Origin: an uncultured Bacteroidales bacterium
GTDB taxonomy: Bacteria; Bacteroidota; Bacteroidia; Bacteroidales; SZUA-534
Reading direction: 5' to 3'
NCBI GenBank assembly: GCA_965370965.1
Contig: CBDUWQ010000002.1
Location: 1 to 53,840, forward strand
Length of the DNA: 53,840 nucleotides
Shown here: positions 1 through 53,840 of the stretch, piece by piece
Numbering within the stretch: the stretch's first letter is position 1
How the letters are laid out: each line of letters starts with the position of its first letter
Translations under genes and position numbers: made by a program
The notes under the pieces: generated by a model
What the model was told of the DNA's origin: nothing
The model's database searches: none
The model's input: the letters and a program-made list of their open reading frames with translations, nothing else

Positions 1-3000
1 ACCATTATCATCAGTAGTATTATTTTTAATAACTGCTGTATTTCCATTAATATGAATTCCGTATTTGCTATTACCATAGCATAAATTATTTGTAACAGTA
101 CAATTTGCTCCATTTATATTTATTCCCGATCCTCCACCAGAACCATAACTTTTTGCAAATAAAATTTTAGTATAATTGCCTTCAGAGTATATATTATCGT
201 TTGTTGCCCCATAAACGGTAAAACCTTTAATTTGAGTATAATCAATAGCTCCTATATAAAAACCATTGTTTAAGCCTGTTGCATTAATTATGGGAGATTC
301 ACCCGTATAATTCTGAATAATTAACTGATTACTAACAGTAGGAGAGATATTTACATTGGGTATTACGGTTTCATTATATGTTCCGTTATATACTTCAATA
401 ATAATAGGAGAAGTAAATGTATTAGAACCTTTCCATGAATATAATCCGTCCAAAGCTCCTTGTATAGAACTGTGCGGGTCTGTACCTCCTCCAACGGTAA
501 GAGAAGTACGAGTTTGTATATTCATTGTATAAGTATCGCTACCGCCTGCTGTAGTTACTGTTAAAGTATTGTTTGAATATACACCGGCAGCAAATGTTAC
601 TGTTAGTGATGTAGCTGAATTTGCATCAATGCTTCCTGATATTCCGGCAATTTCTACTGATGTGGCATTAAGTAAATCTGTACCATTAATTGTAATTTGC
701 GCACCTTTGTCTTTATAAAAATTATCAGGACTTACAGATGAAATAACCGGCGGACCAGATAAGGTTGTAAAACTTGCATTTTTACCATAAGAGGTGCCGG
801 AACTATTTATTGCATAAGCCCGCACATAATAAGTTGTACTTGCACTTAATGATGTCATTGACAGACCTGAAAAAACACCAAGACCACTACCGCTGGCAAC
901 TTTATTATCTGCTGTTGTAGGATTTATTGAAGTATTGTAAACAACACCTCTTTCGGTAACAGCACTTGAACCAATATTTGTAACCTCACCTGCACCATCT
1001 GCTGCTGTTTGAGCAATATTAGTAACTGCATTGGTTGTAACTTGTGGTAAAACAACGCTTGAGCTATTTGTTATTGTTACATCATCAATTGCAGGAGCGT
1101 AAGATGTGCCTGTATTATAAGAATGCCATCCAAGATAATAAACTCCAACACCACCCACATTAAATGTAGCAGGGGTTTTTTGTGTCCAAGGTATTGGAGG
1201 ATCGTAGCCTGATTCTAAAGTAGTTGTCATTGCTGCGGAAGTAGGCGAAGTTCCAATATAAAGAGTAATTCTCTCATTTTGATCTTGAAATTCTTTAACC
1301 CAATATGAAACATCGTAATCTTGACCTGCTTTTAAATATAAACAAGGTGTAAATAACCAATCATCGGCTTTGCCCGATCCTGCATCTGCAAATTGTATCA
1401 TAAACTTATCCCCTGAATGCGAAAGTGTATTATTATCATAAATATACCATACTCCTTGTCCTCCATCTCCATTTGCATCTTCCATACTCCATCCTATTTC
1501 TCCCAAACTCCCTGCTTCAAAACCTTGAGTGTATGAATCTCCCGGAGTTGTTAAATCTACATTAACAGGTGAATAATTACCGCTGTAAGTATTGTTAGAA
1601 CTGCTTTCGTCTCCACTTACAGAAACATCAACATCAATTGTATATATTTCGCCATTAACAGACATATCGGCATATATAGTTGTAACATTAGAATTACATG
1701 CAGCTAAGCTTGTAATTGTATAATTACCATTACCAACAAGAGAATTATCTTCTTTCTTAACTTCATAAGTAACATATACATTGCTTAATGTAGCACTTCC
1801 ATAATTTCCAACTTCAATATCAATAGGCGTGTTATTTGAATATTCACAAGAAGAACCTTGTGGAGCTACATAAACAATACCGGCATCTGTAGTTAGTGTT
1901 TTAAATCCTGATACTATAAGAGAAAAATCTTGAGATGCTCCTAGCGTACCTTTATGAGTAATATTAATAGTATAAGTTGTACCACAAGTTGGATTTGCAA
2001 TAAAAACTTGTTCCACATTATCTCTAATATTATCACCGGTAGTTGCAGCGTAAGATGGATTTGCGCCGTCTAACACCCATGGGTTGTAGGTTGTTGTCCC
2101 ATCATCAATGCGCATATCTAAATCATTTACAAGCATTATATCTGTGGGGTCAAGAGCATTTGCAACAGGAGTTCCTGCCGGATCGTTCCACACAATGGTT
2201 GCAACAAGAGGCTCGTTTCCATTAGCAACAATATTTAGAGTATAAGTTCCTCCATTAGTTAATGTTTCTTCTTTTATGTGTGTTGCTACATCTTTTTGTG
2301 TAATTGCATTAGCTGCTGTTGATACATTAACTAAGCCCCATCCAAATATATAATCGGGTCCATCATTTGAACCTGCCTCATCAGCCGTATGAATTGTTAA
2401 TGCTTTTAAAGTAGAAGCTAACATGTAAGAACCATATAGATTATAATAATGTTGTTGTACTAAAACTAAAGATCCAGCAACATTTGGAGTTGCCATAGAA
2501 GTTCCGTTCATTGACTCGTATCCATCATTTGCAGTGGCATTACTTGAATAAACACCAACGCCATTCCCGCACACATCGGGTTTAATACGTCCATCATCAG
2601 TTGGTCCCCAACCGCTAAATGAACTCATTACAACATCCGATGCTTGTGTCCAACCTGTTTCTATTGGGTCAACAGCACCAACGGTAAGAATGTTTTTTGC
2701 ATTCCCTGTCCATCCTATACAATCATAACCATCATCTCCTCCATCCTTTGGATGTAATGTACTTGACCCATCCCAATCTCCTCTATCGTTACCAGCAGCT
2801 TTACATATTAAATAATATGGTGCATTATTTGCTATTTGGTCATAAACTTGCGTTTCTGAAGAGTAAAATCCAAAATGAAAATCTTCATCATTGCTTATAC
2901 TTGTATTACCTAACCAACTCCAAGAACTACCATTATAAGACCAACCTGTTCCATAACCATATGAGTGATTTGATATAAGCAAACCTGCTGCTGCCGCAGT

Positions 3001-3582
3001 AGCCATTTCAGAACCGTCAGAATTCCAGTCATAATAATCAAGGTTTGCTTCATAAGCCATACCTTTTGCCAAATTATCAACACCAGAAGCTATCATTGTA
3101 CCTCCAACATGAGTTGCATGGTCGGCAAGCGTTGTCGCACCATCTTTTATTGTAGCTCTTCCTGTAATTTCTTGGTGAGTAGTACGAATAGCGTCTCCAT
3201 CCCATTCGCCAACAAGCATTCCGCTACCGGTAAGGTTTAAACCAAGGCTTTCTCCCGGCCATAGTTTATTTGTAGATATTGTTCGTGCAGCTTCATAATT
3301 TTGAGTAATATAGTAAATAGGTAACCCTGCCTCTGATACACCTTGCAATTCAATAAGACCTCCGTTATCAAGTTTCTTTTTAATAACCCAACCTTTTTGT
3401 TTTGCCATTTCAAGAGCTTTGGCTTTATTGGCTTTGAATTCTTTATCAGATTTTATTGCAAAATCTTGTAAAGCTTTTACATTCGTTTTTGAAATAATTT
3501 TCTGTTTTTCAGATTTAGTTTGTCCAAATGCAGAAGCAAAAGCAAAAATAAATACAATGGAAATTAAACAAATTTTTTTCAT
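1..3582 (-). CDS. Secreted subtilisin-like (peptidase S8) multidomain protein; 5' complete, C-terminus runs off the left window edge
   Basis: Own translation from the ATG at 3582 gives MKKICLISIVFIFAFASAFGQ, a signal peptide. S8 catalytic motifs are present: GEWDGD (Asp), DHATHVGGTM (His), SNHSYG (Asn) and NGTSMATPNVAGS (Ser). The frame was checked at 1560 and 780 and stays open for all 1194 codons to position 1. Later segments look like choice-of-anchor-J (GFEAGSLGEIGWSMEDANGDGG..ADDWLFTP), IPT/TIG (PVISSVSPDNFYKDKGAQITINGTDL) and parallel beta-helix repeats (NCTVTNNLCYGNSKYGIHINGNTAVIKNN). It is missing from the ORF track because there is no stop codon in the window. Confidence 0.85.
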   Translation of the reverse strand, partial: MKKICLISIVFIFAFASAFGQTKSEKQKIISKTNVKALQDFAIKSDKEFKANKAKALEMAKQKGWVIKKKLDNGGLIELQGVSEAGLPIYYITQNYEAARTISTNKLWPGESLGLNLTGSGMLVGEWDGDAIRTTHQEITGRATIKDGATTLADHATHVGGTMIASGVDNLAKGMAYEANLDYYDWNSDGSEMATAAAAGLLISNHSYGYGTGWSYNGSSWSWLGNTSISNDEDFHFGFYSSETQVYDQIANNAPYYLICKAAGNDRGDWDGSSTLHPKDGGDDGYDCIGWTGNAKNILTVGAVDPIETGWTQASDVVMSSFSGWGPTDDGRIKPDVCGNGVGVYSSNATANDGYESMNGTSMATPNVAGSLVLVQQHYYNLYGSYMLASTLKALTIHTADEAGSNDGPDYIFGWGLVNVSTAANAITQKDVATHIKEETLTNGGTYTLNIVANGNEPLVATIVWNDPAGTPVANALDPTDIMLVNDLDMRIDDGTTTYNPWVLDGANPSYAATTGDNIRDNVEQVFIANPTCGTTYTINITHKGTLGASQDFSLIVSGFKTLTTDAGIVYVAPQGSSCEYSNNTPIDIEVGNYGSATLSNVYVTYEVKKEDNSLVGNGNYTITSLAACNSNVTTIYADMSVNGEIYTIDVDVSVSGDESSSNNTYSGNYSPVNVDLTTPGDSYTQGFEAGSLGEIGWSMEDANGDGGQGVWYIYDNNTLSHSGDKFMIQFADAGSGKADDWLFTPCLYLKAGQDYDVSYWVKEFQDQNERITLYIGTSPTSAAMTTTLESGYDPPIPWTQKTPATFNVGGVGVYYLGWHSYNTGTSYAPAIDDVTITNSSSVVLPQVTTNAVTNIAQTAADGAGEVTNIGSSAVTERGVVYNTSINPTTADNKVASGSGLGVFSGLSMTSLSASTTYYVRAYAINSSGTSYGKNASFTTLSGPPVISSVSPDNFYKDKGAQITINGTDLLNATSVEIAGISGSIDANSATSLTVTFAAGVYSNNTLTVTTAGGSDTYTMNIQTRTSLTVGGGTDPHSSIQGALDGLYSWKGSNTFTSPIIIEVYNGTYNETVIPNVNISPTVSNQLIIQNYTGESPIINATGLNNGFYIGAIDYTQIKGFTVYGATNDNIYSEGNYTKILFAKSYGSGGGSGININGANCTVTNNLCYGNSKYGIHINGNTAVIKNNTTDDNG

Positions 3583-3789
3583 GACATTTTTCTTTTTTGT
3601 TAAAGAAAACTATTGCAAAAAGCTTATTCTTAAAAATGTTAAAACGTAATAATTAACATGTTAAACACCCCTTAATACTTGTAAAATACAAATAAAAAAA
3701 GTATTAACAAAATAAAGAAATAGACATATTATAGATACGTGAGTCTTTTTTTTTTTAGTGTTACAATTCTTTAATAGTATCTGCACAAG

Positions 3790-3997
3790 AACTGTAAATT
3801 TTTAAGAAATGGAATATTCTGGATCCGGATGGCGTTTTGGCAAACAGGTAAAATTTTTCTCAGGCTTATTGCCAACTTCTTCGTTGCACTACCTTTATTG
3901 CAACACATGCAACCTTTTTTTTTTAAAAACCATATTTGTTACTTGTGCCGCTTTTAGTGCTATCTCATTTCAAATCCGATTAAGTCAGTTGTTCTGA
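3790..3997. repeat. Copy A of a two-block conserved intergenic element (35-nt left block, 34-nt right block)
   Basis: The left block AACTGTAAATTTTTAAGAAATGGAATATTCTGGAT (3790-3824) matches 51684-51718 at 31 of 35 positions. The right block CTCATTTCAAATCCGATTAAGTCAGTTGTTCTGA (3964-3997) matches 51998-52031 at 30 of 34 positions. The interiors differ in length and sequence. Confidence 0.55.
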
Positions 3998-4054
3998 GTT
4001 TATGTCATAATTATCAACAACAGGGTCAGGTTGTCTAAACATACACCGGAAATA

Positions 4055-4089
4055 AAAAGCCCTGCTTCAATAAAGTAGCAGGGCTTTTT
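4055..4089 (-). terminator. Rho-independent terminator downstream of nifJ (symmetrical A/T flanks, possibly bidirectional)
   Basis: The stem AGCCCTGCT (4058-4066) pairs with AGCAGGGCT (4077-4085) across a 10-nt loop. It is flanked by AAAAA and TTTTT and lies about 60 nt below the nifJ stop. Confidence 0.7.
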
Positions 4090-4145
4090 ATATCAATAAA
4101 CAAAATCCAAATTATCAATAATTGGTTTTGTAGTTTTAGCTTTTC

Positions 4146-7100
4146 TTACTTCGAAAAATCCATAGCAGCCATACGCTGATATGATTTGTAACGCCATTTT
4201 GCATTTTCCTCGGCGGCAACAAACAGCTCTTTGGCCTCTTCGGGGAAACTTTTTATCAATGAGGTATAACGTACCTCTCCCATAAGGAAATTCTGGAATT
4301 CGTCCCATTTAGGCTCTTTTGAGTCCAACACAAACGGATTCTTTCCATCTTTCTCTAATTCAGGGTTAAAGCGATACATGTGCCAGTAACCTGACTCAAC
4401 TGCTTTTTTCATTTCGCCCTGTGTACTACCCATTCCGGTATGTATTCCGTGGCTGATACATGGAGAATAAGCAATTATTAATGAAGGACCGGGGTAAGCT
4501 TCGGCCTCTTTTAATGCTTTAAAATATTGAGCTTGACTAGCACCCATTGAAACCTGGGCAACATAAACATAACCATAACTCATAGCCATCATTCCAAGGT
4601 CTTTTTTACGTATCTTTTTACCCGATGCAGCAAATTTAGCAACAGCTCCAATTGGAGTAGCTTTACTGCTTTGACCACCTGTATTTGAGTAAATCTCTGT
4701 GTCAAGCACCAAAATATTTACATCTTCGCCCGATGCCAAAACATGATCAAGGCCTCCGTAACCTATGTCATAAGCCCAACCATCGCCACCAAATATCCAG
4801 TTACTTCGTTTTGGCATCCAATCTTTAATAGCCAAAATCTCTTTGGCAATAGGAGCCGACTCTTTTTCTAAAGCGGCAATTGCTTTTTCTGATGCAGCAA
4901 TTGATTCTTCAGTTTTACGTTTAACCTCGCTCCATTCGGTAATAGCAGCATTGGTATCGGCACTAAATTTGTCGGCATTTTCTTTACTAAGTCGCTCAAT
5001 GCGGTTCTGTAACTTTTTTGCCGATAGTGCCATGCCAAGTCCATATTCTGCGTTATCTTCAAATAGTGAATTGGCCCATGCCACACCTTTACCGTTTTTA
5101 GCAGCACAATAAGGTGTTGATGGTGCCGAACCACCATAAATTGAAGAGCAACCTGTTGCATTGGCAACCATCATGCTTTCGCCATATAGTTGTGTAACAG
5201 CTTTAATATATGGCGTTTCGCCGCATCCTGCGCAAGCACCTGAGAATTCAAACAACGGTTTTGCAAACTGCGATGCTTTTACGTTTTGGAATTTTGATGC
5301 AATAAGCTTAATGCTAACCTCATTTGCCATATAGTCCCAACGCGGAATTTCAGACTCTTGTGAAGCTATTGGCTTCATAACAAGCGATTTTGTTTTTGAA
5401 GGACATACATCAACACAGTTGCCACAACCGGTACAATCTAATGTCGATATCTGAATACGGAATCCTAATCCATCGTACCCTTTACCATTTGCTTTAATAG
5501 TATTTGAGCCTTCAGGGGCTGCTGCTTGCTCTTTCTCATCTAACAAGAACGGACGAATGGCAGCGTGAGGACAAACATAAGCGCATTGGTTACACTGAAT
5601 GCAAGTATCGGCATTCCATTCGGGAATATTTACTGCAATACCGCGTTTTTCATATTGTGCCGTGCCGGCAGGAAAAGTACCATCTTCGCGGTCAATAAAG
5701 GCCGAAACAGGTAAATCATCACCGGCAAGGTTGTTGATTGGCTCAACTACGTTCCTCACAAATTCAGGAATATTAGTATTCACAACAGTAGTATCTTTAA
5801 CTTCAATTGAAGCCCATTCGGCAGGTATGTCAACTTTAATAACATCGCTACCCGCATCAACAGCTGCATAGTTCATTGTTATCACATTTTCGCCTTTTGA
5901 ACCAAACGATTTTACAATCATTTTTTTCATTTGCTCAACTGCAACATCGTAAGGTATTACATCGGCAATTTTAAAAAATGCTGCCTGCATAATTGTGTTG
6001 GTACGGTTTCCTAAACCAATTTCCTCAGCCAATCCTGTTGCATTAATAATATACATGTTAATATTATTATTGGCAAGGTATTTTTTTATTGAGTCTGGCA
6101 AGTGCTTTTTAGTCTCCTCAGCATCCCAAATAGCATTTAACAAGAATGTGCCGCCTTTTTTCAAACCTTTAAGCATGTCATATTTTCCGAGATATGCAGG
6201 CACATGGCATGCAACAAAGTCGGGGGTATTAACCAAATACGGGCTCATAATTTTTTTATCGCCAAAACGAAGATGCGAGGCTGTAAAACCACCCGATTTT
6301 TTAGAGTCATAGGCAAAATATGCCTGACAAAATTTATCGGTTGAATCACCAATAATTTTTATTGAGTTTTTGTTTGCTCCAACTGTACCGTCTGAACCTA
6401 AACCATAAAATTTAGCCTCAAAACGTCCTTCCGATTCTAAACTTATCTCGGGCAATAAAGGCAATGAGGTAAAGGTTACATCATCGATAATACCGAGTGT
6501 GAACCTATTTTTGGGCTCAGCCATTTTCATATTATCAAATACGCTAATAATCATGGCCGGTGTAGTATCTTTTGATGATAAACCATAGCGTCCACCAACA
6601 ATTATTGGAGCATTTTCTTTATTGTAATATAGGTCTCTTACGTCAAGGTACAATGGCTCGCCATTTGCTCCCGGCTCTTTGGTTCTGTCTAAAACGGTAA
6701 TGCGTTTAACTGTTTTAGGCATGCTTTGCATAAAATGCTTAGCCGAAAACGGACGGTACAAGTGAACTACCAATACACCAACTTTTTCGCCTTTTGCGTT
6801 CATGCTGTCAACCACCTCGCGAATAGTTTCGGTAACAGAGCCAATTGCAATAATTACATTTTCGGCATTACTGTCGCCATAGTACATAAATGGCTTGTAC
6901 TCGCGGCCTGTAATTTTTGTAATTTCGATCATGTAATCAGCTACCATATCGGGTACAGCATCATAAAATTTATTTGCTACTTCGCGCGTTTGAAAATAAA
7001 TATCGGGGTTTTGAGCCAGTCCACGTGTTACAGGGTGGTTAGGACTTAAAGCATTATCGCGAAAAGCCTGAAGTGCCTCCATATCCAATAGTGGTTTCAA

Positions 7101-7676
7101 ATCATCGTTTTCTAACAATTCAATTTTTTGAATTTCGTGCGAGGTACGGAATCCATCGAAAAAATGCACAAACGGTATTCTTGATTTAATTGCAGTTAAG
7201 TGAGCTACACCTGCTAAATCCATTGCCTCTTGTACCGAACCCGATGCAAGAAATGCAAAACCTGTTTGGCGCGCGCTCATTACATCAGAGTGGTCGCCAA
7301 AAATAGAAAGTGCCTGTGCTGCCAAGCTACGTGCCGATACATGAAAAACAGCAGGCAACAATTCGCCGGCAATTTTGTACATGTTTGGTATCATAAGCAA
7401 CAATCCCTGCGATGCAGTATAGGTTGAGGTTAAGGCTCCACCCTGAAGTGAACCGTGAACCGTACCCGATGCGCCACCTTCACTTTGTAATTCAATTACG
7501 TCAACTATCTCTCCAAAAATATTTTTACGACCATTAGCCGCCCACTCGTCAACATTTTCTGCCATGTTTGACGATGGGGTGATTGGGTAAATTGCAGCAA
7601 TCTCGCTAAACATATAAGCGATATGAGAGGCTGCATGATTACCATCACACGTGATAAATTTTTTCTCTTTTGCCAT
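4146..7676 (-). CDS. nifJ: Pyruvate:ferredoxin (flavodoxin) oxidoreductase, single-chain NifJ/PFOR type
   Basis: 1176 aa. It has two ferredoxin-type 4Fe-4S motifs, CIQCNQCAYVCP and CTGCGNCVDVCP, and a TPP-binding region GGDGWAYDIGYGGLDHV..LDTEIYSNTGGQ. The start is a clean ATG at 7676. Confidence 0.97.
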   Translation of the reverse strand: MAKEKKFITCDGNHAASHIAYMFSEIAAIYPITPSSNMAENVDEWAANGRKNIFGEIVDVIELQSEGGASGTVHGSLQGGALTSTYTASQGLLLMIPNMYKIAGELLPAVFHVSARSLAAQALSIFGDHSDVMSARQTGFAFLASGSVQEAMDLAGVAHLTAIKSRIPFVHFFDGFRTSHEIQKIELLENDDLKPLLDMEALQAFRDNALSPNHPVTRGLAQNPDIYFQTREVANKFYDAVPDMVADYMIEITKITGREYKPFMYYGDSNAENVIIAIGSVTETIREVVDSMNAKGEKVGVLVVHLYRPFSAKHFMQSMPKTVKRITVLDRTKEPGANGEPLYLDVRDLYYNKENAPIIVGGRYGLSSKDTTPAMIISVFDNMKMAEPKNRFTLGIIDDVTFTSLPLLPEISLESEGRFEAKFYGLGSDGTVGANKNSIKIIGDSTDKFCQAYFAYDSKKSGGFTASHLRFGDKKIMSPYLVNTPDFVACHVPAYLGKYDMLKGLKKGGTFLLNAIWDAEETKKHLPDSIKKYLANNNINMYIINATGLAEEIGLGNRTNTIMQAAFFKIADVIPYDVAVEQMKKMIVKSFGSKGENVITMNYAAVDAGSDVIKVDIPAEWASIEVKDTTVVNTNIPEFVRNVVEPINNLAGDDLPVSAFIDREDGTFPAGTAQYEKRGIAVNIPEWNADTCIQCNQCAYVCPHAAIRPFLLDEKEQAAAPEGSNTIKANGKGYDGLGFRIQISTLDCTGCGNCVDVCPSKTKSLVMKPIASQESEIPRWDYMANEVSIKLIASKFQNVKASQFAKPLFEFSGACAGCGETPYIKAVTQLYGESMMVANATGCSSIYGGSAPSTPYCAAKNGKGVAWANSLFEDNAEYGLGMALSAKKLQNRIERLSKENADKFSADTNAAITEWSEVKRKTEESIAASEKAIAALEKESAPIAKEILAIKDWMPKRSNWIFGGDGWAYDIGYGGLDHVLASGEDVNILVLDTEIYSNTGGQSSKATPIGAVAKFAASGKKIRKKDLGMMAMSYGYVYVAQVSMGASQAQYFKALKEAEAYPGPSLIIAYSPCISHGIHTGMGSTQGEMKKAVESGYWHMYRFNPELEKDGKNPFVLDSKEPKWDEFQNFLMGEVRYTSLIKSFPEEAKELFVAAEENAKWRYKSYQRMAAMDFSK

Positions 7677-7738
7677 TTTTATTTAATTATTATGAATTTA
7701 TATTATAATTTAATGTTATTCTCCAGTCTCCGTCTTCT

Positions 7739-8932
7739 TTAATATAAAAATCCAAACAGCCACAGTGGAATCTTGTTGCCATCACCAACCTCTTCCATAT
7801 CAACAGCCATATATGTTTTTTCACTATTGTTGGTCAACCGTTTATTGTATCCTATTTTAAAAATCAATTCATTATCAATAATAAATTCTCCTTTTTTACC
7901 ATTACCCGATACTAAATGCCCGTTTTTAAGTTGATATAAAAAATAGGTTTCCCATAGTGCCTGTTTTGATGGTTCAATCATTGATATTGCATATAAAAGA
8001 TTCGGGTTTTTCAGATATATGCGTTCGGGCTTTCTATTATCATCTTTATTGCCTTGATAAACCATATTGATAAGCCGCGCATTACGCAGGTATTTAAGAT
8101 AATTAATTACCGTTGCCCTACTTGTGTCAATAGAGTTGCTTAACCGGCTTATGTTAGGGGTATGGGGGGTGTCTTTTGACAGCTCATAAACAAGTTTTTT
8201 AAGTTTTGGCAAATATTTTAGCTCCATTTGCTGCAAAACCGGAATGTCAATTTCAAGTGTGAGGTTTACTATTTTAATAATGTTCTCGCTAAAATTGATA
8301 TTCTCAGCAAAAAAAGGATAAAAACCATGTTGCAGATAACTATTGAAATAGGCAAGGGGTTTTACTTTAAACAAAATATCTTTGGCAATTTCTGTATGAT
8401 ACTTTAAAATTTCATTAAGACTATATTTCTTAAAAGTACTATTGGTTTTATAGTTTATATATTCCCTAAAAGACAATCCTCTTAATTGATATGCGGCAAC
8501 CTTATCATTAAGGTCGGGGTTATTCTCTTTTAAGCGCATTACTGGGCTGCCTGTAAATATTATCTGAAGGTCTGTATATCTATCATAAATTTCACGCAAT
8601 GCTTTTGACCATTCCGGATATTTAAAAATCTGGTCAAGTACAAGTGTTCTCCCCCCTGTTTTTCTGAATTCGTTAGCAAAATTAACTAAAGAGTGTCCTG
8701 AGAAATAGAAGTTATTCAAATTTACGTAAAGGCATGACCTGTCATTACCAAAAGTCGATTTTATATAGTCGAGCAAAAAAACGGTTTTACCAATACCACG
8801 GGTTCCTTTTATACCTATAAGCCTTTGCCGCCAGTCAATTTCATTTCTTAACTCACGCGGAATGGCCGCTTGTACATTATCTAATAATTCGGTATGTGTT
8901 TTATAAAACTGCTCCATAGTGAAAATTGCCAT
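7739..8932 (-). CDS. AAA+ ATP-binding protein, DUF4143-type
   Basis: 397 aa with Walker A GIKGTRGIGKTV and Walker B-like LVLDQI. The length and layout fit the AAA_14/DUF4143 family that is common in Bacteroidota. An alternative start exists at M6 (8917). Confidence 0.75.
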   Translation of the reverse strand: MAIFTMEQFYKTHTELLDNVQAAIPRELRNEIDWRQRLIGIKGTRGIGKTVFLLDYIKSTFGNDRSCLYVNLNNFYFSGHSLVNFANEFRKTGGRTLVLDQIFKYPEWSKALREIYDRYTDLQIIFTGSPVMRLKENNPDLNDKVAAYQLRGLSFREYINYKTNSTFKKYSLNEILKYHTEIAKDILFKVKPLAYFNSYLQHGFYPFFAENINFSENIIKIVNLTLEIDIPVLQQMELKYLPKLKKLVYELSKDTPHTPNISRLSNSIDTSRATVINYLKYLRNARLINMVYQGNKDDNRKPERIYLKNPNLLYAISMIEPSKQALWETYFLYQLKNGHLVSGNGKKGEFIIDNELIFKIGYNKRLTNNSEKTYMAVDMEEVGDGNKIPLWLFGFLY

Positions 8933-9358
8933 GCAAACTTAGCAAATTAACCCTGCTTATTGTAATTTAAACTTTGCAAAATACACGTTAAGAGGTAATT
9001 TAAAGTGATTATAAATAACTTTTATAAACAAATTTTACAATTGCCATGTTAACCGAGAAGCTGTATGCTTGTGCTGAGCATTGTCGAAGTATGAAGACTG
9101 TGAACAGGCAATAACCTGTCTGCCGAACTATGCAGACGCCGAGTATGGTAAAATTTAATTTGCCTTTGGTAAATTTTTGCAAAAATTAATATAAAATAGC
9201 AAAATCACATAAAACACAATAAGTTAATGAGATAGATACTTTTTGTGAAAATTCATGCATAATGCAGGTTAAAAGTATTATCCTAAATATGGAAAATATA
9301 TAAATAGTTGTTATATTTGTAATGGCTATTACAGTAATAGTGGTTACAGTAATATTTT

Positions 9359-9397
9359 TTAACGTAACATTGGTTACAGTAGCCAATGTTACGTTAA
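9359..9397. promoter_or_regulatory. Perfect 15-bp inverted repeat (hairpin or operator) just upstream of the DUF234-type ATPase gene
   Basis: TTAACGTAACATTGG (9359-9373) pairs with CCAATGTTACGTTAA (9383-9397) across the 9-nt loop TTACAGTAG. It is flanked by T and A runs. TTACAGTA also occurs at 9329, 9344 and 9374. Confidence 0.4.
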
Positions 9398-9430
9398 AAA
9401 ATATTTTTGATAAAGATTAAATTTAGCATA

Positions 9431-10741
9431 ATGAAATTTTATAACAGAGAATCGGAGTTGAGTTTGCTGTCAACAATTGAAAAAAGAACTGATAGCAGTG
9501 CCCAATTAACATTAATGTTAGGCAGAAGGCGTGTTGGTAAAACAAGATTGTTGCATAAATATATTGAAAACAGAAGAGCGGTTTACCTGTTTGTTGCAAA
9601 AAAAAATGAAGCGTTGTTGTGTGCTGAATTTATTGAGACAATAAAGAATGAGTTAAAAATTCCAATTATTGGCGAGTTAACAACATTTAAGCAGATTTTT
9701 GAACTACTGTTGTATTCTTCGGAGTATGAAAATTTTACAGTTGTGATAGACGAATTTCAGGATTTTGGCAAGATTAATCCGTCTATTTACAGTGATATGC
9801 AAAACATTTGGAATAAGTATAAACATAAAAGTAAATTGAATTTGATTGTGTGTGGTTCAATTTATTCGTTAATGAAAAAAATATTTGAAAATTCGAAAGA
9901 ACCCCTGTTTGGTAGGGTAAATGAGCGAATATTATTAGAGCCTTTTAATATTAATGTAATAAAGCAAATGTTAGTAGAATCAAATCTTAAATTCACTAAT
10001 AAAGACTTGCTATTTTTTTATGCGATTACCGGTGGTATGGCAAAATATACCGAGATTTTAATTGAGCGTAAGGCTGTTAAAACTACATTAATAATAAACG
10101 AGATTTTTAGAAAGAATTCGTTATTAATTGATGAAGGACGTAATTTACTTATTGAAGAGATGGGTAGGGATTATGCAACTTATTTTTCTATTCTTTCGTT
10201 AATTGCATCATCAAAAACTTCGCGCCAGGCAATTGAATCAATATTGCAAAAAGATATTGGTGGCTATTTAGATAAGTTAGAAAATGAATATTCAATAATA
10301 AAAAAAGTACGTCCTATTTTGTCGAAACCACAAAGCAGAACTGTAAAATATTATATAAATGATAATTTTTTAAATTTCTGGTTTCGGTTTATTTTTAAAT
10401 ATTCATCGGCAGTTGAGATTCAAAATTATGAATATTTGAAGAAAATAGTAAAACGCGATTTTGATTTATACTCGGGCAGAGTGCTTGAAAAGTATTTTAA
10501 AGAGAAGCTAATACTTGAATCTAATTATTCGGAAATTGGCAGTTATTGGGAACGAGGAAATAAAAATGAAATTGATATTGTGGCAATAAATAAGCGAGAA
10601 AAGAAAGTACTTATTGCCGAGGTAAAACTGAATGCTGATAAGATAAGTTTAGATGTTTTAATTCTAAAATCGCAAAAGTTGATTCAAAAACTTATAGGCT
10701 ATAGGGTTGAGTATAGAGGCTTGAGCATTGATGATATGTAG
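9431..10741 (+). CDS. ATP-binding protein, archaeal-type ATPase with DUF234-like C-terminus
   Basis: Walker A is MLGRRRVGKTRLL and Walker B is VVIDEFQD. The C-terminal half matches the DUF234-style architecture. The track start at 9407 is a TTG, and the ATG at 9431 (MKFYNRESEL) is preferred. Confidence 0.75.
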   Translation: MKFYNRESELSLLSTIEKRTDSSAQLTLMLGRRRVGKTRLLHKYIENRRAVYLFVAKKNEALLCAEFIETIKNELKIPIIGELTTFKQIFELLLYSSEYENFTVVIDEFQDFGKINPSIYSDMQNIWNKYKHKSKLNLIVCGSIYSLMKKIFENSKEPLFGRVNERILLEPFNINVIKQMLVESNLKFTNKDLLFFYAITGGMAKYTEILIERKAVKTTLIINEIFRKNSLLIDEGRNLLIEEMGRDYATYFSILSLIASSKTSRQAIESILQKDIGGYLDKLENEYSIIKKVRPILSKPQSRTVKYYINDNFLNFWFRFIFKYSSAVEIQNYEYLKKIVKRDFDLYSGRVLEKYFKEKLILESNYSEIGSYWERGNKNEIDIVAINKREKKVLIAEVKLNADKISLDVLILKSQKLIQKLIGYRVEYRGLSIDDM

Positions 10742-10853
10742 CGATTGAATGGATTGATAAAAATTAAGTAATTTTATCCGTTTATAATTTGTGTCCATTA
10801 TTTGCTATTTGCCACAGATGTTTAATCATTTTTAGTACGTCTCAATAAATATA

Positions 10854-11807
10854 TCAGTCATGTGTTGTTTCATCCATAACATGATAATGAGGTCGTTTTT
10901 TCGATTCATCGAATAAAAAACCAATATAGTCGCTCATAATTCCTAAAACAAAAAACTGAATACTAAACATTGCGCTCATAAGTACAACAATTGTTGTATA
11001 ACCTGGCGATGGTTGCCCCATAAATCGCATTACTACAGAAACTAAGCCTACAATAATACTTAAAAAAGCAAACAATAATCCGGTATAAATGCCTATTCGT
11101 AATGGAGCTTTTGTTAAAGCTGAAATTGCTGAAAACGAAAATACTACAAGTTTTAAAAATGAATACTTGCTTTCTCCGGCAACTCTCTTGGGTGCAATAA
11201 ATGGCAATTTCTCTTTATTAAATCCTATTATTTGAATAATCCCTCGTAAAAAACGCGTACGCTCTCTATAATCATTTTTTAAAATATTAACTACCCTTTT
11301 TGATAATAAGAAAAAATCGGAAGCATTTGGTTCAATAGTAACATTTGTCATTTTATTTAAAATGCCATAAAAGAGTTTCGACATAAGGTTTTTTTGAATT
11401 CCCCCATCTTTTCTATCTTCTCTAATCATATTTATTATGTCAGCACCATTTTTATAAGTAGCCACCATATCTTTTAAACAACTTGGTGGATGCTGTAAAT
11501 CACTGTCCATACATACTATTGCATCTGCATTTGAGTAGTCAAGCCCTGCAAGCATTGCAGCTTCATGTCCAAAATTTCTTGAGAAGTTTAGTATTTTTAT
11601 GTTATTGTCATTTTTGGCATAATCGCGCAATATTTTGATACTATTATCTGAGCTGCCATCATTTACAAAAATAATTTGATAAGTAATATCTAATAATTCC
11701 AGCTCCTTTTTGAGCACCGGATAAAAGTATGGCAATGATTCTTGCTCATTATATACTGATACTACAACGCAAAGGTTTACTTCGGTCATTCTAACTGTGT
11801 TTTTCAT
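10854..11807 (-). CDS. GT2 polyprenyl-phosphate glycosyltransferase (GtrB/CsbB/ArnC/DPM1-like)
   Basis: GT-A motifs VVSVYNEQ, VNDGSSDNS and DSDLQHPP are followed by two C-terminal TM helices (LRIGIYTGLLFAFLSIIVGLV, TTIVVLMSAMFSIQFFVLGIM). That layout is typical of the lipid-phosphate-sugar synthases. An alternative ATG at 11789 would remove the 17-nt overlap with the upstream gene. Confidence 0.85.
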   Translation of the reverse strand: MKNTVRMTEVNLCVVVSVYNEQESLPYFYPVLKKELELLDITYQIIFVNDGSSDNSIKILRDYAKNDNNIKILNFSRNFGHEAAMLAGLDYSNADAIVCMDSDLQHPPSCLKDMVATYKNGADIINMIREDRKDGGIQKNLMSKLFYGILNKMTNVTIEPNASDFFLLSKRVVNILKNDYRERTRFLRGIIQIIGFNKEKLPFIAPKRVAGESKYSFLKLVVFSFSAISALTKAPLRIGIYTGLLFAFLSIIVGLVSVVMRFMGQPSPGYTTIVVLMSAMFSIQFFVLGIMSDYIGFLFDESKKRPHYHVMDETTHD

Positions 11808-12540
11808 TTTCTAAAAAAGTATTAGCAATATCATATTTCGGATTTCTACACTCATAAAATCTATATAAACCCAATGATTTATGAATTCCAAAAACATTGC
11901 ATTTTATATCAGAATAAAAATGCTTTAAAACCACCTCAATATCATTGGCACTATTAACATGTTCATGATATAGTAGTGTTGAGTATTTTAAATTGTACTT
12001 GAATTTAAATTCAAGTCCTGTAGTAAACATCCACCCAAGTTTCCACAAAATTGTACCCTCATTAGGAATAGCAACTCGTAATGTTCCTCCTTTATTAAGT
12101 AGTGTGCATGTTTTGGCGACTACATAGGGTAAATTTGTAATATGCTCAAATGTTGCAACAGATGTAATTCTTTCATATTTTTTATTCTCTATTTCACTAA
12201 TGTCTGTATAAATTGAGTTAATTTTTTTAAGTTCAGGTGCGTCCTTAAATAAATCTTTAAAAGGCTCAATTATGTCATAAACAGTATCTGCTTCATATTG
12301 CAATTGGTTTAGTGTTCCGGCTCCAATCTCTAATGTACTCTCAGGTATTTTATTTTTCAAGTCGGCAGCGACCTTTTTATGCATCCACGCTTCCATTTTT
12401 TGAGAAAGTGAAGCAGCAGATGTTCCTCCATCACGGTTACTTTTATAATGATTAGAATAAATTTGCTGATATGCCTCAGGTAAAATTGACCTCTGTTTTG
12501 GGAATTCATGCATAATTGTCTGATGTGTTTTTTCAGTCAT
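11791..12540 (-). CDS. Class I SAM-dependent methyltransferase
   Basis: 249 aa with motif I LEIGAGTLNQL and a post-I acidic residue. The start ATG lies 1 nt after the upstream stop (TGA-T-ATG). Confidence 0.65.
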   Translation of the reverse strand: MTEKTHQTIMHEFPKQRSILPEAYQQIYSNHYKSNRDGGTSAASLSQKMEAWMHKKVAADLKNKIPESTLEIGAGTLNQLQYEADTVYDIIEPFKDLFKDAPELKKINSIYTDISEIENKKYERITSVATFEHITNLPYVVAKTCTLLNKGGTLRVAIPNEGTILWKLGWMFTTGLEFKFKYNLKYSTLLYHEHVNSANDIEVVLKHFYSDIKCNVFGIHKSLGLYRFYECRNPKYDIANTFLENEKHS

Positions 12541-12541
12541 A

Positions 12542-14404
12542 TCATTTAAGTATTACATCAACAAAATTAGAGTTATTCAAATGTGAAATATTTATAGTAT
12601 TCATATTAATATCATCAGCTATTATTTTAACAGGTTTAAAATAGTTGTTAAAATTCCAATATTTATATCTAACATAAGCCTGTTTATTGTTGGAATAAAA
12701 TAGTTTGTTGTTTACTGAATAAGAACTTGAATTATGAGCAAAAGAGATTGTAAAATCTTTATATGATGAGTAATTATAGCAAACTATACTGTCAGAAAGT
12801 ATTATAGTATTTATTGAATCAACAATTGACTTTTGAGATATGGGTCCAAAGGCTATAAACCTATCCATATCTTTCTTACTATAATTATATTTTAAATAGT
12901 ATATATTTTCTCTTTTATTGTTAAGGGCATTTATAAGTTTGTTTTTTGATTTGATAAATTTAATATTCTTATTTGTTTTTAGATGAATATAATTATCCCA
13001 TTTATAGCCTTGACTATACATGTAACTTATTTTTGAATTTTTGTATAGGTTTGGAGAATATACAAAGGCATTTTCAGGCAATGATTTAAATTCATCAGTC
13101 TCAATAAACTCATCAATACATTTGAAAGTATACAATGGCTGCTGAAGGTCTTTAACTGCATGGTAATTAATGTAATCAGTTAAAATTGAACCAATACTAA
13201 TTACAATACCAATTATAGTAATTAAAACTCTTTTTATAATTGAATTTTGTAAAAATGAAACTAATGAGAAGATAATAGTAATTGCAAAAACGACTGAAAA
13301 GAAGCCAAATAATGTTGTAATATAATTATCCATTCCCGGATATTGATATGTATATTTTTCGGTTAATGCTAACGGTATTTGTGGTATATAAATAAATAAA
13401 ACGGCTGCTATAAAAATAATCAGAATCCTTTTTATTTCTTTAATTTTCATAGAATTTAAAAATACAAAAGAGATGCTGCCTATAACTATAGCCTTTATAT
13501 ACCACAAATAATTTGCTGTTTCAAGTATATAACCTAAGTTTTGAATATGATTTTTTAATAGTGGACTTGTGTGCCAAAAAACGGATTTTCCAAAAAAGAA
13601 AAAATAGCAAGGATATGCTCCTCTGGAAAGATCAAAAATTGTATTTAGTCCATCATAAAATTTAAATCCATTAGCTATAGATGTTCCTGAATAATCCGGT
13701 GGATAATATAATCTATAAGCAAAATAGGAAATTACATAAACTAAACCTGTAATAAAAAAAGGTGTCGATACTTTTATAATATTTGATAGTTTGTTTTTTA
13801 TAAAGGCATGCCTTATCTTGTTACTATAATTCAAACTTGATAGAATAATAAGTGGAGCATACAATAAATAAACTTCGTAAAAAATTAAACCTGTAACAAA
13901 AAATACTATTGATAGAATTCTATGTTTTTTAGTATATGATTTGCTATATTTTAGTGCATAATAAATTGATGATAAAACAAAAATAAAAGAGCCTGTAAAA
14001 TACCATTGGAATGATACAATTGGATTATTTCGACCTTTTATGGTAATGAATGTTAAAAGGAGAATATATAATAAATAAGTTATCCATTTGTTGTTAAATA
14101 ATTGTTTAATAATAGCACTTAACAGAATCAAATTTATTGTTAATAGAATAATATTGATTGTTTTTATTACTATTAAGTTATGTATTAAGTATGGTAAGTT
14201 GTAAAGTGGTTTTGTTAACAAAAAATAGAAACGCCCGGCTCTTTCTGCGTAATTTACAGCATCACTCTTGTAATTTTTAATTAAGCCGGATATGAGAAAT
14301 TCGGCATCGTCGCCTGTAGCAATACCTGTTTTAATAAATGGAATTAATACAATAGCTGTTATTGAAGAAAGTAATAAAAAAAGAAATACTTTTTCTGTTT
14401 TCAT
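12542..14404 (-). CDS. Polytopic membrane protein, putative GT-C-type glycosyltransferase (ArnT/PMT/YfhO-like), function uncertain
   Basis: 620 aa. It has roughly 12 predicted TM helices followed by a soluble tail of about 200 aa. An acidic motif, GIATGDDAEF, sits in the first loop, as in GT-C enzymes. It lies in the same sub-operon as a GtrB-like GT2. The coding sequence is extremely AT-rich. Confidence 0.55.
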   Translation of the reverse strand: MKTEKVFLFLLLSSITAIVLIPFIKTGIATGDDAEFLISGLIKNYKSDAVNYAERAGRFYFLLTKPLYNLPYLIHNLIVIKTINIILLTINLILLSAIIKQLFNNKWITYLLYILLLTFITIKGRNNPIVSFQWYFTGSFIFVLSSIYYALKYSKSYTKKHRILSIVFFVTGLIFYEVYLLYAPLIILSSLNYSNKIRHAFIKNKLSNIIKVSTPFFITGLVYVISYFAYRLYYPPDYSGTSIANGFKFYDGLNTIFDLSRGAYPCYFFFFGKSVFWHTSPLLKNHIQNLGYILETANYLWYIKAIVIGSISFVFLNSMKIKEIKRILIIFIAAVLFIYIPQIPLALTEKYTYQYPGMDNYITTLFGFFSVVFAITIIFSLVSFLQNSIIKRVLITIIGIVISIGSILTDYINYHAVKDLQQPLYTFKCIDEFIETDEFKSLPENAFVYSPNLYKNSKISYMYSQGYKWDNYIHLKTNKNIKFIKSKNKLINALNNKRENIYYLKYNYSKKDMDRFIAFGPISQKSIVDSINTIILSDSIVCYNYSSYKDFTISFAHNSSSYSVNNKLFYSNNKQAYVRYKYWNFNNYFKPVKIIADDINMNTINISHLNNSNFVDVILK

Positions 14405-14426
14405 GTTTTTTATAGAGATTTGTTTG

Positions 14427-14434
14427 CAAATGTA
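14427..14434 (-). promoter_or_regulatory. Candidate Bacteroidota -7 box (TAnnTTTG) for the GT-C/methyltransferase/GT2 sub-operon
   Basis: The minus strand reads TACATTTG, 23-30 nt upstream of the ATG at 14404. It sits inside the only sizeable gap (261 bp) in the same-strand array. Confidence 0.3.
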
Positions 14435-14665
14435 ATAAGGTTAAACAATATCTTGTATTTTTTATTAACTGATTTGAATTATGGAGAAACAAAACATGTA
14501 TTTTTCTGTCAATAAAACTCAAGAAAAACTGCGTTACGCTTACCTTCAAAATGGTCATCTCAAAACAAGTTATGACCTACATTTTTCAAGTTTCGCAAGT
14601 CTATAAAACAAAAATAACGACTTTATGAACAGGCTTTATTTAACGTTATAAATATAAACAATCAG

Positions 14666-17600
14666 TTATTCTACTCTTTTCCAATTTTTTAAATTAAATA
14701 TATTATTGGTTACTTCAAAATGTTTGTACACCTTAAGTGTTCTTTGTTCAAGCATATGGCTTTCCCAAGGAGTAAAAATAGTTTGCAGTATTCTGTATGC
14801 TGAATCTATTTTTGTTGGATCATTTTCATTAAAGATAATAGCTGGTGCATCAGCATTACTCATTAAGCGCCAGTCTTCTTTAAGTGGTCCATGTGAATTA
14901 AAATCTTTTGTTAATAATAAAGCATTGAGTCTCCAGTAATATCGTTCTCTTATTTTTGTTAAATCATCTTTATCCCATTTAACAGGCGATTCAAAATCAA
15001 GAGGCCCATCATATTGATACCAAGTTGCCCCATGGTCTGAAACTATGACAATTTTTGTATTGTCGTAAACATCATTGGCTTTCATCCATTTAATCCAAAT
15101 GCTGAATTGTTTAATAAACCATTTGTTATTTTCATATGGTGAAACATTGTTAACCATTTTTCCATTATCGGTTATAATACTCCATGGATTGTGAAGTGCA
15201 TGGAAATGAATATAAATAAAACTTGGTTTATCAGCATTAGTATTTGAAATATATGGCCAAAGTCGGGCAAAGTTGAAATTTTTTAATACTGCAGGTTCAG
15301 TAGATTTATATTGATAGTGAGATAGCCATTTTTTATTGTTGTATATTTTAGGTTTAAAAAAAAGGGGTACGCTATAGAAAATGGCATTTTCATATAAACG
15401 TGTGTACCATATTTCGTGAAAAATACCTAAATGTAAATCATCAGACCATTTTCTCCAACTATCGTCCCATTTGGGAATAAAAGTGTCGAATTGGCTTTTG
15501 TCTATTCCAGAAAGGTGCATTTTGGTACTGGAATATGTGTAACCTTTCGATTTTACTTTTTGAACAAATAGATTGGAAACTTTGGTTATCTTTTCTTTAA
15601 TGGTATGTCCATTATCTTTATTCATCCATGTTACAGAATATTTATGTCCACCAAATAAAGATGTAAGGGATGAGTGAGTATAGTTAGAATGAGATAATGT
15701 GTTGGGATACCATATAAATCCCTCAAAAGTTTCTTTTAGTTCAGGATTCTCCTCGATTATTTGTCTTATAAACCATCCTTGAAATCCATCAGCTAAAAAA
15801 TATATTATATTTTGTTTATCTTTTGAGAAAGCGATTTCTCCTTGCATTGAATTAGCACCTAATTCTGTGTTTATTTTAAAGAAGAATCCAGTTTTTGCGG
15901 TTTTGTATAAACTATTCCCTATTAGAAAAATATTGAGCAAAACTAATACACCGATAATGGCTTTTGTGTATTTTTTGCAATAAACCCATCTCACACCTAT
16001 AAAAACACCAATAAGTAAAAATGCCTCAAGTATATAATTAATTATTGGTGCAGCAAGTTTCTCTTGTTCGGCAAACCTCGATTCTTGCAACGACCCTAAA
16101 TTGATAGGAATTACTGAGCTGTAAATAAATGTTAGTGTAGCGATTACAAGTACAAACAGCAACCATATTCTTTTAATTTTTTTTGGAAGAACAGCAAAAA
16201 GGATTATTACAGTGGTTAAGCTGATTAGAAATAGGTTGAAATTATTTTTTAAAATCTTAATTGCCGGAAAATCAAATGTTTCAGGTGATGATGAAAATAC
16301 AAGTAGTGGATTCCAGAAGAATATAAGGCCAACAATATATAATGTGGCTAATATGTATATAAGCCAGTTGGATTTTGCAGATGTTGCAAGTTTAATTTTA
16401 CGATAATTGAAATAATACGGAATAGTAATTAGTGAAAAAAGAATACCTGACAGAACGAAATTCGACAAAGTGCTATTCTCAACCGTAATGTTAATATTGG
16501 ACATGCTAAGCAAAATTTCTTTGCCGCCAAGGAATACTATTAGGTTAAATATTTGGCAGATAAAGATAAATATTAACAAAAATGAGGTAATGTGTAAAAG
16601 AATGGGTTTTGTGTATTTTGCCATTCGCGTGGTGTATAAAAAACCTATGATTTGCAAAGGAATAAGGGCTGTTATGGAAAGCGCACTGAGGGTTGTATTT
16701 ACCCCTGTAAAATACAATTCACCTGCCAAATAAAAATAAAATGTTAAAAACAGAATCGAAAAATAGATTTTGGGTTTTACCTGAATTTTTGAGATAAGTG
16801 GTTTGTAGTGGTTAAATACCAAAATTGATATACCCGCAAATACTGTCAATATAAAACTGCCAGCTATTACTAAAACAATCCGTAAAATAATATCAGCGTA
16901 ACTATTATTTAGCCTTGCCCAGTTTAATTGGCTAAGTACTGCAACAACAGCCAATACAATAAATGTGCGCTTCAATTTCGGGAGCAATGGACTAACCTGT
17001 GTTTTTAAATCGGCAAACCTAATTACGGTACAGCTTTGTTGCTTTTCTACTTTTCTAAACACTTCGGGGTTTGTAATAAACATCCTAAAAAAGCTAAACA
17101 CATTGTTCATGGTCCAGTAAAGCACCAAGCCCGCCGGTAGTTTAAACAATAGTATAAGGAATATACCTGCTACAATAAGCATCTGTTTGCGTTCCGATGT
17201 GTCGCCATTGCGAGTATAAAAATATGCAGTTAACAGGTTTATTAATGTCATGGCAATAGGCAATATGTTTATTGGGCCAAACAGGGCATCGGGTGCGGCA
17301 AGGTCATTAATAAACCAAAAACTGATACCTGCCAGAGGTTCAAATCCTTCCAGAAATTGGTAAGCAGCAATAAAAAATGGTATCTGCAACAGCAGGCTCA
17401 ATATTGGAATTAAAGCTCGCAACGGGCTATAGTTGTGCTGCCTGTTTAGTGTTTTTAAATAGTAATATCTTTCTTGTCCTTTGTAGCACCGTTTTATCTC
17501 ATCAACCAAAGGTTTCATTTTGTGTTTTACCGCATCGTCACGCTTTTTTGCTTTTTCAATTAAAATAAAAATGGGCAGTAAAAGCAGCGAGATGACAAAA

Positions 17601-17710
17601 CTCAGCAATATAATAGATAACCCATAATTATTAGTTAGGCTGTAACTAAACAGAAACAATTGTTTGATTATGAAAATGAAAGGGGATAGTATTATTTCAA
17701 CAGTATTCAT
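14666..17710 (-). CDS. YidC/Oxa1-like insertase core :: polytopic TM region :: LtaS/sulfatase-like (alkaline-phosphatase superfamily) domain, paralog 3 of 3
   Basis: 1014 aa. Residues 1-215 align motif by motif with the YidC core: YGLSIILLSFVISLLLLPI, a basic coiled region, NYSPLRALIPILSLLLQIPFFIAAY, FWFINDLAAPD, ILPIAMTLINLL and LPAGLVLYWTMNNVFSFF. About 11 TM helices follow. The C-terminal domain carries sulfatase-type motifs: IIYFLADGFQGW, YPNTLSHSNYTHSS, FIYIHFHALHNPW and IVIVSDHGA. Confidence 0.85.
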   Translation of the reverse strand: MNTVEIILSPFIFIIKQLFLFSYSLTNNYGLSIILLSFVISLLLLPIFILIEKAKKRDDAVKHKMKPLVDEIKRCYKGQERYYYLKTLNRQHNYSPLRALIPILSLLLQIPFFIAAYQFLEGFEPLAGISFWFINDLAAPDALFGPINILPIAMTLINLLTAYFYTRNGDTSERKQMLIVAGIFLILLFKLPAGLVLYWTMNNVFSFFRMFITNPEVFRKVEKQQSCTVIRFADLKTQVSPLLPKLKRTFIVLAVVAVLSQLNWARLNNSYADIILRIVLVIAGSFILTVFAGISILVFNHYKPLISKIQVKPKIYFSILFLTFYFYLAGELYFTGVNTTLSALSITALIPLQIIGFLYTTRMAKYTKPILLHITSFLLIFIFICQIFNLIVFLGGKEILLSMSNINITVENSTLSNFVLSGILFSLITIPYYFNYRKIKLATSAKSNWLIYILATLYIVGLIFFWNPLLVFSSSPETFDFPAIKILKNNFNLFLISLTTVIILFAVLPKKIKRIWLLFVLVIATLTFIYSSVIPINLGSLQESRFAEQEKLAAPIINYILEAFLLIGVFIGVRWVYCKKYTKAIIGVLVLLNIFLIGNSLYKTAKTGFFFKINTELGANSMQGEIAFSKDKQNIIYFLADGFQGWFIRQIIEENPELKETFEGFIWYPNTLSHSNYTHSSLTSLFGGHKYSVTWMNKDNGHTIKEKITKVSNLFVQKVKSKGYTYSSTKMHLSGIDKSQFDTFIPKWDDSWRKWSDDLHLGIFHEIWYTRLYENAIFYSVPLFFKPKIYNNKKWLSHYQYKSTEPAVLKNFNFARLWPYISNTNADKPSFIYIHFHALHNPWSIITDNGKMVNNVSPYENNKWFIKQFSIWIKWMKANDVYDNTKIVIVSDHGATWYQYDGPLDFESPVKWDKDDLTKIRERYYWRLNALLLTKDFNSHGPLKEDWRLMSNADAPAIIFNENDPTKIDSAYRILQTIFTPWESHMLEQRTLKVYKHFEVTNNIFNLKNWKRVE

Positions 17711-17716
17711 ATCTGA

Positions 17717-20700
17717 CTATTTTATTTTTTTCCAATTTTTCATATCATAAACATAGTCTTTAACTTCAAAAACAAGATTATTGTGATACTTCTTTCTTGT
17801 TCGCAAATCGGTATGCCATTTTGTATAGTAGGTAGTTATTGTTCTTGAGGCAGAATCGACTTTAGTTGGGTCATTCTCATCAAAAGCAATGGCATAAGCA
17901 TCATTATTGCACATTAACCTCCAATCTTCACGCATTGGTTTTTTTGATTTAAAGTCTTTAACCATCAAAAGGGAGTTTAGTCTCATAAATTCCATCATAG
18001 AAACTTTTTTATCTTTTGTCCAGATTATAGGTGCATCGTAATCTTCAATTTTTTTATGGTAGTGCCACCATGACGGACCGTGGTCTGCAACCAAGATAAT
18101 CTTGGTGTTATCGTAAACATCATTTTCTTTCATCCATTTTAGCCACTTACCAAAAAGGTAGGTAAACCATTGTTGATTTTCATAAGGCGAAACATCTCTT
18201 ACAAATTTATTGTCATCTGATATTAAATCCCAAGGCACATGAGTAAACATTGAATGGATGTAAATGAAATTTGGCTTTTCACTATCACTTACTGATATTT
18301 GAGGTAATAGGCGAATGAAATTGTATTTGTTCAATAAACTTGAATTAATGGGAATATTACTATTTACTAACCACTTGTTTTTGTTATATATTTTTGGTTT
18401 TAAAAATAGCGGTGCACCTGAAAACAACGCATTCTCCCATAATTGAGTGTACCACATTTCATTCTGAAAACCAATGTCTAAATATGAGTTCCAGGTATCA
18501 GACCATGTTGGCAAATAATTATCAATCAAGCCGTGATCTACATCAGAATATTTTAAGCTATTGCCTGTAAAATAATAACCTTTATCGTTGATTTTATTGT
18601 AAAATACTTCTGTTGATTTAGTAATTTTTTGAGTTATTGTGTGTTCATCGTCAGAGTTCATGTTGGCAATGGTAAAGCCGGAACCACTTGTCATTGAAGG
18701 AACAGAAGAATAAGTGTAATTTGATGTTGAGATTGTGTTTGGATACCAAATAAAGCCATTATAAATATCAAGTAAGGTAGAATCTTCTTTTAGGATATCA
18801 TGCATATACCATCCTTGAGCACCATCAATAATAAAATACAAAACATTTTTTTGTGTTTTTGAAAAAGGTATTTTATTTAAATAGGAGTTGGTTTCTTGTT
18901 GATTATCATCAATATCATGTTTTTTTGAAAAGAAATCGTCTGTGCGAAAGGATAAAAACAAACTTTGCCCAATTAAGAACAGATTGAGGGCAATAAGCGC
19001 AACTAATATTTTACGGTTTAATTGTTTTTTTACTAACCATGTACTGCCTGCAAAAACTGCCATTAACAATAAGGCCTCTAAAAAATAATAAATAGCTTTT
19101 GCTGCAAGTCTTTCTTCATGAGAGAAAAAGTTTACTTGAAGAGTGCCTACATCGTAAGGAATAATTGAACTGTATAAAAAAACTATTATTGAAATAGAAA
19201 GACCCAATATTTGCAATAAATATTTTAACTTTTTTGGAGTAATTAAGTATAGCCCAATACCGATAGCGATTGTTATAATAAAGGGTGTAAAGTTATTAGA
19301 AAAGAAGTTAATTGCCGGAAAACTAAAATTTTGTGGAAATGATGAATAAACAATTAGTGGATTCCAATAAAATACCAAACCGTCAATATAGATAAGTGAC
19401 AATAAATATGTTGCCGAGTGTATTGGAGGTAATAATTTAAAAGAATTTCTGTTGTATTTTAAATAAAATGGCAATGCTAATAGTGTAAATAAAATGCCCT
19501 GCAACCAAACTATATAGTAAGAGCTTTCGCTAACACTATATAACAGGTTAAAGAAGTGAAAATCTGTTGGTTTACCGCTATTTAACAATACCTTTATACC
19601 AATAGTTTGACTTAATAGTATTGTTATTAGCAAAAACGAGACTATCTGATATACATAATAGTTACTCTTTTTTGCAATACGTATAAAATAAAACATACCA
19701 GCAAATTGTACGAGCAATACAAACAATAATGCAACAACAGATAGCGTAGTGTTAGTGCCAGTAAAATAGTATTGAGATGAGAAATGAAAATAGAGCGATA
19801 AAAACAGTAAGGTAAAATAGAGTATTGGAGGTATTTCTATTTTTGATACTATTGGTTTGAGATAATCAGCAATAACAATTGCAATCCAAACAAATACAGT
19901 AAGAACAAAGCTTCCAATTAATGCACTAATTAACCTTATAACAATGCTATCAAAACTATTTTGAGTGGCCCAATTTAGTTGACTTAGAACACTTATTATT
20001 ATTAATGTGATTAATGATTTTTTTAGTATAGATGATTTTTGTGCAAAATTGATTCTAATTTTAATAAAGCTGATAGTATCTGCTGATTTCCTTTTGCCTA
20101 CTTTTCTAAACACTTCGGGGTTTGTAATAAACATCCTAAAAAAGCTAAATACATTGTTCATGGTCCAGTAAAGCACCAAGCCCGCCGGCAGTTTAAACAA
20201 TAGTATAAGGAATATACCTGCTACAATAAGCATCTGTTTGCGTTCCGATGTGTCGCCATTGCGAGTATAAAAGTAAGCAGTTAACAGGTTTATTAATGTC
20301 ATGGCAATAGGCAATATGTTTATTGCACCAAACAGGGCATCGGGTGCAGCAAGGTTTTTAATAAACCAAAATTGCACCCCCTGCATAGGTTCAAAATGCT
20401 CTAAAAATTGGTAAGCAGCTATAAAAAACGGTATCTGCAACAGCAAACTTAATATTGGTATTAAGGCACGTAAAGGGCTGTAGTTATGCTGTCTGTTTAA
20501 GGTTTTTAAATAGTAATACCGCTCTTGCCCTTTGTAGCAACGCTTAATTTCGTTAAGCTGCGGTTTCATTTTGCGCTTTACGGCATCGTCTTTCTTTTTT
20601 GCTTTTTCAATTAAAATAAAAATGGGTAGTAACAGTGCCGATATGGCAAAGCTTAAAAGTATAATTGCCCAACCATAGTTGCCTGTTATGTTATAGCTAA

Positions 20701-20761
20701 ACAGAAACAACTGTTTAATTATAAAAATAAAAGGTGATATTATAAGTTCAAATACATTCAT
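17717..20761 (-). CDS. YidC/Oxa1-like :: polytopic :: LtaS/sulfatase-like fusion, paralog 2 of 3
   Basis: 1014 aa. The N-terminal roughly 215 aa are near-identical to the neighbouring paralogs. C-terminal motifs are VLYFIIDGAQGW, YPNTISTSNYTYSS, FIYIHSMFTHVPW and IILVADHGP. It is separated from the next gene by 6 bp. Confidence 0.85.
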   Translation of the reverse strand: MNVFELIISPFIFIIKQLFLFSYNITGNYGWAIILLSFAISALLLPIFILIEKAKKKDDAVKRKMKPQLNEIKRCYKGQERYYYLKTLNRQHNYSPLRALIPILSLLLQIPFFIAAYQFLEHFEPMQGVQFWFIKNLAAPDALFGAINILPIAMTLINLLTAYFYTRNGDTSERKQMLIVAGIFLILLFKLPAGLVLYWTMNNVFSFFRMFITNPEVFRKVGKRKSADTISFIKIRINFAQKSSILKKSLITLIIISVLSQLNWATQNSFDSIVIRLISALIGSFVLTVFVWIAIVIADYLKPIVSKIEIPPILYFTLLFLSLYFHFSSQYYFTGTNTTLSVVALLFVLLVQFAGMFYFIRIAKKSNYYVYQIVSFLLITILLSQTIGIKVLLNSGKPTDFHFFNLLYSVSESSYYIVWLQGILFTLLALPFYLKYNRNSFKLLPPIHSATYLLSLIYIDGLVFYWNPLIVYSSFPQNFSFPAINFFSNNFTPFIITIAIGIGLYLITPKKLKYLLQILGLSISIIVFLYSSIIPYDVGTLQVNFFSHEERLAAKAIYYFLEALLLMAVFAGSTWLVKKQLNRKILVALIALNLFLIGQSLFLSFRTDDFFSKKHDIDDNQQETNSYLNKIPFSKTQKNVLYFIIDGAQGWYMHDILKEDSTLLDIYNGFIWYPNTISTSNYTYSSVPSMTSGSGFTIANMNSDDEHTITQKITKSTEVFYNKINDKGYYFTGNSLKYSDVDHGLIDNYLPTWSDTWNSYLDIGFQNEMWYTQLWENALFSGAPLFLKPKIYNKNKWLVNSNIPINSSLLNKYNFIRLLPQISVSDSEKPNFIYIHSMFTHVPWDLISDDNKFVRDVSPYENQQWFTYLFGKWLKWMKENDVYDNTKIILVADHGPSWWHYHKKIEDYDAPIIWTKDKKVSMMEFMRLNSLLMVKDFKSKKPMREDWRLMCNNDAYAIAFDENDPTKVDSASRTITTYYTKWHTDLRTRKKYHNNLVFEVKDYVYDMKNWKKIK

Positions 20762-20768
20762 AATAGGT

Positions 20769-23700
20769 TTATTCTATCCGTTTCCAATTATTTGCATCAA
20801 AAATATTATCTTTTACAGAATATGTATAGCTAATTGAAAATTTATTCATACTTGTCAGATTTTTCGACCACGATGAAATACTACCTTTTAATACTCTTGA
20901 AGTTTGCAAGGTATCATTTGCCGGGTTATTTTTTTCATTAAAAGCAATACTGTTAACATCGGCATTGCTCATAAAACGCCAGTCTGTTTTTAATGTATCG
21001 TTACAATTAAAATCTTTAACAAGTAATAGTGCATTTAAACTTATTACATCGTTCATTGGCACTTTTTCGGGTGTATTATTTTTAAACGGCATGTCTATAT
21101 CTAAACTCAGCTTTCGAGTATTAATACCATGGTCTGAAACAATTATTATTTTGGTATTATCATAAATACCTTTCTTTTTCATCCAATTAAACCATTTCGC
21201 CAATGTTTCTAAAGTCCACTCTGCTGTTTTATGCGATGGCACATCGTAAATAATAGAGCCGGTAGAATCAATTATATTCCACGGAAAATGGGGTACTAAA
21301 GAGTGTAGCACAACAAAAGCGGGTTTACTATTAACTGAAGTTGAAATAAACGGCAATAACCTTAAAAAATTATACTTTTTTGTTATCAGGTTATTTGCAT
21401 TTTTATCGGGTTTTTTAAACCAATTACCTTTATTATATAATTTGGGTTTCAAAAAAAGAGGCGCACTAAAAAACAAAGCGTTATTTATTAAAATATAATA
21501 ATCTTTATCATGAACCTCACTAATATTAAGCTTTTCATTATAAATACTCCACTTACTATTCCATTCGGGAATAAATGCATCAAAATTCACTTTGTTTATA
21601 TTTACATACGATAATTTATTTGCAATAAAATTAAAACCTTTACTATGCGCTTTGTTTGATAAAGATTGCATTGCTCCGGTAATTTTTTCAGTAATAGTAT
21701 GGTTTTTGTCCAAATCTAACTTTTTAGGTAAATAGTTGTGTCCTCCTATTATAGGCGCAATTGATGTTGTTGTAATTTTTGATACTGACAATGTGTTAGG
21801 ATACCATACAAAACCCGCTAATTCATTTTTAAGGTTGCTGTTTTCATTAAGTAATTTATTCATAGTCCATCCCTGAAACATATCGGCAATTACTATTACA
21901 ACATTTTTTTTTGTTGATGAAAAATCAATTGTAGAATTATTAATATGTAATTCTCCTTTTGATTTAAAAAAACTGCCCGAATTTAATGCTATTAAAATAC
22001 TATGTGCAACAAGGGTAACATTAATTAGCAGTAAGCCCAAAATAATTTTTTTTAAGTGCTTTTTTTGTGTAATAAGCCATTTTACTGTAAAAAATATAAA
22101 AATAATAAATCCACTTTCTGTTAAAAAGTAGTATAACGGTTTTGCAATATTATCTTGTTCTCCATATTTATTAACGAGCAGAACGCCAACATCAAGTGGA
22201 AAAATTGTGCTGTTTAAAAACGAAACTACTGTTATCCCCAACATTATCCATAAACCTATAAACTTGTTTTTTGGTGGAATTAAATAGTAAGCAGCCATTA
22301 AACCTACTGTACTAATTATAAAAAAAATAAGGTTGTTGGTTAGTATTTCAATACCCTGGAATTTGAATATTTCAGGAAATGAGGAAAAAACTACCAACGG
22401 ATTCCATAAAAACATAAATCCGCAGATATATAATACTGACAGTAAATAAATTACCCAATTTGAGTCGGTTTTAGGAATATTTATATTGGTTTTTTTTATA
22501 TAGAATGGTAATGCTATTAAAATAAAGAAAATGCCTGGCAAAACAACATCACTTAAGTTGCCAAAGCTACCCAGCAGACTCATCAACCCTAATGTTTTAT
22601 CAATTGTTACTCCACTTAATAATATGTATATATTAATAAGTTGAAGTAAAAACAGGGTTATCAGTAAAAAAAAGGTTAAAATAAAAAGTGGTTTTGAAGT
22701 AGTGTTTTTTGCCCTTTTAAAATATATAAAGCCTATAAATTGCAAGGGTAATAATACTATTAATGAAACAACACTTAACCGTATGTTAAACCCCGAGTAA
22801 TAAAATAGCGATGCCAAATAAAAATATATTATTGCAAAAATAAGTGAGAAAAACAGACTCGGACGTACTGTAAATACTCCTTTTTGGTTTACTCCTATTT
22901 TAATAATCTTATAATACAACTCTTTTGCCGTAATAGAAATTAAACCGTAATACAAACTCGAAACAGTAGCAAGCAACAAGGTAATTACTACGCTAAGTAC
23001 TACCGACAAAAGCAAACGTAAAATAAAACCATTAAAGCTAAATTTTAATGCCCAGTTAATTTGCGATAAAACAGCAAATGTTAGTATGATAAAAAATGTA
23101 GTATTAAATACCGACCATAACTGTGTAAATAGTTTTTTTACAGATTTTACATTTATCGGTTCCTTTAGTTTATGAACAACTGTAAACAAGCCTATCAATA
23201 AAACAACACCTGCACATACTGCTACTATAAATAATAACCGTAACGCTAAACCATTAAAGCTGTTATTAAATATCCAATTTAATTGGCTCAATATACCCAA
23301 AACAGATAAAACATAAAATGTAACCTTTAGCTTTGGCAAAATTGTAATAAACCGCAATTTTATCTCTTTTAAGGTTAAAGTATTTCTGCTTTTTTTCTTT
23401 TCACTTTTCCTAAACACCTCGGGGTTTGTAATAAACAGCCTAAAAAAGCTAAACACGTTGTTCATTGTCCAGTAAAGCACTAAGCCCGCCGGCAGTTTAA
23501 ACAACAGTATAAGAAATATACCTGCTACAATAAGCATCTGTTTGCGCTCAGATGTGTCGCCATTGCGGGTGTAAAAATACGCAGTTAGCAGGTTTATTAA
23601 TGTCATGGCAATAGGCAATATGTTTATGGCACCAAACAGGGCATCGGGTGCGGCAAGGTTTTTAATAAACCAAAATTGCACCCCCTGCAAAGGTTCAAAA

Positions 23701-24065
23701 TGCTCTAAAAATTGATAAGCAGCTATAAAAAACGGTATCTGTAACAGCAAACTTAATATAGGTATTAATGCACGTAATGGGCTGTAGTTATGCTGTCTGT
23801 TTAAGGTTTTTAAATAGTAATACCGCTCTTGCCCTTTGTAGCAACGCTTAATCTCGTTAAGCAGGGGTTTCATTTTGCGCTTTACGGCATCGTCGCGTTT
23901 TTTTGCTTTTTCAATTATTATAAAAATGGGTAGTAATAGTGCCGATATGGCAAAGCTTAAAAGTATAATTGCCCAACCATAATTTTCGGTTAGTTGGTAG
24001 CCAAATAAAAACAGTTGCTTAATTATAAATATAAATGGTGATAGTATAATTTCGAATATGTTCAT
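20769..24065 (-). CDS. YidC/Oxa1-like :: polytopic :: LtaS/sulfatase-like fusion, paralog 1 of 3 (carries an extra two-helix unit)
   Basis: 1098 aa with the same N-terminal module. An LSQ(L/I)NW..SFNG..LRLL unit is duplicated. C-terminal motifs are VVIVIADMFQGW, YPNTLSVSKITTTS, FVVLHSLVPHFPW and IIIVSDHGI. It is separated from the next gene by 7 bp. Confidence 0.85.
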   Translation of the reverse strand: MNIFEIILSPFIFIIKQLFLFGYQLTENYGWAIILLSFAISALLLPIFIIIEKAKKRDDAVKRKMKPLLNEIKRCYKGQERYYYLKTLNRQHNYSPLRALIPILSLLLQIPFFIAAYQFLEHFEPLQGVQFWFIKNLAAPDALFGAINILPIAMTLINLLTAYFYTRNGDTSERKQMLIVAGIFLILLFKLPAGLVLYWTMNNVFSFFRLFITNPEVFRKSEKKKSRNTLTLKEIKLRFITILPKLKVTFYVLSVLGILSQLNWIFNNSFNGLALRLLFIVAVCAGVVLLIGLFTVVHKLKEPINVKSVKKLFTQLWSVFNTTFFIILTFAVLSQINWALKFSFNGFILRLLLSVVLSVVITLLLATVSSLYYGLISITAKELYYKIIKIGVNQKGVFTVRPSLFFSLIFAIIYFYLASLFYYSGFNIRLSVVSLIVLLPLQFIGFIYFKRAKNTTSKPLFILTFFLLITLFLLQLINIYILLSGVTIDKTLGLMSLLGSFGNLSDVVLPGIFFILIALPFYIKKTNINIPKTDSNWVIYLLSVLYICGFMFLWNPLVVFSSFPEIFKFQGIEILTNNLIFFIISTVGLMAAYYLIPPKNKFIGLWIMLGITVVSFLNSTIFPLDVGVLLVNKYGEQDNIAKPLYYFLTESGFIIFIFFTVKWLITQKKHLKKIILGLLLINVTLVAHSILIALNSGSFFKSKGELHINNSTIDFSSTKKNVVIVIADMFQGWTMNKLLNENSNLKNELAGFVWYPNTLSVSKITTTSIAPIIGGHNYLPKKLDLDKNHTITEKITGAMQSLSNKAHSKGFNFIANKLSYVNINKVNFDAFIPEWNSKWSIYNEKLNISEVHDKDYYILINNALFFSAPLFLKPKLYNKGNWFKKPDKNANNLITKKYNFLRLLPFISTSVNSKPAFVVLHSLVPHFPWNIIDSTGSIIYDVPSHKTAEWTLETLAKWFNWMKKKGIYDNTKIIIVSDHGINTRKLSLDIDMPFKNNTPEKVPMNDVISLNALLLVKDFNCNDTLKTDWRFMSNADVNSIAFNEKNNPANDTLQTSRVLKGSISSWSKNLTSMNKFSISYTYSVKDNIFDANNWKRIE

Positions 24066-24131
24066 TTAGTATCCTTGTTGTTTGCATCTGATTGCAATTA
24101 AATTTATGAAGAACAAGAGTTTTTTGTATTG

Positions 24132-24428
24132 TTAAATGTATTCCCATAATTTGGGATTACGGCTTGTGTGAAGTACAGAAGATATAATTATTGTCTTATT
24201 ACTTTCGTCAATGGAATAATGGATCATAAACGGAAAAATGTCTAAAACGGCTGTTCTTATGTTATCATAGCGGATATTGGAAGATTTAGGGTTTTGTTTT
24301 AAAACAGAAACAGTTTCCCTAACTTTAGAAGTAAACTTTTTACCAAGCCCTTTACTCTTTTTATTATACCACAAAGCAGCTTTTCTAATATCACCTTTTG
24401 CATGAGGTAGCATAATGGATTTATACAT
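24132..24428 (-). CDS. Type II toxin, RelE/ParE superfamily
   Basis: 98 aa, small and basic. The start overlaps the upstream stop (TAATG). The sequence pattern IFPFMIHYSIDESNKTIIISSVLHTSRNP is typical of ParE/RelE-like toxins. Confidence 0.7.
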   Translation of the reverse strand: MYKSIMLPHAKGDIRKAALWYNKKSKGLGKKFTSKVRETVSVLKQNPKSSNIRYDNIRTAVLDIFPFMIHYSIDESNKTIIISSVLHTSRNPKLWEYI

Positions 24429-24658
24429 TACAGGTCTTTTTCAATATCATCCATTGCTATATCAAAATCAATAGCTGAATTTGGGTTTTTTCTGTAATCT
24501 TCAAGTCGTTGACTTACCAAGTCTTTATGCCATTCAGGAATATCAATACTTTCTTGCTCAATTCCTTTATATTTATTTTTGAGGTTATTCCATTCATTTA
24601 TAGGAATAAATACTCCTGTTGTTTGTCCGGTGCTATCTGAGATATATTGTAAGTTCAT
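24428..24658 (-). CDS. Antitoxin, putative addiction-module component
   Basis: 76 aa and acidic. The C-terminal EWHKDLVSQRLEDYRKNPNSAIDFDIAMDDIE resembles the addiction-module-component family. It is translationally coupled to the toxin gene. Confidence 0.65.
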   Translation of the reverse strand: MNLQYISDSTGQTTGVFIPINEWNNLKNKYKGIEQESIDIPEWHKDLVSQRLEDYRKNPNSAIDFDIAMDDIEKDL

Positions 24659-24708
24659 AATCTTTTTTATTTTACAAATGTAAGGAAATTTTATTTCTTA
24701 TTTTCTTG

Positions 24709-25953
24709 TTAGTGGTTGTCATTCAAGCTGTCAACTATCTCCAAAATCTGATTTGCTGCTGTTTCGCCGGCTTTTCCAAAATTATAAACCGATTCGTTTT
24801 TAAGATCTTCAAGTTGCATGCTTGGAGGATTTTGTAATATTTCATTAACCATAATGCTAATTTTCTCAATATCGTTTTCGTCAAATATTTTTCCAAGACG
24901 AGACCTCTCGCGCATCTCCCACATTTCATAATCAAGCTCGCTCCCTTCAAATCCCTCAATGCTGTCAAATTCGGTTTTTAACAATAAAATTGGTTTTGAG
25001 TATAAAAATGCAAAGTCCCAAAATACTCCCGACAGGTCACCAATCATTAAATCGGCTTTTGCCATGCTCTCTGTTCCAAGCGGATTCCTGTCAATTGTAA
25101 TACGTAGTTCATCTTTAAAATGCTCTTCAATTTCGCCAATTTCTTTGGGAAAACTTACATAACTTTGTGGGTGCGGACGCAGTATAATATCGTATGTGCT
25201 ATCCTGTAAAAGGCTTTCAAAAAACTTAACCCCAAACCTGTTTATTATTGAATACTCCTTCCATGTTGGTGCAACAAGCACTACCTTGTTCTTTTTTTTA
25301 GGTTTTGCAAATGCTTTAACCTCGTCAAGCATAATATCGTAGTAGGTTAATCCGGTTTTTAAAAGCAGTTTTTTATCCGTTTCTCGCTTTTGTTCAAGCT
25401 TTTCAATACCCTCAATTTGATGTGGTCCCGAGCAAAATACCGAATCAAAATAGTCAAATGCAAATTTGCGATATGTAAAAATATCAATAGGTGCATGAAC
25501 AATATGCCCATAATGCCCAACATTTTTTGAGCGGCGAATCATCATTACATCCAACTGTGGGGTGGTCATACCCACAAACTTTGCTTTAAGCTTGTTTAAA
25601 TAAACCGATGTCATTGTTAAGTTACCAATAAATTTACTGTCGTAATACTCCGATTTGTAATCTAATCCTGGGTCGTCTTTGTCGGATGTTACATAGGCAC
25701 AGCGAACTTTTTTTTGCTCAAGTGCTTTAATTACAGGTAAAAAAACCGACCAATATTGTTTCCCCTCTGAGTAGAAAATAATGTCGGTGTTCTCAAAATC
25801 GTTGCTGTTCACAAAGCCTTTTCCCAGTATCAAGTTTTTTATTTTGTAAAAAAATCCGCGTAAAGCGAAACCTAATGTGGCAACCAATGCAATAATAATA
25901 TAAAGCAAAGCACTTGTTGAGGCGGGGTCAATGTAGAGTAAAATCATTTTCAT
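24709..25953 (-). CDS. CDP-glycerol glycerophosphotransferase (TagB/TagF) family protein with N-terminal TM anchor
   Basis: 414 aa with an N-terminal helix LYIIIALVATLGFAL. Family-like motifs are VLVAPTWKE, ILRPHPQ and MIGDLSGVFWDFAFLYSKPILL. It lies directly downstream of the phosphonate genes. Confidence 0.75.
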   Translation of the reverse strand: MKMILLYIDPASTSALLYIIIALVATLGFALRGFFYKIKNLILGKGFVNSNDFENTDIIFYSEGKQYWSVFLPVIKALEQKKVRCAYVTSDKDDPGLDYKSEYYDSKFIGNLTMTSVYLNKLKAKFVGMTTPQLDVMMIRRSKNVGHYGHIVHAPIDIFTYRKFAFDYFDSVFCSGPHQIEGIEKLEQKRETDKKLLLKTGLTYYDIMLDEVKAFAKPKKKNKVVLVAPTWKEYSIINRFGVKFFESLLQDSTYDIILRPHPQSYVSFPKEIGEIEEHFKDELRITIDRNPLGTESMAKADLMIGDLSGVFWDFAFLYSKPILLLKTEFDSIEGFEGSELDYEMWEMRERSRLGKIFDENDIEKISIMVNEILQNPPSMQLEDLKNESVYNFGKAGETAANQILEIVDSLNDNH

Positions 25954-25990
25954 ATTTTATTTATTACTATTAAAATATATACTTTTTAAA

Positions 25991-26052
25991 CCATCAAGAA
26001 GTTAAGGTAGTTAAGATTTTAATTTTCTTACTGTTTCTTAATGCCTTAATGG
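25991..26052. repeat. Diverged copy A of the intercistronic junction repeat
   Basis: The sequence is CCATCAAGAAGTTAAGGTAG...CTTAATGCCTTAATGG. It shares the outer CCATTAA/TTAATGG and inner TTAAGG/CCTTAA pairing arms with copies C and D. Confidence 0.6.
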
Positions 26053-26059
26053 TGAAATA

Positions 26060-26464
26060 TTAATCATCTAATTCTTTAAAAACATCATTAACAAATGGTT
26101 TCATTGTTTTTGATATATTATCAGTATAAAAATTAATCAATAATCCTTGTGGCTTTTTTAATAACTTCATATATGTCAATAATTGTGCCTCATGAACCGG
26201 TAAAATATTTTGTGCAGCTTTAAGCTCAACAATAACAGTTTTATCAATTAGCAAATCCAGTCTTAAATCAACATCCATTTCCAAGTCTCCATATGTAACA
26301 GGTACTCTAATTTGTTGCTCAACATTAAAACCTTGTAATTCCAACTCATACTTCAAACACTTTTCATATACAGACTCCAATAAACCAGGACCTAATTCTT
26401 TGTGTACCTTTATTGCACACCCTACTATCTTATATGACAGCTTTGTAACATCATTTTTTGTCAT
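26060..26464 (-). CDS. GxxExxY family protein (PD-(D/E)XK-like fold)
   Basis: 134 aa with the signature motif GPGLLESVY and the downstream DLLIDKTVIVELKA. The size is typical for this family. Confidence 0.85.
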   Translation of the reverse strand: MTKNDVTKLSYKIVGCAIKVHKELGPGLLESVYEKCLKYELELQGFNVEQQIRVPVTYGDLEMDVDLRLDLLIDKTVIVELKAAQNILPVHEAQLLTYMKLLKKPQGLLINFYTDNISKTMKPFVNDVFKELDD

Positions 26465-26478
26465 ATTTTCTTTTTTTT

Positions 26479-26527
26479 TACCATATTAATAGCTAAAGTT
26501 TTCTCAATGTAACTTAATGCCTTAATA
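26479..26527. repeat. Diverged, shorter copy B of the junction repeat
   Basis: TACCATATTAATAGCTAAAGTTTTCTCAATGTAACTTAATGCCTTAATA shares AAAGTTTTCTCAAT and CTTAATGCCTTAAT with copies C and D. Confidence 0.55.
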
Positions 26528-26532
26528 ATTGA

Positions 26533-27645
26533 TTATTTACTAAATATTTTTCCTAAAACCTCTTTCGTAACATACCTAGGGTTATTACTTAACCGCTCAG
26601 TATTTACATTGTTGATTATTACATTTTTATCAAATTTTGTAATTATCTCACTTATTGATATGCTAATACCTATGCTGTTAAAAAATATTTCAATTTTATT
26701 ATTCGACTCTTCAATATCAATACCCAATACATCCAAAACTTTATTAATCCTTGCCCTTACTGCCAATGCTCCCCTTTTATCATTACAATCGGTATTGGTT
26801 GCATCATAATTATAATTCATAAAAAAAGGCAAACTTAAAGCAACTGCATGTCCGTGAGGAATATCATAATAACTTGTAAACGCATACGATATTGCATGTG
26901 GGGCAGTGGTTTTTGTGATATTAATTGCTTTGCCTGCCAAAAACGAGGCTTCAAGCATCTGCTCTTTTGCAGGTTTATTGTTCTCTAAAACAGCCTTTTG
27001 CAGATTTTCCCAAATTAATTCAATAGCCTTTAAAGCATACACTTGCGATTCTGTAGTTGCATTTACGCTCCAAACCGATTCAACTGCCTGACAAAATGCA
27101 TCTAACCCTGTGCAAGCAGTTAGGTACTTATTTGCCGACATTGAAAACTCCGATGATAAATAGACATAATTGGGCAAAATGGCACTATGAGCCACCGAGT
27201 ATTTTACTTTATCAATATAAACAACAGCAAAATGTGTAGCCTCAGCTCCTGTTCCTGCTGTTGTAGGAATCGATAATAGCTGTGTTTTGTTATCGGTTAT
27301 TTGTGCTTTGCCAAGTACAATACTCTCCAAATCATTATTTTGATGAGCAAAAACACTAATTAGTTTTGCCATATCCAAAACACTTCCGCCACCTATTGCC
27401 ACTATAAGTTCATAATTACCTTGTTTAAAAAGTGCGATACCTTTTTGTAGGTCTTTAAGTTGTGGATTGATATTGAAATCAGAAAAAGAGGTATATTCAA
27501 TGTTTTCAAGCAACATATCAATAAACCTGTCTCCGCCTGTTGCAGAATAAGATTTTTTCCCTCTTATCAGAAAAACTTTTTGCGGATTTATTTTGCTAAT
27601 CTGTTGTTTTAATTCCGATAGCTTTTTTATAACTATTTGACCCAT
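26533..27645 (-). CDS. Iron-containing (group III) alcohol dehydrogenase, phosphonoacetaldehyde-reductase-like
   Basis: 370 aa with motifs AIGGGSVLDMAK, PTTAGTGAE and HGHAVA. Its position directly after PEP mutase and phosphonopyruvate decarboxylase parallels the PhpC/FomC/DhpG context. Confidence 0.75.
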   Translation of the reverse strand: MGQIVIKKLSELKQQISKINPQKVFLIRGKKSYSATGGDRFIDMLLENIEYTSFSDFNINPQLKDLQKGIALFKQGNYELIVAIGGGSVLDMAKLISVFAHQNNDLESIVLGKAQITDNKTQLLSIPTTAGTGAEATHFAVVYIDKVKYSVAHSAILPNYVYLSSEFSMSANKYLTACTGLDAFCQAVESVWSVNATTESQVYALKAIELIWENLQKAVLENNKPAKEQMLEASFLAGKAINITKTTAPHAISYAFTSYYDIPHGHAVALSLPFFMNYNYDATNTDCNDKRGALAVRARINKVLDVLGIDIEESNNKIEIFFNSIGISISISEIITKFDKNVIINNVNTERLSNNPRYVTKEVLGKIFSK

Positions 27646-27678
27646 TTTACTTTTAAAACATTTATTACATATCTAAAA

Positions 27679-27742
27679 ACCATTAAAAAGTTAAGGTAAA
27701 TTAAAGTTTTCTCAATCTCCTTAATGCCTTAATGATTAAGTA
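27679..27742. repeat. Junction repeat copy C (64 bp)
   Basis: ACCATTAAAAAGTTAAGGTAAATTAAAGTTTTCTCAATCTCCTTAATGCCTTAATGATTAAGTA is identical to 27771-27834. Confidence 0.9.
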
Positions 27743-27770
27743 GTCTATAATAATTAAACACCATTTTTTT

Positions 27771-27834
27771 ACCATTAAAAAGTTAAGGTAAATTAAAGTT
27801 TTCTCAATCTCCTTAATGCCTTAATGATTAAGTA
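27771..27834. repeat. Junction repeat copy D (64 bp), perfect duplicate of copy C, 92-bp period
   Basis: It is a base-for-base repeat of 27679-27742. It ends immediately before the stop codon of the decarboxylase gene (27835). Confidence 0.9.
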
Positions 27835-28962
27835 TTAATCTTCAAGGTTTTTCATAAAATCCTTTTTATTATCAACAGGTTTTATGGTTGGTCGTCCCAA
27901 ATTATCGCGCGAACCCACCCTCACTTTTATCTCAATTAAAGCAGGACAAGTATCTTTAGAAATCCCCTTTAATGCCAAATCAAGCTCTTTGGCTATTGAA
28001 ACCGTTGCTGCCGATTTATATTTGCTTGCCATGGCAAGAGCAGGAATATCAATATTAAAGCTTACTGTAGGCTGTCCACCAACCGACTCGTGCGCTCCGT
28101 TATTAATAATTATATGAACAAAATTTTTCGGCTCCCGGCTCCCGGTAATAGCTAACGAGCCCATATGCATTAGTAAAGCACCATCGCCATCAAAACAGAT
28201 AACTTTTTTGTTAGGTTTGGCCAATGCTATTCCCACAGCAATTTGACTTGAATGACCCATAGAACCAACTGTTAAAAAATCGGAGTGGTGTGGCTGATTT
28301 AACTCTTCTCTACACTCAAAAAGTTCGCGCGATGTTTTTCCTGTGGTAGAAACAATAATCTCATCGCCTGATAACTGATTAACAATTTGCTTAATTGCAT
28401 CTTCGCGGCAAAGCTCAAAATTATTTTCAACACTCCCCTTAATGGAATACTTATCGAACGTATTTTTTTTGATAACTAAGGCATGTGGTGTATTCTCTTT
28501 TTTTATTTCTGCCAAAGCATTATTCAGTTGAGTTTGTGCTTCTGCTTCATCTTGACTTAATACGGTATAAGGAATTTTCATTGCTTTAAGCAAATTCAGG
28601 GTAACCTCGCCCTGTGTAATATGCTGTGGTTCATCTTTTATACCAGGCTCACCACGCCAACCAATCATTAACAAAACAGGTATATTATAAACCTGCTTAT
28701 CGGTTAACGAAAGCAATGGATTTACCGCATTGCCAATACCCGAATTTTGCATATACACCATGGGTATTTTATTGGTAGCCATGTGGTAACCGGCAGCCAA
28801 AGCAATAGCATTGCCCTCATTTGCTGCAATTATATGGTTTTCAACCGGTGCATTATCGGTAATATATGCACAAATATTCTTTAATAAAGAATCGGGAATA
28901 CCGCTAAAAAACTCAACTTGGTTATTTACCAGCCAGCTATAAAAATTTTTAGGATTAATCAT
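27835..28962 (-). CDS. ppd: Phosphonopyruvate decarboxylase (TPP-dependent)
   Basis: 375 aa with the TPP motif GDGALLMHMGSLAITG..IIINNGAHESVGGQ. The start overlaps the PEP-mutase stop (TAATG). Confidence 0.88.
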   Translation of the reverse strand: MINPKNFYSWLVNNQVEFFSGIPDSLLKNICAYITDNAPVENHIIAANEGNAIALAAGYHMATNKIPMVYMQNSGIGNAVNPLLSLTDKQVYNIPVLLMIGWRGEPGIKDEPQHITQGEVTLNLLKAMKIPYTVLSQDEAEAQTQLNNALAEIKKENTPHALVIKKNTFDKYSIKGSVENNFELCREDAIKQIVNQLSGDEIIVSTTGKTSRELFECREELNQPHHSDFLTVGSMGHSSQIAVGIALAKPNKKVICFDGDGALLMHMGSLAITGSREPKNFVHIIINNGAHESVGGQPTVSFNIDIPALAMASKYKSAATVSIAKELDLALKGISKDTCPALIEIKVRVGSRDNLGRPTIKPVDNKKDFMKNLED

Positions 28963-30263
28963 TATTTTGTCCCCGGAATTAAGTTAAGAATCTCTTTTAT
29001 TGACATACACTTGTCATTTGCATCAAACGAGCGCTCGTATGTGAGAATTGATTTTGCCACATCAACCATAGCAGGGTATGCACTACGCAACAAATGGTTG
29101 GCATAAATTACAATATTTACCCCGGCATCTATCAGTTGCTTTTCGTACATATGATTGTAACTCGATGGCACAACAACCAATGGTACCCTGGTTTCAAACT
29201 CATTATACCTTTTACAGAATTCCATAATCTCTTTACCGTCTTTCTCTTTGCTGTGAATCATCACGCCATCGGCACCTGCCTCAACATATGCTTTTGCCCG
29301 GGTAATGGCATCATCCATCCCCTGTTTAAGTATAAGGCTCTCAATGCGTGCTATAATCATAAAGCTTTTTGTTACCTGAGCTTTTTTTCCTTCTTTTATT
29401 TTATGGCAGAAATCTTCAATTTTAGCTTGTGTTTGAGGCACATCGGTTCCAAAAAGCGAATTCTTTTTTAAGCCGGTTTTATCTTCGATAATTACAGCCG
29501 AAACACCAAGACGCTCCAATGTTTTTACCGTAAAAACAAAATGCTCGGGAATTCCCCCTGTATCGCCATCATAAATAATTGGCTTTGTGGTAACCTCTAA
29601 AATATCGTTTAATCCGTGCAGGCGAGAAGTAACGTCAACCGCCTCAATATCGGGTTTACCTTTGGCTGTTGAGTCGGTAAGACTGCTTAACCACATGGCA
29701 TCAAACTCTTTTTTACGACCTTCAACTTCAACATCAATATTTTCAACAATCAAACCGGTAAGTCCATTGTGTGCCTCCATAACCTTTACAACCGGTTTCG
29801 ATTCAATAAGCCTGCGCAAGCGTTCCATCCTTATTTCAGGCGTAGTGCCAATCTCTTTAAGACTTTGGTTTAGCTGGGTTGATGATATTCCTTTTGTATA
29901 TGGCACTTCATAAAGCTTGCCTCCCCATTCCGATAAGGTGTCTATAACCTTTTGACGAGTTTTTTGCTGTACCCCATTTTTCCAATCATCACCATGTACA
30001 ACAAAATCGGGTTTTAGCTTAATTAAATTAGGCGCATAGTCTAATTCATTTTGAGGTACAACCTCTAAAACTCCTTTAATGCTTTCTATAATAATTTTAC
30101 GTTGCTCATACTTTAAAGTAGGCAGACGTTTGTAACCGGCAATAGCCTTGTCGGTAAGCAAACCAATAACTACATCACCTAATTTACTAGCCTCTTTAAT
30201 AATATTTAAGTGCCCCGGATGAATCATATCGGCACTCATGCCTACATATACTTTTTTAGCCAT
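28962..30263 (-). CDS. pepM: Bifunctional cytidylyltransferase (TagD-like, HxGH) :: phosphoenolpyruvate phosphomutase
   Basis: 433 aa. The N-terminal roughly 130 aa carry HPGH (HxGH) and [10 protein letters not shown] (RTEGISTT-like) cytidylyltransferase motifs. The C-terminal part carries the PepM-discriminating EDKX5NS motif, here [10 protein letters not shown], plus DGDTGG. Confidence 0.92.
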
Positions 30264-30276
30264 AATATTTTTTTTG

Positions 30277-30284
30277 CAAAAATA
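30277..30284 (-). promoter_or_regulatory. Candidate -7 box (TATTTTTG on the minus strand) for the phosphonate operon
   Basis: It matches TAnnTTTG, 14-21 nt upstream of the pepM ATG. It lies in the 73-bp divergent gap shared with the MBOAT gene. Confidence 0.3.
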
Positions 30285-30336
30285 TAAATAATTGTTGTTT
30301 ATTTGCTGCTTTTATTGATAATAAAGATAAATTATA

Positions 30337-31779
30337 ATGCTATTTAGTTCACTTGTTTTTCTCTATATTTTTTTACCTCTCACTTTATTGGGATATTATT
30401 TGACCCCACTAAAATTCAAAAATTCCTTTTTGTTTTTGGCAAGTATGGTGTTTTTTGCATGGGGTGGAGCAAGCTATAGCCTTTTACTCATTTTTTCTAT
30501 TATTCTTAATTTTATTTTTGGAATACTTATAGGAAAAAAACATAAAAAGAAATTTTGGTTAAGCTTAGGTGTATCTATAAACTTGCTATTTTTAATTGTA
30601 TTTAAATATGCCAATTTTATTATTGAAAATATTAATGAAGTTTTCTCGTTTATAAATCTCTCTCCCATTAATAATCCTACCATCCTATTGCCCATTGGAA
30701 TATCATTTTACACTTTTCAGGCAGTATCATATTTAATTGATGTTTACCGAAAAACGTGCGATGTACAACGAAATTTCATTAACCTTGGTTTATACATTTC
30801 GCTTTTTCCACAGTTAATTGCAGGTCCAATTGTGCGATATTACGATATTCAAAAACAGCTAAAAAACAGAACCCATTCTGTAGCTATGTTTAGCTCAGGA
30901 ATACAACGTTTTGTATTGGGTTTTGCAAAAAAAGTTTTAATTGCCAATACCATGGCTTATGTTGCCGATGAGGTATTTGCATTGCAGCCAAATGGGATTA
31001 GTTTGGGCTTAGCATGGATAGGGATAATAGCTTACTCAATGCAAATATATTATGACTTTGCAGGATATTCAGATATGGCTATTGGACTGGCACGTATGTT
31101 TGGCTTTGAACTACTTGAAAACTTTAATTTTCCTTACATAGCCAAATCGATAAAAGAGTTTTGGAGGCGGTGGCATATTTCACTGTCAAATTGGTTTCGT
31201 GACTACCTGTATATCTCACTTGGAGGAAACAGGTTAGGAAACAGACGCACAATTATCAATTTATTTATAGTGTTTTTTATTACAGGCTTTTGGCATGGCG
31301 CCAGTTGGAACTTTTTAATTTGGGGACTTGTACATGGCTTGTTTTTGGTATTGGAGCGAACAAAATTTGGAGAAATACTAAAAAAGCTGCCCTCATTTAT
31401 GCAATCATTTTATACTATTTTTATTGCCGTAATGGCATGGGTATTATTTAGAGCCGATACCCTAACTTATGCTACGCAGTTCTATAAATCGTTATTTGGA
31501 TTAAACACCGCAGACATAAACTATTTTGTTTTCTTAAAAATAGTAACCAGAGAATCTGTTTTTATATTAATAGTAGCAGTTTTAGGGGCTTTGGGTGTTT
31601 ATCAGAAAATTTACGATTGGGCAAAAAAGTATATCCAAAAAAGCAGTATCAAAATACAATATTCATTGACAGTAATTAAACATATTGTGGTGACTGCTTT
31701 TGTAATTATAGTTTTACTATACGGTACAGGCAGCCTAGTGTTAGGGGCATACAACCCATTTATCTATTTTAGGTTTTAA
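30337..31779 (+). CDS. MBOAT-family membrane O-acyltransferase (AlgI/DltB/PatA-like)
   Basis: 480 aa and polytopic. The signature FWRRWHISLSNWFRDYLYISLGGNR contains the conserved His, and WHGASWNF lies downstream. Confidence 0.88.
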   Translation: MLFSSLVFLYIFLPLTLLGYYLTPLKFKNSFLFLASMVFFAWGGASYSLLLIFSIILNFIFGILIGKKHKKKFWLSLGVSINLLFLIVFKYANFIIENINEVFSFINLSPINNPTILLPIGISFYTFQAVSYLIDVYRKTCDVQRNFINLGLYISLFPQLIAGPIVRYYDIQKQLKNRTHSVAMFSSGIQRFVLGFAKKVLIANTMAYVADEVFALQPNGISLGLAWIGIIAYSMQIYYDFAGYSDMAIGLARMFGFELLENFNFPYIAKSIKEFWRRWHISLSNWFRDYLYISLGGNRLGNRRTIINLFIVFFITGFWHGASWNFLIWGLVHGLFLVLERTKFGEILKKLPSFMQSFYTIFIAVMAWVLFRADTLTYATQFYKSLFGLNTADINYFVFLKIVTRESVFILIVAVLGALGVYQKIYDWAKKYIQKSSIKIQYSLTVIKHIVVTAFVIIVLLYGTGSLVLGAYNPFIYFRF

Positions 31780-31807
31780 AAAAAAAAATTTACTAAAGAA
31801 TAATTCT

Positions 31808-32953
31808 GTGAAACAGGCGATTAAATATAATCATTTTTTCATACTCTTAGTTTTTACTATTATATTAACTCTGTTTTTTGTTAATCAAACCATACCATTT
31901 ATTACCGATAAAGAGTATGATGAAAACAAAAAGAAAGCTGAACTGCCAGAATTTGACATTAACCATTTAGATGCTTATCCAAAACAATTTGAAGCCTACC
32001 TGAGTGATAACTTTAGCTTGCGCGGATATTTTTTAAAAACCATGGGTAATATTAATGCAACTTTTTGGAAAAAGTCACCAAAACCCGATAAACTAATCAT
32101 AGGAAATGATGGCTGGTTATTTAATGTTGAAAAAGAATTTGATACTTATAATGGTAAAAGGAATTTTACACAAGAGCAGCTTATCGCTGTGGTTAATGAA
32201 TTTAAATATCGCAAAAAGGTGTTAGACAGTATGGGTATTGAAATGGTCATTGTTATTAATCCAACAAAATACTCCATATATCCTGAATATTTACCCAAAT
32301 TTTTGGTTAACAATTATGCAACAACAAGCACCACGCAATTATTAGATGCAATACGCACCAAAACCAATGTTAATATTATTTACACCAAAGATTTTTTGTT
32401 GCCACAGAAAAAAAACCATAGACTATATTTAAAAGGTGATAATCATTGGAATACAATAGGGGGCTATTATGCTGCAAGAGGTGTTTTAAGTAAATTGAAA
32501 GTAACAAAGAATATTCCGCCTATCCCAATTACTGATTTTTGTGTGGACACAACTTTTAACTTTACAGGTAATCTTGCAAAAATGGCAGCTGATGCTGAAC
32601 TTTTTTCAGAAACTAAACCATTATTAAAATTGTGTAAAGATGATGCTATCGAATTTGCCCGCCATAAATATCCTCCCATAAAAGGATTCCCTTATCCATG
32701 GGCATATCAAAAAAGCTTTAAGTCGAATAACAGCAGCTTGCCCAATGCTTTAATTATAAGAGATTCATTTGGTGCTGCCTTAATACCATATATGAAAAAT
32801 ATGTTTCATTATAGCACTTTTATTTTTGATTCGTGGCATTATGAGTTAAATATTGATATTATTAAAAAAGAGCAACCCGATGTTGTTATATTTATGGCAT
32901 TAGAAAGCCTTTTGCCAAACTTTTATACACATAGGGTTAAAGGTATTAGTTAG
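31808..32953 (+). CDS. AlgJ/AlgX/DltD-like (DHHW-type) periplasmic O-acyltransferase partner
   Basis: 381 aa with an N-terminal anchor helix and the motif KGDNHWNTIGGYYA (compare DxHW of AlgJ-type proteins). It lies immediately downstream of the MBOAT gene. The start is a GTG. Confidence 0.7.
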   Translation: MKQAIKYNHFFILLVFTIILTLFFVNQTIPFITDKEYDENKKKAELPEFDINHLDAYPKQFEAYLSDNFSLRGYFLKTMGNINATFWKKSPKPDKLIIGNDGWLFNVEKEFDTYNGKRNFTQEQLIAVVNEFKYRKKVLDSMGIEMVIVINPTKYSIYPEYLPKFLVNNYATTSTTQLLDAIRTKTNVNIIYTKDFLLPQKKNHRLYLKGDNHWNTIGGYYAARGVLSKLKVTKNIPPIPITDFCVDTTFNFTGNLAKMAADAELFSETKPLLKLCKDDAIEFARHKYPPIKGFPYPWAYQKSFKSNNSSLPNALIIRDSFGAALIPYMKNMFHYSTFIFDSWHYELNIDIIKKEQPDVVIFMALESLLPNFYTHRVKGIS

Positions 32954-33009
32954 TATTTATCCAACAAACATTTTCATAACATTGATTAACAGTATGTTAA
33001 ATTAACATT

Positions 33010-33043
33010 GGACATATTTACCTATCGATAGGTAAATATGTCC
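33010..33043. terminator. Perfect 34-bp palindrome; likely terminator of the MBOAT/AlgJ pair and/or a protein-binding site
   Basis: In GGACATATTTACCTATCGATAGGTAAATATGTCC the 17-nt half equals the reverse complement of the other half. It is followed by AGTTATTTTG. Confidence 0.45.
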
Positions 33044-33065
33044 AGTTATTTTGTATATTTGTACT

Positions 33066-34244
33066 ATGATTAAACGAAATTTAATTCATAGTGTAAAAGA
33101 ACTGTTACGGTATTATCCTGTTGTAACGCTTACCGGTCCAAGGCAATCAGGTAAAATAACACTTGTAAAAACTCTTTTACCTAATTATGATTATGTAACA
33201 CTTGAAAATCCAGACACTAAAGCATTTGCAGAGTCAGATCCCAAAGGATTTTTAGAGCAATTTAAAAAGGGTTGCATTATTGATGAAATACAGCGAGTAC
33301 CGGATTTGTTTTCATATATTCAAGGCATAGTTGATGATGCAAATAGGGAGGGCATGTTTATATTAACAGGCTCTCAAAATTTTTTATTGCTCGAGAAAAT
33401 AACGCAAACTTTGGCAGGTAGAACTGCTATTTTAAAACTTTTACCTTTTGATAATAATGAGCTGACAAATAGTGGCATAGTTTTTAATAATATTAATGAT
33501 ATTGTTCTAAAAGGTTGTTATCCTCGTCTTTATGATAAAGGTATTCCACCTGATAAATTCTATCCATTTTATATTCAAACTTATGTTGAACGCGATGTGA
33601 AACTAATAAGAAACATTACAAATTTTTCAACATTTATTAAGTTTATAAAACTATGTGCAGGTAGAGCAGGACAAATTCTAAATATTTCAAATCTTGCTAA
33701 CGACTGTGATATTAAGCATGAAACAGCAAAAGCTTGGATAGCTTTACTTGAGTCCAGTTATATAATCTATTTTTTAGAACCTTATCATAAAAACTTTAAT
33801 AAACGGATAATAAAATCTCCAAAAATGTATTTTTATGATACTGGTTTACTTTGCTCGTTATTAGGTTTACAATCTACACAACAATTAATGCAATATTATA
33901 ATTACGGTGCTATTATTGAAAACTATATTATTTCTGACATTAAAAAACGCATATACCATAACCTATTAAATACATCTTTATATTACTGGCGTGATAAAAC
34001 AGGTCATGAGGTTGATTTAATTATTGAAAAAAGCAATAGCGACAACCCTATTTATATTGAGATTAAAGGGAATAGAACAATGTCAGATAAATTTTTTAAG
34101 AATATTAATTACTTAAAAAAGTTATCGGGTGAGTTACGTAAAGATAGCTATGTAATATATTGTGGCGAACAAAGTTTTCTGTCATCTGTTAATAAATACA
34201 TTAGCTGGAATAATAATGATGTTATTGATGAGTTAATTCGTTAA
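33066..34244 (+). CDS. AAA+ ATP-binding protein, DUF4143-type
   Basis: The P-loop reads LTGPRQSGKITLV and Walker B reads CIIDEIQ. The C-terminal half resembles DUF4143. The track start at 33051 is a TTG, and the ATG at 33066 is preferred. The 3' end overlaps the convergent amidohydrolase gene by 12 nt. Confidence 0.75.
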   Translation: MIKRNLIHSVKELLRYYPVVTLTGPRQSGKITLVKTLLPNYDYVTLENPDTKAFAESDPKGFLEQFKKGCIIDEIQRVPDLFSYIQGIVDDANREGMFILTGSQNFLLLEKITQTLAGRTAILKLLPFDNNELTNSGIVFNNINDIVLKGCYPRLYDKGIPPDKFYPFYIQTYVERDVKLIRNITNFSTFIKFIKLCAGRAGQILNISNLANDCDIKHETAKAWIALLESSYIIYFLEPYHKNFNKRIIKSPKMYFYDTGLLCSLLGLQSTQQLMQYYNYGAIIENYIISDIKKRIYHNLLNTSLYYWRDKTGHEVDLIIEKSNSDNPIYIEIKGNRTMSDKFFKNINYLKKLSGELRKDSYVIYCGEQSFLSSVNKYISWNNNDVIDELIR

Positions 34245-35480
34245 TTTCCTATCCTCCATTAAAACCTTACCATCAACAATAACAGTATTAATACAGCTAC
34301 TGTTCATTGAATAAACAATGACCGAATAATAATCATAAATTGGCTGCATAAAAGTATTGTTTGTGTCAATTAGCAGTAAATCGGCATGTTTACCAACTTC
34401 TAAGCTGCCAATTTTATCATCTAAACCCAAAGCTTTTGCTCCATTTATGGTTGCCATTTTTAACGCCTCACGAGCAGGTATCAAGGTTGGATTATGATTT
34501 GTGCCTTTGTGAATAAGAGCTGCAAGCCGCATCTCTTCAACCATGTTTAAATTATTATTGCTTGCACAGCCATCGGTTCCTAATGCTACATTAATACCTT
34601 TTTCAAGATAATTAGGAATAGGTGCTATTCCGCTGCCAAGTTTTAAGTTGCTTGTGGGACAATGCACAATGCTTGCCCCTGTTTTTGCAAATAGTTGTTG
34701 CTCGCGCTTTGTAAGCCAAACACAATGGGCAGCCGCTGTTCTGTTTGTTAGCAGTCCTAAACTGTGTAAATATTGCGCAGGTGTTTTGTTTTGTTGTTGC
34801 TTTACTGTTTCAACCTCCTGTTGTGTTTCCGATAAGTGGGTACTTACTATTAGGTTACTATTTTGTGCCAGTTTATTTAATTGTTTAAGTGTATTGTTAT
34901 TACAAGCATAAGTTGAATGAAAAATTACAGCCGGTGTTATCAATCTGCTTGTTTTCCATTTTTCAACAAATGCTTGTGCCTTTAGTAAAGCTTCTGAGGC
35001 TGTTTTATAGCTATTTGTGGTAAAATCAACTACTGCCTCGTTCATTACGGCTCGCAATCCCATCTTTTCCGTTTCATCGGCAACTGCATCAGCAAAAAAA
35101 TACATATCACAAAAGGTGGTAGTTCCGGTACGTATCATCTCTTGTAAACCTAATCTTGCCGCTTTTCGTACATTTTCTTCATTTGTGTTTTTTGCCTCTG
35201 CCGGCCAAATATGCTCTTCTAACCACTCCTTTAACGGTAAATCATCGGCAATTCCGCGGTACATTGTCATTGGTAGGTGGGTATGTGCATTTACAAAACC
35301 TGGTATAATAATTTTTCCTTTAGCATCAATCAAATTGATATTTGTAAAAGGAGTGCCACTACCAATATCAGTAATTTTATTATTTGAAATTGTAATGTAT
35401 CCTTTATCAATAATTTCAGATTTACCATTCATAGTAATAATTACAGCATTATAAATGGTTTTATTATTTTGTTTTAACAT
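34233..35480 (-). CDS. Amidohydrolase-family deaminase (MTA/SAH deaminase MtaD-like)
   Basis: 415 aa with metal-ligand motifs NAHTHLPMT, STHLSE, HCV and GTDGCASNN, which are typical of the TRZ/ATZ-MtaD subgroup. Confidence 0.7.
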   Translation of the reverse strand: MLKQNNKTIYNAVIITMNGKSEIIDKGYITISNNKITDIGSGTPFTNINLIDAKGKIIIPGFVNAHTHLPMTMYRGIADDLPLKEWLEEHIWPAEAKNTNEENVRKAARLGLQEMIRTGTTTFCDMYFFADAVADETEKMGLRAVMNEAVVDFTTNSYKTASEALLKAQAFVEKWKTSRLITPAVIFHSTYACNNNTLKQLNKLAQNSNLIVSTHLSETQQEVETVKQQQNKTPAQYLHSLGLLTNRTAAAHCVWLTKREQQLFAKTGASIVHCPTSNLKLGSGIAPIPNYLEKGINVALGTDGCASNNNLNMVEEMRLAALIHKGTNHNPTLIPAREALKMATINGAKALGLDDKIGSLEVGKHADLLLIDTNNTFMQPIYDYYSVIVYSMNSSCINTVIVDGKVLMEDRKLTN

Positions 35481-35536
35481 CTCTAAATGTTTATTAGCAA
35501 CTTAAAATGGGAAATTACAATATATTGGAAAGCAAA

Positions 35537-35567
35537 CAAAAAAAGCTGTTCTTATTCAGAACAGCTT
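35537..35567 (-). terminator. Rho-independent terminator of the L31 gene
   Basis: The minus strand reads AAGCTGTTCT-GAATA-AGAACAGCTT followed by TTTTTTT. The stem is 10 bp and lies about 25 nt after the stop. Confidence 0.8.
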
Positions 35568-35592
35568 TATTAATATCGCGTAAGTATAAAAA

Positions 35593-35856
35593 TTACTTTT
35601 TATTTTTCTCGACGTGTTTTGCGTAACGACTACGGAATTTATCAACACGACCTGCTGTATCAACAAGTTTCATTTTACCCGTATAAAACGGATGCGATGA
35701 GCTTGAAATCTCAACCTTTACTAATGGATATTCTGTCCCTTCTAATTCTATCGTATCTTTTGTGTTGACAGTGCTTTTTGTAAGAAAAGTCTCATTGTTT
35801 GACATATCTTTAAACACAACAAGGCGATAATTCTCAGGATGTATTCCCTTTCTCAT
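35593..35856 (-). CDS. rpmE: 50S ribosomal protein L31, type B (Cys-free)
   Basis: 87 aa. [17 protein letters not shown]...HPFYTG is a strong family match, and there is no CxxC zinc motif. Confidence 0.93.
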
Positions 35857-35932
35857 TTCTATATCTATTTAAAATTCAACTCTAAATAATTAGTTTGCGA
35901 AAGTAAGATTAAGTTTTTTAATTACAAAATAT

Positions 35933-37120
35933 TTATCTCTTTGTTTTACTTGTATTTTCATTAGTAAAACGCACAAATGGCTTTTCTCTGTCAAACAAGT
36001 ACCTGTAAGTAATATGAGTTTTTGCCTTGGTGGTGTTGTCCATTATCTTATACATTTTATTTACCGTTTCATTATAGTCTCCCACCCAGCTCATCTCTAA
36101 TTCGGTAATACCGTGTTTTTTACAAGCATCAACCATATTTAAAAATAAAGGACCTATAATACCTGCTTTTTGATACTCGGGTATTACACCTGATACCAAC
36201 TGGCGCGAGCGCGTTATGCTATGCTTTTTGTGATATAGCAATTTTAATTTATTAATAAGTGTGAGTTTTCCGTTTTTAAGCTTTTTAAATACCTGATTAA
36301 AATCCGGAAAAGTAACAATCATTCCAATAGGCCTGTCCTCATCATATGCAAATACAATAAACTCTTCATTTAATAGGGGTTTTGCATCTAAAAACACCTT
36401 TTCGAATTCTTCAATAGCAATAGGAGTGTATTCTTCATGAAAATCGGACCAAACGGCATTGTAAATCTCAACTACATCTTTAATATATTTTTTATGATTG
36501 TTAAAGCGCATATGATCCCATTTATAGTTGGGTTTGCGCATTACAAAGCGGGCAAATTTCTCCTGCCGCTCCGGAAAAGGCTTGGTTAAATCAGAATGGT
36601 AGCTATACTGCTCAAAATAGGTTTTAAAACCATAATTCTCAAACAACTGTTTGTAATACGGAAAGTTGTAGGGCATTCCATAAGCCTGATGCATAAAACC
36701 CTCTATCAATAAACCCCAATGCACATAGTTTTCACCAAAATTTATAGGTCCGTCCATAGCCTCCATGCCTTTTGACACTAGCCATGCTTTAGCAACATCA
36801 AACAGCTTATTGGCAGCCTCTTGACTATTTGTACACTCAAAAAAACCTATTCCGCCGGTAGTTTGCCCATGGTTTGGGTTATTGGCCTTTTTCATATCAT
36901 AAAAAGCAGCAACACGCCCAATTACCATTTCGTTTTCATCAAGCAAAATCCATCTGCATGCATCGCCATTGACAAAGCAGATATTTTGCTTTGGGTTAAA
37001 TATATTTTTAATTTCAGCATCTAAAATACATGTCCAGTTATTATCGCCTTTATATAACCGTTTGGGAAGGTCAAGAAAATGGCGTTTTGTCTTTTTGTCT
37101 TTTACTTCATTTATTATCAT
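35933..37120 (-). CDS. Conserved hypothetical protein, possibly GNAT-fold acyltransferase
   Basis: 395 aa in a long clean ORF. The C-terminal SRQLVSGVIPEYQKAGIIGPLF resembles the acyl-CoA-binding loop of GNAT folds. The assignment is weak. Confidence 0.4.
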   Translation of the reverse strand: MIINEVKDKKTKRHFLDLPKRLYKGDNNWTCILDAEIKNIFNPKQNICFVNGDACRWILLDENEMVIGRVAAFYDMKKANNPNHGQTTGGIGFFECTNSQEAANKLFDVAKAWLVSKGMEAMDGPINFGENYVHWGLLIEGFMHQAYGMPYNFPYYKQLFENYGFKTYFEQYSYHSDLTKPFPERQEKFARFVMRKPNYKWDHMRFNNHKKYIKDVVEIYNAVWSDFHEEYTPIAIEEFEKVFLDAKPLLNEEFIVFAYDEDRPIGMIVTFPDFNQVFKKLKNGKLTLINKLKLLYHKKHSITRSRQLVSGVIPEYQKAGIIGPLFLNMVDACKKHGITELEMSWVGDYNETVNKMYKIMDNTTKAKTHITYRYLFDREKPFVRFTNENTSKTKR

Positions 37121-37252
37121 AACATTAGACTTTTATTTATTAACTTATGATATTTCCCGAAAAACGGGACAGGCTGCATATTTTTTTGCAAGATATTATA
37201 TTTAAAACAAGCTAAAATACTTATAAATATTGAAATGGTCGAATGAGATTGG

Positions 37253-37307
37253 TCAATCATTTTCTTCAATCTATAATCAATCTTACTCAATCTATTTCTT
37301 CAATCTA
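37253..37307. repeat. Array of five TCAATC(T/A)(A/T) direct repeats spaced 10-13 bp
   Basis: TCAATCA occurs at 37253, TCAATCTA at 37266, TCAATCTT at 37277, TCAATCTA at 37287 and TCAATCTA at 37300. The array lies upstream of the 35933-37120 gene. Confidence 0.6.
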
Positions 37308-37325
37308 TTTTCCGGCTTATCCAAA

Positions 37326-38171
37326 TTAGGTATTAATAAATTTATTTAAACTAAAGCTCTCTTTTACCACAATCCCCTTTTTGTTTTTTTCAACTGTACA
37401 GCACTCTGTATCAATATCGTGTTCAAAAAACAGTGTCATGCTATTTTTAACTGCCGATTCAAGCAACTCCTCCTTTTCATTAAGCACATCAAGCTGAAAC
37501 AAATCAAATGCCGATATATAAGATAACGGCACATTTGCCATGGTTGGAATTAAATCGGCACAAAAAACCAGTTTTTTTCCATTATAATCAATTACAGGTA
37601 TTATCTGCCCTCGCGTATGTCCGTTGGCAAACAATACATAAAACCCGGGGAATAGCTCTCCCTCTTCATAAATAAAATTTAAGTTACCGTTATCCTGCAT
37701 TGGCAATATATTCTCAGGAGGAAATGCCGGAGCCTCTCGCTTATTAGGCTTTGTTACCCAGTTCCAGTGAGTTTTACTTACCCATAGTTTAGCATTGGGA
37801 AAAGTTGGTATGGCTTTACCGTTAATATCATTTTTTAATGTTCCGCCGCAATGGTCAAAATGCAGGTGTGTATGCACCACATCGGTAATATCTTCGGGTT
37901 CATACCCTGCTTTTTTTATTGATTTTACCAATTCTCCATCCCCATTTATGTAATGATATTTAAAAAACTTTTCATCTTGTTTGTTGCCTTGACCCGAATC
38001 AATTAGTATTTTTCTATCATCGGTAATAACCAACAGGCTTCGCATAACAATGTTGCATAAATTGTTTTCGTTGCAACTATATTTTTTTTGCCACATTGTT
38101 TTAGGAATTACACCAAACAGCGCTCCTCCGTCTATCATCATATTTCCACAATCAATAACATGAAGTTCCAT
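37326..38171 (-). CDS. MBL-fold metallo-hydrolase
   Basis: It carries the HxHxDH motif HTHLHFDHCGG. The track start at 38222 is a TTG inside a low-complexity leader, and the ATG at 38171 (MELHVIDCG) is preferred. Confidence 0.8.
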   Translation of the reverse strand: MELHVIDCGNMMIDGGALFGVIPKTMWQKKYSCNENNLCNIVMRSLLVITDDRKILIDSGQGNKQDEKFFKYHYINGDGELVKSIKKAGYEPEDITDVVHTHLHFDHCGGTLKNDINGKAIPTFPNAKLWVSKTHWNWVTKPNKREAPAFPPENILPMQDNGNLNFIYEEGELFPGFYVLFANGHTRGQIIPVIDYNGKKLVFCADLIPTMANVPLSYISAFDLFQLDVLNEKEELLESAVKNSMTLFFEHDIDTECCTVEKNKKGIVVKESFSLNKFINT

Positions 38172-38224
38172 AATAAAATAGTTTTTACGAAAGTAATAAT
38201 TATAATATTTATAATTTTGCAATC

Positions 38225-38818
38225 ATGTTAAAAATGTTATTTATACCCGCAATATTTGCAATATTTAGTCAGGTGGTTTTTTCACAAAATACTTACTCTG
38301 ATAGTGCAAAAATTTTGGGTACTGTTGTTATTGAAGGTGACACACTACCAAATTATAATATAAAAGAGGTTAAGGTTTTCCCGAAAAGGGAGTTTAAAAA
38401 CAGAAGACAGCGGCGCAAATATAACAGGTTAATACGCAATGTTAAAAAAGCCTATCCATTTGCAATTATAGCCCGTAAAGAGTTACGCATAATGAACGAT
38501 AGTTTGCAATATATTGAAGGTGATAAAGCAAGAAAAAAGTTTATAAAGAGATATGAAAAGGAGATGTTTTTGCGTTATGAGGATGATTTACGAAAACTGA
38601 CTTTTTCGCAAGGAAAAATTCTTATTAAGTTAGTTTATCGTGAAATTGGTAACACTTCATATTATTTAGTTAAAGAATACAGGGGTTCTTTTTCGGCTTT
38701 TTTCTGGCAAGGCGTTGCACGCATTTTTGGGTCGAACCTTAAAAGCACATACGACCCTTACGGAGATGATGCCGAAATTGAATTTATTATTCAAATGATT
38801 GAGGCAGGCATTATTTAA
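38225..38818 (+). CDS. Hypothetical secreted protein (possibly DUF4294-like)
   Basis: 197 aa with a signal peptide MLKMLFIPAIFAIFSQVVFSQ and a basic RRQRRKYNRL segment. No catalytic motif was recognised. Confidence 0.5.
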   Translation: MLKMLFIPAIFAIFSQVVFSQNTYSDSAKILGTVVIEGDTLPNYNIKEVKVFPKREFKNRRQRRKYNRLIRNVKKAYPFAIIARKELRIMNDSLQYIEGDKARKKFIKRYEKEMFLRYEDDLRKLTFSQGKILIKLVYREIGNTSYYLVKEYRGSFSAFFWQGVARIFGSNLKSTYDPYGDDAEIEFIIQMIEAGII

Positions 38819-38839
38819 CATGAATTATTCATGAAAAGG

Positions 38840-39574
38840 TTAAAAACGGTATCCAACTGCTAAACCATATCTGAAATTGGCAAAGTTAAACGAGCTTGTA
38901 TATTTTTTACCCGACTGAAATTTAACTTTTTCATCGATGCTTATATCACCAAATTTCTCATTAATAAAATCTTCAATCTTTTCAGGCAAATCACTTTCAC
39001 CATTTATTTCTATACCCATTGTATAATAATACCAGCTTACCCGGGGTCCAAATGCCATAAAATCAAGCAGCCACCTTTTTTTATAAACAATTTGGTAACC
39101 TAACTGCAACCCCAGCCCTATTTCAGTTAAATCGGCATTAAAATAAGCTGTAACATTATAACCAGGCAGCCTATCTTCTATAGTTGCATTCAATTCAAAA
39201 TATAAATATCTGCCATATCCACCTATATAAAATCCCGATGAAAGTTTTGACTCGCTGCATTTAATCAGATAGTGCCTATACTCAGGTGTTATAGTAAAAC
39301 CAATTAATTCATTTTCTGTTACCTCAAAACCTTTACCCCTAATCATAAAAAAAACCGGTGGGGCACTGGCCGGGTGATAACTAACACCCAATGAAACAGT
39401 ATTGTGCGATGTTAAATTACGCTCATACATTACCGAATACGACTTTATACCAAGAGAAACAAGATTAAGCTTTATACCATTTTTTCTATATACTGCTGAA
39501 TCCTGAGAAGATACATGTACAGCAGAAATAATAAAAATAAACAATATACTGATTGTTTTTATGGAGGTTTTCAT
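38840..39574 (-). CDS. Outer-membrane beta-barrel protein (DUF3575-like)
   Basis: 244 aa with a signal peptide and alternating aromatic/hydrophobic beta-strand pattern. The C-terminal GYRF has the terminal Phe typical of OMPs. Confidence 0.6.
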   Translation of the reverse strand: MKTSIKTISILFIFIISAVHVSSQDSAVYRKNGIKLNLVSLGIKSYSVMYERNLTSHNTVSLGVSYHPASAPPVFFMIRGKGFEVTENELIGFTITPEYRHYLIKCSESKLSSGFYIGGYGRYLYFELNATIEDRLPGYNVTAYFNADLTEIGLGLQLGYQIVYKKRWLLDFMAFGPRVSWYYYTMGIEINGESDLPEKIEDFINEKFGDISIDEKVKFQSGKKYTSSFNFANFRYGLAVGYRF

Positions 39575-39708
39575 AAAGTTTTATCAATAAAATAGGTTAA
39601 AAGAATACATATTAAATATAGCATATTTTTAACACAACACCCTATTTTGAACCTAAATTCTGCTATAAAAATGTAATGCAACTTGCAAATAATGTAAAAT
39701 ACAAGTAT

Positions 39709-40062
39709 CTATTTTTCTTCTTTTAAATCTTCAAACTCAACATTAGTAAATTCCGAATCATCAATTTCATCTTTCTCTTTCATCTCCGGCTGATTCTTTC
39801 TTATAAAGTCAACTACTTCACTTAAGCCTTCGGCAAATTTGTCAAAATCTTCTTTGTATAGAAATAATTTATGCTTTTCAAAATGGAACTTACCATCTTG
39901 GTCATAACGTTTTTTGCTTTCTGTAATAGTTAAATAATAATCATCGCGCCTTGTAGCCTTAACATCAAAAAAATATGTGCGCTTACCGGCTCTTACAGAT
40001 TTTGAAAAAATATCATCTCTCACTTTTCTATTATCTTTCTTATCAAATCCTTCCATCATCAA
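39709..40062 (-). CDS. PUR-alpha-like DNA/RNA-binding protein (DUF3276)
   Basis: 117 aa. VRAGKRTYFFDVKATRRDDYYLTITESKK and the acidic tail match the Bacteroidota PUR-like family. Confidence 0.8.
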   Translation of the reverse strand: MMMEGFDKKDNRKVRDDIFSKSVRAGKRTYFFDVKATRRDDYYLTITESKKRYDQDGKFHFEKHKLFLYKEDFDKFAEGLSEVVDFIRKNQPEMKEKDEIDDSEFTNVEFEDLKEEK

Positions 40063-40280
40063 AATTTATTATGATTATAAAACTCCACTTATTCAAATCT
40101 ATCAAATATACTGATAGAAACATCAATTCAAATAAACAAATTTGTTTGTTAAAAAAGAAACATCTGAATAAATAAATTATAAACAACCAAAATAAACACG
40201 CTATTTATTTAGAGCATTGCAAAAAAAACTTAATTTTACAGCCATTTATAACTATTTTTCAAAAAAGGCTCTTTAAACAG

Positions 40281-41222
40281 ATGATTAGCAGACGATTATT
40301 GAGAATTAAGGTATTGCATATTTTATATGCATATTTTAACAGTAAAGATGAGGGGTTATTACGATACGAAAAAAATCTTTTTTTCAGTATCGAGAAATCG
40401 TATGATTTATACCACCTGTTTTTTTTATTATTACTTGATGTTAAGGAGTATGCCTCCCAAAGGATTGAATTGGCAAAAAATAAGAGAATACCTACCGATA
40501 ATGATTTGAACCCCAATTTCAAATTTATTGAAAATCAAATTATTAAGCAATTATCAAACACCAGTAGGTTTTACAAATATATTGATGAAAAAAAACTGAC
40601 CTGGATAAACCACCCTGAACTTATTAAAAGTATATATAATGATTTGCTTAATTCGGAAACCTATAAAAAGTATATGGCAACCGATGATATATCATACAAA
40701 TCAGATAAGGATTTTATCATAAGCTTTTTTTCTGAATATTTGCCAAATAGCGATTTATTGTATCAAATACTTGAAGAACATTCAATTTATTGGAATGACG
40801 ATATTGAATTTGTGCTTAGTATGAATATTAAAACCATTCAACGATTAAAACCTGCCAAAAACGACATAAATCTTTTTCAACTATTTAAAAATGACGACGA
40901 TAAGGATTTTGTAAAAAAACTTTTTAGAATGGTGATTTTAAACCATGAGGCAAATTTAGTTATAATTCAGGCACAATTAAAAAATTGGGATTTTGACCGC
41001 GTTGCACAAATGGATTTACTTGTACTTGAAATGGCCATTACTGAAATTGTTGAGTTCCCTAGTATTCCTGTTAAAGTAAGCTTTAACGAGTATATTGAGT
41101 TGGTTAAGTTTTATAGCACCAACCGTAGCAACGCTTTTGTAAATGGTGTTTTAGATAAAATAATAATTAAGCTTAAAAAAGAGGGGAAAATTCAAAAAGC
41201 AGGACGAGGCTTAAAGGAATAA
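40281..41222 (+). CDS. nusB: Transcription antitermination factor NusB, long Bacteroidota form
   Basis: 313 aa with the N-terminus MISRRLLRIKVLHILYAYF and the C-terminal NusB core DRVAQMDLLVLEMAITEIVEF..VSFNEYIELVKFYST..FVNGVLDK. Confidence 0.85.
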   Translation: MISRRLLRIKVLHILYAYFNSKDEGLLRYEKNLFFSIEKSYDLYHLFFLLLLDVKEYASQRIELAKNKRIPTDNDLNPNFKFIENQIIKQLSNTSRFYKYIDEKKLTWINHPELIKSIYNDLLNSETYKKYMATDDISYKSDKDFIISFFSEYLPNSDLLYQILEEHSIYWNDDIEFVLSMNIKTIQRLKPAKNDINLFQLFKNDDDKDFVKKLFRMVILNHEANLVIIQAQLKNWDFDRVAQMDLLVLEMAITEIVEFPSIPVKVSFNEYIELVKFYSTNRSNAFVNGVLDKIIIKLKKEGKIQKAGRGLKE

Positions 41223-41279
41223 ATAAAATTTAAAAAATGGTTCACTTTTTGTAGTAAGCCACTCATTAAAAAAAATAAA

Positions 41280-41735
41280 ATGAGATTTAGTGTAATTATA
41301 ATAATTGTATTTATTGGCAGTTTAAGCTGCACAAACAAAAAATCTGATAAAATAGCTATATCAACCGATTTGATAGAAAATCCTATAACTGCATCAGGAA
41401 AATCAGATATTAGTGTATTGCCTGTAATAAAGTTCAACAAAGAACAACATGATTTTGGACTTATATTACAAGGTGAAAAAGTGTCATATACATTCAAATT
41501 TAAAAATATTGGTAAGGGCGAATTAATTGTAAAAGATGTTTCGTCAACATGCGGCTGCACAGTTCCAAAATTCTCAAAAGAACCTATTGCCTCAGGAGGC
41601 TCGGGTAAAATTGAAGTTATTTTTGACTCAAACAACCGCAGTGGGAGGCAAGTAAAAACCATAACTGTATGGACAAATTGCCAACCAAACCAAACCAAAC
41701 TTCAAATTGTATCAGAAATTGTTTTACCAAAATAA
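41280..41735 (+). CDS. DUF1573 domain-containing lipoprotein
   Basis: It has a lipobox-like LSC. The DUF1573 pattern is present: HDFGLILQGEKVSYTFKFKNIGKGELIVKDVSSTCGCTVP...GGSGKIEVIF. Confidence 0.85.
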   Translation: MRFSVIIIIVFIGSLSCTNKKSDKIAISTDLIENPITASGKSDISVLPVIKFNKEQHDFGLILQGEKVSYTFKFKNIGKGELIVKDVSSTCGCTVPKFSKEPIASGGSGKIEVIFDSNNRSGRQVKTITVWTNCQPNQTKLQIVSEIVLPK

Positions 41736-41745
41736 ATTTTAAAAA

Positions 41746-42069
41746 ATGAACTTATTAACTATTTTTTTAATGCAGTCACAAGGTGAGGATGCTAATCCAA
41801 TGGGATCACTATTACCTTTAGTAGCAATTATTGCAATCTTTTATTTCTTTATGATACGTCCCCAAATGAAGAAACAAAAAGAGACACGCCAATTTCGCGA
41901 TGGATTAAATAAAGGCGATAAAGTACTAACCGTAGGTGGAATTTACGGAAAAATAAGTGAGCTTAAGGATACTACAGTAATACTTGAAATAGCTGACGGC
42001 GTAAGAATTAAAGTTGACAAAGCCGGGTTAGTTAAAGATAATACAGACGTATCTGCCGGACAAAAGTAA
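41746..42069 (+). CDS. yajC: Preprotein translocase subunit YajC
   Basis: 107 aa with a single TM helix, then MIRPQMKKQKE..LNKGDKVLTVGGIYGKI. Confidence 0.9.
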   Translation: MNLLTIFLMQSQGEDANPMGSLLPLVAIIAIFYFFMIRPQMKKQKETRQFRDGLNKGDKVLTVGGIYGKISELKDTTVILEIADGVRIKVDKAGLVKDNTDVSAGQK

Positions 42070-42077
42070 ATGTAAAT

Positions 42078-42106
42078 TGCGGCTATTAATCAGATTAATA
42101 GCCGCA
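42078..42106 (+). terminator. 13-bp perfect hairpin after yajC (terminator or attenuator, weak U-tract)
   Basis: TGCGGCTATTAAT-CAG-ATTAATAGCCGCA is followed by GTTTCC. Confidence 0.5.
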
Positions 42107-42141
42107 GTTTCCAAAAGAGAAATATAAATTAAATCCAAAAA

Positions 42142-43143
42142 TTGGAATCAAAAGCATTTCATAAACTAAAAGAGTTACTCAACAATAAAATACTTCAGCG
42201 AATTGATCGCAAAATATTAACGTATCTTGTATTTGTTGGGATTGCTACTGTTTTTTGGTTTTTGAATGAGCTGAGTAATAATTATATTACCACCTTAAAT
42301 TATCCGGTTAGGTTTATTAATGTACCTAAAAACAAAATTTTGGTAAGCGATTTACCAAAAAGCCTTAAGCTAAATGTTAATGGTTACGGATATACACTTT
42401 TAGGATATAAACTAAGTCCGGCTGCCTACCCTTTAATTATTAATATTGAGGAGTTCAGTAATAATATTGATAACCCTGCAATAAAACAATTTAAGTTACA
42501 AACCCGATATATACGTGAGAGCATAAACAAACAAATGCCCAACAATATTGAGGTACTTGATATTTTACCCGATACAATACTATTTCAGTTTGCCAATATA
42601 ATAAGTAAAAAAGTTGCCATTAAACCTAATGTAAAGCTTGAATTTGACGAGCAGTGCATGTTAAATAGTGACATATCATTTAAGCCCGATTCAATTTTAG
42701 TTAGTGGACCAAATACAATAATTGACACGTTATTGGCAGTATTTACCAAATACCATGAGTTTGACAGGCTAAGCAAACCATTGGATAAAAGTGTTTTTTT
42801 AAAGAAAATAAATAAAATCATATTCGATAAAAAAAAGACTATGATGCATTTGCCGGTATCAAAATTTACTCAGGCAAATTTTGAAGTGGCTATTCAAGCA
42901 CGAAATGTGCCCGATTCGTTTGAACTTAAAACATTTCCAAGAATTGTTAAGGTAGCTTGCCTAATATCATTAAACGAATATGATAAAATTAAAGCTAAGG
43001 ACTTTGTTATTGATGTTGATTATCTTGATATTGAAAAATTATTAGGTCAAAAGCTTACATTAAACCTTGCATTGGAGCCTGCCAATGTTAAAATGGTAAA
43101 ATACTATCCCGAAAGTGTTGAGTTTATTTTAGATAAAAAGTAA
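42142..43143 (+). CDS. YbbR-like domain-containing protein
   Basis: 333 aa with an N-terminal TM helix and repeated beta-rich modules. Its position between yajC and coaE is conserved in Bacteroidota. The start is a TTG. Confidence 0.55.
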   Translation: MESKAFHKLKELLNNKILQRIDRKILTYLVFVGIATVFWFLNELSNNYITTLNYPVRFINVPKNKILVSDLPKSLKLNVNGYGYTLLGYKLSPAAYPLIINIEEFSNNIDNPAIKQFKLQTRYIRESINKQMPNNIEVLDILPDTILFQFANIISKKVAIKPNVKLEFDEQCMLNSDISFKPDSILVSGPNTIIDTLLAVFTKYHEFDRLSKPLDKSVFLKKINKIIFDKKKTMMHLPVSKFTQANFEVAIQARNVPDSFELKTFPRIVKVACLISLNEYDKIKAKDFVIDVDYLDIEKLLGQKLTLNLALEPANVKMVKYYPESVEFILDKK

Positions 43144-43724
43144 TGATTATAATTGGGTTAACAGGAGGAATAGGGGCAGGCAAATCATTTGTGGCAGGCA
43201 AGTTTAAAAAAAAAGGTGTGCCTGTTTATAATTCAGACATACGTGCAAAAGAGTTAATGGAAACCCACCAATTAATAAAAAAAGAGCTAATCAATAAATT
43301 TGGCACTAAAGTTTTTAAAAATAACACCTTAAACCGAAAACTAATTGCCAATAGTATATTTTCTGATAAATTATTGCTTACATGGATAAACGAACTGGTG
43401 CATCCGGTAGTAAAAAAAGATTTTGAACAATGGAAGGGTAAAAAAAAATCAACAATAGTATTAAAAGAAGCCGCAATTTTAGTTGAGAGCGGCGCTTATA
43501 AACAGTGCAATAAAGTAATTGTTGTAACTGCACCCAAACCTTTACGAATAAAAAGGGTTGTGGAGCGTGACAATATTACATATGAAGAAACAAACAGACG
43601 TATTGAAAACCAGATTTCAGATTCCGAAAGACTTAAATATGCCGATTATACTATTATTAATGATGGCATAAAGATTGTTACTGACCAAGTTGATGAAATT
43701 TTAAATGATTTATTAAATGAATAA
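43143..43724 (+). CDS. coaE: Dephospho-CoA kinase
   Basis: 193 aa with the P-loop IIGLTGGIGAGKS. The start overlaps the preceding stop (TAATG). Confidence 0.9.
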   Translation: MIIIGLTGGIGAGKSFVAGKFKKKGVPVYNSDIRAKELMETHQLIKKELINKFGTKVFKNNTLNRKLIANSIFSDKLLLTWINELVHPVVKKDFEQWKGKKKSTIVLKEAAILVESGAYKQCNKVIVVTAPKPLRIKRVVERDNITYEETNRRIENQISDSERLKYADYTIINDGIKIVTDQVDEILNDLLNE

Positions 43725-43787
43725 ATAGATTACTGAATAAGAAATGAGAAATAAGAATAACAAAAATAATAACAACAAATAAATAGT

Positions 43788-44516
43788 ATGGCTTTAGGAA
43801 AATGGATAGCCGGTGGTTTAGGCTGGGCGGTTTTTGGCCCCATTGGCGGAATTATAGGATTTTTAGTTGGAAGTGCTTTTGACGGCTCTAATGGTACAAA
43901 AATTTCGGGAAAAAGAAGGGCTCCGGGACCAACTACAAGGGGCGATTTTATGGTAAGCTTAATTGTTCTCACGGCAGCAGTTATGAAAGCCGATGGAGTT
44001 GTAAAAAAAGGAGAGCTTGATTATGTAAAACGGTATTTTTCACAATCGTTTGGCAATGAGGCTGCCAACGATTCTGTAAAGATATTGCGCGACGTACTTA
44101 AAAAGCCAATACCGATAAACGATGTTGCCCGTCAAATTGGGCAATATCTTGATAACTCATCAAAATTACAATTGCTACACTATTTATTTGGCATAGCTAA
44201 TGTTGATGGACATACCCATGAAAGTGAGGTTGAAATTATAAAAATTATTTCAACCGGTATGGGTGTTGGCAGTAGTGATTTTACTTCAATTAAAGCAATG
44301 TTTTTCAGCGACATGAATGTTGCATACAGCATTTTGGGTGTAGATAAAAACGCATCGAATGAAGATATTAAAAAATCATATAGAAAAATGGCTGTTGAAT
44401 ATCATCCCGATAAGGTTTCGTACTTAGGTGAAGATATTCAAAAATCGGCAAAACAAAAGTTTCAAAAAATTAATGAGGCATACAATTCTATAAAAAAAGA
44501 ACGTAGAATTGCTTAA
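43788..44516 (+). CDS. DnaJ-domain membrane co-chaperone with TerB-like domain (DjlA-like)
   Basis: It has a Gly-rich N-terminal TM segment and a TerB-like middle region. The C-terminal J domain reads AYSILGVDKNASNEDIKKSYRKMAVEYHPDK. Confidence 0.8.
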   Translation: MALGKWIAGGLGWAVFGPIGGIIGFLVGSAFDGSNGTKISGKRRAPGPTTRGDFMVSLIVLTAAVMKADGVVKKGELDYVKRYFSQSFGNEAANDSVKILRDVLKKPIPINDVARQIGQYLDNSSKLQLLHYLFGIANVDGHTHESEVEIIKIISTGMGVGSSDFTSIKAMFFSDMNVAYSILGVDKNASNEDIKKSYRKMAVEYHPDKVSYLGEDIQKSAKQKFQKINEAYNSIKKERRIA

Positions 44517-44613
44517 ACCTAAACTGAGCGATTATGAACTTTGAAAAACACCCTGTCTGCCGAACAGGCAGGCATTGTCAATTTTATTTGCACACAATCG
44601 CTCAATTTAGGTT
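44516..44613. repeat. TIR-bounded palindromic element, copy 1 (98 bp)
   Basis: The arms are AACCTAAACTGAGCGATT (44516-44533) and AATCGCTCAATTTAGGTT (44596-44613), with 17 of 18 positions complementary. The centre is CCTGTCTGCCGAACAGGCAGG. Confidence 0.65.
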
Positions 44614-44679
44614 AAAAACAAATTATAATATTAATAATTGTTATGCTATATTTGCGTGCTAACAAAAAATAATGAATAT

Positions 44680-45120
44680 ATGTTAAAGGATATTTTAGCT
44701 ATTTCCGGTGAACCGGGACTTTACAAGTTAGTTTCAAACACTAAAAACGGAATTATTGTTGAAAATTTAGAAACTAACAAAAGAATGCCAAGTTATGCAA
44801 CAGCCAAAGTAAGCGCACTTGAAGATATTGCAATTTTTACCGAAGATGGTGAAGATAAATCACTACGAGAGGTTTTAAAAAGCATAAACGAGAAAGAAAA
44901 TGGCGGTGCTGCAATAAAACCAAAATCAGATAGTAGCGAATTAAAGGCTTATTTTGAGCAGGTTATGCCTGAATATGACAAAGACCGTGTTTATGTGTCA
45001 GACATAAAAAAGGTTTTTCAATGGTATGGTATTCTTCAAAAATTAGACATGCTTGGTTTGCTTGATAAAGAAGAAGAAAAGGAAGACGCCATTGAAGAAA
45101 AGAGCATAGAGAAAAAATAG
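44680..45120 (+). CDS. Conserved hypothetical protein (DUF5606-like)
   Basis: MLKDILAISGEPGLYKLVSNTKNGIIVE is followed by an acidic tail. The track start at 44638 is a TTG, and the ATG at 44680 is preferred. Confidence 0.6.
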   Translation: MLKDILAISGEPGLYKLVSNTKNGIIVENLETNKRMPSYATAKVSALEDIAIFTEDGEDKSLREVLKSINEKENGGAAIKPKSDSSELKAYFEQVMPEYDKDRVYVSDIKKVFQWYGILQKLDMLGLLDKEEEKEDAIEEKSIEKK

Positions 45121-45151
45121 AATTTCTGATAAAATAGAATAATTATTGCTA

Positions 45152-45180
45152 AAAGCATGGACAAACCGTGCTTTTTGTGT
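45152..45180 (+). terminator. Rho-independent terminator
   Basis: AGCATGG-ACAAA-CCGTGCT has one G-U pair and is followed by TTTTTGTGTTTTT. Confidence 0.6.
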
Positions 45181-45223
45181 TTTTATATATCTGATTTCAT
45201 CTATTGGGTCATTATCGCTTTTT

Positions 45224-45387
45224 ACCTAAATTAAGCGATTCAGGACAAAGAAAATTGCCGATGCTGTTGTACAAAAGGGAATTCATAAAATTCGAATTCA
45301 CCTTGTTGGTAATAGAGGATTTTTGAATTTTCCTTTTGTGTTGCATGATTGATGATTTTCAAAGTTTTGAATCGCTCAATTTAGGTT
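45224..45387. repeat. TIR-bounded palindromic element, copy 2 (164 bp)
   Basis: The arms are ACCTAAATTAAGCGATT (45224-45240) and AATCGCTCAATTTAGGTT (45370-45387). Internal pairing joins ACAAAAGGGAATTC to GAATTTTCCTTTTGT. Confidence 0.65.
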
Positions 45388-45445
45388 TTAGTCAGAACAA
45401 TCTAACCTGATTAATTATTCAGGCTAATAACTAATTTTTAATATT

Positions 45446-45757
45446 ATGCTGTATCCGTATTCAGATAAAGTTGAGGTGCTAAATATTGATGGTGCAAAAG
45501 GTTACAGGCTTGCCCAAACCAAATTAAATGAAATTGTTTTATTGCATATTAAACAAGGTGGAGAGATTGCTTTACATGCTTTACCCATGAATGTTACGTT
45601 TTATGTAATTGCCGGAAATGGTAGTGCTACAATTGAAAATAAAACAATACAAGCAAATATCGGTGATATTATTGAAGTTAAAGCTAATACCCTGCGAGGC
45701 TGGAAAAACACTAATATTGAGAAATTAGAACTGCTGGTTATCAAAGAGAAAATATAG
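45446..45757 (+). CDS. Cupin domain-containing protein
   Basis: 103 aa, single-domain size, with a beta-rich pattern GGEIALHALPMNVTFYVIAGNG...GDIIEV. Confidence 0.6.
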   Translation: MLYPYSDKVEVLNIDGAKGYRLAQTKLNEIVLLHIKQGGEIALHALPMNVTFYVIAGNGSATIENKTIQANIGDIIEVKANTLRGWKNTNIEKLELLVIKEKI

Positions 45758-45854
45758 GGCATCTCTAAATCATTAAATTCAAGACAGAAAAGTAATATTT
45801 TTTAGGATTTTTCTTAAAAAAGGAAATCAAGCTAATTATTATCGAAAAAAAATG

Positions 45855-45937
45855 TGGGGAGAGCAGGATTCGAACCTGCGAAGTCGTATGACAACAGAGT
45901 TACAGTCTGTCCCAGTTGGCCACTTTGGTATCTCCCC
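45855..45937 (-). tRNA. tRNA-Tyr (anticodon GTA), class II with long variable arm
   Basis: The reverse complement is GGGGAGA-TA-CCA..TGG-G-ACAGA-CTGTAAC-TCTGT-(long variable arm)-GCAGG-TTCGAAT-CCTGC-TCTCCCC-A. CCA is not encoded. Confidence 0.9.
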
Positions 45938-45966
45938 AAATAAATACAATTTATTAGAACTTTTTG

Positions 45967-46040
45967 AGCCGATGGAGGGATTCGAACCCACGGCCTGCTG
46001 ATTACAAATCAGCTGCTCTGACCAACTGAGCTACATCGGC
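45967..46040 (-). tRNA. tRNA-Thr (anticodon TGT)
   Basis: The reverse complement is GCCGATG-TA-GCTC-AGTTGGTCA-GAGC-A-GCTGA-TTTGTAA-TCAGC-AGGCC-GTGGG-TTCGAAT-CCCTC-CATCGGC-T. There is one T-T mismatch in the T stem. Confidence 0.85.
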
Positions 46041-46208
46041 TTTATAATACCAATTATAAAGCAAAGCACTCAATATAAACCATTTCTATTTTCCTTTTAC
46101 TTCGTTGAAAATTATTTCAATAAACATAGCTATTCAAAGAATTTTCGTCTTAATTAAGAAAAATATACTCTGATTTATTTATCGGGCTTTTTGCATAATA
46201 ATTAGTAT

Positions 46209-46242
46209 AACACAACCAAAGTTTTATACGGTTGTGTTTTTT
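46209..46242. terminator. Hairpin plus T-run downstream of purC; the U-tract orientation fits the plus strand
   Basis: AACACAACC-(12 nt)-GGTTGTGTT is followed by TTTT. Confidence 0.4.
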
Positions 46243-46308
46243 ACAGTCTCAAAACGGTGTGCAAAAGTATAATATTTTTATTACCGTACAATAGCGAGAA
46301 TAAAATAA

Positions 46309-47259
46309 TTATAAAGTTTTTAAATAATCAGTTACATTTTTCTCAATACGCGTACTTACTGAACTTAAATCAGCTTTTTCAAATTTATTTCCGATAATAC
46401 TTTCGTACAATTCAATATACCTTGTTGATACCTGATTGATAAAACTTTCGGGCAACTCAGGCAACTTTTCATCTTCTCTGCCCTGAAAATTATTCTCCAT
46501 AAGCCATTCGCGTACAAACTCCTTTGAAAGCTGTTTTTGACTTTTACCCTTCATAAAACGCTCGGCATAACCAGCTTTATAAAAATATCGCGATGAATCA
46601 GGAGTATGAATTTCATCAATCAGATAAATTTTACCGTCTTTTTTTCCAAATTCATACTTTGTATCAACCAAAATAAGCCCCATTTCATTTGCTATTTTAC
46701 TGCCTCTTTTAAATAATTCCAACGAGTACTTTTCAAGTTGCACATAGTCCTCTTCTGAAACCAAGCCTTGCTTAATAATCTCGTCGCGCGAAATATTCTC
46801 ATCATGCTCACCCTGTTCGGCTTTAGTAGTCGGGGTTAAAATAGGCTCAGGAAATGCCTGATGTTCACTTAGTCCTTCAGCTAACTTCACTCCACAAATA
46901 TCACGTCCACCATTTTTATAAAGCCTCCACGAACTGCCTGTTAGGTAGCCACGCACAATCATTTCAACAGCAAAAGGCTCGCAAGCAATTCCTACTGTAA
47001 CATTTGGGTCGGGTGTGGCAATTTTCCAGTTTGGCACAATATCGGCTGTTGCATCTAAAAATTTGGCTGCAATTTGGTTAAGCACCTGCCCCTTGTAAGG
47101 AATACCTTTTGGTAGTACAACATCAAATGCCGAAATTCTATCAGAAACTACCATTACAAGGTAATCGTTGTTAATGTTATAAACATCGCGCACTTTACCC
47201 TTATAAACGCTTTTTTGGTTTGGGAATTTAAAATCTGTTTTTACAATTGCTTTTTCCAT
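46309..47259 (-). CDS. purC: Phosphoribosylaminoimidazole-succinocarboxamide synthase (SAICAR synthetase), long form
   Basis: 316 aa with [17 protein letters not shown] and [11 protein letters not shown] motifs. Confidence 0.93.
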
Positions 47260-47316
47260 TTTTTAATAATTATTAATTTGCCTATAAAATATATTTTCAA
47301 TTATCTTTTATTAAAT

Positions 47317-47603
47317 AGTGTCAGCAAGAAAACCACCATTTTTTTTAAGTCTTTGACCTGTCTGCCAAGGTATGCCATGCAGACAGGTCAAAGACAAGCC
47401 CGCCTTAAGGTAAACCTGAACGATTAGTCGGGCAGGGCTTTATGCACAATAATAAAAACTATCAAAGGTGTTTATAAACTCCCTTTGATAGTTTCGAAGT
47501 CTTAATTGTCAGGAGTCCGCTGCGGCGGATGACTGTCAATTAAGGCGAGAGTAACCTGCCTGTAGCAGGCAGGCGGCGTATTTGGCGTTTTCTTGCAAAG
47601 ACT
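47317..47603. repeat. Roughly 285-bp block of nested palindromes bounded by inverted GCAAGAAAAC/GTTTTCTTGC arms (MITE-like element or structured RNA)
   Basis: The outer arms are at 47324-47333 and 47587-47596. Inside are a perfect 17-bp stem (47349-47365 with 47379-47395), AAGCCCGCC with GGCAGGGCTT, ATCAAAGG with CCTTTGAT (47461/47482), CTTAATTG..CAATTAAG (47501-47544) and CCTGCCTG-TAG-CAGGCAGG (47555-47573). Confidence 0.6.
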
Positions 47604-47610
47604 AAATAAA

Positions 47611-48555
47611 TTATTGCGCTTGTTTCTCGTAGGCTTTAACTATCTCTTTAACAAGTTTATGTCTAACAATATCTGTTTCGTCTAATTCAACCATACTTAT
47701 TCCTTTAATTTTATCTAAAATTTTTAATGACTGTACCATACCACTATCTTTAATTTTAGGCAAGTCAACTTGGGTAATATCGCCTGTAATAATAAATTTT
47801 GCATTCATGCCCATGCGGGTTAAAAACATTTTCATTTGCAACAAAGTTGTATTTTGGGCTTCATCCAAAATAACAAATGCGTTATCGAGCGTTCGCCCAC
47901 GCATAAACGCCAAAGGTGCAATTTGAATAATCCCCTCTTCAAGATAATTTTCCAGTTTTTTTGGCGGAATCATATCATTTAAAGCATCGTAAAGCGGCTG
48001 TAAATAAGGGTCTATTTTCTCCTTTAAATCACCGGGTAAAAAACCGAGCCTTTCGCCGGCTTCAACTGCCGGACGACTTAAAATAATTTTTTTTACCTCT
48101 CTATTTCTAAGTGCCCTAACTGCAAGGGCTATAGCCGTATAGGTTTTACCCGAGCCGGCAGGTCCCAGCGCAAATAGCATATCGCTTTTATAGCTTTTTT
48201 GAACTAGTATTTTTTGATTTTTTGTTAGTGCCCTGATAGGTTTACCATGATTCCCAAATAAAATTAAATCGTTAATATTATCATGCTTTGGCTTATTGGG
48301 CTCATTGGCATTCAAAATTTGCAAAATATCATCTTCTGACAATCTGTTAAACTTATCAAAAAAGTTGATAATATCTTTAAGTTTTCCCTCAAATTCAGAT
48401 ATATATTGTTCCTCACCAATTACCTTAATTTCGTGTCCACGCGATATAAGCTGAACTTTTGGAAATGCCCTTTTTATTATCTCTAACTTTGAATTATTTA
48501 CTCCCAGCAGTTCAATGGGGTCAATTGCTTCAATGTGTAGTATTTTTTCTGTCAT
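47611..48555 (-). CDS. phoH: PhoH-family ATPase (PhoH/YbeZ)
   Basis: 314 aa with Walker A GPAGSGKTYTA and FVILDEAQN. The length is typical of the family. Confidence 0.9.
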   Translation of the reverse strand: MTEKILHIEAIDPIELLGVNNSKLEIIKRAFPKVQLISRGHEIKVIGEEQYISEFEGKLKDIINFFDKFNRLSEDDILQILNANEPNKPKHDNINDLILFGNHGKPIRALTKNQKILVQKSYKSDMLFALGPAGSGKTYTAIALAVRALRNREVKKIILSRPAVEAGERLGFLPGDLKEKIDPYLQPLYDALNDMIPPKKLENYLEEGIIQIAPLAFMRGRTLDNAFVILDEAQNTTLLQMKMFLTRMGMNAKFIITGDITQVDLPKIKDSGMVQSLKILDKIKGISMVELDETDIVRHKLVKEIVKAYEKQAQ

Positions 48556-48717
48556 TTAAGTTAATAATTTTTACACCGCAAAAGTACTTAATTAAAAAGT
48601 TCTACTATTATTTTAGTAAGATTTTTATAATACACTATTGATTTTTATTACACCTACTTTAAATGATTAAAAATTCCATTACATTTGTCAATTAAAAAAG
48701 CTGATTTCAACCAATAT

Positions 48718-49497
48718 ATGTCTATAATTACATTAACAACAGACTGGCATAACGATGATTTTTATACAGGAGCTATAAAAGGATTGCTTTATAGCAAATG
48801 CCCCGACATTACGGTTATTGACATTACACACAAAATAGATAGCTTTAAATACGCCCAAGCTGCTTTTGTACTGCGTAATGCTTTTTCGTTTTATCCTAAA
48901 GGAACAATACATTTGGTAGGCATAAACAGCGATCCAACAAAAGATCACCCCCCTATTTGCTTAAAAATAAAAGGACAGTTTTTTTTAGGTGCTGCAAGCG
49001 GTATTTTTAGTTTAATGTTTTCTGAAAAACCCGATAAAATTGTAAAAATTGAAGAGACCGATATTATAAAAAACAGTTCGTTTCCTGAATTAACAATATT
49101 TGCCGAAGCTGCATCAATATTGGTAAATGGTGGAGAAATGGAACAACTGGGACCCGAACTGCCAAGCCAATACCGGCATGTGCAATTTATGCCTGCAATT
49201 GACGAAAATGATATTACCGGAAATGTAATTTATATTGATTCGTACCAAAATATTATCACCAATATTAGTAATGACCTGTTTAACCAGGTAGGTAAAAAAC
49301 GAAAATTTATTATTACCGTAAAAAGTGAAACCTACAGTACAAACAAATTAAGCAAAAATTACTCTGAAGTAGAAGTAGGTGAAATACTTGCCCTTTTTAA
49401 CTCGTTGGGACTGTTAGAGATAGCCATTCGCAACGGGCGTATTGCTGAGCTTATCGACATTAAAATTAATTCACCCGTTACAATTAAATTCAAATGA
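48718..49497 (+). CDS. SAM hydrolase / SAM-dependent halogenase family protein (S-adenosyl-L-methionine hydroxide adenosyltransferase, DUF62)
   Basis: MSIITLTTDWHNDDFYTGAIKG..VIDITH..HLVGINS..YIDSYQNIITNI matches the family pattern. The track start at 48685 is a TTG. Confidence 0.75.
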   Translation: MSIITLTTDWHNDDFYTGAIKGLLYSKCPDITVIDITHKIDSFKYAQAAFVLRNAFSFYPKGTIHLVGINSDPTKDHPPICLKIKGQFFLGAASGIFSLMFSEKPDKIVKIEETDIIKNSSFPELTIFAEAASILVNGGEMEQLGPELPSQYRHVQFMPAIDENDITGNVIYIDSYQNIITNISNDLFNQVGKKRKFIITVKSETYSTNKLSKNYSEVEVGEILALFNSLGLLEIAIRNGRIAELIDIKINSPVTIKFK

Positions 49498-49778
49498 TTA
49501 CACGTATAGTTAAGGCAAAAATTAAACCTGAGAATACTAAAGAGTTTAAAATTTACATTCGTACTTTTTTAAATGAAGCAATAGCGTTTAAAAACAACCA
49601 CCATGCTGATTGTTTTGCTGATTTAGATGAAAATTCAAATTTTCATATTTATACAATATGGAAAACCGAAGGGGCATTAAATAAATTTAAAAAATCAGAT
49701 ATCAACCTTGAGTTTAAAAATAAACTTACAAAATGGTGTATGTCACCATATTCGGCATGGACAGTAGAGAATATTTAA
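49494..49778 (+). CDS. Antibiotic-biosynthesis-monooxygenase (ABM) domain protein
   Basis: 94 aa, the size of a ferredoxin-like ABM fold. The start is coupled to the previous gene by an ATGA overlap. Confidence 0.55.
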   Translation: MITRIVKAKIKPENTKEFKIYIRTFLNEAIAFKNNHHADCFADLDENSNFHIYTIWKTEGALNKFKKSDINLEFKNKLTKWCMSPYSAWTVENI

Positions 49779-49819
49779 AAAAATTAACCTACTTAGCACC
49801 GTTTTAATCTTTTAAAAAT

Positions 49820-50602
49820 ATGATTGAAAAACACAAAAAGGCTTTTGGAGAACTTTTAGAGATAATGGACGAATTACGTGCTAAATGCCCGTGGGATAAG
49901 GAACAAACGCTTGAAAGCTTACGTACACTTACAATTGAAGAAACATACGAACTGGCTGATGCTATTATTGATAACGACCTTAATGAGATTAAAAAGGAGT
50001 TGGGAGATATTTTACTGCATATTGTATTTTATGCAAAAATAGGTTCTGAAAAAGGTGCTTTTGACATATCGGATGTAATTGAAAGTATCAACAAAAAACT
50101 GATTTACCGTCATCCACATATTTTTGGTAACGCAAAAGTTAACAACGCTATTGAAGTTTTGGAAAACTGGGAACAATTAAAACTTAAAGAAAAGGACGGA
50201 AACAAAACAGTATTGCAGGGAGTACCTAAATCGTTACCTGCCACAATTAAAGCGCACCGTATTCAAGACAAGGTACGTGGAGTTGGTTTTGATTGGGATG
50301 AACGTGATCAGGTTTGGGAAAAAGTTACTGAAGAAATTAATGAGCTTGAGGTTGAATTAAAAGCTGACCCTAATTCGCCAGAAGCTGAGCAGGAGTTTGG
50401 CGACCTATTTTTTAGCCTGATTAATGCTGCCCGTTTATATGGCATTAATCCTGAAAATGCCTTAGAGCGCACAAACATGAAGTTTATAAAGCGTTTTAAT
50501 TACCTTGAAGACAAAACTATTAAGCAAGGCATCGACCTAAAATCTATGCCGTTAGAAGATATGGAGAAGATATGGCAAGAAGCAAAAAAGATAACAGGAT
50601 AG
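49820..50602 (+). CDS. mazG: Nucleoside triphosphate pyrophosphohydrolase MazG
   Basis: 260 aa with tandem MazG domains: CPWDKEQTLESLRTLTIEETYELADAI, EIKKELGDILLHIVFYA and EFGDLFFSLINAARLYGINPE. Confidence 0.9.
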   Translation: MIEKHKKAFGELLEIMDELRAKCPWDKEQTLESLRTLTIEETYELADAIIDNDLNEIKKELGDILLHIVFYAKIGSEKGAFDISDVIESINKKLIYRHPHIFGNAKVNNAIEVLENWEQLKLKEKDGNKTVLQGVPKSLPATIKAHRIQDKVRGVGFDWDERDQVWEKVTEEINELEVELKADPNSPEAEQEFGDLFFSLINAARLYGINPENALERTNMKFIKRFNYLEDKTIKQGIDLKSMPLEDMEKIWQEAKKITG

Positions 50603-50762
50603 TAAGTGCGTTCACAAATTAGCGTTACATTACATTTGTTTAAGATTTTTTCTTTAGGCAAGACAAAATTTGCAAGCATAGCCATAGCTACGGTTAATAA
50701 TTATAACTCAGCATAAAGGAAAAAGATGGACAAATATGTGATGTTATTTTATAAACGCATTA

Positions 50763-51425
50763 CTAGTAATAAAAAACAGGTTTTTGGTCGTCTTCTTTAA
50801 TTTTTTTTACCCAACGGTAAACTGTATGGTATGATAAACCTGTCATTGTGGCAATTTTAGCAGCTGAATACTTCTTGGATAACTTATACACTGTTGCCTT
50901 TACCTCACGATTATACCGTGGCGATTTACTTTTTTCTTTACAGTAACGCTTCCTAATACGTGCTATTGACATCTCCGACACTCCAAATTCAAGGCAAATA
51001 TCTTTTGCATATTCACCATTATCAAGCCTTTTGGCAATTTTAACAGCCTCATCGTATGATATATTTGAACTGCCACGGTACTTTCTCCCACCATCTTTAA
51101 AAACCTTTCGGTTTTTTGCATATAAATCTTTGCTAGAACCCCACATTAAATTAGTATAGTGGTTATCTTTAATGTCGTTATTTTTATGCAATACATATTT
51201 ATTGGCAATTGGCCGTTTGTTAACAATATACGCCTCGGCAACCACCCTGTGCACATAAAAACCTTTGCCCTTAATACTAATGGCTTTATATCCTACACTA
51301 GTTTTTGATGTTTTAATTACATGCTGATTTACCTCTTTACCCTGAAACTTAATAATAGTCCCATCTTCACTTACCTCAACTGGGTCAGTTACTCCTTTAA
51401 GTTTGACTTCTTTTAATTCTTCCAT
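50763..51425 (-). CDS. Free-standing HNH (HNH_3-type) homing-endonuclease-like protein with two C-terminal HTH modules
   Basis: The HNH pattern is VHRVVAEAY..VLHKNNDIKDNHYTNLMWG. HTH-like segments are AKDICLEFGVSEMSIARIRKR and AAKIATMTGLSYHTVYRWVKK. The track start at 51485 is a TTG, and the ATG at 51425 (MEELKEV) is preferred. Confidence 0.75.
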   Translation of the reverse strand: MEELKEVKLKGVTDPVEVSEDGTIIKFQGKEVNQHVIKTSKTSVGYKAISIKGKGFYVHRVVAEAYIVNKRPIANKYVLHKNNDIKDNHYTNLMWGSSKDLYAKNRKVFKDGGRKYRGSSNISYDEAVKIAKRLDNGEYAKDICLEFGVSEMSIARIRKRYCKEKSKSPRYNREVKATVYKLSKKYSAAKIATMTGLSYHTVYRWVKKIKEDDQKPVFYY

Positions 51426-51683
51426 ATTAATTATCCTTATCCCTATTGGTACAACAAACCTAAAACATTTTATAAAAAAAAACAAATCAAAAAATATAGA
51501 GTTACCATATTATACCGATTGTGAAGCATATTTGCCGATATATTTCATTAACATTCATATATCAACATTGCTTCTACATAGGCATTATACCAGCAGTTTT
51601 GAAATTAAAATGGTATTAATTCCGCAAGCTAACTGTTAATTAATTGACAGTCAAAACAAATTGTTAATTAGTGCTTACACGAA

Positions 51684-52031
51684 AACTGTCAATTTTTACG
51701 AAATGGAATATTTTAGATGAGATTTTTATTTTTCGAAATAAATTGATGCCTGTGTATCAACTTATTGAGAAAAGTAAAAATATCGCTAAAAGAAACATTT
51801 CTAATTTTGTAGAGTTTTCTTGCTAGCACTAATTATTATTTGGCAAGCACTAAGGTCGGAACAATTGACCTTATAACAATTAACATGTTGATTACTAAAC
51901 AGTATTTTTGCAATAACTATATTTTAAAATGAAACCATTTTATAAGATTAGCACCCTGATGAATCCGAGTGCTAATATCATTCTCATTGTAAATAGTCTC
52001 ATTCAAAATCCGTTTAAATCAGTTGTTCTGA
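51684..52031. repeat. Copy B of the two-block conserved intergenic element
   Basis: The left block at 51684-51718 and the right block at 51998-52031 match 3790-3824 and 3964-3997. The interior contains the hairpin TTAGCAC-(14 nt)-GTGCTAA. Confidence 0.55.
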
Positions 52032-52058
52032 AGGTCTTACAAAGTAGTGGTTTTTCCC

Positions 52059-53765
52059 TTATTTTAACTTAGCCAGCTCATCTTTTACAAAATCCATTAA
52101 CTCCTGAATATACTTTTTGCTAAAATTAAACTCAATACCGGCTTGTTTGTATATATGCGATATAGGAGCCGTGTATCCCATTTTTAAAGCCTTTTTGAAA
52201 TTATCAATAGCCAGTTTCTTATCTTTCTTAAAGTTTTTCCAAATTGCTATTGCACCCAACTGTGCAATAGCATACTCAATATAATAAAAAGGTACTTCAA
52301 AAATATGCAATTGCTTTTGCCACTGGTTCTCCTTGAATTTATCTAACCCAGAATAATCAATTATATCACTTCCAAACTCTTTTGATATCTGTAACCATGC
52401 ATTGGTTCGTTCTTTATGGGTATGATTCGGATTCTCATATAAAAAATGTTGAAATTTATCGATGGTTGCCACCCATGGCAATACAGTTAAAACATCCTCT
52501 AAATGAACACGCTTAGCTCGTTTTAATTCTTCTTTATCGTCAAAAAAGTAATGCCAATAATCCATAGTTATCAGCTCCATGCTCATTGATGCTAATTCGG
52601 CAATTTCAGCCGGGGGCTCTTTAAAATCAACAAGTTCAAGGTCGGCACTTAAATAAGCATGTATGGCATGACCGCCCTCATGAAGCATTGTTACCACATC
52701 GCGCAAATTACCTGTGGCATTCATAAAAATATATGGCACATTGCTTTCATGTAATGGATAATTAAAACCTCCGGGGGCTTTATTTTTTCTCGACTCTAAA
52801 TCAAGATAGCCCATACTTCGCATTTCGTTTAAGTACATTCCGAACTCAAGTGCAACATCGCGAAAAATAAAAGTAGTTTTCTTTATCAGTTCATCGACTT
52901 TGTTAAATGGTTTTAATGGTGGCATATTATCGTCATCCACATCTAAATCCCAGGGCTTAAGCTTGTCTAAACTTAATTTGTTTTTTCGCTCAATATGCAT
53001 TTTATCAATTATAGGTTTTACTGTATCGGCAATAGCTGTGTGAAATTGCTTGCAATCGTCAACACCATAATCAAATCGTCCCAAACTTTTAAATTTATAG
53101 TCGCGATAATTATTAAAACCTGCATTAATTGCTATTTTTTGGCGTAGCTTAATCAAATCAGAAAGAAGTGTATTCAGAGTTGCTGAATCCTGCATTCTGC
53201 GGTCATTCATCAATAAATACACCTCTTTTCTAACGTTCCTATCGTTATCTTTTAAATAATTGGCTGCCTTTTGCAGTGTTATATCTTCATTATTGTAATT
53301 AATCAGCATTTTTGATGAAATAACCCCAAACTCCTGTTCCTTCTGCTGCATCTGAGCTTCAATGGGTATATTTTTTTCTCTAAACAGTTCGATCTCTTTT
53401 TTTTGCTCTCTAATTATTGTGAAAATCTTTGACCTGTCAGTTAAAAACATTACTTCATCAGCAATAAACTTTTTATTTAATATATTTGATATCAGCGATA
53501 TTTCAGGTTCTATTTTGGTTATAAAAAAATTAAAATGCTCTGATAAACTTTTATCGGCAGTATTGCAGTTCATTTTTATATAGCGCCATGCAAGGTCTTC
53601 GCTTAAAATACTCTCAAGTTCACTACGATCAAGCAACCACTGCCAAACAGCTTTTTTAGTTGTTAACGGTCTGTTTTTTAAATCGTTAAAATAAGGTTTT
53701 ATGTCATTAAATGAGTTTATTACTATACTTTGATTTACAAAATTCCGTTTTAGTTTATTTGCCAT
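52059..53765 (-). CDS. M3-family oligoendopeptidase (PepF-like zinc metallopeptidase)
   Basis: 568 aa with the HExxH motif HEGGHAIH and a downstream Glu in EIAELASMSME. Confidence 0.85.
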   Translation of the reverse strand: MANKLKRNFVNQSIVINSFNDIKPYFNDLKNRPLTTKKAVWQWLLDRSELESILSEDLAWRYIKMNCNTADKSLSEHFNFFITKIEPEISLISNILNKKFIADEVMFLTDRSKIFTIIREQKKEIELFREKNIPIEAQMQQKEQEFGVISSKMLINYNNEDITLQKAANYLKDNDRNVRKEVYLLMNDRRMQDSATLNTLLSDLIKLRQKIAINAGFNNYRDYKFKSLGRFDYGVDDCKQFHTAIADTVKPIIDKMHIERKNKLSLDKLKPWDLDVDDDNMPPLKPFNKVDELIKKTTFIFRDVALEFGMYLNEMRSMGYLDLESRKNKAPGGFNYPLHESNVPYIFMNATGNLRDVVTMLHEGGHAIHAYLSADLELVDFKEPPAEIAELASMSMELITMDYWHYFFDDKEELKRAKRVHLEDVLTVLPWVATIDKFQHFLYENPNHTHKERTNAWLQISKEFGSDIIDYSGLDKFKENQWQKQLHIFEVPFYYIEYAIAQLGAIAIWKNFKKDKKLAIDNFKKALKMGYTAPISHIYKQAGIEFNFSKKYIQELMDFVKDELAKLK

Positions 53766-53840
53766 AGTGTTATTAGTAAAAAGTGTTTAGTTCTACTTTA
53801 CGAACTTAATTTTGTTTGTTGTTTCAATTTTTGTTTGTTG

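Follow-up and report, generated by a model that had tools for sequence, protein, structure and literature searches.

LtaS, EptA and OpgB are membrane transferases of the alkaline-phosphatase (AP) superfamily that use phospholipids as donors and move single head groups, and polymerisation is the classical activity of TagF-family enzymes. Proteins of the YidC/Oxa1 fold are known to act as insertases, and an arginine in their groove matters for this function in Gram-positive YidCs. CMP-activated 2-hydroxyethylphosphonate (CMP-HEP) carries a free primary hydroxyl, which makes it analogous to CDP-glycerol. The cytidylyltransferase (CyTase) of Fom1 is reported to produce CMP-HEP (PMC6697681, which cites Cho 2017 for it), TagF-like polymerases build teichoic-acid-like capsules in Gram-negative bacteria (PMC5974469), and E. 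coli YidC has scramblase activity towards phospholipids in vitro (PMC11047089).

Relatives of these proteins are encoded side by side in an uncultured Bacteroidales bacterium (assembly GCA_965370965.1, contig CBDUWQ010000002.1). The window, that is, the whole stretch of DNA analysed, spans 53,840 nucleotides, and the region under study lies at 10854-32953. Domain and family profile searches recovered every gene that a first-pass annotation had named there, along with a methyltransferase-like gene, a ParE/antitoxin pair and a PD-(D/E)XK_3 gene that it had not listed. The 22 kb comprise a conserved core and optional extras, the core running from a Fom1-type cytidylyltransferase-PepM fusion through Ppd, an iron-dependent alcohol dehydrogenase (Fe-ADH) and a membrane-anchored TagF-like transferase to one to three proteins of ~1000 aa, here termed YS1-YS3:

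28962-30263, minus strand: cytidylyltransferase-PepM fusion (PF01467 and PF13714, TIGR02320)
27835-28962, minus strand: Ppd (TIGR03297)
26533-27645, minus strand: Fe-ADH, candidate phosphonoacetaldehyde reductase (PF00465/PF25137)
26060-26464: PD-(D/E)XK_3 gene, an insert in the array
24709-25953, minus strand: TagF-like phosphotransferase (PF04464)
24132-24658: ParE/antitoxin pair, an insert in the array
20769-24065, minus strand: YS3, 1098 aa (PF02096 89.8 bits, PF00884 23.5 bits)
17717-20761, minus strand: YS2, 1014 aa (PF02096 93.2 bits, PF00884 21.3 bits)
14666-17710, minus strand: YS1, 1014 aa (PF02096 92.2 bits, PF00884 32.5 bits)
12542-14404, minus strand: 620-aa polytopic membrane protein, accessory (no Pfam/NCBIfam match)
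11791-12540, minus strand: class I methyltransferase-like protein, accessory (PF13489, E 1.7e-4, below cutoff)
10854-11807, minus strand: GT2 polyprenyl-phosphate glycosyltransferase-like protein of GtrB/ArnC/PgfS type, accessory (PF00535 103.5 bits)
30337-31779, plus strand: MBOAT of the AlgI/PatA/DltB superfamily, accessory (PF03062 111 bits)
31808-32953, plus strand: AlgX/AlgJ-type SGNH O-acyltransferase partner, accessory (PF16822 65 bits, cutoff 26.5)

The fusion protein carries its cytidylyltransferase at aa 5-138 and its PEP mutase, in which the ten-residue Ppm motif was seen, at aa 149-432 (TIGR02320 on the PepM part, 416 bits, cutoff 320). Its nucleotidyl domain had been called TagD-like, a likeness that proved only distant (48.7 bits to 1coz), the HEP-cytidylyltransferase of Fom1 being the nearer relative (PDB 5x3d, 67% identical, 206 bits). 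This protein would make phosphonopyruvate and, later in the pathway, CMP-HEP. Ppd scores 506 bits with TIGR03297 (cutoff 312), adjoins PepM in every related locus and here has a start that overlaps the PepM stop codon. The Fe-ADH gene, whose place in every Bacteroidales locus is between Ppd and the gene for the TagF-like protein, reaches 167 bits with TIGR03405 (Phn_Fe-ADH), under its cutoff, and the cluster contains no aminotransferase (AEP transaminase). We infer that the Fe-ADH is a phosphonoacetaldehyde reductase giving HEP; because it stays under this phosphonate-specific NCBIfam cutoff, HEP as opposed to another phosphonoacetaldehyde derivative is a presumptive product. Given the Fom1-like CyTase domain, the Fe-ADH and the missing aminotransferase, CMP-HEP is the likely substrate, in keeping with the CMP-activated C-P compound proposed earlier, each step towards it being assigned by sequence homology and conserved context.

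The TagF-like protein was rightly placed in that family of phosphotransferases (PF04464, 37.9 bits, cutoff 22.1). It is anchored by a single N-terminal TM helix (aa 13-31) and is 72-88% identical across Bacteroidales and 31-43% identical to orthologues from Spirochaetaceae and metagenomes, with the motifs APTW, RPHPQ and DxSG and residues His147, His153 and His261 invariant. Its subfamily comprises 364 clusters at 50% identity (E<=1e-30), and a sequence search found no relative of its profile in the PDB. We infer that the protein acts as a CMP-HEP:acceptor phosphonyltransferase. Some subfamily members are fused to a GT4 glycosyltransferase (P0259), which suggests that some systems at least co-polymerise in the cytoplasm.

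Each YS protein consists of an N-terminal YidC/Oxa1-like domain, 11 further TM helices and an AP-superfamily domain. The first-pass annotation had described them as three LtaS-like ectoenzymes acting on the periplasmic face; topology prediction by the positive-inside rule likewise placed the AP domains in the periplasm, and fold and active site agreed with this description, but family membership did not hold at the sequence level, the Sulfatase/AP matches given above being weak (cutoff 25 bits). It had also missed their most distinctive feature, the YidC/60KD_IMP domain that makes up the first ~215 residues (PF02096 90-93 bits, TIGR03592 over cutoff). In a Foldseek search with the AF2 model of YS1 (pLDDT 86), the C-terminal domain matched PbgA, LtaS, MCR-1 and sulfatases by fold, and the N-terminus matched B. 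halodurans YidC. The Thr nucleophile (T678) and the other active-site positions, among them metal ligands (D641, H840 and D892-H893, YS1 numbering), are invariant in an alignment of 70 sequences, and the C/SxPxR sulfatase motif is absent from the AP domain sequence. YS3, whose polytopic region contains an internal TM-hairpin duplication, has all the invariant catalytic residues (P0059 in alignment A2, where YS2 is P0011). When the YidC-like domain was aligned to E. coli YidC, Ser41 sat at the position of R366, the canonical groove Arg; this Ser is invariant in YS proteins, and stand-alone YidC-like proteins have Ser or Asn there. Conservation within the YS proteins peaks in the YidC-like domain, which is homogenised between paralogues (89-95% identity), whereas the TM and AP parts, present in one to three copies per locus, share 34-45%.

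More than 60 Bacteroidales loci, with unrelated flanks, share the collinear core. When look-ups started from the YidC-fusion protein, PepM-Ppd-ADH-TagF lay directly upstream of it in 5/5, and when they started from the TagF-like protein, 30/30 genome loci had the same gene order wherever a flank exists. L001-L033 and the high-identity half of L037-L116 all have PepM-Ppd-ADH-TagF-YS in this order, and in three loci it forms a minimal five-gene operon (L002, L119 and L120). Carriers of the operon include Lentimicrobium sp. S6 and Draconibacterium. In distant loci the genes are permuted and their association is kept (L074, L083, L091, L108-L110 and L113), and of 96 loci, 93 have a YidC-like gene no more than two genes from the TagF-like gene. 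Spirochaetaceae and marine or gut metagenomes repeatedly combine TagF-like, YidC-like and AP-ectoenzyme genes; there the YidC-like gene is often a gene of its own, and other cytidylyltransferases are present. By gene content, the three form a general triad, which the first-pass annotation had missed as well and which would also serve non-phosphonate cytidylyl-activated cargo. The recurrence of the phosphonate genes with the TagF-like and AP genes in dozens of loci, on which the earlier proposal had been made to depend, decisively supports a functional link and, for the core, exceeds chance. No description of the pathway was found in the literature, as the first-pass annotation had suspected, and the operon is widely conserved and apparently undescribed.

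We propose, with a probability of roughly 0.55, that this is a chromosomal envelope-tailoring operon that puts HEP on an extracytoplasmic target. PepM would convert PEP to phosphonopyruvate, Ppd would convert this to phosphonoacetaldehyde, Fe-ADH would reduce the latter to HEP, and the Fom1-type domain on PepM would activate HEP to CMP-HEP. At the cytoplasmic face, the TagF-like enzyme could then transfer phosphonyl-HEP from CMP-HEP to a membrane-bound hydroxyl acceptor, for which diacylglycerol, a glycolipid or another common lipid would be the simplest candidate, and the free HEP hydroxyl might permit chain extension. The hydrophilic groove of the YidC-like domain, having lost its canonical Arg, may offer the anionic head group a passage across the membrane, after which the periplasmic AP domain would load the unit onto Thr678, much as LtaS, EptA and OpgB handle their phospholipid donors, and hand it to an envelope acceptor. 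The contrast between conserved donor-handling parts (the TagF-like protein and the YidC-like domain) and divergent TM and AP parts fits several acceptor specificities or primase and polymerase roles, and it parallels periplasmic glycosylation, in which GtrA and GtrB are conserved and GtrX is variable.

Part of this evidence can be read in another way. The YidC-like domain, or a separate mini-YidC, may be only a private insertase or chaperone for the large AP enzyme, with the substrate crossing spontaneously or by housekeeping scramblases. The usual role of the fold and the scores over the family cutoffs favour this, as does the size of the presumed client, which has ~16 TM helices and a periplasmic domain of 400 aa; we keep it as a tentative alternative. 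It sits poorly with the invariable Ser or Asn at the groove position, and with a domain that is homogenised between paralogues while its supposed client diverges; moreover, a separate YidC-like gene directly follows the TagF-like gene, whose product has a single TM helix, and can have other genes between it and the nearest AP gene (L084). The lineage of the transferase suggests a wall-teichoic-acid- or capsule-like route, in which the TagF-like enzyme would, in the cytoplasm, build a chain on a lipid-linked primer from HEP units, with or without alternating sugars, the YS proteins would export the finished chain via their YidC-like/TM region, and the AP domains would ligate it en bloc to an acceptor in the envelope. 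The classical activity of the family, the Gram-negative capsules, the hydroxyl of CMP-HEP and the GT4 fusions all speak for such a route; yet the minimal operons lack both a primer glycosyltransferase and an exporter of the ABC or Wzx kind, polymers are not known to pass through a YidC groove, and the characterised AP-superfamily membrane transferases move head groups singly, and so we consider it unlikely.

A diffusible, fosfomycin-like phosphonate, with the AP proteins as hydrolases or as resistance or export factors, would account for the Fom1-type fusion followed by Ppd and Fe-ADH, three enzymes that we take to be equivalent to Fom1, Fom2 and FomC. This is scarcely credible, since profile searches found no Fom3-type radical-SAM/B12 methyltransferase, HppE epoxidase or FomD among the region's ORFs, and the conserved partners downstream are all of membrane-transferase type, with a catalytic domain that faces the periplasm. 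That the sub-clusters are unrelated and merely adjacent is likewise very improbable: the core stays collinear amid different flanks and is kept through rearrangements, which rules this reading out for the core. The interruption of the array by the two inserts, the divergent transcription of MBOAT/AlgX, the lower GC content of the end that carries the GT2, methyltransferase and 620-aa genes, and the occurrence of relatives of the 620-aa protein away from phosphonate genes speak for mere adjacency, which is partly true for the two accessory modules only.

In the envelope-tailoring reading, these modules would be optional add-ons of the source genome, for O-acylation and glycosylation. MBOAT/AlgX lies beside the core in 9/33 long loci (~27%) and the GT2/methyltransferase/620-aa trio, of which relatives are also found where phosphonate genes are absent, in 2/33 (~6%), so the single 22 kb toolkit envisaged at first is not invariant, and its claim to nearly every teichoic-acid function was overstated, as DltA/DltC, TagO/TagA/TagB, TagGH and LCP are all missing from the region's genes. 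The MBOAT gene, transcribed divergently from PepM, had been read as DltB-like and its partner as DltD/AlgJ-like; we rejected it as a DltB equivalog (TIGR04091, 161 bits, cutoff 375; no DltA or DltC in the region), and AlgI/AlgJ-type O-acetylation fits better. The AlgX-type protein has an N-terminal membrane anchor (TM helix aa 11-29), and its gene is paired with MBOAT in L001, L003 and L066.

The GT2 proposed earlier was confirmed as such, with two C-terminal TM helices (aa 242-260 and 273-291) and scores of 235 bits for PgfS and 157 bits for ArnC, both under the equivalog cutoffs; structural support for its GT-C-like membrane partner was weak. This 620-aa protein, for which only 14 homologues were found, is polytopic with a C-terminal beta-sandwich domain (AF2 model, pLDDT 72); its best Foldseek matches are weak (E 0.02-1) and mostly GT-C enzymes, D32-D33 after TM1 is near-invariant, and it may be a GT-C-type transferase. 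Apart from the window, only L008 and L044 have its gene after the YS genes, and in both the methyltransferase-like gene is conserved as part of the trio (62% identity in L008). The GC content of this end of the region is 0.26-0.29, compared with up to 0.39 elsewhere.

Thirteen genes, delineated from the ORF listing and family scans, run co-directionally on the minus strand between 30263 and 10854, and an acyltransferase-type pair diverges from the first of them, PepM, as listed here together with the flanking ATPase genes.

Genes of the array and its flanks (coordinates, strand, identity)
7739-8932, minus; 9407-10741, plus; 33051-34244, plus: AAA_14/DUF4143 or ATPase_2/DUF234 ATPase genes, on both flanks
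10854-11807, minus: GtrB/ArnC/PgfS-like GT2 with two C-terminal TM helices; PF00535 103.5 bits
11791-12540, minus: methyltransferase, weak match; PF13489, below cutoff
12542-14404, minus: 620-aa polytopic protein without a family match
14666-17710, minus: YS1, 1014 aa, YidC-like/AP-superfamily fusion, tandem paralogue
17717-20761, minus: YS2, 1014 aa, YidC-like/AP-superfamily fusion, tandem paralogue
20769-24065, minus: YS3, 1098 aa, YidC-like/AP-superfamily fusion, tandem paralogue
24132-24428, minus: ParE-type toxin, 98 aa; PF05016
24428-24658, minus: Unstab_antitox/RelB-like antitoxin, 76 aa; PF09720
24709-25953, minus: TagF-family protein with one N-terminal TM helix; PF04464 37.9 bits (cutoff 22.1)
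26060-26464, minus: PD-(D/E)XK_3 nuclease-family gene; PF13366, E 3e-40
26533-27645, minus: Fe-ADH; PF00465/PF25137
27835-28962, minus: phosphonopyruvate decarboxylase (Ppd); TIGR03297 506 bits
28962-30263, minus: CTP_transf_like + PEP_mutase fusion (CT-PepM); TIGR02320 416 bits, above cutoff; Ppm motif
30337-31779, plus: MBOAT, divergent from PepM
31808-32953, plus: AlgX-type SGNH protein, divergent from PepM; PF16822

The first-pass annotation had read these 22 kb (10854-32953) as a teichoic-acid-style toolkit wired to a phosphonate pathway; the genes that it named are real, though several of its labels are wrong and the key domain, a YidC-like one, was overlooked. The antitoxin/ParE pair (24132-24658) separates the TagF-like gene from the first YidC-AP fusion, at a spot that is empty in related loci, and the PD-(D/E)XK_3 gene between Fe-ADH and the TagF-like gene is missing from nearly all of them (a single, unlinked copy was found in locus L012), and so we consider the pair and the nuclease-family gene to be inserts. 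Together with the three flanking ATPase genes, they suggest an insertion-prone region. Elsewhere, the window carries housekeeping genes (PFOR, NusB, YajC, CoaE and two tRNAs), and an ORF of at least 1194 aa (1-3582, minus), with a signal-peptide-like start (MKKICLISIVFIFAFASAFG) and beta-helix-like NG-rich repeats, runs off its left end. The window's proteins have their nearest homologues in Salinivirgaceae and other Bacteroidales MAGs, and therefore the assignment to a Gram-negative-type genome stands. A scan for sigma-70 promoters and terminators and a search for the Bacteroidetes -33/-7 pattern gave chance-level counts, with zero matches in the relevant intergenic gaps.

When the YS proteins, three paralogous fusions of a YidC-like domain, a TM region and an alkaline-phosphatase-superfamily (AP) domain, were used as seeds, CT-PepM, Ppd, Fe-ADH and the TagF-like gene were found directly upstream and on the same strand in 5/5 look-ups. 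Of the five loci, one is from Lentimicrobium sp. S6, one from a Salinivirgaceae MAG and one from a metagenome scaffold, and two are in multi-megabase assemblies, of which one belongs to a Draconibacterium sp. Three loci (L002, L119 and L120) consist of these five genes and nothing more, their neighbours being unrelated. Scanning 185,579 species genomes with the TagF-like protein as seed yielded 30 loci, all from Bacteroidales and with the gene order preserved as far as each contig reaches, and a metagenome scan with this seed added 80 further loci. A YidC-like gene lies at most two genes from the TagF-like gene in 93 of 96 loci with enough flank, and PepM is present in 38 of the 49 loci having at least 4.5 kb upstream. 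The 33 long PepM-bearing loci carry one (17), two (11) or three (5) YS copies; 9 of them have an MBOAT as neighbour and 2 the 620-aa protein. Homology and context thus show a TagF-family enzyme and periplasmic AP-type transferases to be obligately linked to phosphonate supply. The coupling claimed for the window was therefore right, as the five look-ups and the collinear Bacteroidales loci demonstrate, while the idea of a complete teichoic toolkit was too broad, given that the core is conserved and the MBOAT and 620-aa genes are found in so few loci.

PepM scored 416.5 bits against TIGR02320 (cutoff 319.55), and its translation contains EDKxxxxxNS, the motif that parts true Ppm from its isocitrate-lyase relatives (PMC6697681). 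The N-terminal CT domain fused to it (PF01467, E 1.5e-13) is 67.2% identical over 134 aa to the Fom1 CyTase domain (PDB 5x3d, 206 bits), and scored 48.7 bits against TagD (1coz) and 64.7 bits against ethanolamine-phosphate cytidylyltransferase. Fom1 CyTase converts 2-hydroxyethylphosphonate (HEP) and CTP to CMP-HEP, according to the summary in PMC6697681, and PF01467-Ppm fusions are also found in clusters for 2-aminoethylphosphonate (AEP; PMC8942020). Ppd reached 506.3 bits with TIGR03297 (cutoff 312.5) and is followed by Fe-ADH, which matched PF00465 and PF25137 and keeps this position in all Bacteroidales loci. Since Fe-ADH comes after Ppd and the cluster has no aminotransferase, CMP-HEP is the predicted product, in agreement with the CMP-phosphonate proposed at first pass. 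We strongly infer HEP as the phosphonate made, and stop short of calling it demonstrated because Fe-ADH scored 167 bits against the phosphonate-specific TIGR03405, below the cutoff of 423.7. Homology and context thus show a predicted route that leads from PEP through phosphonopyruvate, phosphonoacetaldehyde and HEP to CMP-HEP.

By sequence, this phosphonate half appears Fom1/Fom2/FomC-like: the three proteins and the domain fusion are those of the early fosfomycin pathway of Streptomyces (Fom1 CyTase-PepM, Fom2 Ppd and FomC Fe-ADH), and the same activated intermediate, CMP-HEP, is predicted. Unlike that pathway, the operon lacks Fom3, Fom4 and FomD and resides in a diderm Bacteroidales host, and CMP-HEP, a transient handle for C-methylation in fosfomycin synthesis, would here be a donor for membrane transferases. 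A fosfomycin-like small-molecule product was ruled out by the absence of the late fom genes. The Pnt pathways also share a cytidylyltransferase-Ppm fusion with the window and have a nucleotide-activated phosphonate headed for the surface, as predicted here, and in them PntC-Ppm fusions with LicD-type transferases put 2-AEP on surfaces (Rice et al. 2019, PMC6697681; Li & Horsman 2022, PMC8942020). Their cargo, however, is AEP made via a transaminase rather than HEP made via Fe-ADH, and their transferases are LicD or CDP-alcohol phosphatidyltransferases rather than a TagF-like enzyme and YidC-AP fusions.

The PF04464 match of the TagF-like protein spans aa 190-344 (37.9 bits; cutoff 22.1). His147, His153 and His261 (RPHPQ) are invariant across its subfamily, which comprises 364 clusters at 50% identity (E<=1e-30); the catalytic histidines of S. 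epidermidis TagF are H444 and H584. Sequence searches of solved structures with two TagF-like profiles returned no usable match and no alignment to a solved TagF, and so its membership in TagF rests on Pfam and on fold. It shares PF04464, membrane association and, by prediction, a CMP-leaving-group donor with the TagF/TarL polymerases and with the TagF-like capsule polymerases of Gram-negative pathogens, which establish that teichoic-acid-like chemistry exists in diderms (PMC5974469). It differs from TagF/TarL in forming a separate subfamily, in its N-terminal TM helix and in standing obligately beside a YidC-like gene. A few subfamily members carry a GT4 glycosyltransferase fusion (P0259, 784 aa), and P0253 and P0255 (about 1025 aa), with locus L112, are also listed as having such a fusion or a ~600-aa C-terminal extension without a family match; these sequences hint at alternating sugar/phospho-alcohol polymerisation in some systems.

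The proteins formerly labelled LtaS-like are YidC-like/AP-superfamily fusions of three parts each. Their residues 29-214 form a YidC-like domain, unnoticed at first pass although it scored above the cutoffs of both PF02096 (90-93 bits; cutoff 35) and TIGR03592 (97-98 bits; cutoff 84.3). We modelled YS1 with AlphaFold2 from a 70-sequence alignment (mean pLDDT 86, pTM 0.77, a confident model), and in Foldseek the N-terminus of the model matched B. halodurans YidC (3wo7; TM-score 0.65, rmsd 3.9 Å), while its C-terminal ~400 residues matched PbgA/YejM (6xlp), LtaS (2w5r/4uor), LtaP, MCR-1 (9nww) and many sulfatases, with E-values between 1e-7 and 1e-5 and TM-scores no higher than 0.3-0.5. PF00884 gave 32.5, 21.3 and 23.5 bits on the three proteins (cutoff 25). 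When all PDB sequences were searched by phmmer with the AP domain as query, LtaS, EptA and sulfatases were all missing from the matches at E<=10, and so membership in the LtaS group rests on Pfam and fold, and the model argues for a distant AP-superfamily member, not an LtaS orthologue. D641, T678, H840 and D892-H893, whose roles were set by motif order, are invariant in the alignment, a set that corresponds by sequence to the metal-ligand/nucleophile pattern of the phosphotransferase branch (LtaS, EptA and OpgB). The nucleophile regions of the paralogues read NYTHSS, NYTYSS and KITTTS; with the Thr invariant and the C/SxPxR motif absent, a sulfatase reading was ruled out.

In the AF2 helices of YS1 (about 16-17 including the YidC core), K/R-rich and K/R-poor loops alternate perfectly, and since eleven helices come after the cytoplasmic end of the YidC core, the model places the AP domain in the periplasm. 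LtaS has a five-TM anchor and takes phosphatidylglycerol as its donor. The YS proteins thus share with LtaS/LtaP, EptA/MCR-1, OpgB and PbgA a polytopic anchor, an extracytoplasmic AP domain, a Thr nucleophile and an Asp/His metal site, and, as is common in LtaS/EptA-type systems, several paralogues in one genome. In contrast to the five TM helices of that group they have ~16, plus the fused YidC-like domain, and in place of PG or PE they presumably draw on a dedicated phosphonate-bearing lipid as donor. Of the LtaS-like label, then, the extracytoplasmic AP fold, the Thr nucleophile and the Asp/His ligands remain, and a sequence-level match and the five-TM anchor do not.

The YidC-like domain holds most of the invariant columns of the family alignment. 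Its Ser41, invariant in all 70 sequences, aligns with E. coli YidC R366, the conserved groove arginine. Among the three paralogues this domain is 89-95% identical in protein and 88-93% in DNA, whereas the TM and AP parts are only 34-45% identical. The DNA at 17016-17346, 20067-20397 and 23371-23701, within the domain in each tandem copy, has this same 88-93% identity, which looks like gene conversion or a very strong constraint limited to that domain. In YS3, a TM hairpin is duplicated internally at about aa 250-360 (motif LSQLNWIFNNSFNGLALRLL, again as LSQINWALKFSFNGFILRLL), which accounts for the extra ~84 residues of this paralogue. In the Salinivirgaceae MAG locus L001 (13089-16777), two products, of 804 aa (YidC+TM) and 374 aa (AP), stand in place of an intact second YidC-AP gene; a pseudogene, an assembly error and a natural split are the alternatives.

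We propose that the TagF-like enzyme would load a membrane acceptor from CMP-HEP, which is isosteric with a CDP-alcohol, that the groove of the YidC-like domain would offer the anionic head group a passage across the membrane, and that the AP domain would form a Thr-phosphonyl intermediate and then hand HEP on to an acceptor in the envelope. Phospholipid scrambling by E. coli YidC has been seen in vitro (PMC11047089). The minimal five-gene operons contain neither primer glycosyltransferases nor exporters, which argues for the use of common cellular lipids and acceptors. To our knowledge, all characterised membrane AP transferases transfer single head groups from diacylglycerol-based donors, and we count this, together with the minimal operons, in favour of such a lipid relay. 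We also count for it that the donor side is conserved and the AP part variable and multiplied, which mirrors GtrA/GtrB as against GtrX. In GtrB/GtrA/GtrX, ArnC/ArnEF/ArnT and CsbB/GtcA/YfhO, as in our proposal, loading takes place on the cytoplasmic face, a small protein flips the product and a variable transferase acts on the periplasmic face, and the conservation pattern (donor parts conserved, acceptor part variable) is common to these three-component glycosylation systems and the window. The protein families are entirely different, however, and the cargo is a sugar there and a phospho(no)-alcohol here, so that the likeness is one of analogy only.

A route resembling that of wall teichoic acid or capsule, with polymerisation in the cytoplasm followed by export and ligation, would give the TagF-like enzyme the role of its polymerase relatives, and the GT4-fused subfamily members hint at polymerisation. 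Yet the window, unlike the TagF/TarL and capsule systems, has neither a KpsMT nor a TagGH exporter, its donor is predicted to be a phosphonate, and neither TagO, TagA or TagB nor TagGH or LCP was found among the ORFs of the region or in the minimal operons; we regard this route as improbable. That the YidC-like part is purely an insertase, as its five-TM core fold and above-cutoff family scores would allow, we consider doubtful, though less so. It differs from YidC/Oxa1 insertases in the replacement of the groove Arg by an invariant Ser, in its KGxERYYY motif and in being fused to, or encoded beside, envelope-polymer enzymes. The lipid relay is thus the reading that we prefer.

The triad of TagF-like, YidC-like and AP parts is more general than phosphonates. 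It also occurs in a split form, in which a TagF-like gene is followed by a stand-alone YidC-like gene of 229-237 aa and by AP membrane proteins, one to three in number (L035, L036, L084 and L121 are among the many such loci). The TagF-like relatives of the split form are 31-47% identical and have the same N-terminal 'YIDPxxxS' helix, and distant relatives of the AP domain are found there as well; in a Spirochaetaceae MAG the split TagF-like/YidC-like pair is annotated MCL2704788.1 and MCL2704787.1. The mini-YidCs have the KGxERYYY and PAGxVLYWTxNN motifs in common and carry Ser or Asn at the R366 position, and shorter YidC-AP fusions of 720-830 aa were also found. Cargo genes vary: a TagD-sized cytidylyltransferase and a HAD phosphatase in L084, an IspD-like nucleotidyltransferase in L035, a 323-aa CTP_transf_like protein in L121 and heptose-nucleotide-type genes in L100. 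PepM is present in L074, L083, L091, L108-L110 and L113, in rearranged orders. In the distant loci L083 and L091 the order is PepM, TagF-like, YidC-AP and Ppd, and an Fe-ADH could not be detected; a second PepM-like gene is present in L083, and the phosphonate cargo of the two may be other than HEP. The non-phosphonate triad of L121 (12063-13963) stands beside PAP2 phosphatase and UbiA prenyltransferase genes, and that of L036 is flanked by an RXYLT1_C-like gene (2560-3564); these neighbours may be pointers to the lipid carrier or acceptor.

It is a long shot, and one that we would expect to fail, that the triad is a previously unrecognised general diderm machine that builds teichoic-acid-like material outside the cytoplasmic membrane, with the YidC/Oxa1 fold (groove Arg replaced by Ser or Asn) as a dedicated translocator of anionic lipid-linked head groups, and with a chain of HEP units joined through the HEP hydroxyl, a polyphosphonate 'teichoic acid', as the Bacteroidales product. 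If true, the HEP chain would be a polymer of a class not yet described, and the HEP esters in environmental high-molecular-weight organic phosphorus could stem from it.

In the full-text literature we found no paper linking phosphonate clusters with YidC or TagF-type partners, and key surveys of phosphonate neighbourhoods (PMC6697681, PMC8942020) do not mention such partners. These surveys report that some Selenomonas clusters 'encode multiple sulfatases', and Yu et al., as cited through PMC8942020, dealt with 'sulfatase'-rich pepM clusters; downstream phosphonate tailoring has been called enigmatic (PMC6697681), and few kinds of cluster have been explored as little as the HEP type (PMC8942020). 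Databases annotate the YS fusions simply as 'membrane protein insertase YidC'. The kinds of system involved (phosphonyl tailoring, teichoic-acid-like and EptA-like decoration) are known, and the finding adds a new and unexpected component to them. The gap addressed is that of the steps that take phosphonates from the cytoplasm to the surface, for the whole of which the conserved five-gene unit should suffice; its carriers include Lentimicrobium sp. S6, probably an isolate, and genomes of Draconibacterium, a genus with cultured members. One question raised is whether a YidC/Oxa1 fold, instead of handling a protein segment, has been recruited to move a small anionic lipid head group; if so, the scramblase activity of YidC seen in vitro would have its first physiological example. 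Another is whether teichoic-acid-like decoration with dedicated CDP/CMP-activated donors is common to diderms of two phyla. Surface groups with C-P linkages resist phosphatases and phosphodiesterases, and a C-P coat could affect interactions with phages, predators and hosts as well as the environmental phosphonate pool.

The trio that follows the YS genes (GT2, methyltransferase and 620-aa protein) was found only in the window, L008 and L044. GC is lower there than anywhere else in the array, at 0.26-0.29 (window 12000-15000) as against 0.35-0.39 over Ppd and PepM, which is consistent with a separate origin. The GT2 (PF00535, 103.5 bits; TM helices 242-260 and 273-291) did not reach the PgfS and ArnC equivalog cutoffs, and its architecture is that of GtrB/CsbB. 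The 620-aa protein, without a match in the Pfam and NCBIfam scans, belongs to a rare family (14 homologues found) in which D32-D33, a DD pair after TM1, is near-invariant, and whose distant members sit with GT2, MBOAT, ALGX and PMT_2 genes in the absence of phosphonate genes and PepM. Unannotated cluster neighbours in L003 and L001 were compared with it and are not the same. Its AF2 model (pLDDT 72) gave STT3, Emb, ALG9/3 and DPY19 as top Foldseek matches at E 0.02-1 and TM<=0.29, and so it is possibly a GT-C. The analogy to CsbB/YfhO drawn at first pass is plausible for the GT2/620-aa pair, although it applies to a minority of loci and the GT-C fold is weakly matched.

The divergent MBOAT scored 161 bits against the DltB model TIGR04091 (cutoff 375) and neither DltA nor DltC occurs in the region, which ruled out D-alanylation; given also the AlgX type of its partner (PF16822), we abandoned the DltB/DltD-like label. 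By sequence, the MBOAT and the SGNH protein read instead as an O-acetylation pair of the AlgI/AlgJ or PatA/PatB type.

Follow-up and report, generated by a model that had tools for sequence, protein, structure and literature searches.

Tandem fusions of a YidC-like module and an alkaline-phosphatase-superfamily ectodomain at the end of a phosphonate operon in an uncultured Bacteroidales bacterium

What role could be served by proteins that begin with the core of a YidC/Oxa1-type insertase, end in a sulfatase-like domain, and are encoded by three adjacent genes? The question is posed by a 53,840-nt stretch of DNA from an uncultured Bacteroidales bacterium (the whole stretch is referred to here as the window). 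Our preferred answer, to which we assign a probability of about one half, is that the fusions are paralogous extracytoplasmic phosph(on)otransferases of the LtaS/EptA type that perform the last step in installing an envelope phosphonate.

Architecture of the three fusion genes

A first-pass annotation had placed three back-to-back genes here with spacers of 6-7 bp, and an ORF search of the window found three intact minus-strand reading frames where it had put them: gene A (20769..24065, 1098 aa), gene B (17717..20761, 1014 aa), and gene C (14666..17710, 1014 aa), with 7 nt between A and B and 6 nt between B and C. The motifs it had quoted are all present in the translations. Recovery of a YidC-like and a sulfatase-like fold had been set beforehand as decisive, and both folds were returned by HMM and fold searches. 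Each fusion starts with a YidC core of full length, continues through about 11 more transmembrane (TM) helices, and ends in an alkaline-phosphatase (AP)-superfamily ectodomain, with genes B and C delineated from their ORFs and Pfam and NCBIfam matches and gene B, the fusion chosen for modeling, also from an AlphaFold2 (AF2) model (pLDDT 85.8, pTM 0.64).

The YidC-like module spans residues 1-218 of gene A (23412..24065, minus strand; Pfam and NCBIfam matches) and of gene B (20108..20761, minus strand; PDB alignment, AF2, and Foldseek). In all three fusions, residues 29-214 match Pfam 60KD_IMP across all but the last of its 163 profile positions (1-162), scoring 90-93 bits (gene A 89.8; E ~1e-26; gathering score 35), and NCBIfam TIGR03592 is matched at 97-100 bits (cut-off 84.3); the modules score 5-15 fold under every housekeeping YidC equivalog cut-off in NCBIfam. 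Foldseek with the gene B model retrieves B. halodurans YidC (3wo7) at a TM-score of 0.71 and an rmsd of 3.8 A, and phmmer against the PDB aligns fusion residues 18-209 with E. coli YidC 343-527, close to the span of about 355-530 given in the first-pass annotation. The core is complete, as had been claimed: in gene B it comprises an amphipathic helix (3-26), TM1 (29-52), a cytoplasmic coiled hairpin (53-95), and TM2 to TM5.

Beyond the core, the model and hydropathy both give 11 TM helices, the approximate number first counted. In gene B these form one two-TM hairpin unit and a nine-TM body (residues 232-606; 18944..20068, minus strand; AF2). Gene A carries two such units of ~75 aa (residues ~232-306 and 307-384; 22914..23372, minus strand), marked by SQ[LI]NW at residues 260 and 334, ahead of its nine-TM body and ectodomain, while B and C each have a single unit and relatives have 0, 1, 2, or 4, as counted by eye. 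Modeled separately, gene B residues 226-615 reach a pLDDT of 91 and a pTM of 0.82, with no structural relative at E<1 by Foldseek against the PDB (best TM-score ~0.2) and no family match in Pfam or NCBIfam.

The C-terminal domain (gene B residues 625-1014; 17720..18889, minus strand; conserved residues and Foldseek) is predicted to face outside the cytoplasm because of the positive-inside rule, taken together with the model and hydropathy, which bears out the periplasmic placement that was to be checked. Its Pfam Sulfatase match is weak, with gene C at 32.5 bits exceeding the gathering score of 25 and genes B (21.3) and A (23.5) falling under it, and the fold itself is confirmed by AF2 and Foldseek, where the gene B model matches PbgA/YejM, MCR-1, LtaS, and S1 sulfatases with E values between 2e-7 and 2e-5. 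Residues D646, N675, T683, H841, and D893-H894 of gene B are invariant, and those at the metal site and nucleophile position (D/T/H/DH) do not vary across 62 sequences. From this invariance and its spacing, T683 is the putative nucleophile; equivalence of the catalytic residues with those of LtaS and sulfatases could be aligned for the H...DHG segment only.

The ectodomain's best structural match is PbgA/YejM, mainly a lipid-binding regulator, which weighs against a transferase. The domains might thus be PbgA-like lipid sensors, or else scavenging sulfatases or phosphonate-ester hydrolases linked to phosphonates only incidentally, and the S1 sulfatases among the top Foldseek matches and the Pfam name of the domain would suit such a role. 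We consider this very improbable: the catalytic-type residues are invariant, a motif check found no [CS]xPxR formylglycine motif in the ectodomain, and the syntenic genes are biosynthetic (PEP mutase, nucleotidyltransferase, TagF-like, and glycosyltransferases) rather than catabolic or transport genes.

Operon context and distribution

The fusion trio closes an operon that begins with a cytidylyltransferase-PEP mutase fusion (28962..30263, minus strand; CTP_transf_like and PEP_mutase domains) and a phosphonopyruvate decarboxylase (27835..28962, minus strand), both of which score above their NCBIfam equivalog cut-offs (TIGR02320, 416 bits against 319.55; TIGR03297, 506 bits against 312.5). These are followed by an Fe-dependent alcohol dehydrogenase (26533..27645, minus strand; Fe-ADH domains) and a TagF-like transferase (24709..25953, minus strand; Glyphos_transf, PF04464, 37.9 bits) with an N-terminal single-TM anchor bearing YIDPASTS. 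Because the Fe-ADH scores under every NCBIfam equivalog cut-off, 2-hydroxyethylphosphonate (HEP) is a putative product of the pathway; operon position and comparison with PhpC-type enzymes (PMC8942020) suggest that the Fe-ADH is the phosphonoacetaldehyde reductase that would form it.

Downstream of the fusions lies a 620-aa polytopic membrane protein without a family match (12542..14404, minus strand; ORF), followed by a methyltransferase (249 aa) and a GT2 enzyme (317 aa) akin to PgfS/ArnC (10854..12540, minus strand; Pfam and NCBIfam); these may form a polyprenol-phosphate glycosylation set. The 620-aa protein is kept after the fusions in two related loci (L024 and L033), and at the equivalent position in Draconibacterium halophilum (L001) there is a 662-aa protein without a Pfam match, its homology unconfirmed by tblastn. 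A divergent pair, a DltB-like MBOAT protein scoring under its cut-off and an AlgX-type SGNH protein (30337..32953, plus strand; Pfam and NCBIfam), reappears beside fusions in Bacteroidales relatives.

The first-pass annotation had called for a database survey and had named no characterized protein of this kind that occurs in triplicate. The architecture does recur and is not rare: no fewer than 470 genomic stretches contain relatives, and these come from Bacteroidota, Spirochaetes, Firmicutes, Actinobacteria, Chlorobiota, and Proteobacteria, and hundreds of species carry the fusion annotated merely as "membrane protein insertase YidC." The three copies are real but not special, since tandem copy number varies among relatives from one to three by gene calls, with possibly four in L009 by a rough tblastn count. 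D. halophilum has the identical gene order with three copies, L004 has two, and L002 and L003 have a minimal five-gene operon with a single copy and no other flippase candidate.

The TagF-like gene adjoins fusions in relatives as well: of the 42 genome-scan loci whose flanks reach 3 kb or more, 36 have it (within 300 nt in 31 of these) and 21 have PEP mutase; in six Treponema loci a fusion is present with no TagF-like gene within 10 kb. The components also occur separately. L005 and L006 have individual genes for a YidC-like protein (208-219 aa), a TagF-like enzyme, an anchor peptide (55-68 aa), and a TM-sulfatase (736-737 aa), and in L086 the YidC-like protein and TagF-like enzyme accompany a different 597-aa TM protein bearing AGDHGP. 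In L085, a YidC-like gene and an anchor peptide lie by AEP synthesis genes. This recurrence across phyla of a YidC-like, a TagF-like, and a TM-anchored AP-superfamily protein, fused or separate, forms a Rosetta-stone pattern. The head-group pathway near the loci varies (HEP, AEP, what looks like phosphoramidate synthesis, or none nearby), as would suit an installer of general use for groups activated with CMP or CDP. The phosphonate operon, the TagF-like partner, the split versions, and the lost arginine and concerted evolution of the YidC-like module described below had not been noted in the first-pass annotation.

Conservation and possible roles of the YidC-like module

A groove arginine is a hallmark of YidC/Oxa1/Alb3 proteins. 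In gene B, Ser41 occupies the position of E. coli YidC Arg366, and all 135 of the 135 modules compared have S, T, or N at this position, never Arg. The polar groove residues are near-universal among the fusion modules, with Q109, Y198, N202, and N203 aligning with E. coli YidC Q429, Y516, S520, and N521. By sequence comparison, the module is the most conserved region of the fusion protein, its cytoplasmic (C1) hairpin included; invariant columns make up 28% of the module, 7% of the ectodomain, and 2% of the TM body. The gene A module is 94% identical to that of gene B and 90% to that of gene C, and module identity is 81-94% within one genome versus 64-72% across genomes, while body identity is 28-43% within and across genomes alike. 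Judged from these identities, the modules of paralogs are homogenized in each genome by concerted evolution.

These features bear on a possible but less likely reading, in which the module is a conventional Oxa1-type insertase or chaperone, acting in cis where fused and in trans where split, with no role in the chemistry. Its clients would be its own polytopic transferase and perhaps the short N-out, Pf3-coat-like anchor of the TagF-like partner. These partners start with a very short N-tail and then a single TM helix, the layout of the classical YidC-only substrate class; the five-TM core, coiled hairpin, and amphipathic helix are all complete, with a full-length profile match; and every paralog has its own copy of the module, including the orphan Treponema genes without a TagF-like neighbor, which fits a role in cis. 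However, the hallmark arginine is missing throughout, and one would expect looser constraint on a helper than on a catalytic domain, whereas the module is by far the most constrained part. Housekeeping YidC/Sec should cope with such proteins, and we know of no bacterial precedent for a private insertase per client. In L005 and L006 the YidC-like gene adjoins the cytoplasmic TagF-like gene rather than the TM-sulfatase, and in L085 the module and anchor peptide occur with no transferase gene within the 8-kb flanks.

A third reading makes the YidC fold a docking platform whose groove permanently holds the YIDPxTxS anchor helix of the TagF-like enzyme, so that the cytoplasmic and extracytoplasmic transferases would form one complex, with no translocation by the module itself. 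The anchor motif is kept in 61 of 68 TagF-like partners, split systems encode the anchor as a separate 55-71 aa protein beside the YidC-like gene, and in Bacteroidales one TagF-like gene accompanies one to three (possibly four) fusions with homogenized modules, which is the pattern expected of a shared protein partner. Such docking appears doubtful to us, as the module stays conserved in orphan fusions without a TagF-like neighbor, the anchor motif variant does not covary with the residue at the Arg position, and translocation of the transferred group is left unexplained.

A candidate route to surface phosphonates

From the observed parts list and synteny, we infer the following mechanism for the preferred phosphonate-transfer reading. 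PEP mutase, decarboxylase, and Fe-ADH would yield HEP, which the cytidylyltransferase domain would activate as a CMP-phosphonate, and the TagF-like enzyme would load the phosphonyl group onto a membrane lipid on the cytoplasmic side. The YidC-like module, whose hydrophilic groove has no arginine, could then lower the barrier for passage of the polar headgroup to the outer leaflet and deliver the lipid to the 11-TM body to which it is fused; scrambling of glycerophospholipids by E. coli YidC and other members of the Oxa1 family has been found both in vitro and in silico (PMC11047089). In the ectodomain, the invariant Thr (T683 in gene B), by the D646/D893/H894 metal site, would form a covalent phosphonyl intermediate before passing the group on to an acceptor on the outside, which would be a glycan hydroxyl or an elongating chain. 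One homogenized YidC-like donor side would be common to the three paralogs, and because bodies and ectodomains have diverged strongly among them, the paralogs are probably directed at different acceptors or divide the work of primer and extender in the manner of LtaP/LtaS.

Some observations count against parts of this scheme. A module that only scrambles lipid would be needed in one copy per cell, yet it is kept in every paralog; the pTM of 0.64 for gene B and the module-body spacer of 0 to 4 hairpin units leave contact between module and body tentative, and translocation could instead be the work of the 11-TM body. The six Treponema loci count against the preferred explanation as a whole. 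The two ideas of the first-pass annotation, an insertase in cis and a groove for presenting or scrambling a lipid-linked donor, are the two options that we regard as live.

A comparison with LtaS (S. aureus LtaS, Listeria LtaP/LtaS, and the four B. subtilis paralogs) shows the same plan of a polytopic N-terminus and an extracytoplasmic AP-superfamily domain, with structural matches to 2w8d and 4uoo, a sequence match across the H...DHG segment, a Thr at the nucleophile position by an acidic/DH metal site, and several paralogs per genome. The DltB-like MBOAT and polyprenol-phosphate GT2 genes close to the fusions likewise recall LtaS and teichoic acid decoration. In contrast, LtaS lacks a YidC module and spans the membrane with 5 TM helices, where the fusions have a YidC-like core and 11 TM helices of no known fold, and it uses bulk phosphatidylglycerol without needing a TagF-like partner such as the fusions have. 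Also unlike LtaS, the fusions occur mostly in diderm hosts and with a phosphonate pathway, and sequence similarity between the two is marginal (E 4e-4 with a profile).

EptA/MCR-1, PbgA/YejM, OpgB, and BcsG share the membrane-anchored periplasmic AP-superfamily domain, and full-length MCR-1 (9nww) and PbgA (6xlp, 6vat) are the top Foldseek matches of the fusion. EptA/MCR-1-type enzymes take a phospho-alcohol head group off a bulk lipid, PE or PG, and attach it to an acceptor in the envelope, whereas the fusions have a dedicated cytoplasmic TagF-like partner and nucleotide activation, a different and larger TM domain, and the additional YidC-like module. PbgA is not known as a transferase, while the fusions keep invariant catalytic-type residues. 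With short-form YidC (B. halodurans YidC2, B. subtilis SpoIIIJ/MisCA, and the E. coli and T. maritima cores) the module shares the five-TM fold and cytoplasmic coiled hairpin, but it lacks the groove arginine, has an unusually conserved C1 hairpin, and is joined to or beside envelope-modifying transferases rather than being a housekeeping gene.

The route proposed here, from a nucleotide-activated donor through a cytoplasmic transferase and translocation to outside transfer, resembles TagF/TagB and three-component systems (ArnC/ArnT, GtrABC, CsbB/YfhO), the former in the Glyphos_transf domain of the partner and the latter in the GT2 enzyme and large membrane protein adjoining the cluster. Unlike TagF/TagB, the partner has a distinctive YIDPxTxS single-TM anchor, and the outside enzyme is an AP-superfamily phosphotransferase rather than the GT-C glycosyltransferase of three-component systems. 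To our knowledge, an Oxa1-family fold has not been described as the translocating element of any system of these kinds.

In conclusion, the operon is widely conserved but unstudied, and a full-text literature search found no paper characterizing the fusion architecture, consistent with its first description as uncharacterized. In one passage of a published account, the steps of phosphonyl tailoring of cell-surface glycans are said to "remain enigmatic" (PMC6697681). The delivery of phosphonates to cell-surface glycans is thus a gap acknowledged in that passage, and it is on this gap that the fusion operon bears.

Architecture of the three fusion genes

The three tandem genes each join an N-terminal YidC-like module (residues 1-218; residue numbers refer to gene B, the modelled protein, unless stated) to a transmembrane (TM) body and an ectodomain of the alkaline phosphatase (AP) superfamily. 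All three are intact open reading frames on the minus strand, gene A at 24065..20769 (1098 aa), gene B at 20761..17717 (1014 aa) and gene C at 17710..14666 (1014 aa), with spacers of 7 and 6 nt, and every motif quoted for them in the first-pass annotation can be seen in their translations. In genes A, B and C, residues 29-214 match the Pfam model 60KD_IMP (PF02096) at 90-93 bits against a gathering score of 35, covering profile positions 1-162 of 163, and the NCBIfam model of the YidC/Oxa1 C-terminal domain, TIGR03592, is matched at 97-100 bits against a cut-off of 84.3. A phmmer search of the PDB aligns residues 18-209 with residues 343-527 of Escherichia coli YidC, which agrees with the spacing around 355-530 given in the annotation. 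The modelled module was paired by Foldseek with Bacillus halodurans YidC (3wo7_B; TM-score 0.71, rmsd 3.8 Å, 233 columns), and the YidC/Oxa1 fold read from the sequence is thus recovered by both profile and structure searches. Chance or pseudogene origin is ruled out by the intact reading frames and the strong E-values. Domain by domain, the three genes belong to the YidC/Oxa1 superfamily and the alkaline phosphatase superfamily.

Gene B was modelled with AlphaFold2 on an alignment of 62 sequences (mean pLDDT 85.8, pTM 0.64). The modelled module contains the five-TM core and the cytoplasmic coiled-coil hairpin between TM1 and TM2: an amphipathic helix (3-26) precedes TM1, which runs into the hairpin (29-75 and 79-91), followed by TM2 (96-121), TM3 (149-166), TM4 (171-190) and TM5 (193-213). 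A basic linker of low confidence (222-230) leads to 11 TM helices, predicted at 243-267, 273-307, 312-330, 338-364, 368-393, 415-436, 449-474, 491-507, 510-533, 556-578 and 582-605, and the ectodomain begins at about residue 625. When the gene B sequence is read against these boundaries, Lys/Arg-rich loops fall at alternate positions between the helices; with 11 TM helices and the positive-inside rule, this pattern places the C-terminus of the YidC part in the cytoplasm and the ectodomain outside. After the linker, the first pair of helices folds back as a hairpin around a polar turn (SQLNW...F.D.I..R); this unit is present twice in gene A and once each in genes B and C. By eye, relatives carry none (949-993 aa), one (~1010 aa), two (~1100-1130 aa) or four (~1230 aa) of these units, and gain or loss of one 2-TM hairpin keeps the topology.

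The TM body modelled alone (residues 226-615) is confident (pLDDT 91, pTM 0.82), and a Foldseek search with this isolated body returned no PDB match with E<1 (best TM-score ~0.2), pairing it with neither GT-C, MOP-flippase, the LtaS/EptA 5-TM domain nor another known fold. The body has no match in Pfam or NCBIfam, and a sequence search of body plus ectodomain against the PDB gave a marginal sulfatase match alone, the body being matched by nothing. Judged from the model, the body differs from the 5-TM domain found in LtaS, EptA and PbgA.

For the ectodomain, the match to the Pfam Sulfatase model (PF00884) is weak, passing the gathering score of 25 in gene C only (32.5 bits) and falling just under it in genes B and A (21.3 and 23.5 bits). 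The sulfatase/LtaS fold proposed for this domain nevertheless emerges from Foldseek on the model, with PbgA/YejM (6xlp, 6vat) at a TM-score to target of 0.52-0.54 and further matches to MCR-1 (9nww), LtaS (2w8d, 4uoo) and many S1 sulfatases, at E-values of 2e-7 to 2e-5 throughout. Residues D646, N675, T683, H841 and D893-H894 are invariant across the 62 sequences. A profile of the ectodomain aligns its H..PW...DHG segment, and no further segment, to sulfatases and to the LtaS proteins of Listeria and Staphylococcus aureus; T683 is placed as the putative nucleophile by its invariance and its spacing of 37 residues after D646, and the acidic D646 and the D893-H894 pair are candidate metal ligands.

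The formylglycine motif [CS]xPxR was absent from all three ectodomains in a regular-expression search, and on this and the biosynthetic synteny we reject a sulfatase or hydrolase reading of the Pfam match. That the ectodomain serves as a non-catalytic sensor or a hydrolase is very improbable for the same two reasons, and also in view of the invariance of the residues of active-site type. A transferase would instead take a membrane lipid head group as donor, an assignment for which the basis is the fold and the adjacent membrane-anchored enzyme resembling TagF.

An arginine-less and strongly constrained YidC-like module

A groove arginine (E. coli R366, B. halodurans R72) is the hallmark of the YidC/Oxa1/Alb3 family. 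The module departs from this defining feature: Ser41 aligns opposite E. coli R366 and is invariant in the 62-sequence family, and over 135 modules from six phyla, stand-alone ones included, the position is held by Ser (80), Thr (42) or Asn (13) and never by Arg or Lys. Other polar groove residues are near-universal among the 135 modules (S37, Q109, T155, N158, Y165, Y198, W199, N202 and N203). The fusions also differ from housekeeping YidC in lying under the equivalog thresholds, as the best matches to PRK01318, PRK02944 and similar models reach 73-80 bits against cut-offs of 365-1094, that is, 5-15 fold below. In the window the module is no stand-alone gene, being fused, multi-copy and set inside a glycan/phosphonate operon. 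On these sequence comparisons, it is not a housekeeping YidC equivalog.

Invariant columns in the 62-sequence alignment make up 28% of the module (21% of the cytoplasmic hairpin alone), 7% of the ectodomain and 2% of the TM body, making the module the most strongly constrained part of the fusion protein. Among genes A, B and C, module identity is 88-93% at the protein level and 82-91% at the DNA level, compared with 35-45% for the remainder of the genes, and identical codons are shared more in the modules than in the rest. Across relatives, module identity is 81-94% within one genome and 64-72% between genomes, while the bodies stand at 28-43% in all comparisons. This pattern of identities shows the module evolving in concert while the paralogs that carry it are old and diverged.

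In both fusion copies of the Bacteroidetes bacterium HGW-Bacteroidetes-4 (7150-7708 and 10001-10583 of its locus), module matches are limited to residues 1-88 and 147-220, the two segments lying about 25 codons apart; in this lineage, the TM2/P2 region may have become shorter or have diverged strongly.

Gene neighborhoods in the window and in relatives

Four conserved genes precede genes A, B and C on their strand. They encode a cytidylyltransferase-PEP mutase (Ppm) fusion (28962-30263; TIGR02320, 416 bits against a cut-off of 319.55), phosphonopyruvate decarboxylase (Ppd, 27835-28962; TIGR03297, 506 bits against 312.5) and, both by domain match, an Fe-ADH (26533-27645) and a TagF-like protein with a Glyphos_transf domain (24709-25953). 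Since the Fe-ADH falls under every equivalog cut-off, we infer 2-hydroxyethylphosphonate (HEP) as the product in the window from its likeness to PhpC-type Fe-ADH enzymes, which convert phosphonoacetaldehyde to HEP (PMC8942020). Downstream of the fusions, on the minus strand (10854-14404), are genes for a 620-aa polytopic protein without a family match, a methyltransferase and a PgfS/ArnC-like GT2; a DltB-like MBOAT and an AlgX-type SGNH protein are divergently transcribed on the plus strand (30337-32953). Together the MBOAT/SGNH, GT2/methyltransferase/620-aa, LtaS-like and TagF-like genes parallel teichoic-acid synthesis and decoration, in a host that, judged from its closest relatives, is apparently diderm and Bacteroidales-like.

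The operon run is broken in the window only, by two small insertions. Between the TagF-like gene and gene A, two small overlapping ORFs of 76 and 98 aa (24132-24658, minus strand) resemble a toxin-antitoxin pair, the 98-aa ORF having no NCBIfam match, and the pair looks inserted because the TagF-like gene abuts the first fusion directly in relatives. Between the Fe-ADH and TagF-like genes lies a 134-aa gene of the PD-(D/E)XK_3 nuclease superfamily (26060-26464, minus strand; 137 bits), missing at the same position in the four relatives' loci L001-L004. Both sides of the cluster carry ATPase genes (7739-8932, minus; 9407-10741, plus; 33051-34244, plus) whose domains are AAA_14 alone, ATPase_2 and DUF234 with a sub-threshold DUF4143, and AAA_14 with DUF4143; these recurring border ATPases may mark a variable or mobile region. 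A scan of 14300-30500 for sigma-70 promoters and terminators gave counts no different from shuffles and is thus uninformative on operon boundaries.

The order Ppm fusion, Ppd, Fe-ADH, TagF-like gene and fusion(s) is kept in several relatives, with 1-3 and possibly 4 fusion copies per cluster. Three copies are found in Draconibacterium halophilum (L001, record CP048409), where genes for a 662-aa membrane protein, an MBOAT and an AlgX-type protein come after them; the Bacteroidales MAG of L004 carries two copies; and a Bacteroidetes MAG (L002/L003) has one and nothing else conserved, amounting to a minimal five-gene operon. A profile-free search with gene C lacking its YidC part matched 2671 representatives at E<1e-3 and 135 at E<1e-30; distant matches (26-34% identity) still have an N-terminal 60KD_IMP domain, and others of ~735-750 aa are without it. 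Scanning one genome per GTDB species gave more than 599 pattern matches, at least 470 of them confirmed relatives, in Bacteroidales, Chlorobiota, many Treponema and other Spirochaetes, Clostridiales, Phascolarctobacterium, an Atopobiaceae-like actinobacterium and a Shewanellaceae MAG with a shorter, 781-aa version. A TagF-like gene is present in 36 of the 42 scan loci that have 3 kb or more of flank, in 31 cases no more than 300 nt from a fusion, and 21 of the 42 have PEP mutase. The nearby head-group pathway is of the HEP type (Fe-ADH) in Bacteroidales and of the aminotransferase (AEP) type in several Treponema; at the T. brennaborense locus no such pathway is nearby, and the fusions and TagF-like gene stand among GT4, GT8, GT2, DegT and YfhO genes.

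In two loci (L005 and L006) the parts are encoded in one operon as separate proteins: a TM-sulfatase of 736-737 aa, a membrane peptide of 55-68 aa, a TagF-like enzyme of 371-375 aa and a YidC-like protein of 208-219 aa, with L005 having a fused copy besides. A third locus, L086, has a stand-alone YidC-like gene and a TagF-like gene followed by another kind of membrane protein, of 597 aa, whose C-terminal end is an AP-type ...AGDHGP... domain, the group adjoining an AEP pathway. Beside the split genes of L006, a Spirochaetaceae MAG, stand genes for a 1009-aa PPDK_N/PEP-utilizers protein, a Peptidase_C26/GATase and an NTP_transferase (14176-18580), a set that we take to resemble the O-methyl phosphoramidate pathway of Campylobacter jejuni (Cj1418/1417/1416); by this analogy, the module may install phosphoramidate as well. 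L085 (3469-8681) contains an AEP pathway (Ppm fusion, Ppd, NTP transferase, aminotransferase), after which come only a 71-aa anchor peptide and a 226-aa YidC-like gene; an unrelated giant WD40/pentapeptide gene stands next, and an IS transposase is nearby. This cluster may be a truncated one or have its transferases elsewhere.

The TagF-like partners share an N-terminal single-TM anchor with the motif [LF]YIDP[GA][ST][GT]S in 61 of 68 cases, of which we know of no description, and in split systems the anchor is a free-standing protein of 55-71 aa (L005 6147-6314, minus strand; L006 12218-12424; L085 7773-7988). Such a conserved anchor, along with the homogenization of the modules, would be expected if the module were purely a docking platform for it. 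This is improbable, as orphan fusion genes exist without a TagF-like neighbor, and no covariation beyond phylogeny was found between the form of the anchor motif (PASTS or PGTGS) and the residue that stands in place of the YidC Arg. Six Treponema loci (L071, L051, L062, L064, L074 and L076) have no TagF-like gene within 10 kb. The Treponema subclade without this neighbor has a single fusion gene with Thr at the Arg position, and the orphan fusion of L071 (10388-12631) lies among housekeeping genes, its neighbors being HflX, FtsJ, an M23 peptidase and chemotaxis genes.

The same orphans, the complete YidC core and the retention of one module per paralog would fit a module acting as private insertase or chaperone for the fusion protein. 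We nevertheless consider this role unlikely, if the most serious rival, since the arginine is universally lost, the module is more constrained than the catalytic domain, and in split operons the module gene adjoins the TagF-like gene.

A proposed route for phosphonyl head groups

The locus probably encodes an envelope phosph(on)otransferase system acting with the TagF-like enzyme. The component genes, the topology, the conserved residues of catalytic type and the synteny are established here, and the route built on them is a proposal. Early enzymes would make HEP in the window, or AEP and other groups elsewhere, followed by CMP activation; the membrane-anchored TagF-like enzyme would then move the phosphonyl group onto an inner-leaflet lipid acceptor. 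The YidC-like module, through its neutral and polar groove, could aid head-group crossing and pass the lipid to the 11-TM body, and the ectodomain Thr would form a covalent intermediate from which the group goes to an outside acceptor. LtaS and EptA carry out the equivalent transfer from phosphatidylglycerol and phosphatidylethanolamine. Such lipid-to-envelope phosphotransferases are the closest working likeness, here after a TagF-type cytoplasmic step, but they have a five-helix membrane domain where the fusions have 11 TM helices after the YidC core. We put the whole account, from HEP/AEP activation through outside transfer, at a probability of roughly 0.5.

The groove step taken singly is a tentative proposal, somewhat short of even odds. 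It is made plausible by the scrambling of glycerophospholipids by E. coli YidC, Oxa1 and Get1 in vitro and by all tested Oxa1-family members in silico (PMC11047089), and by the lack of another flippase candidate in the minimal five-gene operon; the extreme constraint on the module, which argues for a specific molecular task, also counts toward it. A categorically new role of the module as lipid head-group translocator is more doubtful. Equally speculative is the fullest reading, under which the arginine-less module would be no protein insertase but the first Oxa1-family fold given to small-molecule work, within a lipid-linked head-group machine: a docked TagF-like enzyme would supply a phosphonyl or phosphoryl head group that crosses the membrane to the outward LtaS-like transferase, and this multi-phylum machine, so far unrecognized, would give diderms such as Bacteroidales and Treponema surface structures that bear phosphonates and possibly resemble teichoic acids.

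The architecture is already in databases, as "membrane protein insertase YidC" or "YidC/Oxa1 family membrane protein insertase". A full-text literature search found no paper on the fusion or on the triad, in keeping with the annotation, which knew of no characterized protein with this joining of domains, and the phosphonate genomics papers found mention neither YidC nor TagF. Surface phosphonates influence phage and immune recognition as well as phosphorus cycling. On how AEP and HEP are attached to surfaces after nucleotide activation, the abstract of a 2019 paper says that the downstream phosphonyl tailoring steps "remain enigmatic" (PMC6697681); the locus supplies concrete candidates for these steps. 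Hundreds of species have the system, among them Treponema from the gut and mouth, Firmicutes from the rumen and environmental Bacteroidales, and the question of attachment would be directly testable in Draconibacterium halophilum, which has a complete genome, if it can be grown and manipulated. Annotation of these ~1000-aa proteins as "membrane protein insertase YidC" hides a probable envelope-modifying enzyme. For the YidC/Oxa1 field, the modules make up a large natural clade that is without the hallmark arginine, more constrained than the enzyme to which it is fused and genetically tied to lipid and glycan chemistry, and this clade lets the recent claim of lipid scrambling by insertases be put to a natural test.
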